Below, piece by piece: positions 1 to 64,000 of a DNA stretch of 64,000 nt (positions are counted from its first letter, which is position 1; each line of letters begins with the position of its first letter). Position numbers and translations under genes: made by a program. The DNA is from Pseudomonadota bacterium (GTDB lineage: Bacteria; Pseudomonadota; Gammaproteobacteria; Pseudomonadales; UBA5518). The stretch spans positions 1,251-65,250 of the forward strand of contig CAUJIL010000121.1 in the NCBI GenBank assembly GCA_963204845.1. The letters are read 5' to 3'. The notes below the pieces were generated by a model. It was not told the origin of the DNA, ran no database searches, and saw nothing but the letters and a program-made list of their open reading frames with translations.

Positions 1-1
1 G

Positions 2-2458
2 CTCGGCGGCACCCCGGCGCTACCCGGCCAACCCATCGCCGCGACCATCAACGCGCAGTCGCGGCTGCAGACGGTCGGGCAGTTCGAGGCGATCCTGCTG
101 CGCGTCGATCCCGACGGCGCGACGGTGCGCCTCGGCGACGTGGCGCGCATCGAACTCGGCAGCGAGAGCTACGCGGTGCGCTCGCGCTTCAACGGCAAGC
201 CGGCGGCCGGCATGGGACTGATGCTGCAGACCGGAGCGAACGCGCTGAAAACCGCCGAGGCCGTGCGTGCAAGGCTGGTCGAGCTGAAAGCATTCTTTCC
301 GCCGGGGCTGCAGTACGACATTCCGCACGACACCACGCCGTTCGTGCAGCGTTCGATCGACGGCGTGGTCGAAACGCTGATCGAGGCGATCGTGCTGGTG
401 TTCCTGGTGATGCTGCTGTTCCTGCAGAACCTGCGCGCGACGCTGATCCCGACGCTGGCGGTGCCGGTGGTGCTGCTCGGCACCTTCGCCGTGCTCGCCG
501 CGTTCGGCTTCAGCATCAACACGCTGACCATGTTCGCGATGGTGCTCGCGATCGGGCTGCTGGTCGACGACGCGATCGTGGTGGTCGAGAACGTCGAGCG
601 CGTGATGCGCGAGGAAGGCCTGCCGCCGCGCGAAGCCACCCGCAAGGCGATGGGCCAGATCAGCGGCGCGCTGGTGGGCATCGCACTGGTGCTGTCGGCG
701 GTGTTCGTTCCGATGGCCTTCTTCGGCGGATCGACCGGCCTGATCTACCGCCAGTTCTCGGTCACGATCGTCGCGGCGATGGTGCTGTCGGTGCTGGTGG
801 CGATGATCCTGACCCCCGCGCTGTGCGCCACCCTGCTGCATCCGCACGACACCACCGGGCACGCCAGCCGGGTGTTCGGAGCGTTCAACCGCACGTTGGC
901 TGCCGCCACCGCGCGCTACGAGGCCGTGGTCGGAAGCCTGCTGCGGCGCAGCCTGCGCTACCTCGCGATCTATGCCGTGCTGCTGGTCGCGCTCGGGCTG
1001 CTGTTCGTGCGCCTGCCGACCTCGTTCCTGCCCGAGGAGGACGGCGGCTTCATCTTCAACATCGTGCAACTGCCCGCGGGCGCCAGCCAGGAGCGCACGC
1101 TGCAGACGATGGCCGAGATCACGCGCTACTTCCTCGAGGAAGAGAAGGGACTGGTCACCAAGATCTTCACGGCCGCCGGCTTCAGCTTCGCGGGTTCCGG
1201 CCAGAACGCGGGCCAGGCCTTCGTCGAGATGCGCCCGTGGGAGGAGCGCGAGGCGCCCGGGCAGAGCGCGCGAGCGCTGGCCGATCGCGCGCGCGGTGCG
1301 CTGCAGAAGCTGCGCGATGCCGTGGTGTTCCCGGTGGTGCCGCCGCCGGTGCTCGAACTCGGCGACGCCAGCGGTTTCACGCTGTTCCTGCAGGACCGCG
1401 GCGGGTTGGGGCACGCGGCGCTGATCGAGGCGCGCAACCGCCTGCTCGGAGCCGCCGCGCAGCATCCGCAACTGCGCGCGGTGCGGCCGAATGGCCTCGA
1501 AGAGACGCCGCAACTCGAGCTCGAAATCGACCACCAGAAGGCCAGCGCGCTGGGGCTGTCGATCGCGGAGATCAACGACCTGCTGGCCACCGCGTGGGGC
1601 GGGCGCTACGTGAACGATTTCATCGACCGCGGCCGCGTGAAAAAGGTCTACGTGCAGGGCGAGGCGGGTGCGCGCATGCAGCCCGAGGACCTGGGCAAAT
1701 GGTACGCGCGCAACGCCCGCGGACAGATGGTCCCGTTCCACGCCTTCGCCTCCGCGCGCTGGACCCGCGGATCACCGCAGCTGACGCGCTTCAACGGACT
1801 GCCCGCGCTCGAGATCCAGGGCCAGGCGGCACCGGGTGTGAGCACCGGCGAGGCGATGGACGCGATCGCCGGACTGATCGGCACGCTGCCCGCCGGGATC
1901 GGTTTCGAATGGAGCGGCGTCTCGCTGCAGGAACAGCAGTCCGGCGCGCAGGCACCGCTGCTCTACACGCTGTCGCTGCTGGTCGTGTTCCTGTGCCTCG
2001 CGGCACTCTACGAGTCCTGGTCGGTGCCGTTCGCGGTGATGCTGGTGGTGCCGCTCGGCGTGATCGGCGCGCTGCTCGCGGCCACGCTGGCCGGGCAGGC
2101 CAACGACGTGTACTTCCAGGTCGGGCTGCTGACCACGATCGGGCTGTCGGCACGCAACGCGATCCTGATCGTCGAGTTCGCGAAGGCGCGCCAGGAAGCC
2201 GGCGCGACCCTGCTCGCGGCCACGCTGGAGGCCTGCCGCATCCGGCTGCGCCCGATCCTGATGACCTCGCTCGCCTTCATGTTCGGCGTGCTGCCGCTGG
2301 CGCTGGCCGACGGCGCCGGGTCGGGGGCGCAGAACGCGATCGGCACCGGCGTGGTCGGCGGCATGCTGTCGGCGACGGTGCTGGCGATCTTCTACGTGCC
2401 GCTGTTCTACGCGATCGTGCGCGGACGCTCGCTGCGTCCGTCCGAGGCATCGACCTGA
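2..2458 (+). CDS. RND efflux permease, AcrB/MexB family (5' end outside window)
   Basis: Track ORF 125..2458 starts at a GTG, but the frame stays open to the window edge (…[38 protein letters not shown]…). Multi-TM RND architecture with [20 protein letters not shown] motif and large periplasmic loops. Confidence 0.9.
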
Positions 2459-2604
2459 GGCGGCTTTCAAGGCGCGAAGTCGAACCGCTGCAGTAGTCCA
2501 CAGATACCTTCCAGCGGCGGCGCCGGCACGCTAAGGTGCCCGCCACGAAAGCTAGCGGAAGATGACTCATTGGCAACCCGGCGCAGCTGATCGGCGGCTT
2601 CATC

Positions 2605-3645
2605 GTGCTGGTGCTGGGCGCCGAAGTGCTGGTGCGTGGTGCGTCGCGCCTCGCAGCCGCCGCCGGGATGCCCTCGTTGCTGATCGGGCTCACCGTGGTT
2701 TCGTTCGGCACCAGCGCCCCCGAGATGGCCGTCAGCGTCGGTTCCGCACTGCAGGGCTCGCCCGACATCGCGCTCGGCAACGTGGTCGGCAGCAATATCT
2801 TCAACGTGCTGATGATCCTCGGCCTGTCGGCACTGGTCTCACCGCTGATCGTCTCGCGGCAACTGGTGCGCGTGGACGTGCCGATCATGATCGGCGTCTC
2901 GCTGCTGGTCTGGCTGCTGGCGCTGGACCAGGTGATCGGCCGCGTCGAGGGCCTGGTGCTCGCACTGATGCTCGCGATCTACCTCGACGTGCAGATCCGG
3001 CTGGGCCGCGAGGCGGGCGCGGACAGCGCCCCGGTCGGGACACCGGACGGCCCGGCCCCGCGCGGCGCCGGATCGCCGATGGCAAACGTGCTGCTGATCC
3101 TCGGCGGACTCGTGCTGCTGGTCGCCGGGTCGCGCTGGCTGCTCGACGGCGCCACCGGCATCGCGCGCGCGCTCGGCGTGTCGGAACTGATGATCGGCCT
3201 GACCATCGTCGCGGCCGGCACCTCGCTGCCGGAACTCGCGACCTCGGTGCTGGCGGCGCTGCGCGGCGAGCGCGACATCGCGGTCGGCAACGCAGTCGGG
3301 AGCAACATCTTCAACCTGCTCGCGGTGCTCGGGATCACGGCGGTGGTCGCGCCGGCCGGCGTCGCCGTGGCCGACGCGGCGCTGGTATTCGACATCCCGG
3401 TGATGGGCGCGGTGGCGCTGGCCTGCCTGCCGGTGTTCTTCAGCGGCCACCTGATCGCGCGCTGGGAAGGTGCGGTATTCGTCGGATACTACATCGCGTA
3501 TACGGCGTACCTGGTGCTGGCCGGCACGGCGCACGAGGCGCTCGCCGGCTACCGCACCGCGATGCTCGGTTTCGTGCTGCCGCTGACCGTGTTGACGCTG
3601 GTCGTGATCGTGTGGCGCGGCTGGGTGGAACGCCACCGGGCCTGA
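2605..3645 (+). CDS. Ca2+/cation (Na+/Ca2+) antiporter, CaCA/YrbG family
   Basis: Two alpha-repeat signatures (GTSAPE…GNVVGSNIFNVLMILG and GTSLPE…GNAVGSNIFNLLAVLG) and a polytopic membrane profile. Start uncertain: GTG 2605, with an in-frame TGA at 2563. Confidence 0.8.
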   Translation: MLVLGAEVLVRGASRLAAAAGMPSLLIGLTVVSFGTSAPEMAVSVGSALQGSPDIALGNVVGSNIFNVLMILGLSALVSPLIVSRQLVRVDVPIMIGVSLLVWLLALDQVIGRVEGLVLALMLAIYLDVQIRLGREAGADSAPVGTPDGPAPRGAGSPMANVLLILGGLVLLVAGSRWLLDGATGIARALGVSELMIGLTIVAAGTSLPELATSVLAALRGERDIAVGNAVGSNIFNLLAVLGITAVVAPAGVAVADAALVFDIPVMGAVALACLPVFFSGHLIARWEGAVFVGYYIAYTAYLVLAGTAHEALAGYRTAMLGFVLPLTVLTLVVIVWRGWVERHRA

Positions 3646-3663
3646 GCGACGGGTACCACCCGC

Positions 3664-4362
3664 TCAGCTCACGAAGCGCACCGTATCGGCGAGCACGGCA
3701 CGGCCCAGACGGCACTCATTGGCCGCGATGCCGGCATCCTCGTAGCCGAACGAGATGCCGAACAGCAGCTTCCACGACGCATCGACCCCCGCCTCGGCGC
3801 GCACCATGTCGCACAGGAAACTGAGCGCGGTCTGCGGGCAACTCGCGATGCCGTGCGCCGCGAGCCCCAGCATCAGCGTCTGCGCGTACATGCCGGCATC
3901 GGCTGCCTCGCGCACCCCGGCCCAGTCGGGGATGAACAGGAACGCGACGTGCGGCGCGTCGAAGAAGGCGAAGTTGCGCATGAACGCGGCGCCACGACCG
4001 GCCTTGTCGGCGCGCTCGATGCCCATCGCCCCGTAGAGCTTCTCGGCCGCGTCGTACTGGCGCTCCTTGTAGACCCCGTCGTACTTGCCTGCGTAGGGAA
4101 AGTCCATCGACACCTTGCCGCCGGTGAAATCGGCCATGAAACCGCGGCGCAGCCGATCGCAGGCCGCGCCGCTGAACACCGCGCTCAGCCACGGCTGGGT
4201 GTTGCAGTTCGACGGCGCACGGCCCGCGAGCGCGAAGATGTGTTCGAGCAGCGGTTGCGGCACCGGCTCCGGCCGGAACGCGCGCACCGATCGGCGTGCG
4301 AGCACGGCCTCGTCGAAAGCCAGCGAATGTCCCGCGCCACGCCCTGTTTCCATCTTCGTCAT
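3664..4362 (-). CDS. nitroreductase family protein
   Basis: RRSVRAF… and …GRAPSNCNTQPW… nitroreductase signatures. ATG at 4362 is preceded by GGAGAG; the longer track form begins at a TTG. Confidence 0.8.
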   Translation of the reverse strand: MTKMETGRGAGHSLAFDEAVLARRSVRAFRPEPVPQPLLEHIFALAGRAPSNCNTQPWLSAVFSGAACDRLRRGFMADFTGGKVSMDFPYAGKYDGVYKERQYDAAEKLYGAMGIERADKAGRGAAFMRNFAFFDAPHVAFLFIPDWAGVREAADAGMYAQTLMLGLAAHGIASCPQTALSFLCDMVRAEAGVDASWKLLFGISFGYEDAGIAANECRLGRAVLADTVRFVS

Positions 4363-4398
4363 GTGCTCTCCGGATTCCAATGAACGACGATCGCCGCC

Positions 4399-5214
4399 TC
4401 AGCGGCCCTGAAATACCGCGGGGCGCTTCTCCTTGAAGGCCCGCATCCCCTCGCGCGCGTCCTCGGTGGCGAACACCGGCCAACCGATTTCGTCCGAGCG
4501 CCGCATGGCCTCGGCCTCCGGCAGGCATTCCTCGTGTTCGCGCAGCGACTGCATGACCGCCCTGACCGCGACCGGTCCGTTGGCTCCGATCTGCGCCGCG
4601 ATCGCGAGCGCCTCCGCAAGCGCCCCGCCCTTGGGCACGATGCGGTTGATGAGCCCCCAATCGAGCGCCTCGCGCGCCGTCACGTGGCGTCCGGTCAGCA
4701 GGATCTCGGCCGCGATGCAGTACGGGATCTGGCGCCGCAGCCGGATCGTGGATCCCGACATCGGGTACAGCCCGCGCGCGACCTCGGTCACGCCGAACAC
4801 CGCGTCCTCGGCGGCAACCCGGATGTCGGTGCCCTGCAGGATCTCGGTGCCGCCGGCGAGCGCATAACCCTCCACGGCGAGCACGATCGGCTTGCAGGGG
4901 CGGTTGTCGCGCAGCAACGCCTGCCAGTGCAGGTTCGGGATCTCCTGCATCAGCGTCTGGATCTCGGCGGCGTCGTCACCGCCCTCCGGTCCCGCCTTGA
5001 GGTCCATGCCCGCGCAGAAGGTGTCACCGCGTGCGGTCAGCACCGCCGCGCGCAGCGTATCGTCGCTGTCGAGCAGGCGCCACGCGCGGTACATCCCCAC
5101 CAGCATCGGCGGGTTGAAGGCGTTCTTCGCCTCGGGGCGGTTCAGCGTGACGACCAGCGTGTGCGCGTCGCGCTCGACGATGCAGCTGCTGGTGCTTACG
5201 GGGAGCTGTTCCAT
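4399..5214 (-). CDS. enoyl-CoA hydratase/isomerase (crotonase) family protein
   Basis: VVTLNRPEAKNAF, FCAGMDLK and a crotonase-fold pattern. Internal ATG verified at 5214; the Arg/Ser-rich upstream extension in the track is unlikely to be coding. Confidence 0.85.
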   Translation of the reverse strand: MEQLPVSTSSCIVERDAHTLVVTLNRPEAKNAFNPPMLVGMYRAWRLLDSDDTLRAAVLTARGDTFCAGMDLKAGPEGGDDAAEIQTLMQEIPNLHWQALLRDNRPCKPIVLAVEGYALAGGTEILQGTDIRVAAEDAVFGVTEVARGLYPMSGSTIRLRRQIPYCIAAEILLTGRHVTAREALDWGLINRIVPKGGALAEALAIAAQIGANGPVAVRAVMQSLREHEECLPEAEAMRRSDEIGWPVFATEDAREGMRAFKEKRPAVFQGR

Positions 5215-5257
5215 GCGTATCTCCGGTGCCGACGAACGATGATGGACGGGTAGCGAT

Positions 5258-6895
5258 TCAGGAGGCGCGATGCGTACCGGCCAGCGCGATTTCCCGCGCG
5301 CGCGCGTAGTTCGGCTTGCCGCTCGGCTGGCGCGGGATCTGCTCGACGATGTGCAGCTCGCGCGGCACCTTGTAGCCCGCGATGTGGCGGCGCGACTCGT
5401 GCTGCAGCTCCTCCAGCGTGGGCCGGTGGCCCGCACGCACCGCGACGACCGCCGTGACCTTCTGCCCCCAGCGCTCGTCCGGCATGCCGACCACCAGTGC
5501 GTCGAACACGGCCGGGTGGTTCTTCAGCGCCTGCTCGACTTCCTCCGGGAAGATCTTCTCGCCGCCGCTGTTGATACAGTTCGAACCGCGTCCGAACACC
5601 GTGATCGACGAACCGTCGGGCTCGAGCCGTGCCGCGTCGCCGGTCAGCAACCAGCGCTTGCCATCGACCTCGACGAAGGTCCGGGCGGTCTTCACCGGAT
5701 CGTTGTAGTAACCGACCGGGATGTGGCCGCTGCGCGCGAAGATCCCGGTTTCACCGGGCTGCGCGTGGCGGCGTTCGTCCTCGACGATCACGTCCATGTA
5801 CGGCGTGCGCGTCACGTTCCCCAGCCCGTTCTCGGCGTCACTGCGCCGCTGCCCGTTGTCCATCCCCATCTGGCCGCCTTCGGAAGAACCGAAGGAATTC
5901 GTGATCATCACGTTGGGGAAGTGCTCGCGGAAGCGCTGCTGTTTCGATTCGGAGAACACGGCGCCACCGGAGCCGACGTTGAACACGCAGCCGAGGTCCC
6001 AGCGCCCGGGGTTGCCCTCCAGCGCATCGAGCAGCGGGATCGCCATCGCGTCGCCGACGATCGAGATCGCGTTCACGCGCTCGCGCTCGACGATTCCCCA
6101 GACCTCCTCGCCGACCAGCGAGTGCGACGGGTTCAGCACCACCTTGCCGCCGGCGAGCAACTGGATGCACGCGTACCACCAGCATGCCCCGTGCATCAGC
6201 GGCGCGAGCGGCATGCCGGTGACGACGAAACCTTCCTTCGCGCGCACCGCGATGTCCTCGGGCGCCGCGATCGGGCCGGCCGGATGGAAATGACCGCCAC
6301 CGCCCATCGCGGCGTAGAACACCGCCTTGTGCGGCCACATCACGCCCTTCGGCATGCCGGTGGTGCCGCCGGTGTAGAGCAGGAACAGGTCGTCATCGGA
6401 ACGCTCCGGGAAGTCGCGTTCGGCGGAACCCTGCGCCAGCGCGTTCTCGTAACCGGCCGAGCCGATCGATTGCAGGTCGAAGGCGCTGCCGTCGTCCACA
6501 CCGATCAGCGTGTGCAGCCGCGGCGCCGCATCACGCACCGCCGCGATGTGCGGCACGAACTCGCGGTGGTGGATGCAACCGGCCATGTCCGAGTTGTCGA
6601 AGATGTAGACGAGTTCCTCGTTCACGTAGCGGAAGTTCACGTTGACCGGCACCGCCCGCACCTTGAAGCAGCCCAGCATGCCTTCGAGGTACTCGTTGCA
6701 GTTGTGCAGGTACAGCCCGACCTTGTCGCCGGCACCGATGCCGCGCGACTGCAGGTAGTGGGCGAGCCGGTTGGCGCGCCGGTCGAGTTCGGCGTAGCTG
6801 AGCCGCGCATCGCCGCACACCAGCGCCTCGCGCTCGGGCACGGTGTCGGCGACGATCTCGAACAGGTCGGCGATGTTGAAATGCCTGGGGGTCAT
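5258..6895 (-). CDS. AMP-dependent acyl-CoA synthetase
   Basis: Adenylate-forming motifs YTGGTTGMPKGV, TGD and PSGKPNY. ATG verified at 6895. Confidence 0.88.
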   Translation of the reverse strand: MTPRHFNIADLFEIVADTVPEREALVCGDARLSYAELDRRANRLAHYLQSRGIGAGDKVGLYLHNCNEYLEGMLGCFKVRAVPVNVNFRYVNEELVYIFDNSDMAGCIHHREFVPHIAAVRDAAPRLHTLIGVDDGSAFDLQSIGSAGYENALAQGSAERDFPERSDDDLFLLYTGGTTGMPKGVMWPHKAVFYAAMGGGGHFHPAGPIAAPEDIAVRAKEGFVVTGMPLAPLMHGACWWYACIQLLAGGKVVLNPSHSLVGEEVWGIVERERVNAISIVGDAMAIPLLDALEGNPGRWDLGCVFNVGSGGAVFSESKQQRFREHFPNVMITNSFGSSEGGQMGMDNGQRRSDAENGLGNVTRTPYMDVIVEDERRHAQPGETGIFARSGHIPVGYYNDPVKTARTFVEVDGKRWLLTGDAARLEPDGSSITVFGRGSNCINSGGEKIFPEEVEQALKNHPAVFDALVVGMPDERWGQKVTAVVAVRAGHRPTLEELQHESRRHIAGYKVPRELHIVEQIPRQPSGKPNYARAREIALAGTHRAS

Positions 6896-6986
6896 TGACC
6901 GGCTCCCGCTGAACTTGGACCGGCCGAAGAATAAGCGAGGCCGGCGCGCTGCCGCAAATGACAAACCGGTCAGGGATGGTCGCGCC

Positions 6987-7379
6987 TCAGCGGCTCGCCA
7001 TCCCGGCGCGCATATTCGCCGCGACGCGCTGGGCGACCCGCCACGCCCGCTCCGCACCGGGCCCCGCGAAACCATCGTCGAGCGTGGCCCGGAACAGTTC
7101 CAGCCAGCGCGCGAAATCCTCGTCGTGCAACGGGCGGCGCGCGTGCAGCGCGCGGTGGATGTCCATGGTATGGCGCTGGTAGCCAGGGCGCCCGAGCAGC
7201 AGTTTCTCCCAGTAGGCGCGGATCAGCGGCAGGTGGCGTGCCGGATCGATCCGTGCGACGTCGAGGAAGAGCGGCGCGAGCCGAGGATCGGCGAACACGC
7301 GCGCATAGAACGCGTCGACGAAGGCGGCGACCCGCTCCGGCGAATCCAGATCAGCTCTTGCCGCGGCCTTTCCTGACAT
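6987..7379 (-). CDS. globin-like protein (group III truncated-haemoglobin-like)
   Basis: 130 aa, all-helical, with an N-terminal …[23 protein letters not shown]… pattern typical of truncated globins. ATG at 7379 lies inside the der 3' end. Confidence 0.55.
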
Positions 7380-8763
7380 GCTGCATGAGCCGCTTGCGCT
7401 TGTGTTCCTGGCGCGGCGTCAGCGTGTTGCGCCGGCCGGCGAACGGGTTGGTGCCGGTGACGAACTCGATCCTGATCGGCGTGCCCACCAGTGCGAGTTC
7501 GCGGCGGTAGAAGTTCTCGAGGTAACGGCGGTAGTGATCGGGGACGTCCTCGGTCTGGTTGCCGTGGATCACGATCACCGGCGGGTTGCTGCCGCCCGGG
7601 TGCGCCATGCGCAGCTTGATCCGGCGCCCGCGCACCAGCGGCGGGGCGTGCCCGGCAACGGCGGCCTCGAGGATGGCAGTAAGACGGTTGGTCGGCAGCT
7701 TGCGCTGTGCCGACGCCCACGCGCGGTCGATCGCCGCGTACAGCTGCCCCACGTTCGATCCGTGCAGCGCGGAGACGAAATGCACCTCCGCGAACTCCGC
7801 GAACACCAGCCGGCGCTCGAGCTCGCTCTTCAGCATCGCCTTGCGGTCGGCCGCCAGCCCGTCCCACTTGTTGCAGACGATGATCAGTGAACGGCCGCTG
7901 TCGATCACGTGCCCGAGCAGGTGCACGTCCTGCTCGACCAGCCCGTCGTGCGCGTCGATCAGCACCAGCACCACGTTGGCGTCGGCGATCGCCTGCAGCG
8001 TCTTCACGATCGAGAACTTCTCGACCGTCTCGTGCACGCTGCGCCGGCGCCGCAGGCCGGCCGTGTCGATCAGCGTGTAGCGCGCCTCGGCGCGCTCGAA
8101 ATCGATGTAGATGCTGTCGCGCGTGGTTCCCGGCTGGTCGTAGACGACCACGCGCTCCTCGCCGAGGATGCGGTTCACCAGCGTCGACTTGCCGACGTTC
8201 GGGCGCCCGACCACCGCGACACGCACGCGCGTGCCACCAGGCTGGAGCGCGTCCTCGACGGGCTCCTCGACCGGCGGGACGGCAGCGAGCAGCGCACGCT
8301 CGAGCTGGCCCATGTTGCGTCCGTGCGCGGCGCTGACCGCCACCAGCGCCGGTGCGCCGAGTTCGTGGAATTCCGCGCTGGCGACGGACTCGTCGGTGCC
8401 GTCGATCTTGTTCACCACCAGCAGGAACGGTTTGCCGCTGCTGCGCAGCAGCACCAGGATCCGTTGGTCCGCCGGCGTGACGCCGGCGCGCGCATCGACC
8501 AGCACCAGCGCGAGGTCGCATTCGGCGATCGCGGCCCGCGACTGGCGCGCCATCTCGCTGTCGATGCCCTCCTCCTCGCCGCTCAGGCCGCCGGTATCGA
8601 CGACGATGAAGCGCCGGCCCTCGGCGTGGAATTCGCCGTACTGGCGATCGCGCGTGAGGCCGGGAATATCGGCGACCAGCGCCTTGCGGCTGCGCGTCAG
8701 GCGGTTGAACAGCGTCGACTTGCCGACGTTGGGCCGCCCGACCAGCGCGATGACGGGGATCAT
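7351..8763 (-). CDS. der: ribosome-associated GTPase Der (EngA)
   Basis: Tandem GTPase domains (GRPNVGKST twice, DTGG/DTAG, NKID/NKWD) and a basic C-terminal tail. Confidence 0.96.
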
Positions 8764-8772
8764 GCCGGCCGC

Positions 8773-9996
8773 TCAGCGGGTGCCGACACGGAACGCCTTC
8801 AGGCCGCCGTTGTTGTCGTAGACGTAGAGCAGGTCGCCGGATGCCAGCATGTCGGCGCGCACGCCGGAGGAGTCGGCGCGGCTGCGCCCCGCGACGTGTC
8901 CGTCGACCTGCGACAGCAGGTGCACGTAGCCGTCGAAATCGGCGACCGCCACGTAGCTTCCCACCGCCACCGGCGTACCCGGCGAGCGGCGAGCGAGTTG
9001 CTCGTTCTGCCAGCGCAGTGCGCCGCCGGCGACTTCGTAGGCGCTCACGGTGCCACTGGTCTCGGCCACGTAGACGTTGCCGAAGCCGGTGCCCACGCCG
9101 ACGAAACTCGAGGCATCGCGCGCCCACACCGGCCGTCCGTTGGCGAGGGACAGGCCGCCCACCTTGCCCTGGTAGCTCACGGCGAAGATCCCCTGCCCGA
9201 CCAGTACCGGCCGCCCGTCGATGTCGACCGCGCGCTCGATCTCCGACTGGCCCTGCGGCGTCGCGATGCGCGCCTCCCACAGCAGCGTGCCGACGTCGGC
9301 CTTGATCGCGACGATGCGCCCGCTGGCGAGCGCCGCGTACGCCACGCCCTCGCTGAGCAGCAGCGGCGCCGTGCCGCGCAGCGTCAGCAACGGCATGCTG
9401 GTGTCCTGGGTCCAGCGGCGCGCACCGGTGCGCGCGTCCAGCCCGTTGATCTTGCCGTCGAGCGTCTGCACCACGACCACGTCCCAGTCGGCCGCCGGCG
9501 GCGCCAGCACCTCGCCGCTGACGCGCGCGCGCCACAGCTCGCGACCACTCGCGCTCTCCAGTGCGATCACATTGCCGCTCGTATCGCCGACCAGCACGAG
9601 GTCGCCACCGACGCCCACGCCACCCGACAGGTCGGTGTCGACGTCGGTCTTCCAGCGTCGCTCGCCGCTCGCGGCGTCGAAGGCGGCGACCGTGCCGTCG
9701 GCGGCAGCCGCGAAGATCGCGTCGCCGTCGAGCGCCGGGTGGAGGCGGTTGAACTTCTTGCCCGGGCCGTTGCCGACACCGGCACTCCAGACCTTGCGCA
9801 GTTCGACCTCGGCGCTGAAATCGGTCAGCGGTGCCGGTTCCAGCTCCACCTGGTCTTCCTCGCCGTCCTCGTCGCCACCGCCGATGCCCTTCACGTAGTC
9901 GACCACCGAGCAGCCCGCCAGCGCGATGCCCAACGCCAGCAGCAGCGCGGCGCGCGCGAACGTGCCGCCGGATCCGGGCGCGATACGGTTCATCAT
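8773..9996 (-). CDS. bamB: outer-membrane protein assembly factor BamB
   Basis: Lipobox LAGCS and repeated PQQ-like beta-propeller blades. Conserved position between yfgM and der. The ATGA overlap with yfgM places the yfgM stop inside the bamB start. Confidence 0.85.
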   Translation of the reverse strand: MMNRIAPGSGGTFARAALLLALGIALAGCSVVDYVKGIGGGDEDGEEDQVELEPAPLTDFSAEVELRKVWSAGVGNGPGKKFNRLHPALDGDAIFAAAADGTVAAFDAASGERRWKTDVDTDLSGGVGVGGDLVLVGDTSGNVIALESASGRELWRARVSGEVLAPPAADWDVVVVQTLDGKINGLDARTGARRWTQDTSMPLLTLRGTAPLLLSEGVAYAALASGRIVAIKADVGTLLWEARIATPQGQSEIERAVDIDGRPVLVGQGIFAVSYQGKVGGLSLANGRPVWARDASSFVGVGTGFGNVYVAETSGTVSAYEVAGGALRWQNEQLARRSPGTPVAVGSYVAVADFDGYVHLLSQVDGHVAGRSRADSSGVRADMLASGDLLYVYDNNGGLKAFRVGTR

Positions 9997-10748
9997 GGTT
10001 GAACTCCCGTGTCAGTGGTTGCGGGCGCGGGCGCCGCGACCAGCGTCGTTGCGCCGAGCTCGAGTTCGCGCAGCTTCATCTGCAGCAGCGGCGAGACGCG
10101 GTTGCCGGCCGCCGCCAGCGCCTCGCGGTAGGCTTCCAGCGCGTCGGCGCGTTCGCCGCGTTGCACCAGGATGTCGCCGCGCAGCTCGTGACGCTGCAGC
10201 AGGAAATCGTCACCACCAGCCGCCTCGAGCGTGGCCAGCGCCGCGTCGGGCTGGCCGGCCGCGAACTGCACGCGCGCCAGCCGCACCCGAGCCAGCGCGC
10301 CAAGCTGCGCATCGCGCGCGTGCCCGAGCAAGGCGTCGAGGCGCGTCGCGAGTCCGCCACGCGCCGTGTCCGGATTGCGTTCGAGCACCGCCTGGAGGTG
10401 CGTCCCGGCCGCAGCCAGATCGTTTTTTTCGACCGCGATGCGCGCAAGGATCAGCTCCGCATGGTCGCCAAGGCGCGGCGCGGAACCGATCTTCAGCAAT
10501 TCGCCGGCCAGGTGTTCGGCGGTGGTGCGCTGCACCTCGTCCGTGGCGGAATTCTCCACCGCCTGCAGCAACTGCTGGTACAGCACGGACGCCTGCTCGG
10601 CGGCGGACTGCTGGCGCTGCTGCCACCATTGCCAGCCGAACAGGATCGCCATCGCGAGTCCCACGCCGATCAGCGTCGAGGAGCCGTTGCTCTCCCACCA
10701 CTGCTTCAGCGCCCTGATCTGGTCTTCTTCGGTTCGGTAAGGATCCAC
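9993..10748 (-). CDS. yfgM: YfgM-family TPR membrane protein
   Basis: N-terminal …QIRALKQWWESNG… followed by one TM helix and a TPR-like C-terminus. Synteny hisS-yfgM-bamB. GTG start. Confidence 0.7.
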   Translation of the reverse strand: MDPYRTEEDQIRALKQWWESNGSSTLIGVGLAMAILFGWQWWQQRQQSAAEQASVLYQQLLQAVENSATDEVQRTTAEHLAGELLKIGSAPRLGDHAELILARIAVEKNDLAAAGTHLQAVLERNPDTARGGLATRLDALLGHARDAQLGALARVRLARVQFAAGQPDAALATLEAAGGDDFLLQRHELRGDILVQRGERADALEAYREALAAAGNRVSPLLQMKLRELELGATTLVAAPAPATTDTGVQP

Positions 10749-10766
10749 GCATTCTCCCCGTCGGGT

Positions 10767-12125
10767 TCAATCGGCCGCGTCGGACGCGGGCGTGCCGAGC
10801 TGCCGGGCCAGCACATCCGCGAGTCCCGCGCTGGGCACCCGGGACTGCGGCAGCCCGCCCGCGCGCAGTCCACGCACGCTGATTTCGTCCGCCGCCAGTT
10901 CGTCGGCGCCCACGATCAGCGCCAGCGTCGCGCCGCTGCGGTCGGCCTTCTTCATCTGGCTGCGCATGCTGCCCTCGCCGCAGTGCATCTGCATGCGCAG
11001 CCACGGCAGGCGATCGCGCAGCGCCTCGGCGACGACGAACGCGAAACGCTGCGCCGCGGCGTCGCCGACCACCCAGAAAACATGCGGCTCGGCCGCGTCG
11101 TCGGCGCCCACGCCGGCCGCACCGAGCAGCAGCACGAGACGCTCGACGCCCATCGCAAAACCCGCGCCCGTCGTCGGCGGTCCGCCAAGTTGCGTGACCA
11201 GAGCATCGTAGCGGCCGCCGGCGCAGACGGTGCCCTGTGCGCCCAGGCTGTCGGTCACCCACTCGTAGACGGTCTTCCCGTAGTAGTCGAGCCCGCGCAC
11301 CAGCGCCGGATTCACGCGGTACACCACGCCGGCGGCATCGAGCAGCGCGCGCAGCCCGTCCATGTGCGCACGCGACTCCTCGTCGAGCCACGTGTCCAGC
11401 GACGGGGCTCCTGCCAGCACCTCGCGCGTGCCGGGGTCCTTGCTGTCCAGGATGCGCAACGGATTCGTGCCCAGCCGACGCCGGCTGTCCTCGTCGAGTG
11501 CGTCGAGATGCGCGCCGAGGTACGCGACCAGCGCCTCGCGGTAGGCGGCGCGCGCTGCGGCGCTGCCCAGCGAATTGATCTCCAGCCGCACCAGCGGCGC
11601 CACCCCGAGCCGGCGCCACAGCCGCGCGAGCAGCAGCAGGTGCTCGGCCTCGATGTCCGGCCCGGCCACGCCGAAGGCCTCGACGCCGATCTGGTGGAAC
11701 TGGCGCTGGCGTCCCATCTGCGGCCGCTCGTGGCGGAACATCGGCCCGGCGTACCACAGTCGCAGCGGCAGACTCTGCAACAGTCCGTTCTGCAGCACGG
11801 CGCGCACGCAGCCCGCGGTGCCTTCGGGTCGCAGCGTCAGGCTGTCACCGTTGCGGTCGGCGAAAGTGTACATCTCCTTCTCGACGATGTCGGTGACCTC
11901 GCCGATCGAGCGGCAGAACAGCTCGGTGGGCTCGAGCAGCGGCAGCCGGATCTCGCGGTAGGCGTGCGCGTGTAGCAGCGCGCCGACCTCGCGCTCGATG
12001 CGCTGCCACACCGCGGTCTGCGTGGGCAGGATATCGGGCATGCCGCGGACGGCCCTGAGTTGCTGCAACGCGCTGGTCTCCGGATTCAACTGGCGAGGCG
12101 CCGCGGTGAACGCGCGGCCGGGCAA
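10767..12125 (-). CDS. hisS: histidine--tRNA ligase
   Basis: Class II aaRS HisS pattern (…[10 protein letters not shown]…, FHQIGVE, GGRYD). The track start is a TTG at 12125; in-frame TTGs at 12089 and 12068 would give a more typical N-terminus. Confidence 0.93.
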
Positions 12126-12152
12126 AAAAACATGCGCACGGTATAGCCTGCC

Positions 12153-13277
12153 TCAGGCTTTGGCAATCAGCGTGCCGTCCCCGGCAGCCGGCGCCGCGGC
12201 CTTTTCGGCCAGCGCGGCACGGATGGTCCGCTCGATGTCGTCGATGAGCGACGTCGAATCGGTCTTGTGGTGCGGCTCGCCGCCGACGAACACGAGGTTG
12301 CGCGGCGCGCTGCCGGTGACACCGACGTCGGCCTCGCGCGACTCGCCGGGCCCGTTCACGTAGCAACCGATGATCGCCACATCGAGCGGCTCGCTCACGT
12401 CCTCGAGGCGCCGTTCGAGTTCGTTCACGGTCGTGATCACGTCGAAGTTCTGCCGCGAACAGCTGGGACAGGCGACAAAGTTGATGCCCTTGGCGCGCAG
12501 GCGCAGGCTCTTCAGCACGTCCCAGCCGACCCGCACCTCCTCGACCGGGTCGGCCGCGAGCGAGACGCGGATGGTGTCGCCGATACCGTCCATCAGCAGC
12601 ATGCCGAGACCGATCGCGGACTTGACCGTGCCGCCCCGCAAACCGCCGGCCTCGGTGATCCCGAGGTGCAGCGGCTGCTCGATCTGGCCGGCGATCTTGC
12701 GGTACGCCTCCACCGTCATGAACACGTCCGATGCCTTCAGGCTGACCTTGAAGTCCTGGAAATCGTGGCGGTCGAGGATGTCGATGTGGCGCAGCGCCGA
12801 CTCGACCATCGCGTCGGCGCAGGGTTCGCGGTACTTGCGCTGCAGTTCCTTCTCGAGCGAACCGGCATTGACGCCGATGCGGATCGGGATGCCGTGGTCA
12901 CGCGCGGCCTCGATCACCGCGCGCACGCGATCCTCGCGGCCGATGTTGCCGGGATTGATGCGCAGGCAATCCACGCCGCCCTTGGCGACCGCGAGCGCGA
13001 TCCGGTAGTCGAAATGGATGTCGGCGACCAGCGGCACCCGCACCTGGCGGCGGATCGCGGCGAAGGCCTGCGCCGCGTCCATGCTCGGCACCGAGACGCG
13101 CACGATATCGGCACCGGCCGCCGCCAGCGCCTCGATCTGGGCCACCGTCGCCGCCACGTCGCAGGTCTCGGTGTTCGTCATGCTCTGCACCGAAATCGGG
13201 GCGTCGCCGCCCACCGGCACCGAGCCGACCATGATGCGGCGCGAGCGCCGCCGGACGATGGGGGAAGGATGCAGCAT
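12153..13277 (-). CDS. ispG: 4-hydroxy-3-methylbut-2-en-1-yl diphosphate synthase
   Basis: Full-length GcpE/IspG similarity (…ISVQSMTNT…, …[10 protein letters not shown]…, …GCYVNGPGE…). Confidence 0.95.
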
Positions 13278-13278
13278 C

Positions 13279-13785
13279 TCAGGGCGTATCCGAGTGCGAG
13301 AGGTGTTCCGGCGCCACCAACGGCACCACCCGTGCGCCGGCGGCGGTCTCGACGGTCACCGTCGCTTCCATCGCGTCACCACCTTCCGCGCCCGGGCCAC
13401 GGCTGTGGAACAGGTATAACGCACTCGCCGCCAGCAGCAGCAGGACCAGTCCCACGCGCCCGGCTCCCGCGGCACCGGGTGGTGACAGCTGCGCCGGTGT
13501 CTGGGCGCGCGGCGCATTGCCGGACTCCGGGCGCACCCGCCGCCGGCAGGCCACGATCTCGTCCGGATCGAGGCCTAGCAGCCGCGCGTAGTTGCGCAGG
13601 TAACCGCGCACGAAGGTGTCACCGCGCAGACGTTCGTACTCGTTGTGCTCGAGCGCGCGCACGACGTACTGCAGCAGGTGCAGCTGCTCGGCCACCTCCT
13701 CGATGCCGAGTCCGGCGCCCTCGCGCGCGGCCCGCAGCAGCGCACCGGGTCCATCGTCTGTCCGCCGATCGTCTGCGCGCGTCAT
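13279..13785 (-). CDS. rodZ: RodZ-like helix-turn-helix membrane protein (short form)
   Basis: XRE-type HTH (…[21 protein letters not shown]…), …[16 protein letters not shown]…, a single TM helix and a short tail. Conserved slot between pilW and ispG. Confidence 0.6.
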
Positions 13786-13791
13786 TGCGGC

Positions 13792-14577
13792 TCAGTTCCC
13801 GGTCCGGGTGGCCGTGTACTCGCGGAATTCCGCGGACTCGGGATAGAGGTTGCGCAACTGCAGCGCGTAGCTCGCCTCGGCGTCACGATCGTTGTTGACG
13901 CGCGCCAGGCCGATGCCGAGCAGCAGGCTGCGCGGGGACTGGCGCGGCGCCAGGGCGCGGAAGCGCTCGTAGTAGCGCGTGGCCGCCGCGGGCTGTCCGC
14001 GGGCGTGCTCGATGAACGCCAGCTCGAGCAGCGCGGCCCACTGGCGACGGTCCATCTTGACCGCGCGCTGCAGCACCTCCTCGGCGCGCGCGGTATCGCC
14101 GACCTTGTTGTACGCGCGGCCGAGGTTCGTGAACGCCGAGGCGCGCGACTCGTACAGCGTGTCAGCGACCACCTGTTCCAGCTCGCGGATCGCGCCGCGC
14201 GTGTCGCCGCGCTCGTACAGGAACGCCGCGTAGTTGTTGCGCGCACGCGAGAACTTCGGATCGGCCCCGAGCGCGCGGCGGAAATGATCCTCCGCGAGCT
14301 CGTATTCGCCGGTGCGCCAGAACACCTGCGCCAGCGTGTCGTGCACCGGTGCGGAGCGTGGGTCGAGTTCGAGCGCACGACGCAGGTGCACCACCGCCTG
14401 CTCGGTGTTGCCCTTCTCGAGATACGCGGTCGCAGCTTCCACCCGGCGCTGGATCTCCGCTTCCTTGTCGGCCTTGAACGAGGAGCCGGTCAGCGTGGTC
14501 GTCGTGCAGCCGGAGAGCAGGACCGCGGCCACGAGCAGCGCGCCCAGGACCGAACGGTTGAGCAACGTGGCGGTCAT
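13792..14577 (-). CDS. pilW: type IV pilus biogenesis/stability TPR lipoprotein PilW (PilF)
   Basis: Lipobox LLSGCT, TPR repeats, and synteny rlmN-pilW-rodZ. ATG verified at 14577, overlapping the rlmN stop by 4 nt. Confidence 0.7.
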
Positions 14578-15725
14578 GTGCGGGCCTCGGGTGAACAGGG
14601 CGCCGCGGCGCGGTGGCGCGCCGAGCGTCTGGTGCGATCGCTTACGCGCCCCACCAGCTGGCCGCAGGCAGCGTCGATGTCGTCCCCGCGCGTGGTACGC
14701 ACGGTCACGCGGTAGCCGGCATCGTTCAGCACGTTCCAGAAACGGCTGACCGCGTTGCGGCTGGGCCGCTCGTAGCTCGACTGCGGGAACGGATTGAAGG
14801 GAATCAGGTTGATCTTGCACGGGAAGCCGCGCAGCAGCGCGGCCAGTTCGTGCGCCAGCGCGACGCTGTCGTTGAGGTCCTTGATCAGCGTGTACTCGAC
14901 CGTCACGACGCGCTTGACGTCGGTCTGCGCGTCCATGTAACGGCGCGCCGAGTCGAGCAGGGCGCGGATCGGGTAGCGGCGGTTGACCGGCATCAGCCGG
15001 TCGCGCAGCGCATCGTTGGGCGCGTGCAGCGAGATCGCCAGCGAGGCCTCGCTGAGGCCGGCGAGGCGATCCAGCGCCGGGACCACGCCGGCGGTGCTCA
15101 GCGTCACCCGCCGTTTCGAGATCCCGTACGCGAAGTCATCCATCATCAGATCCATCGCCGCGACGACGTTGTCGAAGTTTAGCAGAGGCTCGCCCATGCC
15201 CATCAGCACCACGTTGGTGATGCTGCGCTGACCGCCGCGCTTCGGCAGCCCGAAGGTCCTGGCCGCGATCCACACCTGGCCGATGATCTCGGCCGCGCTG
15301 AGGTCGCGCTGGAAACCCTGCTTGCCGGTCGAGCAGAAACTGCAGTCGAGCGCGCACCCCACCTGCGAGGACACGCACAGCGTGCCGCGCCCTTGCTCGG
15401 GGATGAACACCGTCTCGACCGAACCGCCACCGTCGACGCGGATCAGCCACTTGCGGGTGCCGTCGGCCGAGACGTGCTCCTCGGCCACCGCTGGAGGACG
15501 CACCTCGGCGCAGGCGGCCAGCCGCTCGCGCAGCGCACGACCGATGTCGGTCATGCGCGCGAAGTCGTCGACTCCCTGGTGGTAGATCCACTTGAACAGC
15601 TGCTGCGCGCGCCACGGCTTCTCGCCGAGCGCGACCATGAACTCCTCGAGGCGCGCGCGCGGCATGCCCAGCAGGTTGACCCGGGCCGGAACCGCGTCGC
15701 TGACAATCGGCGGAGCGCTGCTCAT
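14574..15725 (-). CDS. rlmN: 23S rRNA/tRNA adenine-C2 methyltransferase RlmN (radical SAM)
   Basis: …[15 protein letters not shown]… and the radical-SAM motif [11 protein letters not shown] verified at 15725. Confidence 0.95.
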
Positions 15726-15744
15726 GGCGCGCGCGGGAGCGCCC

Positions 15745-16173
15745 TCACGGGCGATCGCAGAGCTCGGTGGCAGCAAAGAAGTACGCGATCTCGCGCGCCG
15801 CCGAAGCCGGCGAATCCGAGCCGTGCACCGCGTTGGCGTCGATGCTCGAGGCGAAATCGGCGCGGATCGTTCCCGGCGCGGCTTCCTTCGGGTTGGTCGC
15901 ACCCATCAGTTCACGGTTGCGCGCCACCGCGCCCTCGCCCTCCAGCACCTGCACCAGCACCGGCCCCGAGGTCATGAACCCGATCAGCGCCGGATAGAAC
16001 GGCCGCCCCTTGTGCTCGGCATAGAAACCGCCCGCGGCGGTCTCGCCAAGGCGCAGCATCTTCGCGGCGACGATGCGCAGGCCGTTCTTCTCGAAACGCG
16101 ACAGGATCTCGCCGATGGCGTTCTTCGCCACCGCGTCGGGCTTGATGATGGACAGGGTACGCTCGATGCTCAT
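15745..16173 (-). CDS. ndk: nucleoside-diphosphate kinase
   Basis: [15 protein letters not shown]… and the NAVHGSD active-site region. Confidence 0.97.
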
Positions 16174-16291
16174 GCAGATGCTCCGTGGGGCCGGGACGAC
16201 CGGGCGCGAACCGCCGGGCCGGTGAAAAAGGGACGGCGATTATACGTGCCGGGTTGACCCGGGGTAAGTGACAAACAGCGCAAAACCGCCC

Positions 16292-17470
16292 TCAGGCGAA
16301 CCGCCCCGGCTCGGGCAACGCCGTGCCGCGCAGCCGCGTGTACGCACGGCGCACGCTGTCGGCGACCAGTTCGACCTCCTCGTCGGTCGTGAAACGACCC
16401 AGGCTGAAGCGCAGCGAGGACAGCGCGAGCTCCCGGTCCAGCCCGATCGCGCGCAGCACCCGCGAGGGTTCCATGGTCGCCGAGGCGCAGGCCGACCCGG
16501 TGGACACCGCGACGTCCTTCATCGCCGCCATCAGCGACTCGCCCTCGACCCCGGCGAAATGCAGGTTCAGCGCACCGGGTATGCGCTGGCCGGGGTCGCC
16601 ATTCTGCCCCACGCCCTCGAGGTCCGCGAGCGCATTCCACAACGCATCGCGCAGGCCACGGATGCGCGCCGCATCCTCGTGCATTTCGGCACGAGCGATG
16701 CGTGCCGCCTCGCCCATGCCGGCGATCTGGTGCGTCGCCAGCGTGCCGGAGCGCAGCCCGCGCTCGTGGCCGCCGCCGTGCATCTGCGCCTCGAGCCGCA
16801 GCTCCGGCGTGCGTCGGACGTAGAGCGCGCCGACGCCCTTCGGGCCGTACATCTTGTGCGCCGACAACGACATCAGGTCGACCGGCCACTGCCCGAGGTC
16901 GATCGGCAGCTTGCCGGCCGACTGGGCGGCGTCGACGTGGAACACGATGCCGTGCTCCCGGCACAGCGCCCCGATCGCCGCGATGTCGTTGATCGTGCCG
17001 AGTTCGTTGTTCACGTGCATCACGCTGACCAGGAAGGTGTCCTCGCGCAGCAGCGGCGCGAGCGCCTCGGGGCGTACGATGCCGCCGCGATCCGGCGCAA
17101 CCAGGCTGAGCGCGAAGCCCTGCGCCTCCAGATGGCGGCAGGTATCGAGCACGGCGCTGTGCTCGATCGACGAGATCACGATATGACCGTCGTGGCGCCC
17201 GCGGTGCGCGGCCACGCCCTTCAGCGCGAGGTTGTCGGCTTCCGTCGCCCCCGAGGTCCACACGATCTCGCGCGGGTCCGCCCCGATCAGGTCCGCCACC
17301 TCGCGCCGCGCCTGCTCCACCGTCTCCTCCGCGCGCCAGCCGTAGACGTGCGTGCGCGAGGCCGGGTTGCCGAAGTTGCCGTCGATGGTCAGGCACTCGG
17401 CCATGCGCGTGGCGACCCTGGGATCGACCGGTGTGGTGGCGAGGTAATCGAGGTAGACGGGCAGGCGCAT
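16292..17470 (-). CDS. iscS: cysteine desulfurase IscS/NifS type
   Basis: [19 protein letters not shown]…, the PLP-lysine region [10 protein letters not shown] and the active-site [11 protein letters not shown] verified at 17470. Confidence 0.9.
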
Positions 17471-17487
17471 GCGGGAGGGTTCCGTGA

Positions 17488-17985
17488 TCAGGACAGTGCC
17501 GCGACCGGGATGTCGCCGCCGGTGCCGCGGCGGCGCGACGCAGGTGCCTCGCGGCGGTCCTGGCGCTCGGAGACGCGCTGCACATCGGCGCGCGCCACCA
17601 GGTCGCCCAGCGTGATGCCGTCGAGGAAGGAATGGATGCGACCGCTGAGGTCGTACCACAGGGTCTGCGTCAGGCACATGCGTCCGCGGCCACAGCTTTC
17701 CATGCCCTGGCAGCCGGCCGCATCGTAGGCCTCGTTGACCGCATCGATGATCACCGCGACGCTGATGTCGGCGCCCGGGCGGCTCAGCCGGTAGCCGCCG
17801 CCCGGACCGCGCACGCTGGCGACCAGACCGGCGCGCCGCAAGCGGGCAAACAACTGCTCCAGGTACGACAACGAGATCTCCTGGCGCCGCGAGATGTCGG
17901 CCAGGCTCACCGGCCCGTGGCCCTCGTGCAGCGCCAGGTCGAGCATCGCCGTCACCGCGTAGCGGCCCTTGGTCGTCAAGCGCAT
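17488..17985 (-). CDS. iscR: Fe-S cluster assembly transcriptional regulator IscR (Rrf2 family)
   Basis: [18 protein letters not shown]… Rrf2 HTH. Three Cys spaced C-x5-C-x5-C ([14 protein letters not shown]), as in IscR cluster ligands. Confidence 0.9.
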
Positions 17986-18015
17986 CGCCGTCTCCCCGGG
18001 GTACTCGAGGCAGGC

Positions 18016-18044
18016 AGTATTCTTATTCCTACTTTGCCAGTCAA
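18016..18044 (-). promoter_or_regulatory. candidate sigma70 promoter of iscRS (TTGACT-N17-AATACT) in an AT-rich patch
   Basis: Minus strand reads TTGACTggcaaagtaggaataagAATACT, about 30 nt upstream of the iscR ATG. It is a conspicuous AT-rich island in GC-rich DNA and is loosely IscR-box-like. The -35 element overlaps the trmJ stop codon. Confidence 0.45.
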
Positions 18045-18829
18045 GAATTGCGCCAGCCGCCCCGGCGGGCGGCGGCGCTGACCTTGCCCATCTCGGTGAG
18101 CATGCCGCGCAGGATATTCAGCTCCATCTGGTCCAGCCGCACGCGGTTGAACAGCCTGCGCAGGCGGACCATCAGCTGCCGTGGCGCGGCCGGATTCAGG
18201 AAGCCGATGTCCTCCAGCGTGCACTCCAGATGCGCGTAGAAGCGCTCCATCCCCTCGACCGTCGCCAGCGGCTCGTCCCAGGCCGGCGCCGGCAGCGCGC
18301 CGGCCGTCGCGAGCGCGCACATGCGCAGCTCGTAGCAGAGCAGCTGTACCGCCGCGGCCAGGTTCAGCGAGCTGTAGCCGGGGCTGGTCGGCACGTGCAC
18401 GTGCCAGTGGCACAGCCGCAGTTCCTCGTTGCTGAGCCCCGCGTCCTCGCGTCCGAACACCAGCGCCACCTCCTCGCCCCCGCGCTCGACCAGGCACAGC
18501 CGTCCGAGCTCACGCGGGCCCAGCTGCGGCAGCTGGATGCGCCGCTCGCGCGCACTGGTACCGATCACCAGGCTGCAGTCGGCAACCGCCTCCGCGAGCG
18601 TGGCGGTCACCACCGCGGAATCGAGCACGTCGGTGGCCTGCACCGCGCGGTAGCTCGCCTCGCGGTGCGGGAAGTCGGCCGGCGCCACCAGGTAGAGCCG
18701 CCGCAGGCCCATGTTCTTCATCGCACGCGCGGCGGCGCCGATGTTGCCCGAGTGCAGCGTGCCGACCAGCACCACGCGCACCCGCGCGAAAACGCGCTCG
18801 AGCGCCTGTTCGTCCACCTGATCCGTCAT
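18041..18829 (-). CDS. trmJ: tRNA (cytidine/uridine-2'-O)-methyltransferase TrmJ
   Basis: SpoU/TrmH pattern …[23 protein letters not shown]… and …SLNLAAAV…. ATG verified at 18829. Confidence 0.85.
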
Positions 18830-18957
18830 GCTGTCACCGCATCGCGCCAAAATGGGCATTTTGCTTGGCCGCGTCGCGGCTGCAAAGCACCGTGTGCAGG
18901 CGCTGTGTATACTGGCGCGCCGTTTTTCGCGGCGTCCGCAGCAGGAGATTCCCGTCG

Positions 18958-19794
18958 ATGCATCCCATGGTCAACATCGCCCTCGCGGCGGCACGCAAGG
19001 CCGGCGAGCTCATCGCGCGCGCCGCCGACCGCATCGACCTGATCGAGGTGAGCCGCAAGGCGGACAATGACTTCGTGACCGAGACCGACCGCGCCGCCGA
19101 GCGCGAGATCATGTTCCAGCTGCGCAAGGCCTATCCCGACCACCAGATCCTCGCCGAGGAAAGCGGCGCCTCCGGCGACCCCGCGCGCTCCGGCGGTTTC
19201 CAGTGGATCATCGATCCGCTGGACGGCACCACCAACTTCGTGCGCGGCATCCCGCACTTCGCAGTCTCGATCGCCTGCGTGCGCGACGGCCGCCTCGAGC
19301 ACGCGGTGATCGTCGACCCGATCCGCCGCGAGGAATTCACTGCCACCCGCGGTGCCGGCGCGCAACTGAACGGGCGGCGCATGCGCGTCAGCGCGCGCGC
19401 CGGGCTCAAGGAGTCCGTGCTCGGCACCGGCATACCGTTCCGCGAACCGGCGATCGGGCTGTTGCCCGCGTACCTGCACACGCTGGAACAATTCGCGATG
19501 CGCAGCGCCGGCATCCGTCGCGCCGGCGCCGCGACGCTGGACCTCGCCTACGTGGCGGCGGGGCGCCTCGACGGCTTCTGGGAGATCGGCCTCAAGCCGT
19601 GGGACATGGCGGCTGGCGCGCTGCTGGTGCAGGAAGCCGGTGGACTGGTGGCGGACTTCGACGGCGGCAACGGCTGGATGGACAGCGGACGCATCGTGGC
19701 TGCCAACCCCAAATGCCTGAAGGCGATGCTGCAGGTGATCCGGCCCGCGCTGGGCAGCGGGGCTGCCTCCGCAGCGCCCGGCGCCGCCGACTGA
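18958..19794 (+). CDS. suhB: inositol monophosphatase family protein SuhB
   Basis: …DFVTETDRAAE… and WIIDPLDGTTNF motifs. ATG verified at 18958. Divergent from trmJ, as in other gammaproteobacteria. Confidence 0.9.
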   Translation: MHPMVNIALAAARKAGELIARAADRIDLIEVSRKADNDFVTETDRAAEREIMFQLRKAYPDHQILAEESGASGDPARSGGFQWIIDPLDGTTNFVRGIPHFAVSIACVRDGRLEHAVIVDPIRREEFTATRGAGAQLNGRRMRVSARAGLKESVLGTGIPFREPAIGLLPAYLHTLEQFAMRSAGIRRAGAATLDLAYVAAGRLDGFWEIGLKPWDMAAGALLVQEAGGLVADFDGGNGWMDSGRIVAANPKCLKAMLQVIRPALGSGAASAAPGAAD

Positions 19795-19807
19795 CGCCGC
19801 GCCCCGC

Positions 19808-20731
19808 TCAGGGCGTCTCCTGCGCCTCGCCCTGCTCGGGCGCGGGCAACATCAGATCGGTGCGTTCGAGTCCCACGCGCAGCGCGAGGGCGGTCGCGAC
19901 GTAGATCGACGAATAGGTGCCGATCACGATACCGATCGTCAGCGCAAGCGAAAAGCCGCGCAGCGTCTCGCCACCGAAGATCAGCAGCGCGATAACCGAC
20001 AACAGCGTCACTCCCGAGGTCATCAGGGTGCGGCCCAGCGTCTGGTTCAGCGAGGCGTTGGCCAGACTGCTCATGTCCGTGCGGCGCATCTTGCGCGCGT
20101 TCTCGCGGATACGGTCGAACACCACGATGGTGTCGTTGATCGAGTAGCCGATCAGCGCGAGGAAGGCGGCCAGCACCGCCAGGTCGATTTCCCAGCCGAA
20201 CAGCGCGAAGGCACCCAGCGTGATCACCACGTCGTGCACCAGCGCCGCGACCGCCCCCACCGACAGCTTCCACTGGAAACGCATCGACACGTAGAGCATC
20301 ACGACCAGGAACGAGGTCAGCACCGCCAGCACGCCCTGGCTGGCCATTTCCTCGCCCATCTGGGGCCCGACCAGTTCGGTGCGCCGCAGCGTCACGCCGG
20401 CCGCGTTGCGCGCGGCGAGACCGTCGACGATCCGCTGCACCGCGGACGCCGAATCGGCGCTCGGCAAGCGGATCAGCACCTCCTGCTCGGAGCCGAAGTG
20501 CACCGCCGAGGCGCGCGGGAAACCCACCTCCGCCAGCGTGCCGCGCACCTCGTCGAGCGCCACCGGAGCGCCGAAGCCCACCTCGAGCAGCGTGCCGCCG
20601 GTGTAATCGAGCCCGAGGTTCAGTCCGCGCAGCGCGAACGCGCCGATCGACACCACGATCAGCAGCGCCGACAGCGCGAAGGCCGCCGTGCGCAGGCGCA
20701 TGAAATCCAGTGCGGGTTGCCCTTCGCTCAT
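19808..20731 (-). CDS. secF: protein translocase subunit SecF
   Basis: …DFMRLR… N-terminus, LGLDYTGG, and a six-TM SecF profile. Confidence 0.95.
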   Translation of the reverse strand: MSEGQPALDFMRLRTAAFALSALLIVVSIGAFALRGLNLGLDYTGGTLLEVGFGAPVALDEVRGTLAEVGFPRASAVHFGSEQEVLIRLPSADSASAVQRIVDGLAARNAAGVTLRRTELVGPQMGEEMASQGVLAVLTSFLVVMLYVSMRFQWKLSVGAVAALVHDVVITLGAFALFGWEIDLAVLAAFLALIGYSINDTIVVFDRIRENARKMRRTDMSSLANASLNQTLGRTLMTSGVTLLSVIALLIFGGETLRGFSLALTIGIVIGTYSSIYVATALALRVGLERTDLMLPAPEQGEAQETP

Positions 20732-20740
20732 CGATCGCTC

Positions 20741-22603
20741 CTAGATGGAAAGCCGCGCGACGCGCCGGCCGCCATAGACCATGTTCACCAGCACCCGCGT
20801 CCCCATCACCGAGGTGAACATCGAGGTCAGGATCCCCAGCGACAGCACGACCGCGAAGCCGCGCACCGGCCCGGTGCCCACCGCGTAGAGGATCACCGCG
20901 ACCAGCAGCGTCGTGATGTTCGAGTCGATGATCGTCAGCCACGCGCGGTCGTAGCCCGCCGCGATCGCCGAATGCGGTGGCATGCCGTTGGCGAGTTCCT
21001 CGCGGATGCGCGAGTTGATCAGCACGTTGGCGTCCACTGCCATGCCGACCGTCAGCACGATGCCGGCCATGCCGGGCAGCGTCAGCGTGGCCGACAGCAT
21101 CGACATCACCGACAGCAGCAGCATCACGTTGAAGGCCAGCGCGAGGTTCGCGAAGACGCCGAACACGCGGTAGACGGCCAGCATGAACAGCACCACCAGC
21201 ACGGAGCCGATCGCCATCGAGCGCAGGCCGAGCGCGATGTTGTCCGCGCCCAGCGACGGGCCGACGGTGCGCTCCTCGACGAAATCGAGCGGCGCGGCGA
21301 GCGCCCCGGCACGCAGCAGCAGCGCGAGCTCGGCGGACTCCGACGGATTGTCCAGCCCGGTGATGCGGAACTGCGTGCCGAGCGCGGACTGGATGGTGGC
21401 GAGGCTGATGATCTTCTTCTCGTCGTAACGTTCGAGCACCGGCACCTCGTTGCCGGTGGCGTCCTTCTCGTAGCCGACCGTGCGCGACTTGCGCTCGATG
21501 AACAGCACCGCCATGCGGCGCTTGATGTTGTCGCGCGTGGCGCGGTTCATCAGGGTGCCGCCCTGGCTGTCGAGGTTGATGTTGACCTGCGGGCGGCCGT
21601 TCTCGTCGAAGCTCGACGAGGCGCCGGTCACGCGGTCGCCGCCGATGATCAGGTCACGCTCGATCCACGCGCTGCGTTCGGGACCGCCGCCGGCGCGGAA
21701 CTCGAACTGCTCGCGCTCGGTGGCGGGCGCATCGGGGCGCGCCTCGAGGCGGAACTCCAGGTTGGCGGTCTTGCCGAGGATGCGCTTGGCCTCCGCGGTG
21801 TCCTGCACGCCGGGCAGCTCGACGACGATGCGGTTGCGGCCCTGCTGCTGGATCAGCGGCTCGGCCACCCCGAGTTCGTTGACGCGGTTGCGCAGCGTGG
21901 TGAGGTTCTGCTCGACAGCGTAGTCCTCGAGCTCGCGTATCTGCTGCTCGCCGAGCGCCAGCGTGAGCAGGAAGCGCCCGTCACGCTCCTCGGTGAGCCG
22001 CTGCAGTTCCGGTGCGTGCTCGCGGATCACCTCGACCGCCTGGGTGCGCACCTCGTCGCTGGCGAACGAGGCATCGATGTGGTTGCCGTCGCCGGCCTTG
22101 ACCAGTCCGCGGATCCGCTCCTCGCGCAGCTTCTTGCGCAGGTCCGCCTCGTAGACCGCGATCCGCTTCGCCACCGCCGCCTCGGTATCGACCTGCAACA
22201 GGAAATGAACGCCACCCCGGAGGTCGAGGCCCAGCTTCAGCGGCGCGCCGCCGATCGCGGTGAGCCAGGCGGGCGTGGTCGGCGCGAGGTTCAACGCGAC
22301 CACGAAATCGTCACCGAGCGCGCGCCGCGCCAGCGCCTGCGCGCGCAACTGCTGCTCCATGCCGGTCAGCCGCACCAGTCCGGAGCGCGGCCCGACTTCA
22401 CTGCCCTTGACCGCGACCCCGGCCTCCTCGAGCGCCGCGCGCGCGCGATCGAGCACCGTATCGTCGATCGCCAGCGCGCTGCTGGCACCCGAGATCTGGA
22501 TCGCCGGGTCCGGCGGGTAGAGGTTCGGCAGCGCATAAATGGTCGAAACGACCAGCACGAGCGCGACCAGCAGGTTCTTCCAGAGCGGGTATCGGTTCAG
22601 CAT
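20741..22603 (-). CDS. secD: protein translocase subunit SecD
   Basis: MLNRYPLWKN…, a large periplasmic domain and a C-terminal TM bundle. Sits immediately upstream of secF. Confidence 0.96.
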   Translation of the reverse strand: MLNRYPLWKNLLVALVLVVSTIYALPNLYPPDPAIQISGASSALAIDDTVLDRARAALEEAGVAVKGSEVGPRSGLVRLTGMEQQLRAQALARRALGDDFVVALNLAPTTPAWLTAIGGAPLKLGLDLRGGVHFLLQVDTEAAVAKRIAVYEADLRKKLREERIRGLVKAGDGNHIDASFASDEVRTQAVEVIREHAPELQRLTEERDGRFLLTLALGEQQIRELEDYAVEQNLTTLRNRVNELGVAEPLIQQQGRNRIVVELPGVQDTAEAKRILGKTANLEFRLEARPDAPATEREQFEFRAGGGPERSAWIERDLIIGGDRVTGASSSFDENGRPQVNINLDSQGGTLMNRATRDNIKRRMAVLFIERKSRTVGYEKDATGNEVPVLERYDEKKIISLATIQSALGTQFRITGLDNPSESAELALLLRAGALAAPLDFVEERTVGPSLGADNIALGLRSMAIGSVLVVLFMLAVYRVFGVFANLALAFNVMLLLSVMSMLSATLTLPGMAGIVLTVGMAVDANVLINSRIREELANGMPPHSAIAAGYDRAWLTIIDSNITTLLVAVILYAVGTGPVRGFAVVLSLGILTSMFTSVMGTRVLVNMVYGGRRVARLSI

Positions 22604-22638
22604 GCGCGGACAGGTATCCGTGACGAGGGGGCTGCGGA

Positions 22639-22654
22639 CCCGGCCGTGGCCGGG
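22639..22654. repeat. REP-like GC-rich hairpin (CCCGGCC-GT-GGCCGGG)
   Basis: Perfect 7-bp inverted repeat in the purL-secD intergenic region. Its core resembles the hairpin of the guaB-guaA tandem repeat. Confidence 0.4.
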
Positions 22655-22705
22655 CTCCGAAGCCGCCGGATTATAGCGATGACCCCGCGGGTCGCCAAAT
22701 GCGTC

Positions 22706-25700
22706 TCATCCGAGCCAGACGCGGGCATTGCGGAACAGGCGCGTCCAGCCGCCGTCCTCGCCCCACGCGCTGGGGCGCCACGAGTTCTGCACGGTGCGGA
22801 ACACCCGCTCGGGGTGCGGCATCATGATCGTGACGCGGCCGTCGGAGGAAGTGACCGCCGCCACCGCCGCTCCGGAGCCGTTCGGGTTGGCCGGGAAGCG
22901 CTGCGTGGGCTCGCCGTGGTGATCGACGTAGCGTATCGCCACACCGCCGGCGGCCTCCAGCGCCGCGCAGGCGCCGTCGGCGAAGGTGGCACGCCCCTCG
23001 CCGTGCGAAACCACCACCGGGATCAGCGAACCCTGCATGCCGCCCAGCAAGACCGACGGGCTGCGCTCGATGCGCACCAGCGCCACGCGCGCCTCGTACT
23101 GCTCGGAGGTGTTGCGCAGGAAGCGCGGCCAGTGCGCGCTGCCGGGAATGATCTCGCGCAGGTGCGCCATCATCTGGCAACCGTTGCATACCCCCAGCGT
23201 GAAGGTGTCGGTGCGCGCGAAGAAGCGGCGAAACTGCTCGCGCGCGCGCTCGTTGTAGAGGATCGTGCGCGCCCAGCCGCCGCCGGCGCCGAGCACGTCG
23301 CCATAGGAGAACCCGCCGCAGGCGGCGATGCCGGACACGCCGGCCAGATCGAAGCCACCGCCGATGATGTCGCTCATGTGCACGTCGATCGCGGCGAATC
23401 CGGCGCGATCGAAGGCCGCCGCCATCTCGTACTGCCCGTTCACGCCCTGCTCGCGCAGGATCGCCACCCGCGGGCGCGTACCGGTGGCGACGAACGGCGC
23501 CTCGATGCGTTCGGAGGGATCGTAGACCAGCCGCGCGCACAGTCCGGGATCGTCGGCGTCGAGCAGCGCGTCGTACTCCTCGCGCGCGCACTCCGGATGG
23601 TCGCGCAGCGCCTGCATCCGGTAGCTCAGCTCGGCCCACGCGCGATGCAGCGCGGTGCGTGTGTTTCGGTACACCACGCGCTCGCCGCTCAGGATCACGA
23701 TCGCATCCCCATGCCCGGGGCGCCCGAGCACGTGCAGCGCATCGGCCAGCCCGGCCGCCGCGAAGTGCGCGCGCACCGCGGCCAGGTCGTCCTCGCGCAC
23801 CTGCAGTACGGCACCGAGTTCCTCGGCGAACAGCGCCGCCAGCGGATCCGCACCCAGCGCCGCGATATCGACCTCGAGCGCGGCACGACCGGCGAACGCC
23901 ATCTCGCACAGCGTGACCAGCAGGCCGCCGTCGGAGCGGTCGTGACAGGCGAGCAGCAGCCGCTCGCGCAGGCAGCGCTGCACCGCGGCGAAGAAGCCGC
24001 CGAGCGCACGCGCGTCGTCGACGTCGGGCACGCGGTCCCCGACCTGGTTGTAGACCTGCGCCAGCGCCGAGCCCCCGAGCCGGTTGCGCCCGCGCCCCAG
24101 GTCGACCAGCAACAGCAGCGAGGCGGTTTCGTCGCGCTGGATCTGCGGCGTCACCGCCAGGCGCACATCGGTCACCGACGCGAAGGCCGAGACGACCAGC
24201 GACAGCGGTGCGACCACCTCGCGCTCGCCATCGGCCGCGCGCCAGCGCGTTTTCATCGACATCGAGTCCTTGCCTACCGGAATCACGATGCCGAGCTGCG
24301 GGCACAGCTCCATGCCGACCGCGCGCACCGCCTCGAACAGCGCCTGGTCCTCGCCGGGATGCCCGGCCGCCGCCATCCAGTTCGCCGACAGCTTCACGTC
24401 GGCGAGCCGCGCGATCGGCGCCGAGGCGATGTTGGTCAGCGCCTCGCCTACCGCCATGCGCGCCGAGGCGGCCGCATCGACCAGCGCGAGCGGGGTGCGC
24501 TCGCCGATCGCCATCGCCTCGCCGGCGCAGGTGTCGAACGACGCGGTCGTGATGCCGGCATCCGCGACCGGCACCTGCCACGGACCGACCATCTGGTCGC
24601 GGCTCACCAGCCCGGTCACGCTGCGGTCGCCGATGGTGACCAGGAACCCCTTGCCCGCCACCGCCGGCAGCCGCAGCACGCGCTCCACCACCTCGGCGAT
24701 CTCGACCCCGGCGAGCGCGAGCGGCGTGCGCGGCGGCTCGGCACGCGCGTACTCGCGCTGCATGCGCGGCGGCTTGCCGAACAGCACCGACAGCGGCAGA
24801 TCGACCGCCTGCGTGCCGTCGCGCCCGTCGGCGAGCGCCAGATGCGGCTCGGCGGTCGCCTCGCCGACCACCGCGTAGGGGCAGCGCTCGCGCGCGCAGA
24901 TGGCGTCGAAACGCTCCAGATCGGCCGCATCGACCGCGAGCACGTAGCGTTCCTGCGCCTCGTTGCACCACAGCTCGAGCGGCGACAACCCGCTGTCGGC
25001 GCTGGGGATGCGCTCCAGCGCGAAACGCCCGCCGCAGCCACCGTCCTTGACCAGTTCCGGCAAGGCGTTCGACAGCCCGCCGGCACCCACGTCGTGGATG
25101 AAGCGGATCGGGTTGCGCTCGCCGAGCTGCCAGCAGCGGTCGATCACTTCCTGGCAGCGGTGTTCGATCTCGGCGTTGTCGCGCTGCACCGAGGCGAAAT
25201 CCAGTTCCGCGTCGCTGGTGCCCGAGGCCATCGACGACGCCGCGCCGCCACCGAGGCCGATCAGCATCGCCGGCCCGCCGAGCACCACCAACCGCGTGCC
25301 GCCGCCCATGCGTCCCTTCGCGACGTGCTCCGCGCGGATGTTGCCCAGGCCGCCGGCGAGCATGATCGGCTTGTGGTAGCCGCGGATCGCGCCGGCGTGC
25401 GTCTGCTCGAAGCTGCGGAAGTAACCGCAGATCGCCGGGCGCCCGAACTCGTTGTTGAACGCGGCGCCGCCGATCGGCCCCTCGAGCATGATCCTGAGCG
25501 CCGAGGCGATGCGCTCCGGGCGGCCGTGATCGACTTCCCACGGCTGCACGAACCCGGGCACGCGCAGGTTCGACACGCTGAAACCGACCAGTCCCGCCTT
25601 CGGGCGCCCGCCGACGCCGACCGCGCCTTCGTCGCGGATCTCGCCGCCGGAGCCGGTCGACGCACCCGGGTATGGCGCGATCGCGGTCGGGTGGTTGTGT

Positions 25701-26578
25701 GTCTCCACCTTCATCAGGATGTGCACCGCCTCGCGGTGATACGCGAATTCGCGCGTGTCCGGGTCCGGGAAGAAACGGCCCGCGTCGTGGCCGCGGATCA
25801 CCGCCGCGTTGTCGGCATACGCGCTCAGCACGTCGGGATCCGCCGCGACGCGATGCGTGTTGCGGATCATCGCGAACAGGCTGTGCGGCTGCGGTTCGCC
25901 GTCGATGCGCCACGAGGCGTTGAATATCTTGTGGCGACAGTGCTCGCTGTTGGCCTGCGCGAACATCATCAGCTCGACATCGGTGGGATTGCGTCCCAGC
26001 GCGACGAAACTCTCGCACAGGTAGTCGATCTCGTCGGCGGCGAGCGCGAAGCCGAACTCCGTGTTCGCGCGCTCGAGCGCGGCGCGGCCGCCACCGAGGA
26101 TATCGACCACGCGCAACGGGCGCGCCGGCTCGTGCGCGAACAGACGTTCGGCCTCGGCGAGACTGCCGAACACGGTCTCGACCATGCGGTCGTGCAGCGG
26201 CTCGGCGATGCGCGCGCGCAGCACCGAATCCGCGCCCGCGCCGTTCACCCGATACGCGATGCCACGCTCGATGCGCCGGATGCACGCGAGTCCGCAGTTG
26301 CGTGCGATGTCGGTCGCCTTGCTCGACCACGGCGATTGCGTGCCCGGACGCGGCACGACCAGATACAGCTCACCGTCGGCGTCGTCCGCGTGCTCCGGGC
26401 TGTCGAGCAGTTCACGCAGCCGCTGCAGATCCGTCGCCGCGAGTTCACCCGTGGTCTCGACGAAATACATGTGACGCGCCGTGAGCGCGGCGATGCGCGC
26501 ATCGTGCGCGCGCACTTGCGCGAGCAGCCGTTCGAGCCGGAATGGCGAAAGCGCCGAGGCGCCGGCGAGTGTCAGCAT
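22706..26578 (-). CDS. purL: phosphoribosylformylglycinamidine synthase (single-chain)
   Basis: 1290 aa with full-length large-PurL architecture, including a C-terminal glutaminase domain (…GVCNGCQMM…). Confidence 0.97.
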
Positions 26579-26787
26579 GCGAGCTCCCGATGAGGTGCCG
26601 GAGGGCGCCGCGCGACCGCGGCGAGACGCGGATTCTAACGTACGGGGCGATAGCGCTCACTGACTTCGCGGGTCCGCGAACGCGCTTGCCCCCATGAAAT
26701 ACCGGTAATTTTTTGCGCTCGCACGGGCTAGGCAGACGCGCCTCACGCTCTAGAATCGCCCTGCCAGTTACAGCAAGAGTGTGACCG

Positions 26788-28281
26788 ATGAGGATCACAA
26801 CAACTACTGGAACACTGGAAAGCAGGCTCCGGCCCTTCGCGAAGACCCTCAGGGCAGCGTTGATGGGCATTCTGTGTGCGGTTCTGGGCGCATGTCCCAG
26901 CGAGACCTACCAGTCACACTCCGGAGCGCTTCCACGAGATTCCCTCGATGAGGTTCTGGCGCGCGGCACGCTGCGCGTCGTCAGCCGGGTGAACCCGGCG
27001 ACCTTCGTCGTCGACAAGCACGGTCCTTCCGGGATCGAGTTCGAACTCGCGCGCGCGTTCGCCGGCTCGCTGGGTGTTAAAATCGAGATACTGCCGGCGG
27101 CGAACATCGCCGACGTGTACGCAGCGCTCGACAGCGGCGCAGCCGACATGGCCGCCTCGGGCCTGTCGCAGCGCAGCCACGGCAGCTCGGCCTACTGGTA
27201 CAGCGCGCCGTATCTCGAGGTGCGCCAGCAGATCGTGCACCGCAGCGGCACGCCGCGCCCGCGTTCGATCGCGGACCTCGCAGGCAAGCGCGTGATGGTG
27301 CTCGCGCAGAGCAGCTCGGCCGACGCGTTGCGTGCCGCGCAACACGAACATCCCGCGCTCGGCTGGATGGAAGCCACGCGCATCGAAACCTTCGACCTGC
27401 TGCGCAAGATCGTCGACGACGAGATCGATTACGCGATCGTGAAATCGAACGAGTTCCTGATGCACGCCGGACTGTTCCCCACGCTCGAGGTCGCGTTCGA
27501 ACTCGAGCACGGCGAGCGCCTGGCGTGGGCCACCGCCGAGCGTGCGCCGAACGCGCGACTGCACGGGGCTATGCAACGTTTCCTGGCCGACCACGAGCGC
27601 TCCGGCGAACTCGACCTGCTGCGCGAGCGTTTCTTCGGTTACCTGCCGGAAGTCAACCGCCGCGCGCTGACCGCCTTCGCCGAACGCGTCGAGACGCAGC
27701 TGCCGCGCATCGAGAAGGCGCTGCGGCGCATCGCCGCCGAGGAAGGCATCGACTGGCGCATGCTGGCGGCGATCGCGTACCAGGAATCGCACTGGAATCC
27801 GCGCGCGGTGTCGCCTACGGGCGTGCGCGGCATGATGATGCTGACGCAGGCCACCGCACACGCGATGGGCGTGGCCAACCGCACCGACATGGAACAGAGC
27901 CTGCGCGGCGGGGCGCGCTATTTCCAGCGTCTCCTCGATGGCGTGGACCAGCGCATCGCCGCGCCGGAGCGCGAGCTGTTCGCGCTCGCCGCGTACAACA
28001 TGGGCCCGGCGCACGTCGAGGATGCGCGCCGGCTCGCGAAGTTGCGCGGCGCGAACCCCGACGTGTGGGCCGACGTGGAGAAGCAGTTGCCGCTGCTGAC
28101 GCAGCGCGCGTGGTATTCGCGCACGCGTTATGGTTTCGCCCGCGGCTATGAAACGCTGGGCTTCGTGAACAGGATCCGCCAGTACCACCGCTACCTCGAG
28201 CACCACGAGGACGGCCCCGGGCTGTTCGAGCTCGCGATGGCCTCGCGCCACAGCGCGCCGGCGCTACCCGCGCGCTCCTGA
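26788..28281 (+). CDS. mltF: membrane-bound lytic murein transglycosylase F
   Basis: Lipobox LGAC, an N-terminal periplasmic-binding (SBP_bac_3-like) domain and a C-terminal SLT domain (…AYQESHWNP…, …MMLT…). Divergent from purL, as in E. coli. Confidence 0.85.
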   Translation: MRITTTTGTLESRLRPFAKTLRAALMGILCAVLGACPSETYQSHSGALPRDSLDEVLARGTLRVVSRVNPATFVVDKHGPSGIEFELARAFAGSLGVKIEILPAANIADVYAALDSGAADMAASGLSQRSHGSSAYWYSAPYLEVRQQIVHRSGTPRPRSIADLAGKRVMVLAQSSSADALRAAQHEHPALGWMEATRIETFDLLRKIVDDEIDYAIVKSNEFLMHAGLFPTLEVAFELEHGERLAWATAERAPNARLHGAMQRFLADHERSGELDLLRERFFGYLPEVNRRALTAFAERVETQLPRIEKALRRIAAEEGIDWRMLAAIAYQESHWNPRAVSPTGVRGMMMLTQATAHAMGVANRTDMEQSLRGGARYFQRLLDGVDQRIAAPERELFALAAYNMGPAHVEDARRLAKLRGANPDVWADVEKQLPLLTQRAWYSRTRYGFARGYETLGFVNRIRQYHRYLEHHEDGPGLFELAMASRHSAPALPARS

Positions 28282-28749
28282 ATCCACGCCGCGCCGGCCG
28301 CGGAAGAAGTCCTGCATCAGCCGCGCGGCCTCGTCCGCGCACACCCCCTCGCTCCACGCGACGCGGTGGTTCAGGAACGGCTGATCGAGCAGGCCCACAT
28401 TGCTGGCCACCACCCCGGCGCGCGGCTCCCGCGCCGCGAACACCAGGCGCGCCACGCGCGTGTGCACCAGGGCGCCCGCGCACATCGCGCACGGCTCGAT
28501 CGTCACGTACAGCGTCGACGCGGGCAGCCGGTAGTTGCCCGCCGCGAGCGCCGCCGCCCGCAAGGCCACGATCTCCGCGTGCGCGCTGGGATCGCAACGC
28601 CCGACCGGCGCGTTCCAGCCCTCGCCGAGCACGCTTCCCGCACGCACCAGCACCGCGCCCACGGGCACCTCGCCCGCGGCCGCGGCATGGTGCGCCAGCT
28701 CCAGCGCACGCCGCATCCAGTGTTCGTCGTCGTCAACGGTCTGCTGCAC
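28264..28749 (-). CDS. tadA: tRNA adenosine(34) deaminase
   Basis: CDA zinc motifs HAE…PCAMCAGAL. Its 3' end overlaps the mltF 3' end by 18 nt (convergent). Confidence 0.9.
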   Translation of the reverse strand: MQQTVDDDEHWMRRALELAHHAAAAGEVPVGAVLVRAGSVLGEGWNAPVGRCDPSAHAEIVALRAAALAAGNYRLPASTLYVTIEPCAMCAGALVHTRVARLVFAAREPRAGVVASNVGLLDQPFLNHRVAWSEGVCADEAARLMQDFFRGRRGVDSGARG

Positions 28750-28841
28750 CCCTGTTCCCCCGGAGCCGTCTGCTGCGGCTATGATCGCTCAGCCGCGCTG
28801 CCGATGGCAGTGCGCTCGACCGATCCACCACGGAGACCCGC

Positions 28842-29516
28842 ATGAGCGACAAGTACACCACGCTGAACCCCGAGCTCTACGCGTACCTGCTCGCGCAGCG
28901 CAGCGAGCGCGATCCGGTGCTCGAACGCATCGCGCGCCACAACGAGACGCTCGGCATGATGGCGCTGGCGCAGATCGCGCCGGACCAGGGCGCGTTCCTC
29001 ACCCTGCTCGCCCGCGCAGTCGGGGCGCGCGAGGCGATCGAGGTCGGCACCTTCACCGGCTACAGCGCGCTCTGCATCGCGCGCGGCCTGCCGGCCGACG
29101 GACGGCTGCTGTGCTGCGACATCGACCCGGTGCACACGGCCGCCGCACGCGGCTTCTGGGACGAGGCGGGCGTCGGTGATCGCATCGAGTTGCGGATCGG
29201 CCCCGCGCTCGACACCCTGCGTGCGCTGCCCGCCACCGAACGCTTCGACCTCGGCTTCATCGATGCCGACAAGACCGGCTACCGCGACTACTACGAGGAA
29301 GTGCTGGCGCGCCTGCGCCCGAACGGACTGATCCTGTTCGACAACGTGCTGTACCAGTGGTCGGGACAGATCACGCGCGAGGACGCCACCGATGAGAACA
29401 CGGTGGCGCTGCGCGCGCTGAACGCGAGCCTGGCGCGCGACCCGCGCGTCGAGGTCGTGATGCTCGCGGTCGGCGACGGGCTCACGATCGCGCGCAAGCG
29501 GCGGGGGCAGGAGTGA
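28842..29516 (+). CDS. class I SAM-dependent O-methyltransferase (caffeoyl-CoA OMT-like)
   Basis: Methyltransf_3-type pattern (…EVGTFTGYSALCIA…, …FIDADK…YYE…L…GLILFDNVL…). Confidence 0.8.
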   Translation: MSDKYTTLNPELYAYLLAQRSERDPVLERIARHNETLGMMALAQIAPDQGAFLTLLARAVGAREAIEVGTFTGYSALCIARGLPADGRLLCCDIDPVHTAAARGFWDEAGVGDRIELRIGPALDTLRALPATERFDLGFIDADKTGYRDYYEEVLARLRPNGLILFDNVLYQWSGQITREDATDENTVALRALNASLARDPRVEVVMLAVGDGLTIARKRRGQE

Positions 29517-29583
29517 GGTAGCGACCGCGCGAGCGAGGCAAGCAGCGGCGCTCGATTGCGGCGCCTCACCTCTACCTCGACAA

Positions 29584-30066
29584 TCATCCGTCGAAAGCGA
29601 TCTCCAGCTTGTGGCCGAATCCCTGCCGGTTGTCGATCACGCGCGCCCAGCTCGGTGTCAGGCAATAGAACCCGCTGCCCAGCAACCGATCCGCTATCGA
29701 CCGCTCCTGCGCGCTGGCAGGCCGGTCGCGCATCGCCGCGATCTGCGGGAAACGCTCCAGATAGCACTGCTCCGCCCGCCGCCGCTGCGCCCCCTCGAGC
29801 AACGCTGCCGTAGCGGCGAGTTGCACGCCTTCGATGTCGAGCCAGTCGAGCGCCTGCCCGCTGACCGTGACCGCCACCTGGGGGCTTTCGGCGATATGCC
29901 GGCTGTGCAGTGTTCTGGTATCGGAAACGAAGTACAGCCGACAGTCCCGATCGCAGGCGTAGAACAGACTGCAGGCCCACGACCGGCCGCCACTGCAGGT
30001 GGCCAGGGTCAGCGTGGTCCGGGCCTGCAGATAGGCGCGCAGCGGCGCCAGCTCATCGCGGGCCAA
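29584..30066 (-). CDS. PNPOx-like FMN-binding protein (YhbP/UPF0306-like)
   Basis: The pattern …TLTLATCSGGRSWACSLFYA…LYFVSD…T.H…PQVAVTVSGQ…GVQ…RFP…IDN..GFG.K resembles E. coli YhbP from memory. TTG start at 30066 overlaps the ubiX 3' end by 14 nt. Confidence 0.55.
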   Translation of the reverse strand: MARDELAPLRAYLQARTTLTLATCSGGRSWACSLFYACDRDCRLYFVSDTRTLHSRHIAESPQVAVTVSGQALDWLDIEGVQLAATAALLEGAQRRRAEQCYLERFPQIAAMRDRPASAQERSIADRLLGSGFYCLTPSWARVIDNRQGFGHKLEIAFDG

Positions 30067-30628
30067 CCCTGCCTTCCCATCGTTTCAATGCCCCGGTGTC
30101 GATATCGAACAGGTCGAGAATGCGGCCCACGGCGTGGACCACCAGATCGTCGATGGTCCGGGGCTGGATGTAGAAGGCGGGCACGGGCGGCGCGATGATC
30201 GCCCCCAGCTGGGCCGCCTCGTACAGCAGCTTGCAATGACCGACATGGAGCGGCGATTCCCTCGGCATCAGCACCAGCCGGCGGCGCTCTTTCAACGTGA
30301 CGTCGGCGGCGCGCACCAGCAGGCTGTCGGCGTAGGAGTTGACGATGGCCGACAGCGTCTTCATCGAACAGGGCGCCACCACCATGCCATCGACCTTGAA
30401 CGAGCCGCTGGAAATGCTGGCCGCCTGGTTGCGGTAGTTGTGCACCTCGTCGGCCAGTCCCTCCACATAGGCTGCGCTGACATCGGTCTCTATCTCGATG
30501 TTGAGCCTGGCGTAAGGACTCATCACCAGGTGGGTCTCCACCCCCTCGACCGATTTCAGCAGTTCCAGCAGGCGTACGCCGTAAACGACCCCGCTGGATC
30601 CGCTCATGCCGACGATCAACCGCTTCAT
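30053..30628 (-). CDS. ubiX: flavin prenyltransferase UbiX
   Basis: MKRLIVGMSGSSGVVYGVRLLE… and …VVAPCSMKTLSAI… flavoprotein motifs. ATG verified at 30628, 31 nt downstream of the UbiD-family gene. Confidence 0.9.
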   Translation of the reverse strand: MKRLIVGMSGSSGVVYGVRLLELLKSVEGVETHLVMSPYARLNIEIETDVSAAYVEGLADEVHNYRNQAASISSGSFKVDGMVVAPCSMKTLSAIVNSYADSLLVRAADVTLKERRRLVLMPRESPLHVGHCKLLYEAAQLGAIIAPPVPAFYIQPRTIDDLVVHAVGRILDLFDIDTGALKRWEGRVGPR

Positions 30629-30659
30629 TGCCTCACCCGCACTTTGTGACTGCCGGTCC

Positions 30660-32027
30660 TCACAGCCCCTCGAAATCGAACCGCGACAGGTCCACCTGTG
30701 CCATGGTGGCACGCGCGAACTTGGCCGGTCTCGGCAGCGGAACCGTTGCATCCACGCCAAGACGCGTCCACTTGTCGTTGGCCACCATCGGGTTGAGGCG
30801 GTGGCCAATGGTTTCGGGAATCAGCAGCAGGTCGGTTTCGTAGCGGCAACGGGTGGCCACGGCCCAGTCCACATCGGTGGGGCTGTAGATATCGACGTCG
30901 GTGTCCACCACCGTCACGGTCTTCACAAAGGCCAGCGAAACAAAAGCCGCCATGATGGCGTTGCGCTGGCTGCCCTCGTGTTTCTTGTCTATCTGCACCA
31001 CCAGATGGTAGGGCACACTGCCATCGGCGAAGTGCACCGCCGTCACCTCCGGCACCAGGCCATGAATCTTGGCAAAGGCTCCGGCCGACGCACTGATACC
31101 GTAGGCGTTGCCGACTTCCTTGCCGGACAGGATCGAGTGGAACACGGGGTTGCGGCGCCGGGTGATCGCGGTCACTTCCATCACCCAGCGATCGTCACGC
31201 TCGGCGTAGTAGCCGGTGACCTCGGCGTAGGGGCCTTCGGGCTCGCGCACCCGGGGCAGGATCTTCCCTTCGATGACGAACTGGGCGTTGGCGATCGCCT
31301 CCACCGCCACCGTTTGCGCCTCGATCAGGGTCACCGGCTCACCCCACATCTGGCTGGCGATGCCCAACTCATCCATCTCGATGGGAGCGGCCGAGGCGGG
31401 CGAGGCGGCGGCCACCGTCAGCGGGAAGTCGATGCCGTTGTTGACGGTGATCTCCAGGGGCACGCCCTTCGCCTCGGCACGCCTGTAATAGTCCATCAGG
31501 TGACCGAGTTCCTCCAGCAACAGGGTGAGCCGGTTCGTGCCGGTCACCATCATCCGGTGGATCGACAGGTTGCGCACCCCGGTGTCGGGATCCTTGGCGA
31601 TTACCACGCTGGAAGTGAGGTAACGTGCCCCGTCGCCTTCGGCGTGGTGGGGGATGGGCAGCGTGCCGAGATCGGGCGTAAGCTCCACCACCTCGTTGGC
31701 CGGTCCCTGTTTCACGATCACCGGTTCACCGGGCGATTGCTGCCAGGCGCGAATCTCGTCGCTCAGCACGAATGGCAGCCGGGCGCTGTCGGTCTGCAGC
31801 AGCTTCGCCAGCAGGTCGCGGTTCCAGTAGAGGCCGATCAGCACCGGGTAGTCGTAACCCTTGACCCGTTCGAACAGCAGCGCCTTGCCGCCCTCGAAGC
31901 GCTTGGCTATGCCGGCGAGTTCGAACACCGGGTCCACCTCGCTCTTCACCCGGATCAGGTGGTCGTGCTGTTCGAGGAACTCGATATAGCGCTGTATATC
32001 GGTCAGGTTGCGCTTTGCCAGATCCAT
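30660..32027 (-). CDS. UbiD-family (prFMN-dependent) decarboxylase, substrate unknown
   Basis: 455 aa with UbiD-family patterns (…LLFERVKGY…, …EGPYAEVTGYY…, …VVDTDVDI…). ATG verified at 32027. Confidence 0.85.
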   Translation of the reverse strand: MDLAKRNLTDIQRYIEFLEQHDHLIRVKSEVDPVFELAGIAKRFEGGKALLFERVKGYDYPVLIGLYWNRDLLAKLLQTDSARLPFVLSDEIRAWQQSPGEPVIVKQGPANEVVELTPDLGTLPIPHHAEGDGARYLTSSVVIAKDPDTGVRNLSIHRMMVTGTNRLTLLLEELGHLMDYYRRAEAKGVPLEITVNNGIDFPLTVAAASPASAAPIEMDELGIASQMWGEPVTLIEAQTVAVEAIANAQFVIEGKILPRVREPEGPYAEVTGYYAERDDRWVMEVTAITRRRNPVFHSILSGKEVGNAYGISASAGAFAKIHGLVPEVTAVHFADGSVPYHLVVQIDKKHEGSQRNAIMAAFVSLAFVKTVTVVDTDVDIYSPTDVDWAVATRCRYETDLLLIPETIGHRLNPMVANDKWTRLGVDATVPLPRPAKFARATMAQVDLSRFDFEGL

Positions 32028-32080
32028 CGCTGCCGCCTCGCATTCATCGTGGTTGTATTCGACCCCTGCCCCGGATCGGC

Positions 32081-32107
32081 AATAAATCGGGCCGGCAAGC
32101 CGGCCCG
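32081..32107 (-). terminator. candidate intrinsic terminator/attenuator between the aldehyde dehydrogenase and UbiD genes
   Basis: GC stem CGGGCCGGC/GCCGGCCCG at 32088..32107, followed on the minus strand by ATTTATT. Confidence 0.35.
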
Positions 32108-32192
32108 GCCGCAATGCTCCGGGATCGTCGCAAGCGAGCACAGTGTGTCCGAGGGGACCTGCGGTCGATGGTGGAATGATCCGTCCGCCAAG

Positions 32193-33632
32193 TCAAAGGC
32201 CCGGGTTATGGATAGTGATCCACTTCCATTCGGTCAGAATGTCCAGATCCGCCTCGGTACCCTCGCGCCCGTAACCACTCAGTCCCTGGCCTCCGAAGGG
32301 CGGGTTGGGCTCGTCCTGGATGGTGGCGCGGTTGATATGCACCGCCCCCGACTCCGCCCTTTCCGCAATCGCCAACGCCCGCTGAATATCCCGGGTCCAG
32401 AGGGAGAAGCTCAGTCCATACTCGGAGTCGTTGGCGCGCTGCAGTGCTTCCTCGGCGGTGCGGAAGGTGTAGAGACTGGTGACCGGGCCGAAGGTCTCTT
32501 CGCGACAAACCGCCATTGCCTCGGTCACGCCACGTAACACTGTAGGCCGGCAACGGTTGCCGACCCAATCTCCACCGGCCAGGACCTCGGCCCCCTTGCT
32601 GATGGCGTCCTCGATATGGCGACGCACCCGCTCGCGCTGGCGCGCACTGATGATCGGCCCAACGGCGGTGCTCAAATCCCGAAGATCACCCATCCCCATC
32701 TGCTCGGTGGCGGCGAGAAACTTGCGGGTGAACTCCTCGGCGATGCCCTCCTGCAGATAGATGCGGCTGGCAGCCATACAGGCCTGGCCCTGGAAAAAAA
32801 AGATGCTCATGGCAGCCGTGTTCGCGGCAGCGTCGATATCGGCGTCCTCGAACACCACCAACGGACTCTTGCCTCCCAACTCCTGGGTGGTGGGTTTGAG
32901 GTCCCGAGCCGCCAACTGCGCCACGTGCCTGCCCACCCGGGGCGATCCGCAGAAACTGATGCTCTTTACCAGAGGGTGGGTAGTAAGGGAGTCGCCGATC
33001 TCGAACGGATTGCCCGTCACCACGTTGAACAGCCCCGCGGGAACCCCCGCCTCATGCAGGGTTTGGGCAAAACGCAGCGACACCTGGGACGAAAACTCCG
33101 ACGGCAGTTGCACCACCGCATTGCCGCAGGCAATTGGCATCACCCCCTGCTTGGTCACCTTGAGCAGCGGCACGTTGAACGGCGAAATCGCCGCCACAAC
33201 GCCTACCGGCTGCCGGATCGCCATGCTGTAGACCTCGGGGTTATCCGACGGAATCACCTCACCGCGGATATGCCGAGGCACGCCAGCCGCCGCCCGCAGA
33301 GCGCTGATGCAGTAGTCCACCTCGAACTGGGCCTTGAAGACAGGCGACCCCACTTCATCCACCAGAATGTCCAGGTACTCCTGGCGATCACGCTCAACGA
33401 GTTCGGCGGCGCGCATCATCCACACTTCCCGCTCGCGGGCCAGCCGGTGGCGATGGGCCTCGAAGGCCGCCCTGGCAACCCGTATGGCCGCATCCATATC
33501 CTCCACCGTCGCTTCGGCCACACGGCTGTAGAGCGAATCATCGAGGGGATTCAGATCGTCGAAATAGCGGCCCGACGAGGGCGCCACCCATTCGCCACCA
33601 ATCCACAAATCCGACTCCTTCACTTGTGGCAT
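32193..33632 (-). CDS. NAD(P)+-dependent aldehyde dehydrogenase
   Basis: ALDH signatures ELGGKSP and FFFQGQACMAASR (catalytic Cys). AGGAGA RBS 7 nt before the ATG at 33632. Confidence 0.9.
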   Translation of the reverse strand: MPQVKESDLWIGGEWVAPSSGRYFDDLNPLDDSLYSRVAEATVEDMDAAIRVARAAFEAHRHRLAREREVWMMRAAELVERDRQEYLDILVDEVGSPVFKAQFEVDYCISALRAAAGVPRHIRGEVIPSDNPEVYSMAIRQPVGVVAAISPFNVPLLKVTKQGVMPIACGNAVVQLPSEFSSQVSLRFAQTLHEAGVPAGLFNVVTGNPFEIGDSLTTHPLVKSISFCGSPRVGRHVAQLAARDLKPTTQELGGKSPLVVFEDADIDAAANTAAMSIFFFQGQACMAASRIYLQEGIAEEFTRKFLAATEQMGMGDLRDLSTAVGPIISARQRERVRRHIEDAISKGAEVLAGGDWVGNRCRPTVLRGVTEAMAVCREETFGPVTSLYTFRTAEEALQRANDSEYGLSFSLWTRDIQRALAIAERAESGAVHINRATIQDEPNPPFGGQGLSGYGREGTEADLDILTEWKWITIHNPGL

Positions 33633-33651
33633 TGATCATTCTCCTGAGAGC

Positions 33652-33677
33652 ATGCAAACCGGCCAACCGGTTTGCAT
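33652..33677. promoter_or_regulatory. perfect 11-bp inverted repeat ATGCAAACCGG-N4-CCGGTTTGCAT (operator or hairpin)
   Basis: Read directly from the sequence. It lies about 20 nt upstream of the aldehyde dehydrogenase ATG, downstream of the TonB-receptor stop, and is followed by a T-run on the plus strand only. Confidence 0.5.
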
Positions 33678-33752
33678 TTTTATGGATCGATTTCCTCTGA
33701 CATTGTCCTCGCACCCGCAGCATGGGTTGAGCAGCGAGGGCAACCTTCCATC

Positions 33753-36137
33753 CTAGAAGTTGTACTTCACGGACAGGCTCCATTCCTTGCCTCTGGAATA
33801 GATGCCCTCGGCATAACCCGGCGCGCTGTTGAAGGACGACCTGCCCGTAATCAGATACAGCTCATCGGTCAAGTTGCGCCCGGCCGCGACCAACTCCCAT
33901 GCATCACTTGCACTCGTCATGGTAATCGACGCATTTAACAGATTGTAAGAATCCGACAACAGCAGGGGATCGTTGGTCGCGTCCTGATACGTCTCATCGG
34001 AATAGATCCAGTCCAATCTCGGTTCAACCGTCCACTCACCCCAGGTGGTGGTATAGGAAATGCCCAGATTGGTGGACCATTCTGGCACCTGCGCAAACGC
34101 CGAATCCTTGGTAATGGGGGTTGTGTTGAGGATGTCGTCACTCAGTTCCTCGTACTCCGCGTCGAGATACCCCACGCCCAGTTGAATCAGCCAGGACGAC
34201 TCGGGAATATACGTCGCCTCGATCTCGAACCCCTTGAGGGTCGCTTCACCGGCGTTCTTCGTAACCGGCGCAAAGCCAAACAGTGCCACAAGCTGCATGT
34301 CCTGGTAATCCGAATAAAACGCTGCCGCATTGACCCGCAGCGAGTTGTCCAGCCAGGAAGACTTCAGACCGAACTCGATCGCCTCCACTTCCTCCGGATC
34401 AAAACTCGTCACAGCCGGGGCGCCCGCCTGGTAGCGCTGGACGAACCCGCCACTCTTGAAACCCTGGGAATAGGTTGCATACACCATAACGTCATCGCTC
34501 AGATTCCACGCTCCATTGACCATCACATTGGTCTTCTGGAACTCTTCCTCTACCCATTCCTGGGGCACCAGCGAGTCGCCGGGCAGAAAAAGTAGACCAG
34601 GGAAAGGCCCCCCCGGGCAGGCCGCGGGTCCCTCGGCACCCGTGGGACAATCGGCGTACCGGTTACGCGTACCAGGACCGCCCCCACCGAAATATGGCCC
34701 ACCGTCCGGAGGAACTATCGAATACGGCAGGAACTGCTTCTGCTCGTCCGTGTAGCGAATGCCTGCCGTAATACTGAAATCAGAAGTCATATCCCACGTG
34801 GATTTAGCGAACACGTCCCAGTTATCGTTTTCCACCTCGCCGCCACTGAATATGCTGCCCACCTGAATGGGAAGACCATCTAGCGGATTCGGGTTCTCTG
34901 CATTCTCCTCGAAGTAAAAAAGACCCAGAATCCATTTGACCTGGCTATCGTACGCCACACCCGAGAACTGAATTTCCTGACTGAACTGTTCGTGGTAAAA
35001 CTCGTCCTCCGTATTGATCAGCACATGCGGCGTTGCATCACCATCCCGAGCGGAAAAACTTTCGAGATCCCGATATCCGGTGATCGATTTGACCGTGAGC
35101 TTCTCCGAAACATCCCACTCTGCGGTCAGGTGCACCCCCCAATAGTCCAGATCGGACTCCACCTTCGATGTGCCGCCACTCTTGTGCTCACCGAGAATAG
35201 TCGTTTCATTCAAGCAGTTGGGATCACCGTTAGTCGGCGATGGAATGGGAGCGCCCGCGGGCGCTCCGGTATAAACACTACAGCTAGGGATCTGGTAGCG
35301 GTTTGCCAGTGTCGGCCACACCGCGCTGTCATTGACTCCAAGAGAAACCGCAGGCGCCCCCTGCTCATTCTCCTTCGTATAATCTGCCGTCAGTAAAACC
35401 GTCAGTTGGTCCGACGCCTGCCACAGCAGGGCAACTCGCCCGGCAAGGGAGTCGTCGTCACCCAACTCCACGCCGTCGTAAACCCGCTCTACATAACCGT
35501 CGCGCTTCGAACTCGCGAGGCTGATTTTGCTAAACAAATTCTCGCTGAGCGGCACATTGAAATTGAGCACCGCATTGCGCATGTCGTCGCTGCCCAGCTT
35601 GACTTCGGCATTACCGGAAAACTCGTCCGTCGGCTTCTTGGAATTCAGCAATACCGCCCCGCCGATGGTGTTACGCCCGAACAGGGTTCCCTGCGGTCCC
35701 CTGAGGACTTCCACGCTTTCCATCTCCAGAAAACTCGTGGAAGCGCCGATCGACCGGGCGTAGTAGACGCCATCCACGTAAAGACCAACACCTGGATCGG
35801 TTACCGCCGTAAAATCAGTTTGTCCGATTCCACGGATAAAAATCTGTGACGACGCACTGCTCCCAGACGCCGGCGCATACGCATCAAAGGTCAGGTTGGG
35901 CGTAATGTCCCCCAACTGGTCAGTCGAGGAGATTTGCCGCGCCTTGAGGTCATTCGAGGTAAACGCCGATACGGCCAGTGGCGCATCCTGGAGACTTTCC
36001 TCCCGCTTTCGCGCTGTAACCACGATCTCTTCCAACGCAAACCCAGACGCCGGCGGCTGCGCCAGTGCATGGCAGGATGATGAAACGGCAAGGCAAAGAG
36101 CAAGAAGTCTGGAGGGACTCGACGTATTCACAGGCAC
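33753..36137 (-). CDS. TonB-dependent outer-membrane receptor
   Basis: Signal peptide, plug-domain motif …LEEIVVTARKREESLQDAPLAVS…, a long beta-barrel and terminal …SVKYNF. GTG start. Confidence 0.9.
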   Translation of the reverse strand: MPVNTSSPSRLLALCLAVSSSCHALAQPPASGFALEEIVVTARKREESLQDAPLAVSAFTSNDLKARQISSTDQLGDITPNLTFDAYAPASGSSASSQIFIRGIGQTDFTAVTDPGVGLYVDGVYYARSIGASTSFLEMESVEVLRGPQGTLFGRNTIGGAVLLNSKKPTDEFSGNAEVKLGSDDMRNAVLNFNVPLSENLFSKISLASSKRDGYVERVYDGVELGDDDSLAGRVALLWQASDQLTVLLTADYTKENEQGAPAVSLGVNDSAVWPTLANRYQIPSCSVYTGAPAGAPIPSPTNGDPNCLNETTILGEHKSGGTSKVESDLDYWGVHLTAEWDVSEKLTVKSITGYRDLESFSARDGDATPHVLINTEDEFYHEQFSQEIQFSGVAYDSQVKWILGLFYFEENAENPNPLDGLPIQVGSIFSGGEVENDNWDVFAKSTWDMTSDFSITAGIRYTDEQKQFLPYSIVPPDGGPYFGGGGPGTRNRYADCPTGAEGPAACPGGPFPGLLFLPGDSLVPQEWVEEEFQKTNVMVNGAWNLSDDVMVYATYSQGFKSGGFVQRYQAGAPAVTSFDPEEVEAIEFGLKSSWLDNSLRVNAAAFYSDYQDMQLVALFGFAPVTKNAGEATLKGFEIEATYIPESSWLIQLGVGYLDAEYEELSDDILNTTPITKDSAFAQVPEWSTNLGISYTTTWGEWTVEPRLDWIYSDETYQDATNDPLLLSDSYNLLNASITMTSASDAWELVAAGRNLTDELYLITGRSSFNSAPGYAEGIYSRGKEWSLSVKYNF

Positions 36138-36221
36138 CTCACTTTACTAGAAATATTGGCTTTTCCGTCGCACCGGCAGTCGAAATGCCAGTTCACCACG
36201 GACATATATAATTCGATATTT

Positions 36222-36440
36222 TCAAGACACTCGGGATGGAGCCTTCTTCAAGTACATGAACAGTCCCATGAAGCCGCTCATGAAACCGCTCAGCAAACCG
36301 CTGATGCCATTATTGACGGCATTTTCCATGAGCGATTCCGGAAACGGGACCAGGAAATAGTTCACGGAAAAGGACAACACCAGGGCTATCGCCGCTCCGA
36401 CACCCCCGGCTTTTAGTGCATCACGCTGATTGGCCGCCAT
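36222..36440 (-). CDS. small hydrophobic protein (72 aa, about 2 TM), unknown function
   Basis: ATG at 36440 preceded by a GGAG. Sequence MAANQRDALKAGGVGAAIALVLSFSVNYFLVPF…GISGLLSGFMSGFMGLFMYL…. The longer track ORF would overlap the upstream gene. Confidence 0.4.
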   Translation of the reverse strand: MAANQRDALKAGGVGAAIALVLSFSVNYFLVPFPESLMENAVNNGISGLLSGFMSGFMGLFMYLKKAPSRVS

Positions 36441-36481
36441 CTCATTTGCTCCTCTGGAAAAAGAGAAGATTATCTGAAGGA

Positions 36482-38047
36482 TTACTTGGCGATACTTTCC
36501 CGGAGCAACTTGCGATTTGCCTTGCCGGTATTTCCCCGGGGCAACGATTCCAGGAAACGGTACTGCCTTGGTTTCTTGTAACTCGACAACTCGGAACGTT
36601 CGACATGATTCCTCAATTCCTGCTCGGAAATTTCTTCTGTTGCGACGATGAATGCAGTAATTCGCTCGCCCCACTCCTCGTCGGGCACACCGATCACCAG
36701 ACACTCGCTGACGGCAGGATGCTGTAACAGAACTTCCTCCACCTGCGTCGGCAAAACATTGATCCCGCCAGAAATGATCATGTCGTCTACGCGACCACGC
36801 AGATACACGTAACCTTCTTCATCCAACATCCCGACATCACCTGAACGCCACCAGCCATTCTCGAACACCTTGGCTGTCAGTTCGGCCCGCCGCCAGAAGC
36901 TACTGGCGACCGATGGTCCCCTGATGATGATTTCACCATCGGTCCCGGGAGGAAGTTGCTGATCTACACGTCCACCAGGCTCGATCACCCTGAGTTCTAC
37001 GCCCTCACCTGGACGACCCACGCTTTCCAGTCGATTCAAATCACGGTAATCCTCAGGCAACATCACCGTGCAACCAGCCCACGAGCCGGTCTCGGTGGTT
37101 CCATAGGTATTTATTATCGAAGGAGATATTTTTTCACGAAGTCGCATCAGGGTAGACCGATCCATCACCTCACCTGCGTAGCCAATTCGCCGCAATGAGG
37201 ATAGATCGGTCGAGTCGTTTACCTCACGCAATACCGCCCGCCACATGGTAGGCACCAGGAAGCAGACGGACACTTGTTCCGCGGCGATGGTCGCCAGGGC
37301 TTTCGCAGGTGACCACTCGGGCAAATAAACTATCTTCGACCCGCCATACAGAAACGGCAGCGTGCAGTTGTACCAGCCAATGAACGCCGTGGTAAAAACG
37401 TTCAGGCCGCACGCATTCTCGTCGGCTACCATATACCTGACACCGTATCGACCGCTGGCCACCAGGGTACGGTGCGTGTGCATTACCCCCTTGGGGACAC
37501 CGGTTGTACCGGAGGAGAGCGCGATGACTGCCGTATCGTCCATCGCCGCAGGCTCAATCTCAAGATCCGGTTGGTAGGCCTCGAGATCACGCGGAATCGT
37601 CACATCATTCTCTGCACGCATTTCCACAGCGGGAGTAATGCCGGAGATCGATCGGACGTAAGCGCGAATCCCAGTCTCAGCCTGTTTTATCGAGTCGAGC
37701 CGGTTCGAAAAGGCACCATCGTAAACGAGCAAGGACGGCGCGAGTTCCTCGAGAACCTTCCGCAACAGCGCATCTGATTCCCTGACATGCAGCGCTACCG
37801 GGATGGCGCCGAGTTCGATGGCGCCGAAGAGCGCTATCACATGAGAGGTGGAAGGTGGCATGAGCAGCGCCACCCTATCCCCTTTGCGAACCCCATGTGC
37901 ATGCAGCAACTTCGCCATCCGCACAACACACTCGCGGAGTTCGCCATAGCTGTAACGAGCCACGTCATCGACCACTGCGTCCTTGTCGGGCCATTTTTCG
38001 GCCGCGCGTCGAATTAGATCCCGCAACGTCAAATAATCGCGCAACAT
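36482..38047 (-). CDS. AMP-dependent aromatic/acyl acid--CoA ligase
   Basis: Adenylate-forming motifs LSSGTTGVPKGV, YGTTE, SGDVG and …LPRGNTGKANRK. Confidence 0.9.
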   Translation of the reverse strand: MLRDYLTLRDLIRRAAEKWPDKDAVVDDVARYSYGELRECVVRMAKLLHAHGVRKGDRVALLMPPSTSHVIALFGAIELGAIPVALHVRESDALLRKVLEELAPSLLVYDGAFSNRLDSIKQAETGIRAYVRSISGITPAVEMRAENDVTIPRDLEAYQPDLEIEPAAMDDTAVIALSSGTTGVPKGVMHTHRTLVASGRYGVRYMVADENACGLNVFTTAFIGWYNCTLPFLYGGSKIVYLPEWSPAKALATIAAEQVSVCFLVPTMWRAVLREVNDSTDLSSLRRIGYAGEVMDRSTLMRLREKISPSIINTYGTTETGSWAGCTVMLPEDYRDLNRLESVGRPGEGVELRVIEPGGRVDQQLPPGTDGEIIIRGPSVASSFWRRAELTAKVFENGWWRSGDVGMLDEEGYVYLRGRVDDMIISGGINVLPTQVEEVLLQHPAVSECLVIGVPDEEWGERITAFIVATEEISEQELRNHVERSELSSYKKPRQYRFLESLPRGNTGKANRKLLRESIAK

Positions 38048-38110
38048 GAACCGGCACTCTTATGCTTGCTATCCATTCCCGAGAGAGACCGACCCGGATC
38101 TCCCGTTGGC

Positions 38111-38935
38111 CTAGATATCCTCGCGTGCGACCTGATAACTCTGAAGGCCCGGCTTGTATTCACGCTTCTTGAATGATTGAAGCGCGGTCTTGATCCAGTC
38201 GTCATTGGTCAGGCGCGACAACTCGTAAAGTTTCGCGATTTCGTAATCGATGGCGTCGGGAAAGTTCATATCGCGAGTGCGCTCGTACACCTGCTTCGTG
38301 AAGTCGAGCACGATGCGCCCCTTGCGCAGCAAGTTATCGACCACCTTCTGCGTCGCTTCATCCAAATCTGCCAGGGGTACCGACTTCGATGCCCAACCCA
38401 ACGTCACCGCCTCCTTGCCATCGAAGGTGTCCGCGGTCAGCGAGTAATACAGTGCCTGCTTGCGGGACGGCATATTGGCCTGAGTGGCCCACGTAGTGCC
38501 TCCGCCGGGAAAGATGCCGAAATTGACTTCGGACAACCCCCAGGTCGACTCCTCCGCCACGATTGCTATGTCACACAGGCCTGCCACCAGCATGCCACCC
38601 CCGAAACACCAGCCATTAACCTTGGCAATGGTTACCGCAGGGAAGGCCTTGAGACGACGCATCCACTCGAACGAGTACCCGACCCCTTCCTTGAAACGGG
38701 CAGGCTCGTCCCAATTGTCAAAGAAGCATTTTTCCAGATCCATGCCCCCGATAAACGAGTCTCCAGCTCCGGTCAGCACCACCACCTTGACGTTCGCGGC
38801 CTCCACCTCCACGAGAGCCTGGCACATCTCGGCGTGCAGGGCAGGACTCATGCAGTTCTTCTTCTCTGGACGATTCAACGTAATCGTGGCGCTACCACCA
38901 TGGATTTCGACGATGATGTTTTGGTAATTGCTCAT
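38111..38935 (-). CDS. crotonase-family hydroxycinnamoyl-CoA hydratase/lyase-like enzyme (HCHL/Ech-like)
   Basis: From memory it resembles Pseudomonas HCHL along its whole length (…LNRPEKKN.MSP…, VLTGAG…GMDL, VNGWCFGGG, GLSEVNFGIFPGG, …KPGLQSY…). ATG verified at 38935. Confidence 0.75.
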   Translation of the reverse strand: MSNYQNIIVEIHGGSATITLNRPEKKNCMSPALHAEMCQALVEVEAANVKVVVLTGAGDSFIGGMDLEKCFFDNWDEPARFKEGVGYSFEWMRRLKAFPAVTIAKVNGWCFGGGMLVAGLCDIAIVAEESTWGLSEVNFGIFPGGGTTWATQANMPSRKQALYYSLTADTFDGKEAVTLGWASKSVPLADLDEATQKVVDNLLRKGRIVLDFTKQVYERTRDMNFPDAIDYEIAKLYELSRLTNDDWIKTALQSFKKREYKPGLQSYQVAREDI

Positions 38936-39229
38936 ATGGATTCCCTCACGCCAGCCGTGTTCCTTGAAGTGAAACGACAGGGGCAAAGTAGTTCCGCGCT
39001 CATCGGAAAGGCAATAAACATCGCGAAAACTATGTACACATTACGAACCGCCATGCGCAAATTCCCGTATACCACTCACACGGGAACACACGGCCCGAGT
39101 TGATTTGCCAACCGCAGAGGACCCAAGGGGCAAGGCCGAATGTCGAATTGGAGCGTGACCGCTAGCGCCAGGAAGCCATTTCACGCGTTGGCAGGGATGA
39201 TCGCGGCGAATGCGATGTGCGTGCCGCGG

Positions 39230-39679
39230 TTACAGAATCTCGTAGGCATCAATGAATACTTCAGATTTTCTTCGGCCGCCCTTGGCTATTGCCAGGATCC
39301 GATTCAACCACTCATAGCGACCCGCGGGCGCCTCGAAAAAAAGCACCTCGCGAAAATAGTACTCCGAGGCGTCGACATCCTCTCCCGCCATGATCCGCTC
39401 GAGCACGCGTGTCGTCGCGTGCCGCATACCGTGGCCCTTCAACTGGATCGTTACGTCGTCATCCGTCCTCAGCGTAACGCGAACATCAAGTTCGGCCACA
39501 CCGTCCTGACGAATTAACTGAAAGTCCGATCCGCCCGCCTGCAACACTCCCGAAAGCCGCGCTCCATTGAAGCTGCCACCCGTAACCGGGATAAACCACC
39601 TTTTTCCAAGCGGACCATCGATCACTTGCGGCGCATCGACATTCGCCTTCAATACAAACAGTGCTTTCACCTCGATCAT
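39230..39679 (-). CDS. DUF3237 (UPF0311) family protein
   Basis: 149 aa with …GPLGKRWFIPVTGGSFNG.RL.G.VL.GG.D.Q…DG…L.V…L.TDD…, typical of DUF3237 beta-barrel proteins. Confidence 0.6.
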   Translation of the reverse strand: MIEVKALFVLKANVDAPQVIDGPLGKRWFIPVTGGSFNGARLSGVLQAGGSDFQLIRQDGVAELDVRVTLRTDDDVTIQLKGHGMRHATTRVLERIMAGEDVDASEYYFREVLFFEAPAGRYEWLNRILAIAKGGRRKSEVFIDAYEIL

Positions 39680-40034
39680 TTTTTATCTCCTGTTTATTGC
39701 TGCGGTGCTCGGCAGCATAGATTTCATGCCCCGCCAGGTGGCAACACCTGTAGAACAAGCTGAAGAGGAATAGATTATCCCGTGATTACAACCTTCCCGG
39801 ACGATGAAGCACAAAACGATGCAACCTCTTAGCCCGGCGGCAGATCCAGGATTGTACCTACGGCTTGCGAAGAGCGCGTGATCGGCTTATCCGAAATCCG
39901 CACGATGCCATAACGGTGACGTTTCGCATTCTGTACAAAGAATTTCGCAGACAGCATTACGATAATTTACCAACACGATAAGCTCTGCCCACCCCGCCGA
40001 CGTCGCAACATACCTTGCCGACGTCGCCGCAGCC

Positions 40035-41795
40035 ATGGAGAACTCTATGAACCAGGCCTACACCCCACCGTTGGACGAAATTCTTTTCCTTCTGGACAAC
40101 GTCATCCATTGGAGCAATTTGTTAGATCTGCCTCCGTACACCGAACTGGACCGGGAGACGTTCACCGCCATTCTGAGTGAAGCAGCCAAATTCGCAACGC
40201 GAGAACTAAGTCCCATTAACGAAATTGGTGACGACGAGGGCTGCCAACTTCTTGATGGCCGGGTACGCCCTCCCAGCGCCTTCCTGCGGGCATTCAGGAA
40301 ATACGTGACCGAAGGCTGGTGCAGCATGGAAATCCCGGAGGAATTTGGCGGCCAGCGCCTCCCTCTTCTGCTGGGCGCGGTCATATCGGAAATGAACAAT
40401 GGCGCCTGCATAGCCTTCAGCATGCTGCCCTGCATGCTGCGGTCCGCCGCCCACCTGTTGATAGCCCATGCCGACCCGGACCTTCGCGACTGCGTCGTCC
40501 CGCATCTTGCCAGCGGAAACTATAGCGCCACGATCGTGATCACCGAGCCCCAGGCGGGATCGGACGTTAGTCGCATAAACTGCCGGGCCGTCGAACAAAC
40601 CGACGGCAGTTTCAGCATTACCGGCTCGAAGATATTTATTTCCTACGGTGATCACAACTGGACAGATCAGATTCTGCACATGGTACTCGCACGCACCGAA
40701 AATGCTGGAGGCGACTCATCGGGACTCAGCCTGTTCATGGTGCCCAAGTTGAACCTGAGCAGTGGTGCTCCAAACGGGGTCACCGTTCTCGGCATCGAGA
40801 AAAAAATGGGGCTCCGGGGTTCTCCCACCTGCACCCTGGAATTCAAGGGCGCGATTGGCTACCTGATTGGGGAGCAAAACAAGGGCTTGAATTGTCTCTT
40901 CACCATGATGAACACCATGAGGCTTGAAGTCGCCTCGCAAAGCACCGGGATAGCGAGCGCCTGTCTTCAAAAGGCTTGCACATACGCTGGCTTCCGCATT
41001 CAGGGCGGAGCAGGCGAGGAGCCAATCCAGCAGCATGCCGACATACGCAGAAACCTGGCTGGAATGCATGCCCAAACCGTGTCCATTCGTGCCCTCACCT
41101 ACGAAACCGCCATCAACCTGGACAAGGCGAAACACGGCACGGATGAACTCGGGAGACGGCAGGATCTCGCATTGGCCGAGTTTCTCCTGCCCGTATGCAA
41201 GGCCTGGGGTTCAGACACGGCATTCTGGGTAGCCAACCAGGCACTGCAGGTGTTTGGCGGACATGGCTACATAAGGGAGCAGGGAATCGAGCAATATGTC
41301 AGGGATTCTCGAGCGTTGTCCATCTATGAGGGAACCAACGGCATCCAGGCTCAGGATCTGGTAATACGTAAATTATTCAAACAAGACGCCGCTGGCTATC
41401 ACCAACTGGTCTCGCGCATGAAGCAGACGATTGCCGACGCAACCAAGACCGGCACAGCGAGTGAGCTGATTTCCCATGTCGAATCGACGCTGGAAGGATA
41501 CCGTCGCTGTACCGCCTCGCTTCTGGAAAACACCCGGCGGTCGATACGCTTTGCCCAGGCTGTCGCTACACCGTATCTCGAACTTACCGGATTGGTCGCC
41601 GGGGCGTGGATGTGGCTGCGCATCGCAACCACCCCTGGCACGAATGCCGCAATACGGAATGAGTACGCCAATCTGTCGATATTCTATATGCGTTACTTGT
41701 TGCCAAAAACCCAACTGCTGGAGGCCCAGGTTTACGCTGGAGCAGAACTGATCGACAACTGCTTCGGAGGTGCGGCACCAGACAAATCCAGTTGA
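40035..41795 (+). CDS. long acyl-CoA dehydrogenase (with N- and C-terminal extension domains)
   Basis: ACAD core (…TEPQAGSD…, …GSKIFIS…, …YEGTNGIQA.DL…) plus a C-terminal extension of about 150 aa. The ATG at 40047 has the better RBS (GGAGAA) and may be the true start. Confidence 0.85.
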   Translation: MENSMNQAYTPPLDEILFLLDNVIHWSNLLDLPPYTELDRETFTAILSEAAKFATRELSPINEIGDDEGCQLLDGRVRPPSAFLRAFRKYVTEGWCSMEIPEEFGGQRLPLLLGAVISEMNNGACIAFSMLPCMLRSAAHLLIAHADPDLRDCVVPHLASGNYSATIVITEPQAGSDVSRINCRAVEQTDGSFSITGSKIFISYGDHNWTDQILHMVLARTENAGGDSSGLSLFMVPKLNLSSGAPNGVTVLGIEKKMGLRGSPTCTLEFKGAIGYLIGEQNKGLNCLFTMMNTMRLEVASQSTGIASACLQKACTYAGFRIQGGAGEEPIQQHADIRRNLAGMHAQTVSIRALTYETAINLDKAKHGTDELGRRQDLALAEFLLPVCKAWGSDTAFWVANQALQVFGGHGYIREQGIEQYVRDSRALSIYEGTNGIQAQDLVIRKLFKQDAAGYHQLVSRMKQTIADATKTGTASELISHVESTLEGYRRCTASLLENTRRSIRFAQAVATPYLELTGLVAGAWMWLRIATTPGTNAAIRNEYANLSIFYMRYLLPKTQLLEAQVYAGAELIDNCFGGAAPDKSS

Positions 41796-41808
41796 CACCA
41801 GAACACTC

Positions 41809-42261
41809 ATGAATATGCCGTTCACGGTTGTGATCCGAGTTCGCTATGGCGAATGTGATCAGCAGGGCGTGGTATTCAATGCCCGCTACGGCGATTACAT
41901 CAACACCGCCGCGCTCGAGTTCCTACGTGTGACCCTTGGAGGTCACAATATTCTCGAAGCATTCGACCTCGACAGCCAAACGGTCAGAATGACGACCGAA
42001 TGGCGGTCCTCCGTGAAATACGATGACATCGTCGACATCACCGTAGAGACCGTTCGTGTGGGAAACTCGTCCTACACTTTGGAAATGCGGTTCCGAGAAC
42101 ACTTTTCCCAACGGGCGGTGGCGTCGTCGGAAATCGTCTGTGTGATGGTGGACAGAACATCCCTGCAGAAAAGGCAGGTACCGGAGGAAATCAGGAAAGG
42201 CCTGCTGCGGAATGCAAGTGGAGCGATCATCGACTACTCCGGCTTGGGATCTATGCACTGA
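41809..42261 (+). CDS. 4HBT/YbgC-type acyl-CoA thioesterase
   Basis: …VRYGECDQQGVVFNARYGDY… hotdog-fold thioesterase signature. ATG verified at 41809. Confidence 0.8.
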   Translation: MNMPFTVVIRVRYGECDQQGVVFNARYGDYINTAALEFLRVTLGGHNILEAFDLDSQTVRMTTEWRSSVKYDDIVDITVETVRVGNSSYTLEMRFREHFSQRAVASSEIVCVMVDRTSLQKRQVPEEIRKGLLRNASGAIIDYSGLGSMH

Positions 42262-42274
42262 ATTGGCGCAACGC

Positions 42275-43261
42275 TTACCAAGCGGGCTTCGATTTCAGGG
42301 TTTGCGCTGGATAACATCCATATTTCTGTTGGTAGTATTTTGCCCAAAGCCCGGGATTACTGATGCCATATCGCCACATGATCTGGCTGACATTGGATCT
42401 TTTTCCGGCATCGGCCAACTCCCGATGAATATGATGGAGACGCCGGGAACGAATAAATTCAGAAGGCGACATCCCCAGATGTTTTTTAAACCCATTCTGC
42501 AGGGTCCTCTCGGTAACCCCCGCCTGTCGGCTTATTTCAGACAAACTTATATTCGTCTTTATATTCTGTTCGATGTACTCCGTAGCGATGCGCACACAAC
42601 GCGGGGTCGCAACCCTGCCAGCACCGGTATCGAGGATATTTGAATAATTATGGCGCTGGCAGCGCAGCAGCGTATAGGCAACCATTTCCGCATGGCCACG
42701 ATGGATGGCAGCATCCCGATCGAACAGTGGATTCGGCATTCCGTAGAATCGACATAGAAAACGCATCGTCTCGATCCAGGAACGCCTGGCGCTCTCATCC
42801 GACAATGCAAACTCGAACCTCAGACGGCCATCCGGATCACATCCGGAAACTGTTCTCAATTTTTCCTCGACCAGTCGGCGTTCGAGCTTGAGAACGAAAT
42901 GGGCGCATCCCGGGCTCAGTGACACCGAGGTTGGCAACAGCGGATCGATGACAAGAGTATCATTTGTGGCGGTTTCCACGCAGCTGTTGCCATTCCAGGT
43001 TGCACTGCAGCCGTCCAGGGTCGTCTGAACCAGAATGAAACTGTCGTTGAACTCTGGCTCTATAGTGACCTCTTTCGAAAAACTCAGATAAGCCAACGAC
43101 ATGGGCCCAAGATTCAATCCATTGAACTCGGCACCCACCTCATGATCTGCGGAAAGGGCTCTACAGCGATTCTCCCAGAACACCTGCCCACCGACATCGA
43201 CTGTCCTGGCAATATCGCCATTTTTCAGAATATTATACTGTGTAAGTGGGTGGTATTTCAT
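42275..43261 (-). CDS. AraC-family transcriptional regulator
   Basis: C-terminal double HTH (…ISLSEISRQAGVTERTLQNGFKKHLGMSPSEFIRSRRL…, …SNPGLWAKYYQQKYGCYP…). GGGAGG RBS. Confidence 0.85.
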   Translation of the reverse strand: MKYHPLTQYNILKNGDIARTVDVGGQVFWENRCRALSADHEVGAEFNGLNLGPMSLAYLSFSKEVTIEPEFNDSFILVQTTLDGCSATWNGNSCVETATNDTLVIDPLLPTSVSLSPGCAHFVLKLERRLVEEKLRTVSGCDPDGRLRFEFALSDESARRSWIETMRFLCRFYGMPNPLFDRDAAIHRGHAEMVAYTLLRCQRHNYSNILDTGAGRVATPRCVRIATEYIEQNIKTNISLSEISRQAGVTERTLQNGFKKHLGMSPSEFIRSRRLHHIHRELADAGKRSNVSQIMWRYGISNPGLWAKYYQQKYGCYPAQTLKSKPAW

Positions 43262-43443
43262 CCATATCCTCCCGACTGAGCGGTTGTATCCGGAAGGTAT
43301 TCTTTTATTCGAAGCAACTGTCGCGCGTAAGTCGCCAGAGCCGCCGATTCGGCAGAATCTGTCCCGCGGAAACGCTCGAGAAGGTCGAATACATCACGCA
43401 CGGAACGTTCTTCGCGTCCACGACGTTCCCGTTTTCCGGACAT
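43258..43443 (-). CDS. hypothetical small protein (61 aa) translationally coupled to the AraC gene
   Basis: The ATG at 43443 opens a frame whose TGA overlaps the AraC ATG (ATGA at 43258-43261). There is no recognisable family, and it may not be a gene. Confidence 0.25.
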   Translation of the reverse strand: MSGKRERRGREERSVRDVFDLLERFRGTDSAESAALATYARQLLRIKEYLPDTTAQSGGYG

Positions 43444-43612
43444 CGGTTCAGGACCGATCGGCTTGTTTCTCGAGTCGCACGACACTGCCGACTGTGCCAC
43501 TGAAGAACCACTTCCGAGACTACTACAGCGCGCCGCGTACTACCAGTCGATGAAATCCTTTTGATACAACACGGTACACTTCACCTTGGGCGCTCGCTGC
43601 GACCATGCCCGG

Positions 43613-45190
43613 TCACTCCCACTCGATCGTTGCCGGCGGCTTGCTGGAGACGTCGTAGACCACGCGCGAGACCTCGGGCACCTCGTTGATGATGCGGCGC
43701 GAGACACGCTCGAGCAGTTCCCACGGCAGGCGAGCCGAGCGCGCGGTCATGAAGTCGATGGTCTCGACCGCACGCAGCGCGATCACCCATTCGTAGCGGC
43801 GCCCGTCGCCGGTCACGCCCACCGATTTCACCGGCAGGAACACCGCGAAGGCCTGGCTGACCTGGTGATAGAGATCGGCGGCGTGCAGTTCCTCGATGAA
43901 GATCGCGTCGGCCCGGCGCAGCACCTCGGCATACGGCCTGCGCACCTCGCCGAGGATGCGCACGCCGAGGCCGGGCCCAGGGAACGGGTGGCGGTAGACC
44001 ATGTCGTACGGCAACCCGAGCTCGACTCCGATGCGGCGCACTTCGTCCTTGAACAGTTCCTTCAGCGGCTCGAGCAGGCCGAGCTTCATGCGCGCCGGCA
44101 GCCCGCCGACGTTGTGGTGCGACTTGATCACGTGCGCGTTGCCGTGCTTCGACGCCGCCGACTCGATCACGTCGGGGTAGATCGTGCCCTGCGCCAGCCA
44201 CTTCACGCCGCGGATCTGCGCCGCCTTGCGCTCGAACACCTCGATGAAGGTGCGGCCGATGATCTTGCGCTTGCGCTCGGGGTCGCTCACGCCCTTGAGC
44301 TTGCGCAGGAACTCGTTCCCGGCGCGCACGCGGATCACGCGGATTCCCATGTTGCGCGCGAACATCTCCATCACGTGGTCGCCCTCGTCGAGGCGCAGCA
44401 GCCCGTTGTCGACGAACACGCAGGTCAGGCGGTCGCCGATCGCGCGCGCGAGCAGCGCCGCGACCACCGAGGAATCCACGCCGCCCGAAAGCCCCAACAA
44501 GACCTTGTCCTCGCCGACCGTGCGGCGCACGGTCGCGATCGCGTCCTCGATGATGCTGCCCGGCGTCCACAGACCCTCGCAGCCGCAGACCGTCTTCACG
44601 AAATGCTCGAGGATCCGCCCGCCCTGGTGGGTGTGCGTTACCTCCGGGTGGAACTGCACGCCGTAGAAGCCACGCGCCTCGTCGCACATGGCGGCGATCG
44701 GTGCGCTGTCGGTCGCGGCCAGCAGCTCGAAACCCTCCGGCAGGGCCACGACCTTGTCACCGTGGCTCATCCACACGTCGAGCAGCGCGCTGCCGTCGGC
44801 GTCTATGTGGTCGCTGATGCCGTCGAGCAGCCGGCTGTGCGCCGTGACGCGCACCTGCGCGTAGCCGAACTCGCGCCGGTTCGAGGACTCGACGCGCCCC
44901 CCGAGCTGGGCCGCCATGGTCTGCATGCCGTAGCAGATGCCGAGCACCGGGACGCCGAGCCCGAACAACGCCTTCGGTGCCCGCGGCGCGCCGCGCCCGG
45001 TGACCGACTCGGGCCCCCCGGAGAGGATCACACCCTGCGGCCGGAACGCGCGGATCGCGGCGATCCCGGCGCGCCAGCTGTGGATCTCGCAATAGACGCC
45101 GAGCTCGCGCACGCGGCGCGCGATCAGCTGCGTGTATTGCGATCCGAAGTCGATGATCAGGATGCGCTGGGAGTGGATGTCGGTGCTCAT
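43613..45190 (-). CDS. guaA: GMP synthase (glutamine-hydrolysing)
   Basis: …[20 protein letters not shown]…, [15 protein letters not shown] and terminal …[11 protein letters not shown] verified at 45190. Confidence 0.97.
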
Positions 45191-45261
45191 CGCGGTCGTT
45201 TTCTCCGTGCCGGAAAAAGGCGCGGGGCCCGTGAGGCCCCGCACACAGATCGATCCTGAAC

Positions 45262-45339
45262 GTCCGGCCACAGGCCGGACCTACGGGCGGTGCCGGCCAC
45301 GTCCGGCCACAGGCCGGACCTACGGGCGGTGCCGGCGGC
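45262..45339. repeat. tandem 39-nt REP-like repeat (2 copies, 37/39 identical), each with an 8-bp stem hairpin
   Basis: GTCCGGCCACAGGCCGGACCTACGGGCGGTGCCGGC(CAC/GGC) occurs at 45262-45300 and 45301-45339. Each copy has the stem GTCCGGCC/GGCCGGAC with a 3-nt loop. The repeat sits between the guaB stop and the guaA start. Confidence 0.85.
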
Positions 45340-45345
45340 AGGACG

Positions 45346-46812
45346 TCAGCGCACCGGGTAGTTCGGCGCTTCCTTCGTGATGCTGACGTCGTGCACGTGG
45401 CTCTCGTGGATACCCGCCGAGGTGATGCGCACGAACTTCGGCCGGGTGCGCATCGTCTCGACGTCGGGGCTGCCCGTGTAACCCATCGCCGCGCGCAAGC
45501 CGCCCATCAGCTGATGCACGATCGCCGAGATCGGGCCCTTGTACGGGACCCGCCCCTCGATGCCCTCGGGCACGAGTTTCTCGACGCCCTCGGCGGCGTT
45601 CTGGAAATAGCGGTCGCTCGAGCCCTTGGCCATTGCGCCCAGCGAACCCATGCCGCGGTAGGCCTTGTAGCTGCGCCCCTGGTAGAGCTCGATCTCCCCG
45701 GGCGCCTCCTCGGTGCCGGCCAGCATGCTGCCGACCATCACCACGTGCGCGCCGGCAGCGATCGCCTTGGCCAGGTCGCCCGAGAACCGGATCCCGCCGT
45801 CGGCGATCAGCGGCACGCCGGTCCCGGCCAGCGCCGCGGCGACATTGGCGACCGCGCTGATCTGCGGCACGCCGATGCCCGTGACGATGCGCGTGGTGCA
45901 GATCGAGCCCGGACCGATGCCGACCTTGACCCCGTCGACGCCGGCGTCGAGCAGGTATTTGGCGGCTTCCGCGGTCGCGATGTTGCCGGCGATGACCTGC
46001 ACCGACGGGTGGGCGGCCTTGATGCTGCGCACGGTGCTGCGGACGTTGCGCGAATGCCCGTGTGCGGTATCGACGACCAGCACGTCGACGCCGGCCTCGA
46101 TCAGGCGCAGCACGCGCTCGTCGTTGCCCGAGCAGATGCCGACCGCGGCACCCACGCGCAGGCGTCCGTCGGCGTCCTTGCACGCGCTCGGATAGCGCTC
46201 GGCCTTGAAGATGTCCTTGGCGGTGATCATGCCGCGCAGGCGGAAGGTGTCGTCGACCACCAGCACTTTCTCGATGCGGTGGCGATGCAGCAGCTGCTTG
46301 ACCTCGGCGAGGTCCGTGCCCTCGAGCACGGTGACCAGGTCGCGCTTGCGCGTCATGATCGAGGCCACCGGCTGGTCGAGGTCGGTCGCGAAACGCACGT
46401 CACGGCTGGTCACGATGCCGACCAGCTCGCGCTTGCGGTTGAGCACCGGCACGCCGGAGAAGTTCAGCTCCGAAGTCAGGCGGATCAGCTCGCGGATCGA
46501 GCGCGAGGAATCGATGGTGACCGGCTCGCGCACCACGCCGCTCTCGAAGCGCTTGACCGCGCGCACTTCCTCGGCCTGCTGCTCCGCGCTCATGTTCTTG
46601 TGCACGATGCCGATGCCGCCTTCCTGCGCGATCGCGATCGCGAGCCGCGCCTCGGTGACGGTGTCCATGGCGGCGGACATCAACGGAATGTTCAGCGTGA
46701 TCGTGCGCGTCAGGCGGGTCTGCAGGCTGACGTCCTTGGCGACCACCTCGGATTCGCCGGGAACGAGCAGCACGTCGTCGAAGGTAAGCGCTTCTTCCTG
46801 CACCCGCAGCAT
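45346..46812 (-). CDS. guaB: IMP dehydrogenase
   Basis: [18 protein letters not shown]…, tandem CBS domains and the active-site [14 protein letters not shown] verified at 46812. Confidence 0.97.
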
Positions 46813-46849
46813 GGTGGCTCCGCAAGGGCTAACGAGATGAAGGCGCGGC

Positions 46850-46878
46850 ATTATACGGGCGCCCCCGGTGCCGGTAAA
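46850..46878 (-). promoter_or_regulatory. candidate sigma70 promoter of guaBA (TTTACC-N17-TATAAT)
   Basis: Minus strand reads TTTACCggcaccgggggcgcccgTATAAT. The -10 hexamer ends about 37 nt upstream of the guaB ATG. Confidence 0.45.
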
Positions 46879-46896
46879 CCGCCATTTCCGTGCCGT

Positions 46897-47514
46897 TCAA
46901 CTGCTGGCGGATCCCGGACACGCGAGGCCGGTGCCACCGATCCCGCAATAACCGTCCGGGTTCTTCGCGAGGTACTGCTGGTGGTACTCCTCGGCGTAAT
47001 AGAACGGGCCGGCCGGTTCGATTTCGGTGGTGATCGCCGGATAGCCGCCCGCCGCCAGCACCCGCGCGTAGGCCACGCGCGAGGCGAGCGCAGCCTCCAG
47101 CTGGCGCCCGGAGGTGGTGTGGATCGCCGACCGGTACTGGCTTCCCACGTCATTGCCCTGGCGCATTCCCTGCGTGGGATCGTGGTTCTCCCAGAACACA
47201 CGCAACAGCGCCTCGTAGCCGATACGTGCCGGATCGAAGACCACGCGTACCACCTCGGCATGCCCGGTGCGCCCGCTGCAGACTTCCCGGTAGGTGGGGT
47301 TCGGCGTGACGCCGCCGGCATAGCCGACCGCGGTCGCGACGACTCCCGGCTGGCGCCAGAACAGCCGCTCGGCGCCCCAGAAACAGCCGAGCGCAAAGCC
47401 GGCGATCTCCAGTCCGGGCGCGAACGGCGGCACGATGCGCGCGCCGCTGACGAAATGGGTCGTGGGCACCGGCATCGCTTCGCTGCGCCCGGGCAAGGGG
47501 TCGGCGGGAATCAT
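46897..47514 (-). CDS. msrA: peptide-methionine (S)-S-oxide reductase
   Basis: GCFWGAE active-site motif and …[10 protein letters not shown]…. ATG verified at 47514, overlapping the upstream gene stop by 4 nt. Confidence 0.93.
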
Positions 47515-48542
47515 GTCCTGATCACCTCCAGTGATGCCGCGGCGATCAGGCGCGCCGCCTCGCCAAAACGCAGCGCCTCGGTGCTCGAGGCATTGCCGTC
47601 GATGCCGCGTTTGTACACGCCCTGGCAGATCGCTGCCAGCCGGAAGAAACTCAGCGCCAGCCAGAAGTGCCAGTGCGCGACGCTGTCGATCCCGCTGCGC
47701 TCGCAGTAACGCCGGACATACACCTGCTCGTCCGGGATGCCGAGCGCGCGACGGTCGACGCCCGCGAGTCCGCGCAGGCGCTGCTCGCCCTGCGGCAGGC
47801 GCCACTGCATGCACTGGTACGCCAGATCGGCGACCGGGTGCCCCAGCGTCGACAACTCCCAGTCCAGCACCGCGATCACGCGCTCCTCGCGCGGGTCGAA
47901 CATCAGGTTGTCGAGCCGGTAGTCACCGTGCACCAGCGCCACGCAGCCGTCGTCGGGCGGCAGCGCGGCCTCCAGCCACGCGACAAGTTCTTCCATCGCA
48001 TCGATGCGCTGCGTCTCGGCGGCGCGGTACTGACGGGTCCAGCGCCCGAGCTGGCGCGCTGCGTAATGGCCGGGCTGGCCATAGTCGCCGAGCCCCACCG
48101 CGCCCACATCGACCGCATGCAGCGCCGCCAGCACGCGGTTCATCTCGTCGTAGACGCGCGCGCGACACCGCGCATCGAGCTCCGGCAGCACCGGATCCCA
48201 CAGCACGCGGCCGTCGAGGAACTCCATCACGTAGAACACGCTGCCGATCACGGCCGTGTCCTCGCACAGCGCAAGCGCCAACGGCACCGGAACCGCGGTG
48301 CCGTGCAGGGCGCGCAGCACACGGTACTCGCGTTCGACCGCGTGCGCCGACGGCAGCAGCACGCCCGGCGGCTTGCGTCGCAGCACGTAGCGCCCGCCAT
48401 CGGCCTCGAGCAGGAAGGTCGGGTTCGACTGTCCGCCCGGGAACTTGCGCACGCCACGCAGCACACCGGCGCCGGGAACCGCTGCGGCCAACCAGTCGGC
48501 GAGGGGTCCGAGCGGCAGTTCCTGCGTGGCACCACGGTCCAT
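47511..48542 (-). CDS. phosphotransferase (APH/choline-kinase fold) family protein
   Basis: …[10 protein letters not shown]… and the Brenner-type motif …[13 protein letters not shown]…DWE…. Confidence 0.75.
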
Positions 48543-48722
48543 TCATCACCTCGCTGCAGCGGTTGCGCTCAACCGCCACCGAGCTTAACGCATCGGTCGC
48601 TTGCCCGGCCAAGTGACCGGTTTTTCTAGTATGAGCTTTCTAATCCCGATCCGTACTCTGGGAACCATCCTGAACACGAATGTTCACGGACCCCCGAATC
48701 CAGCCCCCACAGGAGGCACACC

Positions 48723-49190
48723 ATGGCAGAAGTAGCGAACACCACCGAAGGCACCGTCAAGCCGAAGACCCGCCGCGCCGCACCGCGTCGCGCGGCCGCG
48801 CCGAAGGCCACCGCGCGCAAGCCTGCCGGTCGCAAGCCCGCCGGCCGCAAGCCCGCCGCAGCGAAGGCGCGCGCCGAGAGCACGGTGAAGAAGGCAACCG
48901 AAACGATGAAGGAAGCCGCCTACGTGCAGCTGGGCATCTATGGCCGCGTGTACGACCACCTGAACAGCCGGGTTGCCAAGGCGCGCAAGGAGGCTCCCAA
49001 GGAGTGGAACCAACTGGTCAAGCGTGGCGAACAGGTTCGCCGCGACCTCGACAAGGCGCAGAAGGACATGAGCCGCGACCTGCGCAAGCGCGTGAACGAC
49101 ATCGAGATCCCGACCCAGCTCGAGGACCGCGTCGAGAAGTTCCGCAAGGCCGTGCGCAAGCTGACCAACCGCGTCCGCAAGGCCGCCTGA
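48723..49190 (+). CDS. phasin-like (PhaF/PhaI-type PHA-granule-associated) protein with a basic Ala/Lys/Pro-rich N-terminal tail
   Basis: The core …YVQLGIYGRVYD…W.QLVKRGEQV… resembles the PHA-granule-associated protein family from memory. The N-terminus contains RKPAG-RKPAG-RKPAA repeats. GGAGG RBS. Confidence 0.45.
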   Translation: MAEVANTTEGTVKPKTRRAAPRRAAAPKATARKPAGRKPAGRKPAAAKARAESTVKKATETMKEAAYVQLGIYGRVYDHLNSRVAKARKEAPKEWNQLVKRGEQVRRDLDKAQKDMSRDLRKRVNDIEIPTQLEDRVEKFRKAVRKLTNRVRKAA

Positions 49191-49219
49191 TCCCGCACTC
49201 GTCTCTTCGACCCGTTTCC

Positions 49220-49246
49220 AGCCACCCTTCGGGGTGGCTTTTTTTT
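49220..49246 (+). terminator. rho-independent terminator
   Basis: AGCCACCC-TTCG-GGGTGGCT stem-loop followed by T8, 30 nt after the phasin-like stop. Confidence 0.8.
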
Positions 49247-49255
49247 GGGCGCGAT

Positions 49256-50260
49256 TCAGGGAACCAGGACCGCCGCGCCCGTGAAACGCCCGGCGCGCAG
49301 ATCGTCCAGCGCCTCGTTGGCCGCAGCCAGCGGATAGATCGTCACCTCGGTGCGCACCGGCAGCGCGGCCGCGAGCGGCAGGAATTCCTCGCCGTCGCGC
49401 CTGGTGAGGTTCGCGATCGACTGGAGGTGCCGCTCGCCCCACAGGTCCGCGTACGCAAACGACGGGATATCGCTCATGTGGATGCCGGCGCAGATCACGC
49501 GTCCGCCGCGGCGCACCGCGCGCAACGCCAGCGGCACCAGCGCGCCGTCGGGCGCGAAGATGATCGCGGCGTCGAGCTCCGCCGGCGCCGGCTCGTCGCT
49601 GCCGCCGGCCCAGGCGGCGCCGAGCCGGCGCGCGAACTCTTGCGCCGCGACGTCGGCCGGACGCGTGAACGCGTAGACCTGCTGGCCGTGGTGGCAGGCG
49701 ATCTGCACCAGGATGTGCGCGGCGGCGCCGAAACCGTAGAACCCGACGCGCCGCGCACTACGCGCGGGACGCCAGCTGCGGTAGCCGATCAGGCCGGCGC
49801 ACAGCAGCGGCGCGGCCTGCACGCTGTCGAGGTGGGGGTCGATGGCAAAGCAGTAGCGCGCGTCGGCCACACAGTACCCGGCGAAGCCGCCGTCGATCTG
49901 GTAACCGGTGTAGCGGGCCTGCGCGCAGAGGTTTTCCTCGCCGCGACGGCAGAACTCGCAGGCACGGCAACTGCCGCCCAGCCACGGCACCCCGACGCGC
50001 GCGCCGCGTGCGAATCCTGAAACGTCTGCCCCGGCCTCGACCACCTCGCCGACGATCTGGTGTCCCGGAATCAGTGGCAGCACGGGCTCGGTCAACTCCC
50101 CGTCGACCACGTGCAGATCGGTGCGGCAGATGCCGCAGGCGTGCACGCGCAGCAGCAGCTGCCGCGCTCCGGGGCGCGGCACCGGGCGCGACTCCTCGCG
50201 CAGACGCTGACCCGGTGCGTGCAGCACCATCGCGCGCATCAGGTCAGGTGGAACGGTCAT
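49256..50260 (-). CDS. zinc-dependent alcohol dehydrogenase family protein
   Basis: …VHACGICRTDLHVVDGE… zinc motif, CxxC…C structural-zinc region and a Rossmann GFGAAAH. ATG verified at 50260. Confidence 0.85.
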   Translation of the reverse strand: MTVPPDLMRAMVLHAPGQRLREESRPVPRPGARQLLLRVHACGICRTDLHVVDGELTEPVLPLIPGHQIVGEVVEAGADVSGFARGARVGVPWLGGSCRACEFCRRGEENLCAQARYTGYQIDGGFAGYCVADARYCFAIDPHLDSVQAAPLLCAGLIGYRSWRPARSARRVGFYGFGAAAHILVQIACHHGQQVYAFTRPADVAAQEFARRLGAAWAGGSDEPAPAELDAAIIFAPDGALVPLALRAVRRGGRVICAGIHMSDIPSFAYADLWGERHLQSIANLTRRDGEEFLPLAAALPVRTEVTIYPLAAANEALDDLRAGRFTGAAVLVP

Positions 50261-50432
50261 GCGGGTGTCATCTCCCTCGCGGAGGCTGGAAGCACCCCGC
50301 CGGACTGGACGGTTGCCAGGCATCGGTGTCTGCGGTTACTGTAATTCGCAGGCAGTTTTCGCACCAGACGCGCACGCACGAGGAGGGCAAGGCCTTCTGC
50401 AGGGCAATAGCGAATCGCGCAGGAGTCACGGG

Positions 50433-50996
50433 ATGCTGACTCCGCACATCCTGCGCCTCAATATCGCCGGCCAGCCGGTGGAATGGCTGAGCTGGCAGGA
50501 CGCAACCTGTCTCTACGCACGCGAACTCGTCGCGTGGACGCTGGGCGAGCGGGTACGCACGGTCCACGGCGGCTTCTCACGGCTCACCGGCCTGCAGTCG
50601 ACGATCGACCTGCACAGCATCATCGCCTGCTCCGGCCACGTGGCGTGGAAACCACGCCTGGTACCGCCGCTGACCAACCGCGCGCTGTTCCGCCGCGACC
50701 GCCACCTCTGCATGTACTGCGCGCTGAAACTGCCGGAGCGCGAACTGACGCGCGACCACATCGTGCCGCGCTCGCGCGGGGGACGCGACCATTGGACCAA
50801 CGTCGTCGCGGCCTGCAAGCGCTGCAACCAGCGCAAGGGCAACCGGCTGCCGGAAGAAGCCTGCATGGAAATGATCGCGATTCCTTACCAGCCGAACACC
50901 GCCGAATGGCTGGCGCTGATCAACAGCGACCGCATCCGCGGCGACCAGATGGAGTTCCTGCGGGCGCAGTTCTCGCCGCACTCGCGCTGGAACTGA
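50433..50996 (+). CDS. HNH endonuclease family protein
   Basis: …CMYCA…LTRDHIVPRSRGGRDHWTNVVAACKRCNQRKGN… HNH motif with flanking Cys pairs. ATG verified at 50433. Confidence 0.8.
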   Translation: MLTPHILRLNIAGQPVEWLSWQDATCLYARELVAWTLGERVRTVHGGFSRLTGLQSTIDLHSIIACSGHVAWKPRLVPPLTNRALFRRDRHLCMYCALKLPERELTRDHIVPRSRGGRDHWTNVVAACKRCNQRKGNRLPEEACMEMIAIPYQPNTAEWLALINSDRIRGDQMEFLRAQFSPHSRWN

Positions 50997-51022
50997 TCGG
51001 CCGCGCACGCAGCGCGCACACC

Positions 51023-51340
51023 TCAGTGCACGATCCGGTGCAGTTCGACGCGCACGCCCTCGACCCGCATGCCGAGCATCGCGATCTCGCCGCGGTAGCG
51101 GCGCTCGCCGTCGCTGGTGAACTCGAAACCGAACGCGCGGCGGATGCGCAACTGGCCGCCGGCGTCACGCGCCACGCCGATGTGCTGGCGCGTGACGGTC
51201 TCGTCCAGCAGTTGCAGCCCGGTCGTACGGCAATACTCGCGCCCGGCGCGCAATGCGGCCTCGCGCACCCGTATTCCCTCGAAATACATCCACAGGGCCG
51301 CAGCCACCGTGGCGCCCAGCAAAATCTGCCCGATCGTCAT
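51023..51340 (-). CDS. DUF3301-like small membrane protein
   Basis: N-terminal TM helix, then …RVREAALRAGREYCRTTGLQLLDETV… and …FGFEFTSDGERRYRGEI…, as recalled for DUF3301. Confidence 0.5.
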   Translation of the reverse strand: MTIGQILLGATVAAALWMYFEGIRVREAALRAGREYCRTTGLQLLDETVTRQHIGVARDAGGQLRIRRAFGFEFTSDGERRYRGEIAMLGMRVEGVRVELHRIVH

Positions 51341-51356
51341 CGCGAACCAGCCGGCC

Positions 51357-51851
51357 TCAGTGCGTCTCGGCGCCGGCAGCGCCGGCGCGCCGCGGCGCGA
51401 TCTCACCCTGCTCCATCAGCGTGAGCCGCTTCCAGAACGGGCTGCGCAGGTCAAGCCGCGCCTCGAGACGGTACTGCAGCGGCTCATCCGGCTGCTCGGC
51501 GAGACGGCTGATCAGGCGCAGCCCGCTCATCAGGCTGACACTGAGCGTGACCTGGGTGGTCGCCTCGCCATAGGCCGGCACGCGCGGGAGGTCGGCGGTC
51601 GCGCCCTTGAGCAGCGGCACGCCGTTCAGTCCAAGGCCGATCACCAGCCCCTTCGCATCGAGATCGAAGGAGTTCGGGTTCAGCAACCGCAGCCCCACCT
51701 CGATACGCTGCTCGACGCCTTCGGCCGGCAGCAGCCGCAGCGAGGTCACGGTCACGCGCGGATTCTCGATCGATCCGCCCATTCCCGCGCACGCACCGAG
51801 CAGCATTGCCAGCAGCGACAGCATGAGCCCGGAAACGAGCGTGCGAACCAT
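51357..51851 (-). CDS. LEA type-2 (NDR1/HIN1-like) family lipoprotein
   Basis: Lipobox LLGACA. A beta-rich domain with …PRVTVTSLRLL…RIEVGLRLLNPN…L…G. ATG verified at 51851. Confidence 0.5.
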   Translation of the reverse strand: MVRTLVSGLMLSLLAMLLGACAGMGGSIENPRVTVTSLRLLPAEGVEQRIEVGLRLLNPNSFDLDAKGLVIGLGLNGVPLLKGATADLPRVPAYGEATTQVTLSVSLMSGLRLISRLAEQPDEPLQYRLEARLDLRSPFWKRLTLMEQGEIAPRRAGAAGAETH

Positions 51852-51987
51852 TGGTGCAACCCCTTTGAACCACCGCGGCAGTGTAGGGGCTGGCGGCTCG
51901 GGGCGGCAACCACGCCGGGGCGGATGATCACTTTGGCCACCCCGGGTTGACCCGCTTTCCCATTGCGGTGGCAAGTTCGTCGCCACG

Positions 51988-53154
51988 ATGATTGGTCGCC
52001 CCATGTCAGCGACAGAGGTTACGATCATGCGCACTCCCATCTGCGAGCGACTCGGTATCGAAATTCCGATCTTCGCATTCACGCATTGCCGCGACGTGGT
52101 CGTGGCGGTCAGCAAGGCCGGTGGTCTCGGCGTGCTCGGAGCGGTCGGGTTCTCTCCGGAGCGCCTGCGCGAGGAGCTCGACTGGATCGACGCGCGCATC
52201 GGCGACAAGCCCTACGCGGTCGACATCGTGATCCCGCAGAAATACGAGGGTATCGGCACCCTCGACCCGGCCGAGCTCGAGAAGCAGTTGAGCGCGATGG
52301 TCCCGCAGGGCCATCACGACTTCGCCGCGCAGCTGCTGCGCGAGCACGGCGTTCCGGAATGGCCCGACAAGGATGACCGCATGGGGCTGCTCGGCTGGAC
52401 CGAGGCCACCGCCGCGCCGCTGCTCGAGGAGGCGCTGAAGCGCCCGAACGTGAAGCTGATCGCCAACGCGCTGGGCACGCCGCCCAAGGACATGATCGAC
52501 CGCATCCACGCCAGCGGTCGGCTGGTCGCGGCGCTGTGCGGCAAGGTCAAGCAGGCGCTGCAACACAAGAGGAACGGCGTCGACATCATCGTCGCGCAGG
52601 GCAGCGAGGGCGGCGGGCATACCGGCGAGGTCGGCTCGATCGTGCTGTGGCCGCAGATCATCGACGCCGTCGCGCCACTGCCAGTGCTGGCAGCCGGCGG
52701 CATCGGCAACGGGCGCCAGGTGGCGGCGGCGCTCGCCATGGGCGCCGAGGGGGTGTGGTGCGGTTCGCTGTGGCTGGCGGTCGCCGAGGCGGCCGCCGAA
52801 CCCGAGGAGAAGGAGTGCTACTTCGCCGCGACCAGCGAGGACACCGTACGTTCGCCGTCGTGGACCGGCAAGCCGGCACGGATGCTGCGCAACGACTGGA
52901 CCGAGGCCTGGGCCGCACCCGGCAACCCGAAGCCGCTGCCAATGCCGATGCAGGGCCTGGTCAGCGCCGACGCGATGCGCCGCACCTACCGCTACGTGGC
53001 GGTCGCCGAGACGCGCAAGGTCGGATTCCACCCCATCGGGCAGGTCGTCGGCCAGATCGACCACGTCGAGACCAGCCGCGGCGTGGTGCAGCGGCTGCTG
53101 CAGGAATACGCCGACACGCTGGAACGGCTGAACCGCATCACCGAACCGGACTGA
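51988..53154 (+). CDS. nitronate monooxygenase (NMO/2-nitropropane dioxygenase) family FMN enzyme
   Basis: …RLGIEIPIFAFTHCRDVVVAVSKAGGLGVLG… and …IVAQGSEGGGHTG…AAGGI…. The start could be one of two downstream in-frame ATGs. Confidence 0.8.
   Translation: MIGRPMSATEVTIMRTPICERLGIEIPIFAFTHCRDVVVAVSKAGGLGVLGAVGFSPERLREELDWIDARIGDKPYAVDIVIPQKYEGIGTLDPAELEKQLSAMVPQGHHDFAAQLLREHGVPEWPDKDDRMGLLGWTEATAAPLLEEALKRPNVKLIANALGTPPKDMIDRIHASGRLVAALCGKVKQALQHKRNGVDIIVAQGSEGGGHTGEVGSIVLWPQIIDAVAPLPVLAAGGIGNGRQVAAALAMGAEGVWCGSLWLAVAEAAAEPEEKECYFAATSEDTVRSPSWTGKPARMLRNDWTEAWAAPGNPKPLPMPMQGLVSADAMRRTYRYVAVAETRKVGFHPIGQVVGQIDHVETSRGVVQRLLQEYADTLERLNRITEPD

Positions 53155-64000: not shown

Follow-up and report, generated by a model that had tools for sequence, protein, structure and literature searches.

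The 64-kb window analysed here, a stretch of 64,000 nucleotides, contains a compositionally foreign segment between an O-methyltransferase gene (OMT) and guaA. With a slight balance of probability in its favour, the segment is a composite accessory region made of two blocks: a mobile cassette (cassette A) and an imported block for uptake and side-chain cleavage (block B, 33647–43611, about 55% GC), the latter being the more recent import. Together the two blocks would specify a route that removes a C3 side chain from a non-classical substrate, a proposal held with the same modest confidence. All the gene families named in a first-pass annotation of this DNA were recovered in place and on the same strand (Table 1).

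Table 1. Features between the O-methyltransferase and guaA genes
Feature	Position	Strand	Basis
Cassette A, ALDH-UbiD-UbiX-PNPOx-like	29570..33646	-	0.640 GC; blastn edges in L177, L178
PNPOx/YhbP-like FMN-binding protein, 160 aa	29584..30066	-	Pfam PNPOx_N 35.6 bits, cut-off 28.1
UbiX flavin prenyltransferase, 191 aa	30053..30628	-	NCBIfam NF004685 255 bits, cut-off 188
UbiD-family prFMN decarboxylase, 455 aa	30660..32027	-	three UbiD Pfam domains; InD/HmfF branch
NAD(P)-dependent aromatic-type aldehyde dehydrogenase (ALDH), 479 aa	32193..33632	-	Pfam Aldedh 494 bits
Segment missing from sister GCA_009612775.1, ALDH through AraC, 11.4 kb	32207..43611		blastn
Perfect palindrome, 11-bp stem	33652..33677		block junction, 6 nt outside cassette A edge
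TonB-dependent outer-membrane receptor (TBDR), 794 aa	33753..36137	-	plug and beta-barrel domains
Hydrophobic protein, 73 aa	36222..36443	-	membrane protein
AMP-forming acyl/aryl-CoA ligase, 521 aa	36482..38047	-	AMP-binding domains
HCHL-like enoyl-CoA hydratase/lyase, 274 aa	38111..38935	-	NF006588 293.9, cut-off 276
DUF3237 protein, 149 aa, first minus-strand array gene	39230..39679	-	Pfam DUF3237 123.7 bits
Divergent intergenic region, DUF3237 array/ACAD, presumed regulatory	39680..40034		gene layout
FadE/DmdC-type acyl-CoA dehydrogenase (ACAD), long, 586 aa	40035..41795	+	Acyl-CoA_dh N, M, 1, C domains
4HBT/YbgC-type acyl-CoA thioesterase	41770..42261, likely start 41809	+	Pfam 4HBT_2; NCBIfam TIGR00051 52.5 bits, under cut-off
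AraC-family regulator, 328 aa	42275..43261	-	AraC_binding_2 sensor domain

Composition and history of the region

Outside the region, 49 one-kb windows gave a mean GC content of 0.697 (sd 0.014, minimum 0.668), so that the flanks stand at about 70% and not at the 77% of the first-pass annotation. The drop in composition that it had described was confirmed by GC content and tetranucleotide usage, and its two-tier description was right: GC falls to 0.640 in cassette A (z = -3.9) and then, abruptly at about 33.65 kb, to 0.551 in block B (z = -10.1). GC3 is 0.86–0.94 in the core genes purL, mltF, tadA, OMT, guaA and guaB, 0.77–0.84 in the PNPOx, UbiX, UbiD and ALDH genes, and 0.55–0.73 from the TBDR gene through the AraC gene. 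Tetranucleotide usage in the two parts correlates with that of the flanks at 0.69 and 0.63, as compared with at least 0.91 for size-matched flank chunks and 0.98 between the left and right flanks. The region is bordered by OMT and guaA. Neither a tRNA gene nor an integrase nor any flanking repeat was found in the 64-kb window.

That the interval is imported, as proposed in the first-pass annotation, and that it is variable are supported by comparison with the sister genome GCA_009612775.1 (L180). Homology to the sister, whose flanks are 93–95% identical, stops at 43612, the guaA stop, and resumes at 32206, leaving only the last 14 nt of the ALDH gene. The sister keeps UbiD-UbiX-PNPOx beside its O-methyltransferase gene (96.4% identity), and has an insert of its own, 2.25 kb long and with a 21-bp repeat at its bounds, at the guaA 3' end. 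The order guaB-guaA-(0–5 kb)-tadA-mltF-purL is ancestral in Gammaproteobacteria. Cassette A is self-contained and mobile as a whole: its blastn matches in L177 and L178, at 93–95% nucleotide identity, end at the cassette edges. The genes downstream of it differ in L177, while an ISL3 transposase and a reverse transcriptase lie upstream in L178; three contexts were found in all, one of them adjoining the ISL3 transposase. The single island of the first-pass annotation was therefore not borne out, since UbiD-UbiX-PNPOx is common to the sister at the same site and, with the ALDH, is separately mobile.

Linkage of the two blocks

Two blocks at an insertion hotspot, which the guaA-tadA interval may be, could also be functionally unrelated, cassette A handling an aldehyde and acid of its own and the block B aldehyde being oxidised elsewhere. 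Consistent with this are the differences between the blocks in GC content and in distribution, the palindrome at their junction, the occurrence of UbiD-UbiX-PNPOx without block B in the sister, the different insert of the latter, and the varying size of the interval in Gammaproteobacteria (0–5 kb). UbiD orthologues, moreover, mostly occur without HCHL-like genes, and vice versa: the former (80% identity) are often found isolated in a housekeeping context (e.g. L175, L176), which speaks against a joint route, and most HCHL-like loci have no UbiD or ALDH gene nearby (e.g. L086, L090, L091, L092), so that the link between HCHL and UbiD/ALDH is facultative. Such independence is nonetheless quite unlikely. 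Block B has no ALDH of its own and lies, co-directional, just upstream of that of the cassette; the A-B junction is kept at 95% identity in L179; and in four loci that are more distant (L088, L098, L103 and L106) an HCHL-like gene has a UbiD gene from another subfamily as its direct neighbour. Orthologues of both blocks have come together independently in L083, an unrelated contig of 45% GC where eight of them lie within 20 kb in a different gene order (TBDR 49%, ACAD 46%, AraC 50%, HCHL 80%, ligase 59%, UbiX 76%, UbiD 78% and ALDH 73% identity). This co-localisation supports a functional link between the blocks.

Within the window, the whole minus-strand run that starts with DUF3237 and ends with PNPOx is co-directional, with gaps of 31–294 nt or overlaps, which favours a joint route. 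Because the blocks differ in GC content and history and are set apart by a 120-nt spacer holding the palindrome, their co-transcription can only be presumed. No consensus promoter above chance was found in the divergent intergenic region.

Several block B associations recur. An HCHL-like gene followed by a ligase gene was found in 20 or more related loci, and an Immundisolibacter-type locus (L095) combines HCHL-like, ACAD and ligase genes with a 4HBT thioesterase gene after them. TBDR orthologues (46–49% identity) adjoin HCHL-like/ligase genes in L083 and L086, and in L083, L091 and L092 an AraC orthologue (46–50%) is oriented divergently to the HCHL-like gene. The 73-aa protein, which has no family match in Pfam/NCBIfam profile searches, has a homologue (69% identical) after the ligase in L091.

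Predicted enzymes and substrate

The first-pass annotation proposed that ferulate, p-coumarate or caffeate is converted via vanillin, 4-hydroxybenzaldehyde or protocatechualdehyde to the benzoate and thence, by non-oxidative decarboxylation, to guaiacol, phenol or catechol. Its chemistry is plausible: the succession of ligase, hydratase/lyase, ALDH and UbiD/UbiX is coherent, and the gene set recurs in L083. As it also noted, vanAB, pobA and ring-cleavage genes are absent from the whole 64-kb window, the remainder of which is housekeeping. A hydroxycinnamate substrate agrees with the ALDH, whose closest solved structures are salicylaldehyde, vanillin (9ihb) and benzaldehyde dehydrogenases (1e-102 to 3e-91), and with the ligase, which matches FadD13, feruloyl-CoA synthetase 8wev and 4-chlorobenzoate-CoA ligase (1e-64 to 1e-57). 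The Acinetobacter hca cluster is mirrored here by the ACAD, the thioesterase and the outer-membrane protein. The regulator, however, is of AraC type, whereas the hca, fer and cou clusters typically have one of MarR type.

The score of the HCHL-like protein lies above the equivalog cut-off of the NCBIfam HCHL model, if narrowly, which weakens the preferred reading, and the catalytic Glu143 is conserved. Its identity to canonical HCHL is, however, only 41%, and Tyr75 and Tyr239, which in the canonical enzyme hydrogen-bond the substrate phenolate, are replaced by Cys and Ile. The enzyme belongs to a distinct 'Cys70' clade (Cys in 113/119, Glu in 119/119, and Met, Ile or Gln at the Tyr239 position) in which there is no solved structure. 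The family assignment of the first-pass annotation held, but its hydroxycinnamate specificity was not supported.

The UbiD protein points the same way. Its best PDB matches are AnInD 7p9q (1.5e-102) and PtHmfF 6h6v (1.3e-96), far ahead of AroY (1e-47), VdcC (2e-37) and Fdc1 (1e-25); it scores 249.7 against the VdcC model (cut-off 650), and no VdcD-like small subunit is present. A VdcC-, AroY- or Fdc1-like enzyme is ruled out by this placement in the InD/HmfF branch. At 42% identity to each, the protein is equally distant from AnInD and HmfF, which tells against the preferred reading. In this protein AnInD-D169 is replaced by Glu and HmfF-H296 by Val, both specificity positions (PMC8988006 and PMC7976604, respectively); at these two positions it resembles indole-3-carboxylate decarboxylase, while the HmfF residue linked to dicarboxylate/furan specificity is not conserved. 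In view of this branch, guaiacol, phenol or catechol from ferulate, coumarate or caffeate is not the best reading. With the phenolate tyrosines lost and a UbiD whose two specificity positions are InD-like, a classical 4-hydroxycinnamate such as ferulate or coumarate is probably not the substrate; the substrate assignment of the first-pass annotation is unsupported, and the classical pathway as a whole is unlikely.

The DUF3237 protein (PDB matches 4pux, 3g7g and 3c5o) bears on this question in two ways. The last of these matches, RPA1785 of R. palustris, is encoded beside the p-coumaroyl-CoA hydratase gene RPA1786, which favours the hydroxycinnamate pathway and leaves room for phenolic substrates. 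The sole characterised members of the family, PhcF, PhcG and PinX, are cofactor-less decarboxylases acting on lignin-derived dimers. The region could thus serve such dimers or lignans (phenylcoumaran- or pinoresinol-type acids): the TBDR, expected where substrates exceed porin size, would import the dimer, the DUF3237 protein would carry out a ring-opening decarboxylation like that of PhcF, PhcG and PinX, CoA ligase and lyase would remove the acrylate side chain, and the UbiD, in place of LigW, would decarboxylate a carboxy-aromatic such as a 5-carboxyvanillate-like isophthalate. Signs of this kind are seen elsewhere: in Marinobacterium mangrovicola a UbiD orthologue (79%) is surrounded by genes for Rieske oxygenases of the LigXa and VanA types, the ACAD of L083 and that of L091 have SnoaL/NTF2-like genes with them, and a LigW-family Amidohydro_2 gene is found near UbiD and HCHL-like genes in L106. 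Dimer catabolism is still very unlikely, as no other locus examined pairs DUF3237 with an HCHL-like gene, the window lacks lignostilbene dioxygenase, O-demethylase and ring-cleavage genes, and the UbiD lacks the dicarboxylate/furan residue of HmfF.

An accessory cluster for aliphatic or fatty-acid-type beta-oxidation, with no aromatic role, is barely credible. The ligase does match best, among NCBIfam models, a subfamily of long-chain-fatty-acid-CoA ligases, under the cut-off of that model, but the crotonase is specifically HCHL-like, ordinary enoyl-CoA hydratase models giving at most 115 bits. The ACAD is nearest to P. aeruginosa FadE-type 8png and 8pns and to 6ijc (1e-107 for 8png and 6ijc). 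Conversely, 3-hydroxyacyl-CoA dehydrogenase and thiolase are absent, the ALDH has its closest matches among aromatic aldehyde dehydrogenases, and a UbiD/UbiX pair has no part in fatty-acid oxidation.

The PNPOx-like protein noted in the first-pass annotation is present, and its role can be refined. The start of its gene lies inside the end of the UbiX gene, with a 14-nt overlap, and such genes recur beside UbiD/UbiX in alpha-, beta- and gammaproteobacteria, its best plasmid homologues lying in UbiD/UbiX clusters (Neorhizobium and Azoarcus plasmids); it scores 70.8 bits with NCBIfam YhbP, under the cut-off of 176. It is best taken as an accessory factor of UbiD/UbiX and is a candidate prFMN maturase or chaperone, for which the small proteins PhdC, YclD and LpdD offer precedent (PMC13040415, PMC10865409).

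In the preferred route, the receptor would take an aryl- or heteroaryl-propionate or -acrylate across the outer membrane, although no inner-membrane transporter, nor a pathway for the decarboxylated product, was found in the 64-kb window, which counts against it. The ligase would form the CoA thioester, and the ACAD would desaturate it when the side chain is saturated. The HCHL-like enzyme would then catalyse hydration and, via the conserved Glu, retro-aldol cleavage to acetyl-CoA and an aryl aldehyde, which the cassette A ALDH would oxidise. UbiD, served by UbiX as flavin prenyltransferase and perhaps by the translationally coupled PNPOx/YhbP-like flavoprotein in delivery or oxidative maturation of prFMN, would decarboxylate the acid to the bare arene, so that in sum the C3 side chain is lost entirely. 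The leading guess for the substrate is a ring that carries an N-H or is otherwise non-phenolic, as in indole-3-propionate or indole-3-acrylate.

Composition and assembly of the region between the OMT gene and guaA

Sliding-window G+C and tetranucleotide analysis bears out the two-tier drop in G+C described in the first-pass annotation for the region between the O-methyltransferase (OMT) gene and guaA. The flanking value of about 77% given there was too high, the computed one being about 70% (mean 0.697, sd 0.014, for the 49 one-kb windows outside the region). Relative to these windows, G+C falls to 0.640 (z = -3.9) in the segment carrying the aldehyde dehydrogenase (ALDH), UbiD, UbiX and PNPOx-like genes (block A, or the cassette) and to 0.551 (z = -10.1) in the segment extending from the TonB-dependent receptor (TBDR) gene to the araC-type gene (block B). 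GC3 is 0.86-0.94 in purL, mltF, tadA, the OMT gene, guaA and guaB, 0.77-0.84 in the PNPOx/UbiX/UbiD/ALDH genes, and 0.55-0.73 from the TonB receptor through AraC. Tetranucleotide usage correlates with that of the flanks at r = 0.69 for block A and r = 0.63 for block B, against at least 0.91 for size-matched flank pieces. Both blocks therefore show the deviant composition and oligonucleotide usage of a genomic island. An integrase, a tRNA target and flanking direct repeats are missing within the window, as are Rfam elements; the promoter/terminator, repeat, tRNA and Rfam scans gave nothing above chance except a palindrome at the block junction. Signals of mobility occur only outside the window, namely a transposase and a reverse transcriptase beside one copy of the cassette and a 21-bp repeat in a sister genome.

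The gene families listed in the first-pass annotation were all found at their places, and vanAB, pobA and ring-cleavage genes, which it had reported missing, occur nowhere in the window. The remaining genes are housekeeping ones (AcrB-type pump, der, bamB, hisS, ispG, rlmN, iscS, suhB, secDF, purL, guaBA, msrA). Two very long ORFs antisense to purL and guaA are artefacts of the kind usual in high-GC DNA rather than genes.

The order guaB-guaA-(0-5 kb)-tadA-mltF-purL is ancestral in the compared gammaproteobacterial loci. Among the matches listed in a guaA scan of the genome collection, where relatives reached at most 75% identity, it was found across 80 loci; tadA directly abuts guaA in several of them and the island genes are absent from all 80. 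The closest relative found, the MAG GCA_009612775.1 ('Pseudomonadales bacterium', L180), was reached through members of the UbiD cluster. In its flanks it shares 93-95% nucleotide identity with the window, and its genes run msrA-guaB-guaA-[two ORFs without any family]-UbiD-UbiX-PNPOx-OMT-tadA-mltF-purL. Homology with the window ends exactly at the guaA stop (43612) and restarts at 32206, 14 nt within the 3' end of the ALDH gene. The stretch from ALDH to AraC is thus lacking at this site in a close relative, whereas UbiD-UbiX-PNPOx is common to both genomes at that site, with 96.4% identity. The 14-nt ALDH tail kept in the sister argues that the gene was lost there, rather than never having been present. 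In place of the missing stretch the sister holds a 2.25-kb insert, whose two ORFs (359 and 298 aa) have no Pfam or NCBIfam match. The insert is bordered on both sides by a perfect 21-bp direct repeat, GATCGAGTGGGAGTGACGATT, which consists of the final 16 nt of guaA plus 5 nt and is present in one copy only in the window. The 3' end of guaA thus acts like a hotspot for insertions, and the repeat points to site-specific insertion by an element without a recognisable integrase.

The ALDH-UbiD-UbiX-PNPOx cassette is a discrete unit, which recurs at 93-95% nucleotide identity in several contigs. In one of them (L177) homology stops 14 nt beyond the PNPOx stop and unrelated genes lie downstream; another (L179) keeps the TonB-receptor junction as in the window. 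In the metagenomic contig L178, homology begins 14 nt upstream of the ALDH start, and this copy (93% identity) lies directly downstream of an ISL3-family transposase gene, a reverse-transcriptase gene fragment and a HepT/nucleotidyltransferase toxin-antitoxin pair. The G+C step falls on the edge of the cassette, at 33646. Six nucleotides outside this edge, between the TBDR stop and the ALDH start, lies the perfect palindrome ATGCAAACCGG-CCAA-CCGGTTTGCAT (11-bp stem), which is followed by a T-run on the plus strand and forms no classical terminator on the coding (minus) strand. The closest protein relatives of block B are found in Halioglobus-type and other marine gammaproteobacterial MAGs of 45-56% GC. 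Of the single imported island first proposed between the OMT gene and guaA, the foreign composition and the absence of the ALDH-to-AraC stretch from the sister hold, while its unity does not: UbiD-UbiX-PNPOx is shared with the sister and the cassette is separate. Acquisition in one step is contradicted by the sister genome and by the cassette contexts, and was rejected.

Coordinates of features in the window and in comparison loci (L numbers)
Sequence	Position	Feature
Window	29570-33646 (-)	Block A (cassette): ALDH, UbiD, UbiX, PNPOx-like
Window	33647-43611	Block B: TBDR, 73-aa membrane protein, ligase, HCHL-like, DUF3237, acyl-CoA dehydrogenase and thioesterase, AraC
Window	29593-32206	UbiD-UbiX-PNPOx, shared with sister
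Window	32207-43611	ALDH to AraC (11.4 kb), missing from sister
Window	33652-33677	Junction palindrome
Window	33632-33753	Span from ALDH start to TBDR stop
Window	29584-30066 (-)	PNPOx-like gene
Window	36482-38047 (-)	Ligase gene
Window	38111-38935 (-)	HCHL-like gene
Window	43612-43628	Equivalent of the sister's 21-bp repeat
Window	20234-26593 (+)	ORF antisense to purL
Window	43586-45259 (+)	ORF antisense to guaA
L180, sister, WBZY01000024.1	7544-9817	Insert with 21-bp repeat on both sides
L178, metagenomic contig	5037-8359	Cassette copy
L083, JGI contig	17604-19271	TPP-dependent 2-oxoacid decarboxylase-type gene
L172	5353-7026	TPP-dependent 2-oxoacid decarboxylase-type gene
L173, Marinobacterium mangrovicola SMFU01000011.1	1-17074	UbiD orthologue and neighbours
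L175	10001-11446	UbiD orthologue, single gene
L176	10001-11368	UbiD orthologue, single gene
L182, E. coli NC_000913.3	3299472-3303367	yhbP to ubiT-ubiU-ubiV
L184, Neorhizobium pNCHU2750a	4950-5378	PNPOx-like homologue
L186, Azoarcus sp. KH32C pAZKH	17968-18432	PNPOx-like homologue

Active-site residues of the lyase and the decarboxylase

The crotonase of block B had been called a p-hydroxycinnamoyl-CoA hydratase/lyase (HCHL)-like protein. It narrowly passes the NCBIfam HCHL equivalog model NF006588 (293.9, cut-off 276), scores 142.5 bits with ECH_1 and at most 115 bits with ordinary enoyl-CoA hydratase models, is 41% identical to canonical HCHL (6l3o, 2j5i), and keeps the oxyanion-hole residues Met70 and Gly120 and the catalytic Glu143 (HCHL numbering). 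The name is supported to this extent, but not with respect to phenolate binding: Tyr75 and Tyr239, whose role in binding the 4-hydroxyl/phenolate of the substrate is established, reportedly by ternary-complex work on P. fluorescens HCHL, are replaced by Cys and Ile (residues 70 and 233 of the window protein, by alignment). Cysteine occupies the Tyr75 position in 113 of the 119 homologues and Met, Ile, Gln or Leu the Tyr239 position, while Glu143 and Met70 are each present in 119 of 119. These homologues come from gammaproteobacterial MAGs (72-81% identity), Immundisolibacter (57-65%), and actinobacteria, Chloroflexota and Bacillota (51-56%). The canonical structures 6l3o and 6p5u have Tyr at the Tyr75 position, and 6l3o has Tyr at the Tyr239 position as well. 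PDB searches found no solved structure inside the clade with the substituted cysteine (Cys70 in the window protein, hence Cys70 clade), the best match of an actinobacterial member being 6p5u, a canonical enzyme with Tyr.

The window UbiD has UbiD_N, UbiD and UbiD_C domains, and the Arg and Glu of the E/D-R-E network (R155 and E266 equivalents, the two network residues compared) are found in 120 of 120 homologues. Its partner UbiX is encoded 31 nt downstream and scores 255 bits with NF004685 (cut-off 188). A decarboxylase of the VdcC, AroY or Fdc1 type was not borne out. The best PDB matches are AnInD, the indole-3-carboxylate decarboxylase of Arthrobacter nicotianae (7p9q, 1.5e-102), and the 2,5-furandicarboxylate decarboxylase PtHmfF (6h6v, 1.3e-96), both at 42% identity. 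In the same comparison AroY (1e-47), VdcC (2e-37), Fdc1 (1e-25), E. coli UbiD and phthaloyl-CoA decarboxylase are far, and the VdcC model NF041204 gives 249.7 against a cut-off of 650; membership of the VdcC, AroY and Fdc1 groups was rejected on the subfamily HMM score and the PDB E-values.

AnInD, HmfF (PtHmfF/CbHmfF) and the window UbiD belong to the same branch and have the catalytic Arg and Glu in common. Asp169 of AnInD has been proposed to hydrogen-bond the indole N-H (PMC8988006). The corresponding residue is Glu in the window UbiD and in 120 of 120 homologues, so that the acidic character is kept, and Leu in HmfF. Conversely, the histidine described as key to the furan specificity of HmfF (PMC7976604), H296 in PtHmfF, is replaced by Val in the window UbiD and in 119 of the 120 homologues, as it is in AnInD. 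Because this histidine is missing, the JGI label '2,5-furandicarboxylate decarboxylase 1' is not supported, and an HmfF annotation was rejected. The window UbiD resembles AnInD at both positions but differs in having Glu for Asp169, and it falls in a clade of its own, which comprises at least 120 protein clusters at 68-81% identity and is widespread in marine Gammaproteobacteria.

The PNPOx-like partner of UbiX

The PNPOx-like gene and the end of the UbiX gene overlap by 14 nt, and the former goes with UbiD-UbiX in every copy of the cassette. Its product has two best plasmid homologues (33% identity), both encoded in UbiD/UbiX clusters. On the Neorhizobium plasmid the order is ubiD-ubiX-membrane protein-PNPOx-like, with idi nearby. 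On that of Azoarcus the gene lies inside an anaerobic phenol (phenylphosphate carboxylase) cluster with pps, ppcBDAG, a UbiD-family gene and UbiX, and overlaps the stop of a sigma-54 regulator gene. Linkage of PNPOx/YhbP-like genes to UbiD/UbiX is seen in alpha-, beta- and gammaproteobacteria. The match of the window protein to the YhbP family is weak (70.8 bits, cut-off 176). In E. coli, yhbP ('putative FMN binding protein') is separated by yhbQ and yhbS, about 0.85 kb, from ubiT-ubiU-ubiV, the genes of O2-independent ubiquinone biosynthesis.

LpdD, PhdC and YclD are small accessory proteins that bind prFMN or mature it oxidatively; PhdC is described as a flavin reductase distantly resembling HpaC, PhdC-like sequences are reported from Actinomycetota only, and the E. 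coli factor is not identified (PMC10865409, PMC13040415). The cassette resembles the UbiD/UbiX operons that encode such proteins, namely phdABC of Mycolicibacterium fortuitum (PhdC maturase), vdcBCD of Bacilli (YclD) and lpdB/lpdD of Lactobacillus plantarum (PMC13040415, PMC10865409), in its UbiD-UbiX-X layout, in the small flavin-binding-type gene directly following and overlapping UbiX, and in the recurrence of this linkage in unrelated bacteria. Unlike PhdC, the window protein is PNPOx_N/YhbP-like, and sequence similarity between the two is not detectable. It matched no PDB chain in sequence, PhdC included; a word-indexed search returned 3 close relatives only, and an AlphaFold model from 4 near-identical sequences reached a pLDDT of 38. 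Given the lack of a PDB match and the failed structure prediction, I therefore infer from gene linkage only that the protein is a candidate prFMN maturase or chaperone. The PNPOx/YhbP-like family may be an unrecognised prFMN accessory factor.

Linkage of the two blocks and a possible route

Block B has no aldehyde dehydrogenase gene of its own and sits, co-directional, just upstream of the cassette ALDH. The functional link between the blocks is concluded to be real but facultative. Evidence for it comes from a 226-kb JGI contig of 45% GC (L083), where orthologues of eight genes lie within 20 kb in an order different from that of the window (TBDR 49% identity, acyl-CoA dehydrogenase (ACAD) 46%, AraC 50%, HCHL-like 80%, ligase 59%, UbiX 76%, UbiD 78%, ALDH 73%), and from recurrent arrangements of HCHL-like, ligase, ACAD and UbiD genes. 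The HCHL-like gene followed by the ligase gene forms an invariant core in more than 20 loci, often with a divergent AraC, the small membrane protein (69% identity in L091), ACAD and TBDR. In a more distant, Immundisolibacter-type tier (L095) the order is HCHL-like-ACAD-ligase-4HBT thioesterase, and in L088, L098, L103 and L106 the lyase gene is directly adjacent to a UbiD gene of another subfamily. Evidence against an obligatory link is that most HCHL-like loci are without a nearby UbiD and that UbiD orthologues of 80% identity often occur alone. Others are found in different aromatic contexts (L172, and L173 with LigXa- and VanA-type oxygenases).

Two 80-81% identical UbiD orthologues of other marine gammaproteobacteria (L175, L176) stand singly, with no UbiX, among housekeeping genes (lon, recA-recX and mutS, for example); this solo conservation suggests a common substrate. 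The 79% identical orthologue of Marinobacterium mangrovicola has LigXa_C-type and VanA_C-type Rieske oxygenases, TRAP/TAXI transporters and a QRPTase-like gene as neighbours, a setting that resembles lignin-biphenyl catabolism. In two unrelated loci, L172 and L083, the UbiD orthologue is found with a TPP-dependent 2-oxoacid decarboxylase-type gene; in L083 this gene is IpdC-like (TIGR03393, 352 bits, cut-off 946) and lies between ALDH and UbiD. This suggests that the ALDH-UbiD pair can take the aldehyde from different enzymes. When plasmids were searched by tblastn, the matches were limited to canonical HCHL (up to 42.5% identity) and remote UbiDs (up to 37%), so known plasmids do not carry the module.

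Hydroxycinnamates are degraded by a CoA-dependent, non-beta-oxidative route encoded by hcaABCD(E) in Acinetobacter baylyi, fcs-ech-vdh(-acd-aat) in Pseudomonas and couAB in Rhodopseudomonas palustris. The architecture in the window is a variant of these clusters, sharing with them a CoA ligase, a crotonase-family hydratase/lyase, an aromatic aldehyde dehydrogenase, an acyl-CoA dehydrogenase, a thioesterase and an outer-membrane uptake protein. The DUF3237 gene also has a counterpart in R. palustris, RPA1785 (3c5o), which by locus-tag order adjoins RPA1786, the p-coumaroyl-CoA hydratase gene (PMC12366328). The window differs in its lyase, which is without Tyr75 and Tyr239, in having an AraC instead of a MarR regulator and a TonB-dependent receptor instead of a porin, in providing a prFMN decarboxylase of the InD/HmfF branch for the benzoate product in place of vanAB, pobA or pca genes, and in the PNPOx-like UbiX partner. 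The first-pass annotation could not match the region to a described operon, and a literature search found no description of this gene combination, nor any report of a UbiD linked to HCHL, of a UbiD acting on 5-carboxyvanillate or of an indole-3-carboxylate catabolic cluster.

Among the remaining enzymes, the ALDH has salicylaldehyde, vanillin and benzaldehyde dehydrogenases as its nearest matches, the ACAD is of the long FadE/DmdC type, and the ligase is generic, with FadD13, feruloyl-CoA synthetase and 4-chlorobenzoate ligase as best PDB matches. The characterised DUF3237 members PhcF and PhcG (Sphingobium sp. SYK-6) and PinX (Novosphingobium) decarboxylate lignin-derived dimers without a cofactor. 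The likeness is one of Pfam family membership and an aromatic-catabolic neighbourhood; the window has no further gene of the phenylcoumaran or pinoresinol pathways. In the route proposed from these assignments, the TonB receptor would import an aryl- or heteroaryl-C3 acid, the ligase would form its CoA thioester and the ACAD would desaturate saturated side chains. The HCHL-like enzyme would then hydrate the enoyl-CoA and cleave it by a retro-aldol reaction to acetyl-CoA and an aldehyde, to be oxidised by the cassette ALDH. UbiD would decarboxylate the resulting acid, using prFMN that UbiX provides and the PNPOx-like protein probably handles. A plausible role for the thioesterase is to recover CoA from esters that leave the pathway; the DUF3237 protein may act as a decarboxylase on a precursor or side product, and the AraC protein would sense the substrate or its CoA ester.

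Several hints, weak and concordant, none of them decisive, favour indolic substrates: the AnInD-like residues of UbiD, the loss of the phenolate-binding tyrosines from the lyase, the IpdC-like gene of L083, scoring below its cut-off, a carbon-nitrogen hydrolase gene adjoining the core in L091, and a best match, below threshold, of the AraC regulator to the AndR model. An attractive though improbable joint reading is that the Cys70 lyases and the Glu169/Val296 UbiDs define an undescribed route in which a propionate or acrylate with a non-phenolic or N-heteroaromatic ring loses its entire C3 side chain (e.g., indole-3-propionate or indole-3-acrylate to indole-3-carboxaldehyde, indole-3-carboxylate and indole), and that the PNPOx/YhbP-like protein coupled to UbiX acts as a prFMN maturase or chaperone of Proteobacteria. 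It would then be the counterpart of actinobacterial PhdC and, given the position of E. coli yhbP near ubiT-ubiU-ubiV, might hint at the activating factor of E. coli UbiD. The indole-type pathway and the proteobacterial maturase remain hypothetical, and both are cheaply testable.

The locus shows cleanly how a pathway can be assembled, a mobile cassette and an imported block being stacked at a hotspot at the guaA 3' end. In practice, (de)carboxylase biocatalysis is held back by poor UbiD activation, and the PNPOx/YhbP-like UbiX partner is a concrete candidate for the missing proteobacterial prFMN maturation or chaperone factor. Pipelines call a large lyase clade (more than 100 protein clusters in Gammaproteobacteria, Immundisolibacter, Actinobacteria and Chloroflexota) 'p-hydroxycinnamoyl-CoA hydratase/lyase' though the residues defining phenolic recognition are missing, and the widespread marine UbiD clade carries 'furandicarboxylate decarboxylase' or 'UbiD' labels without support. 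Assay of one Cys70 lyase and one such UbiD would re-annotate thousands of genes, and could show by what means marine bacteria strip aromatic or indolic acids of their side chains.
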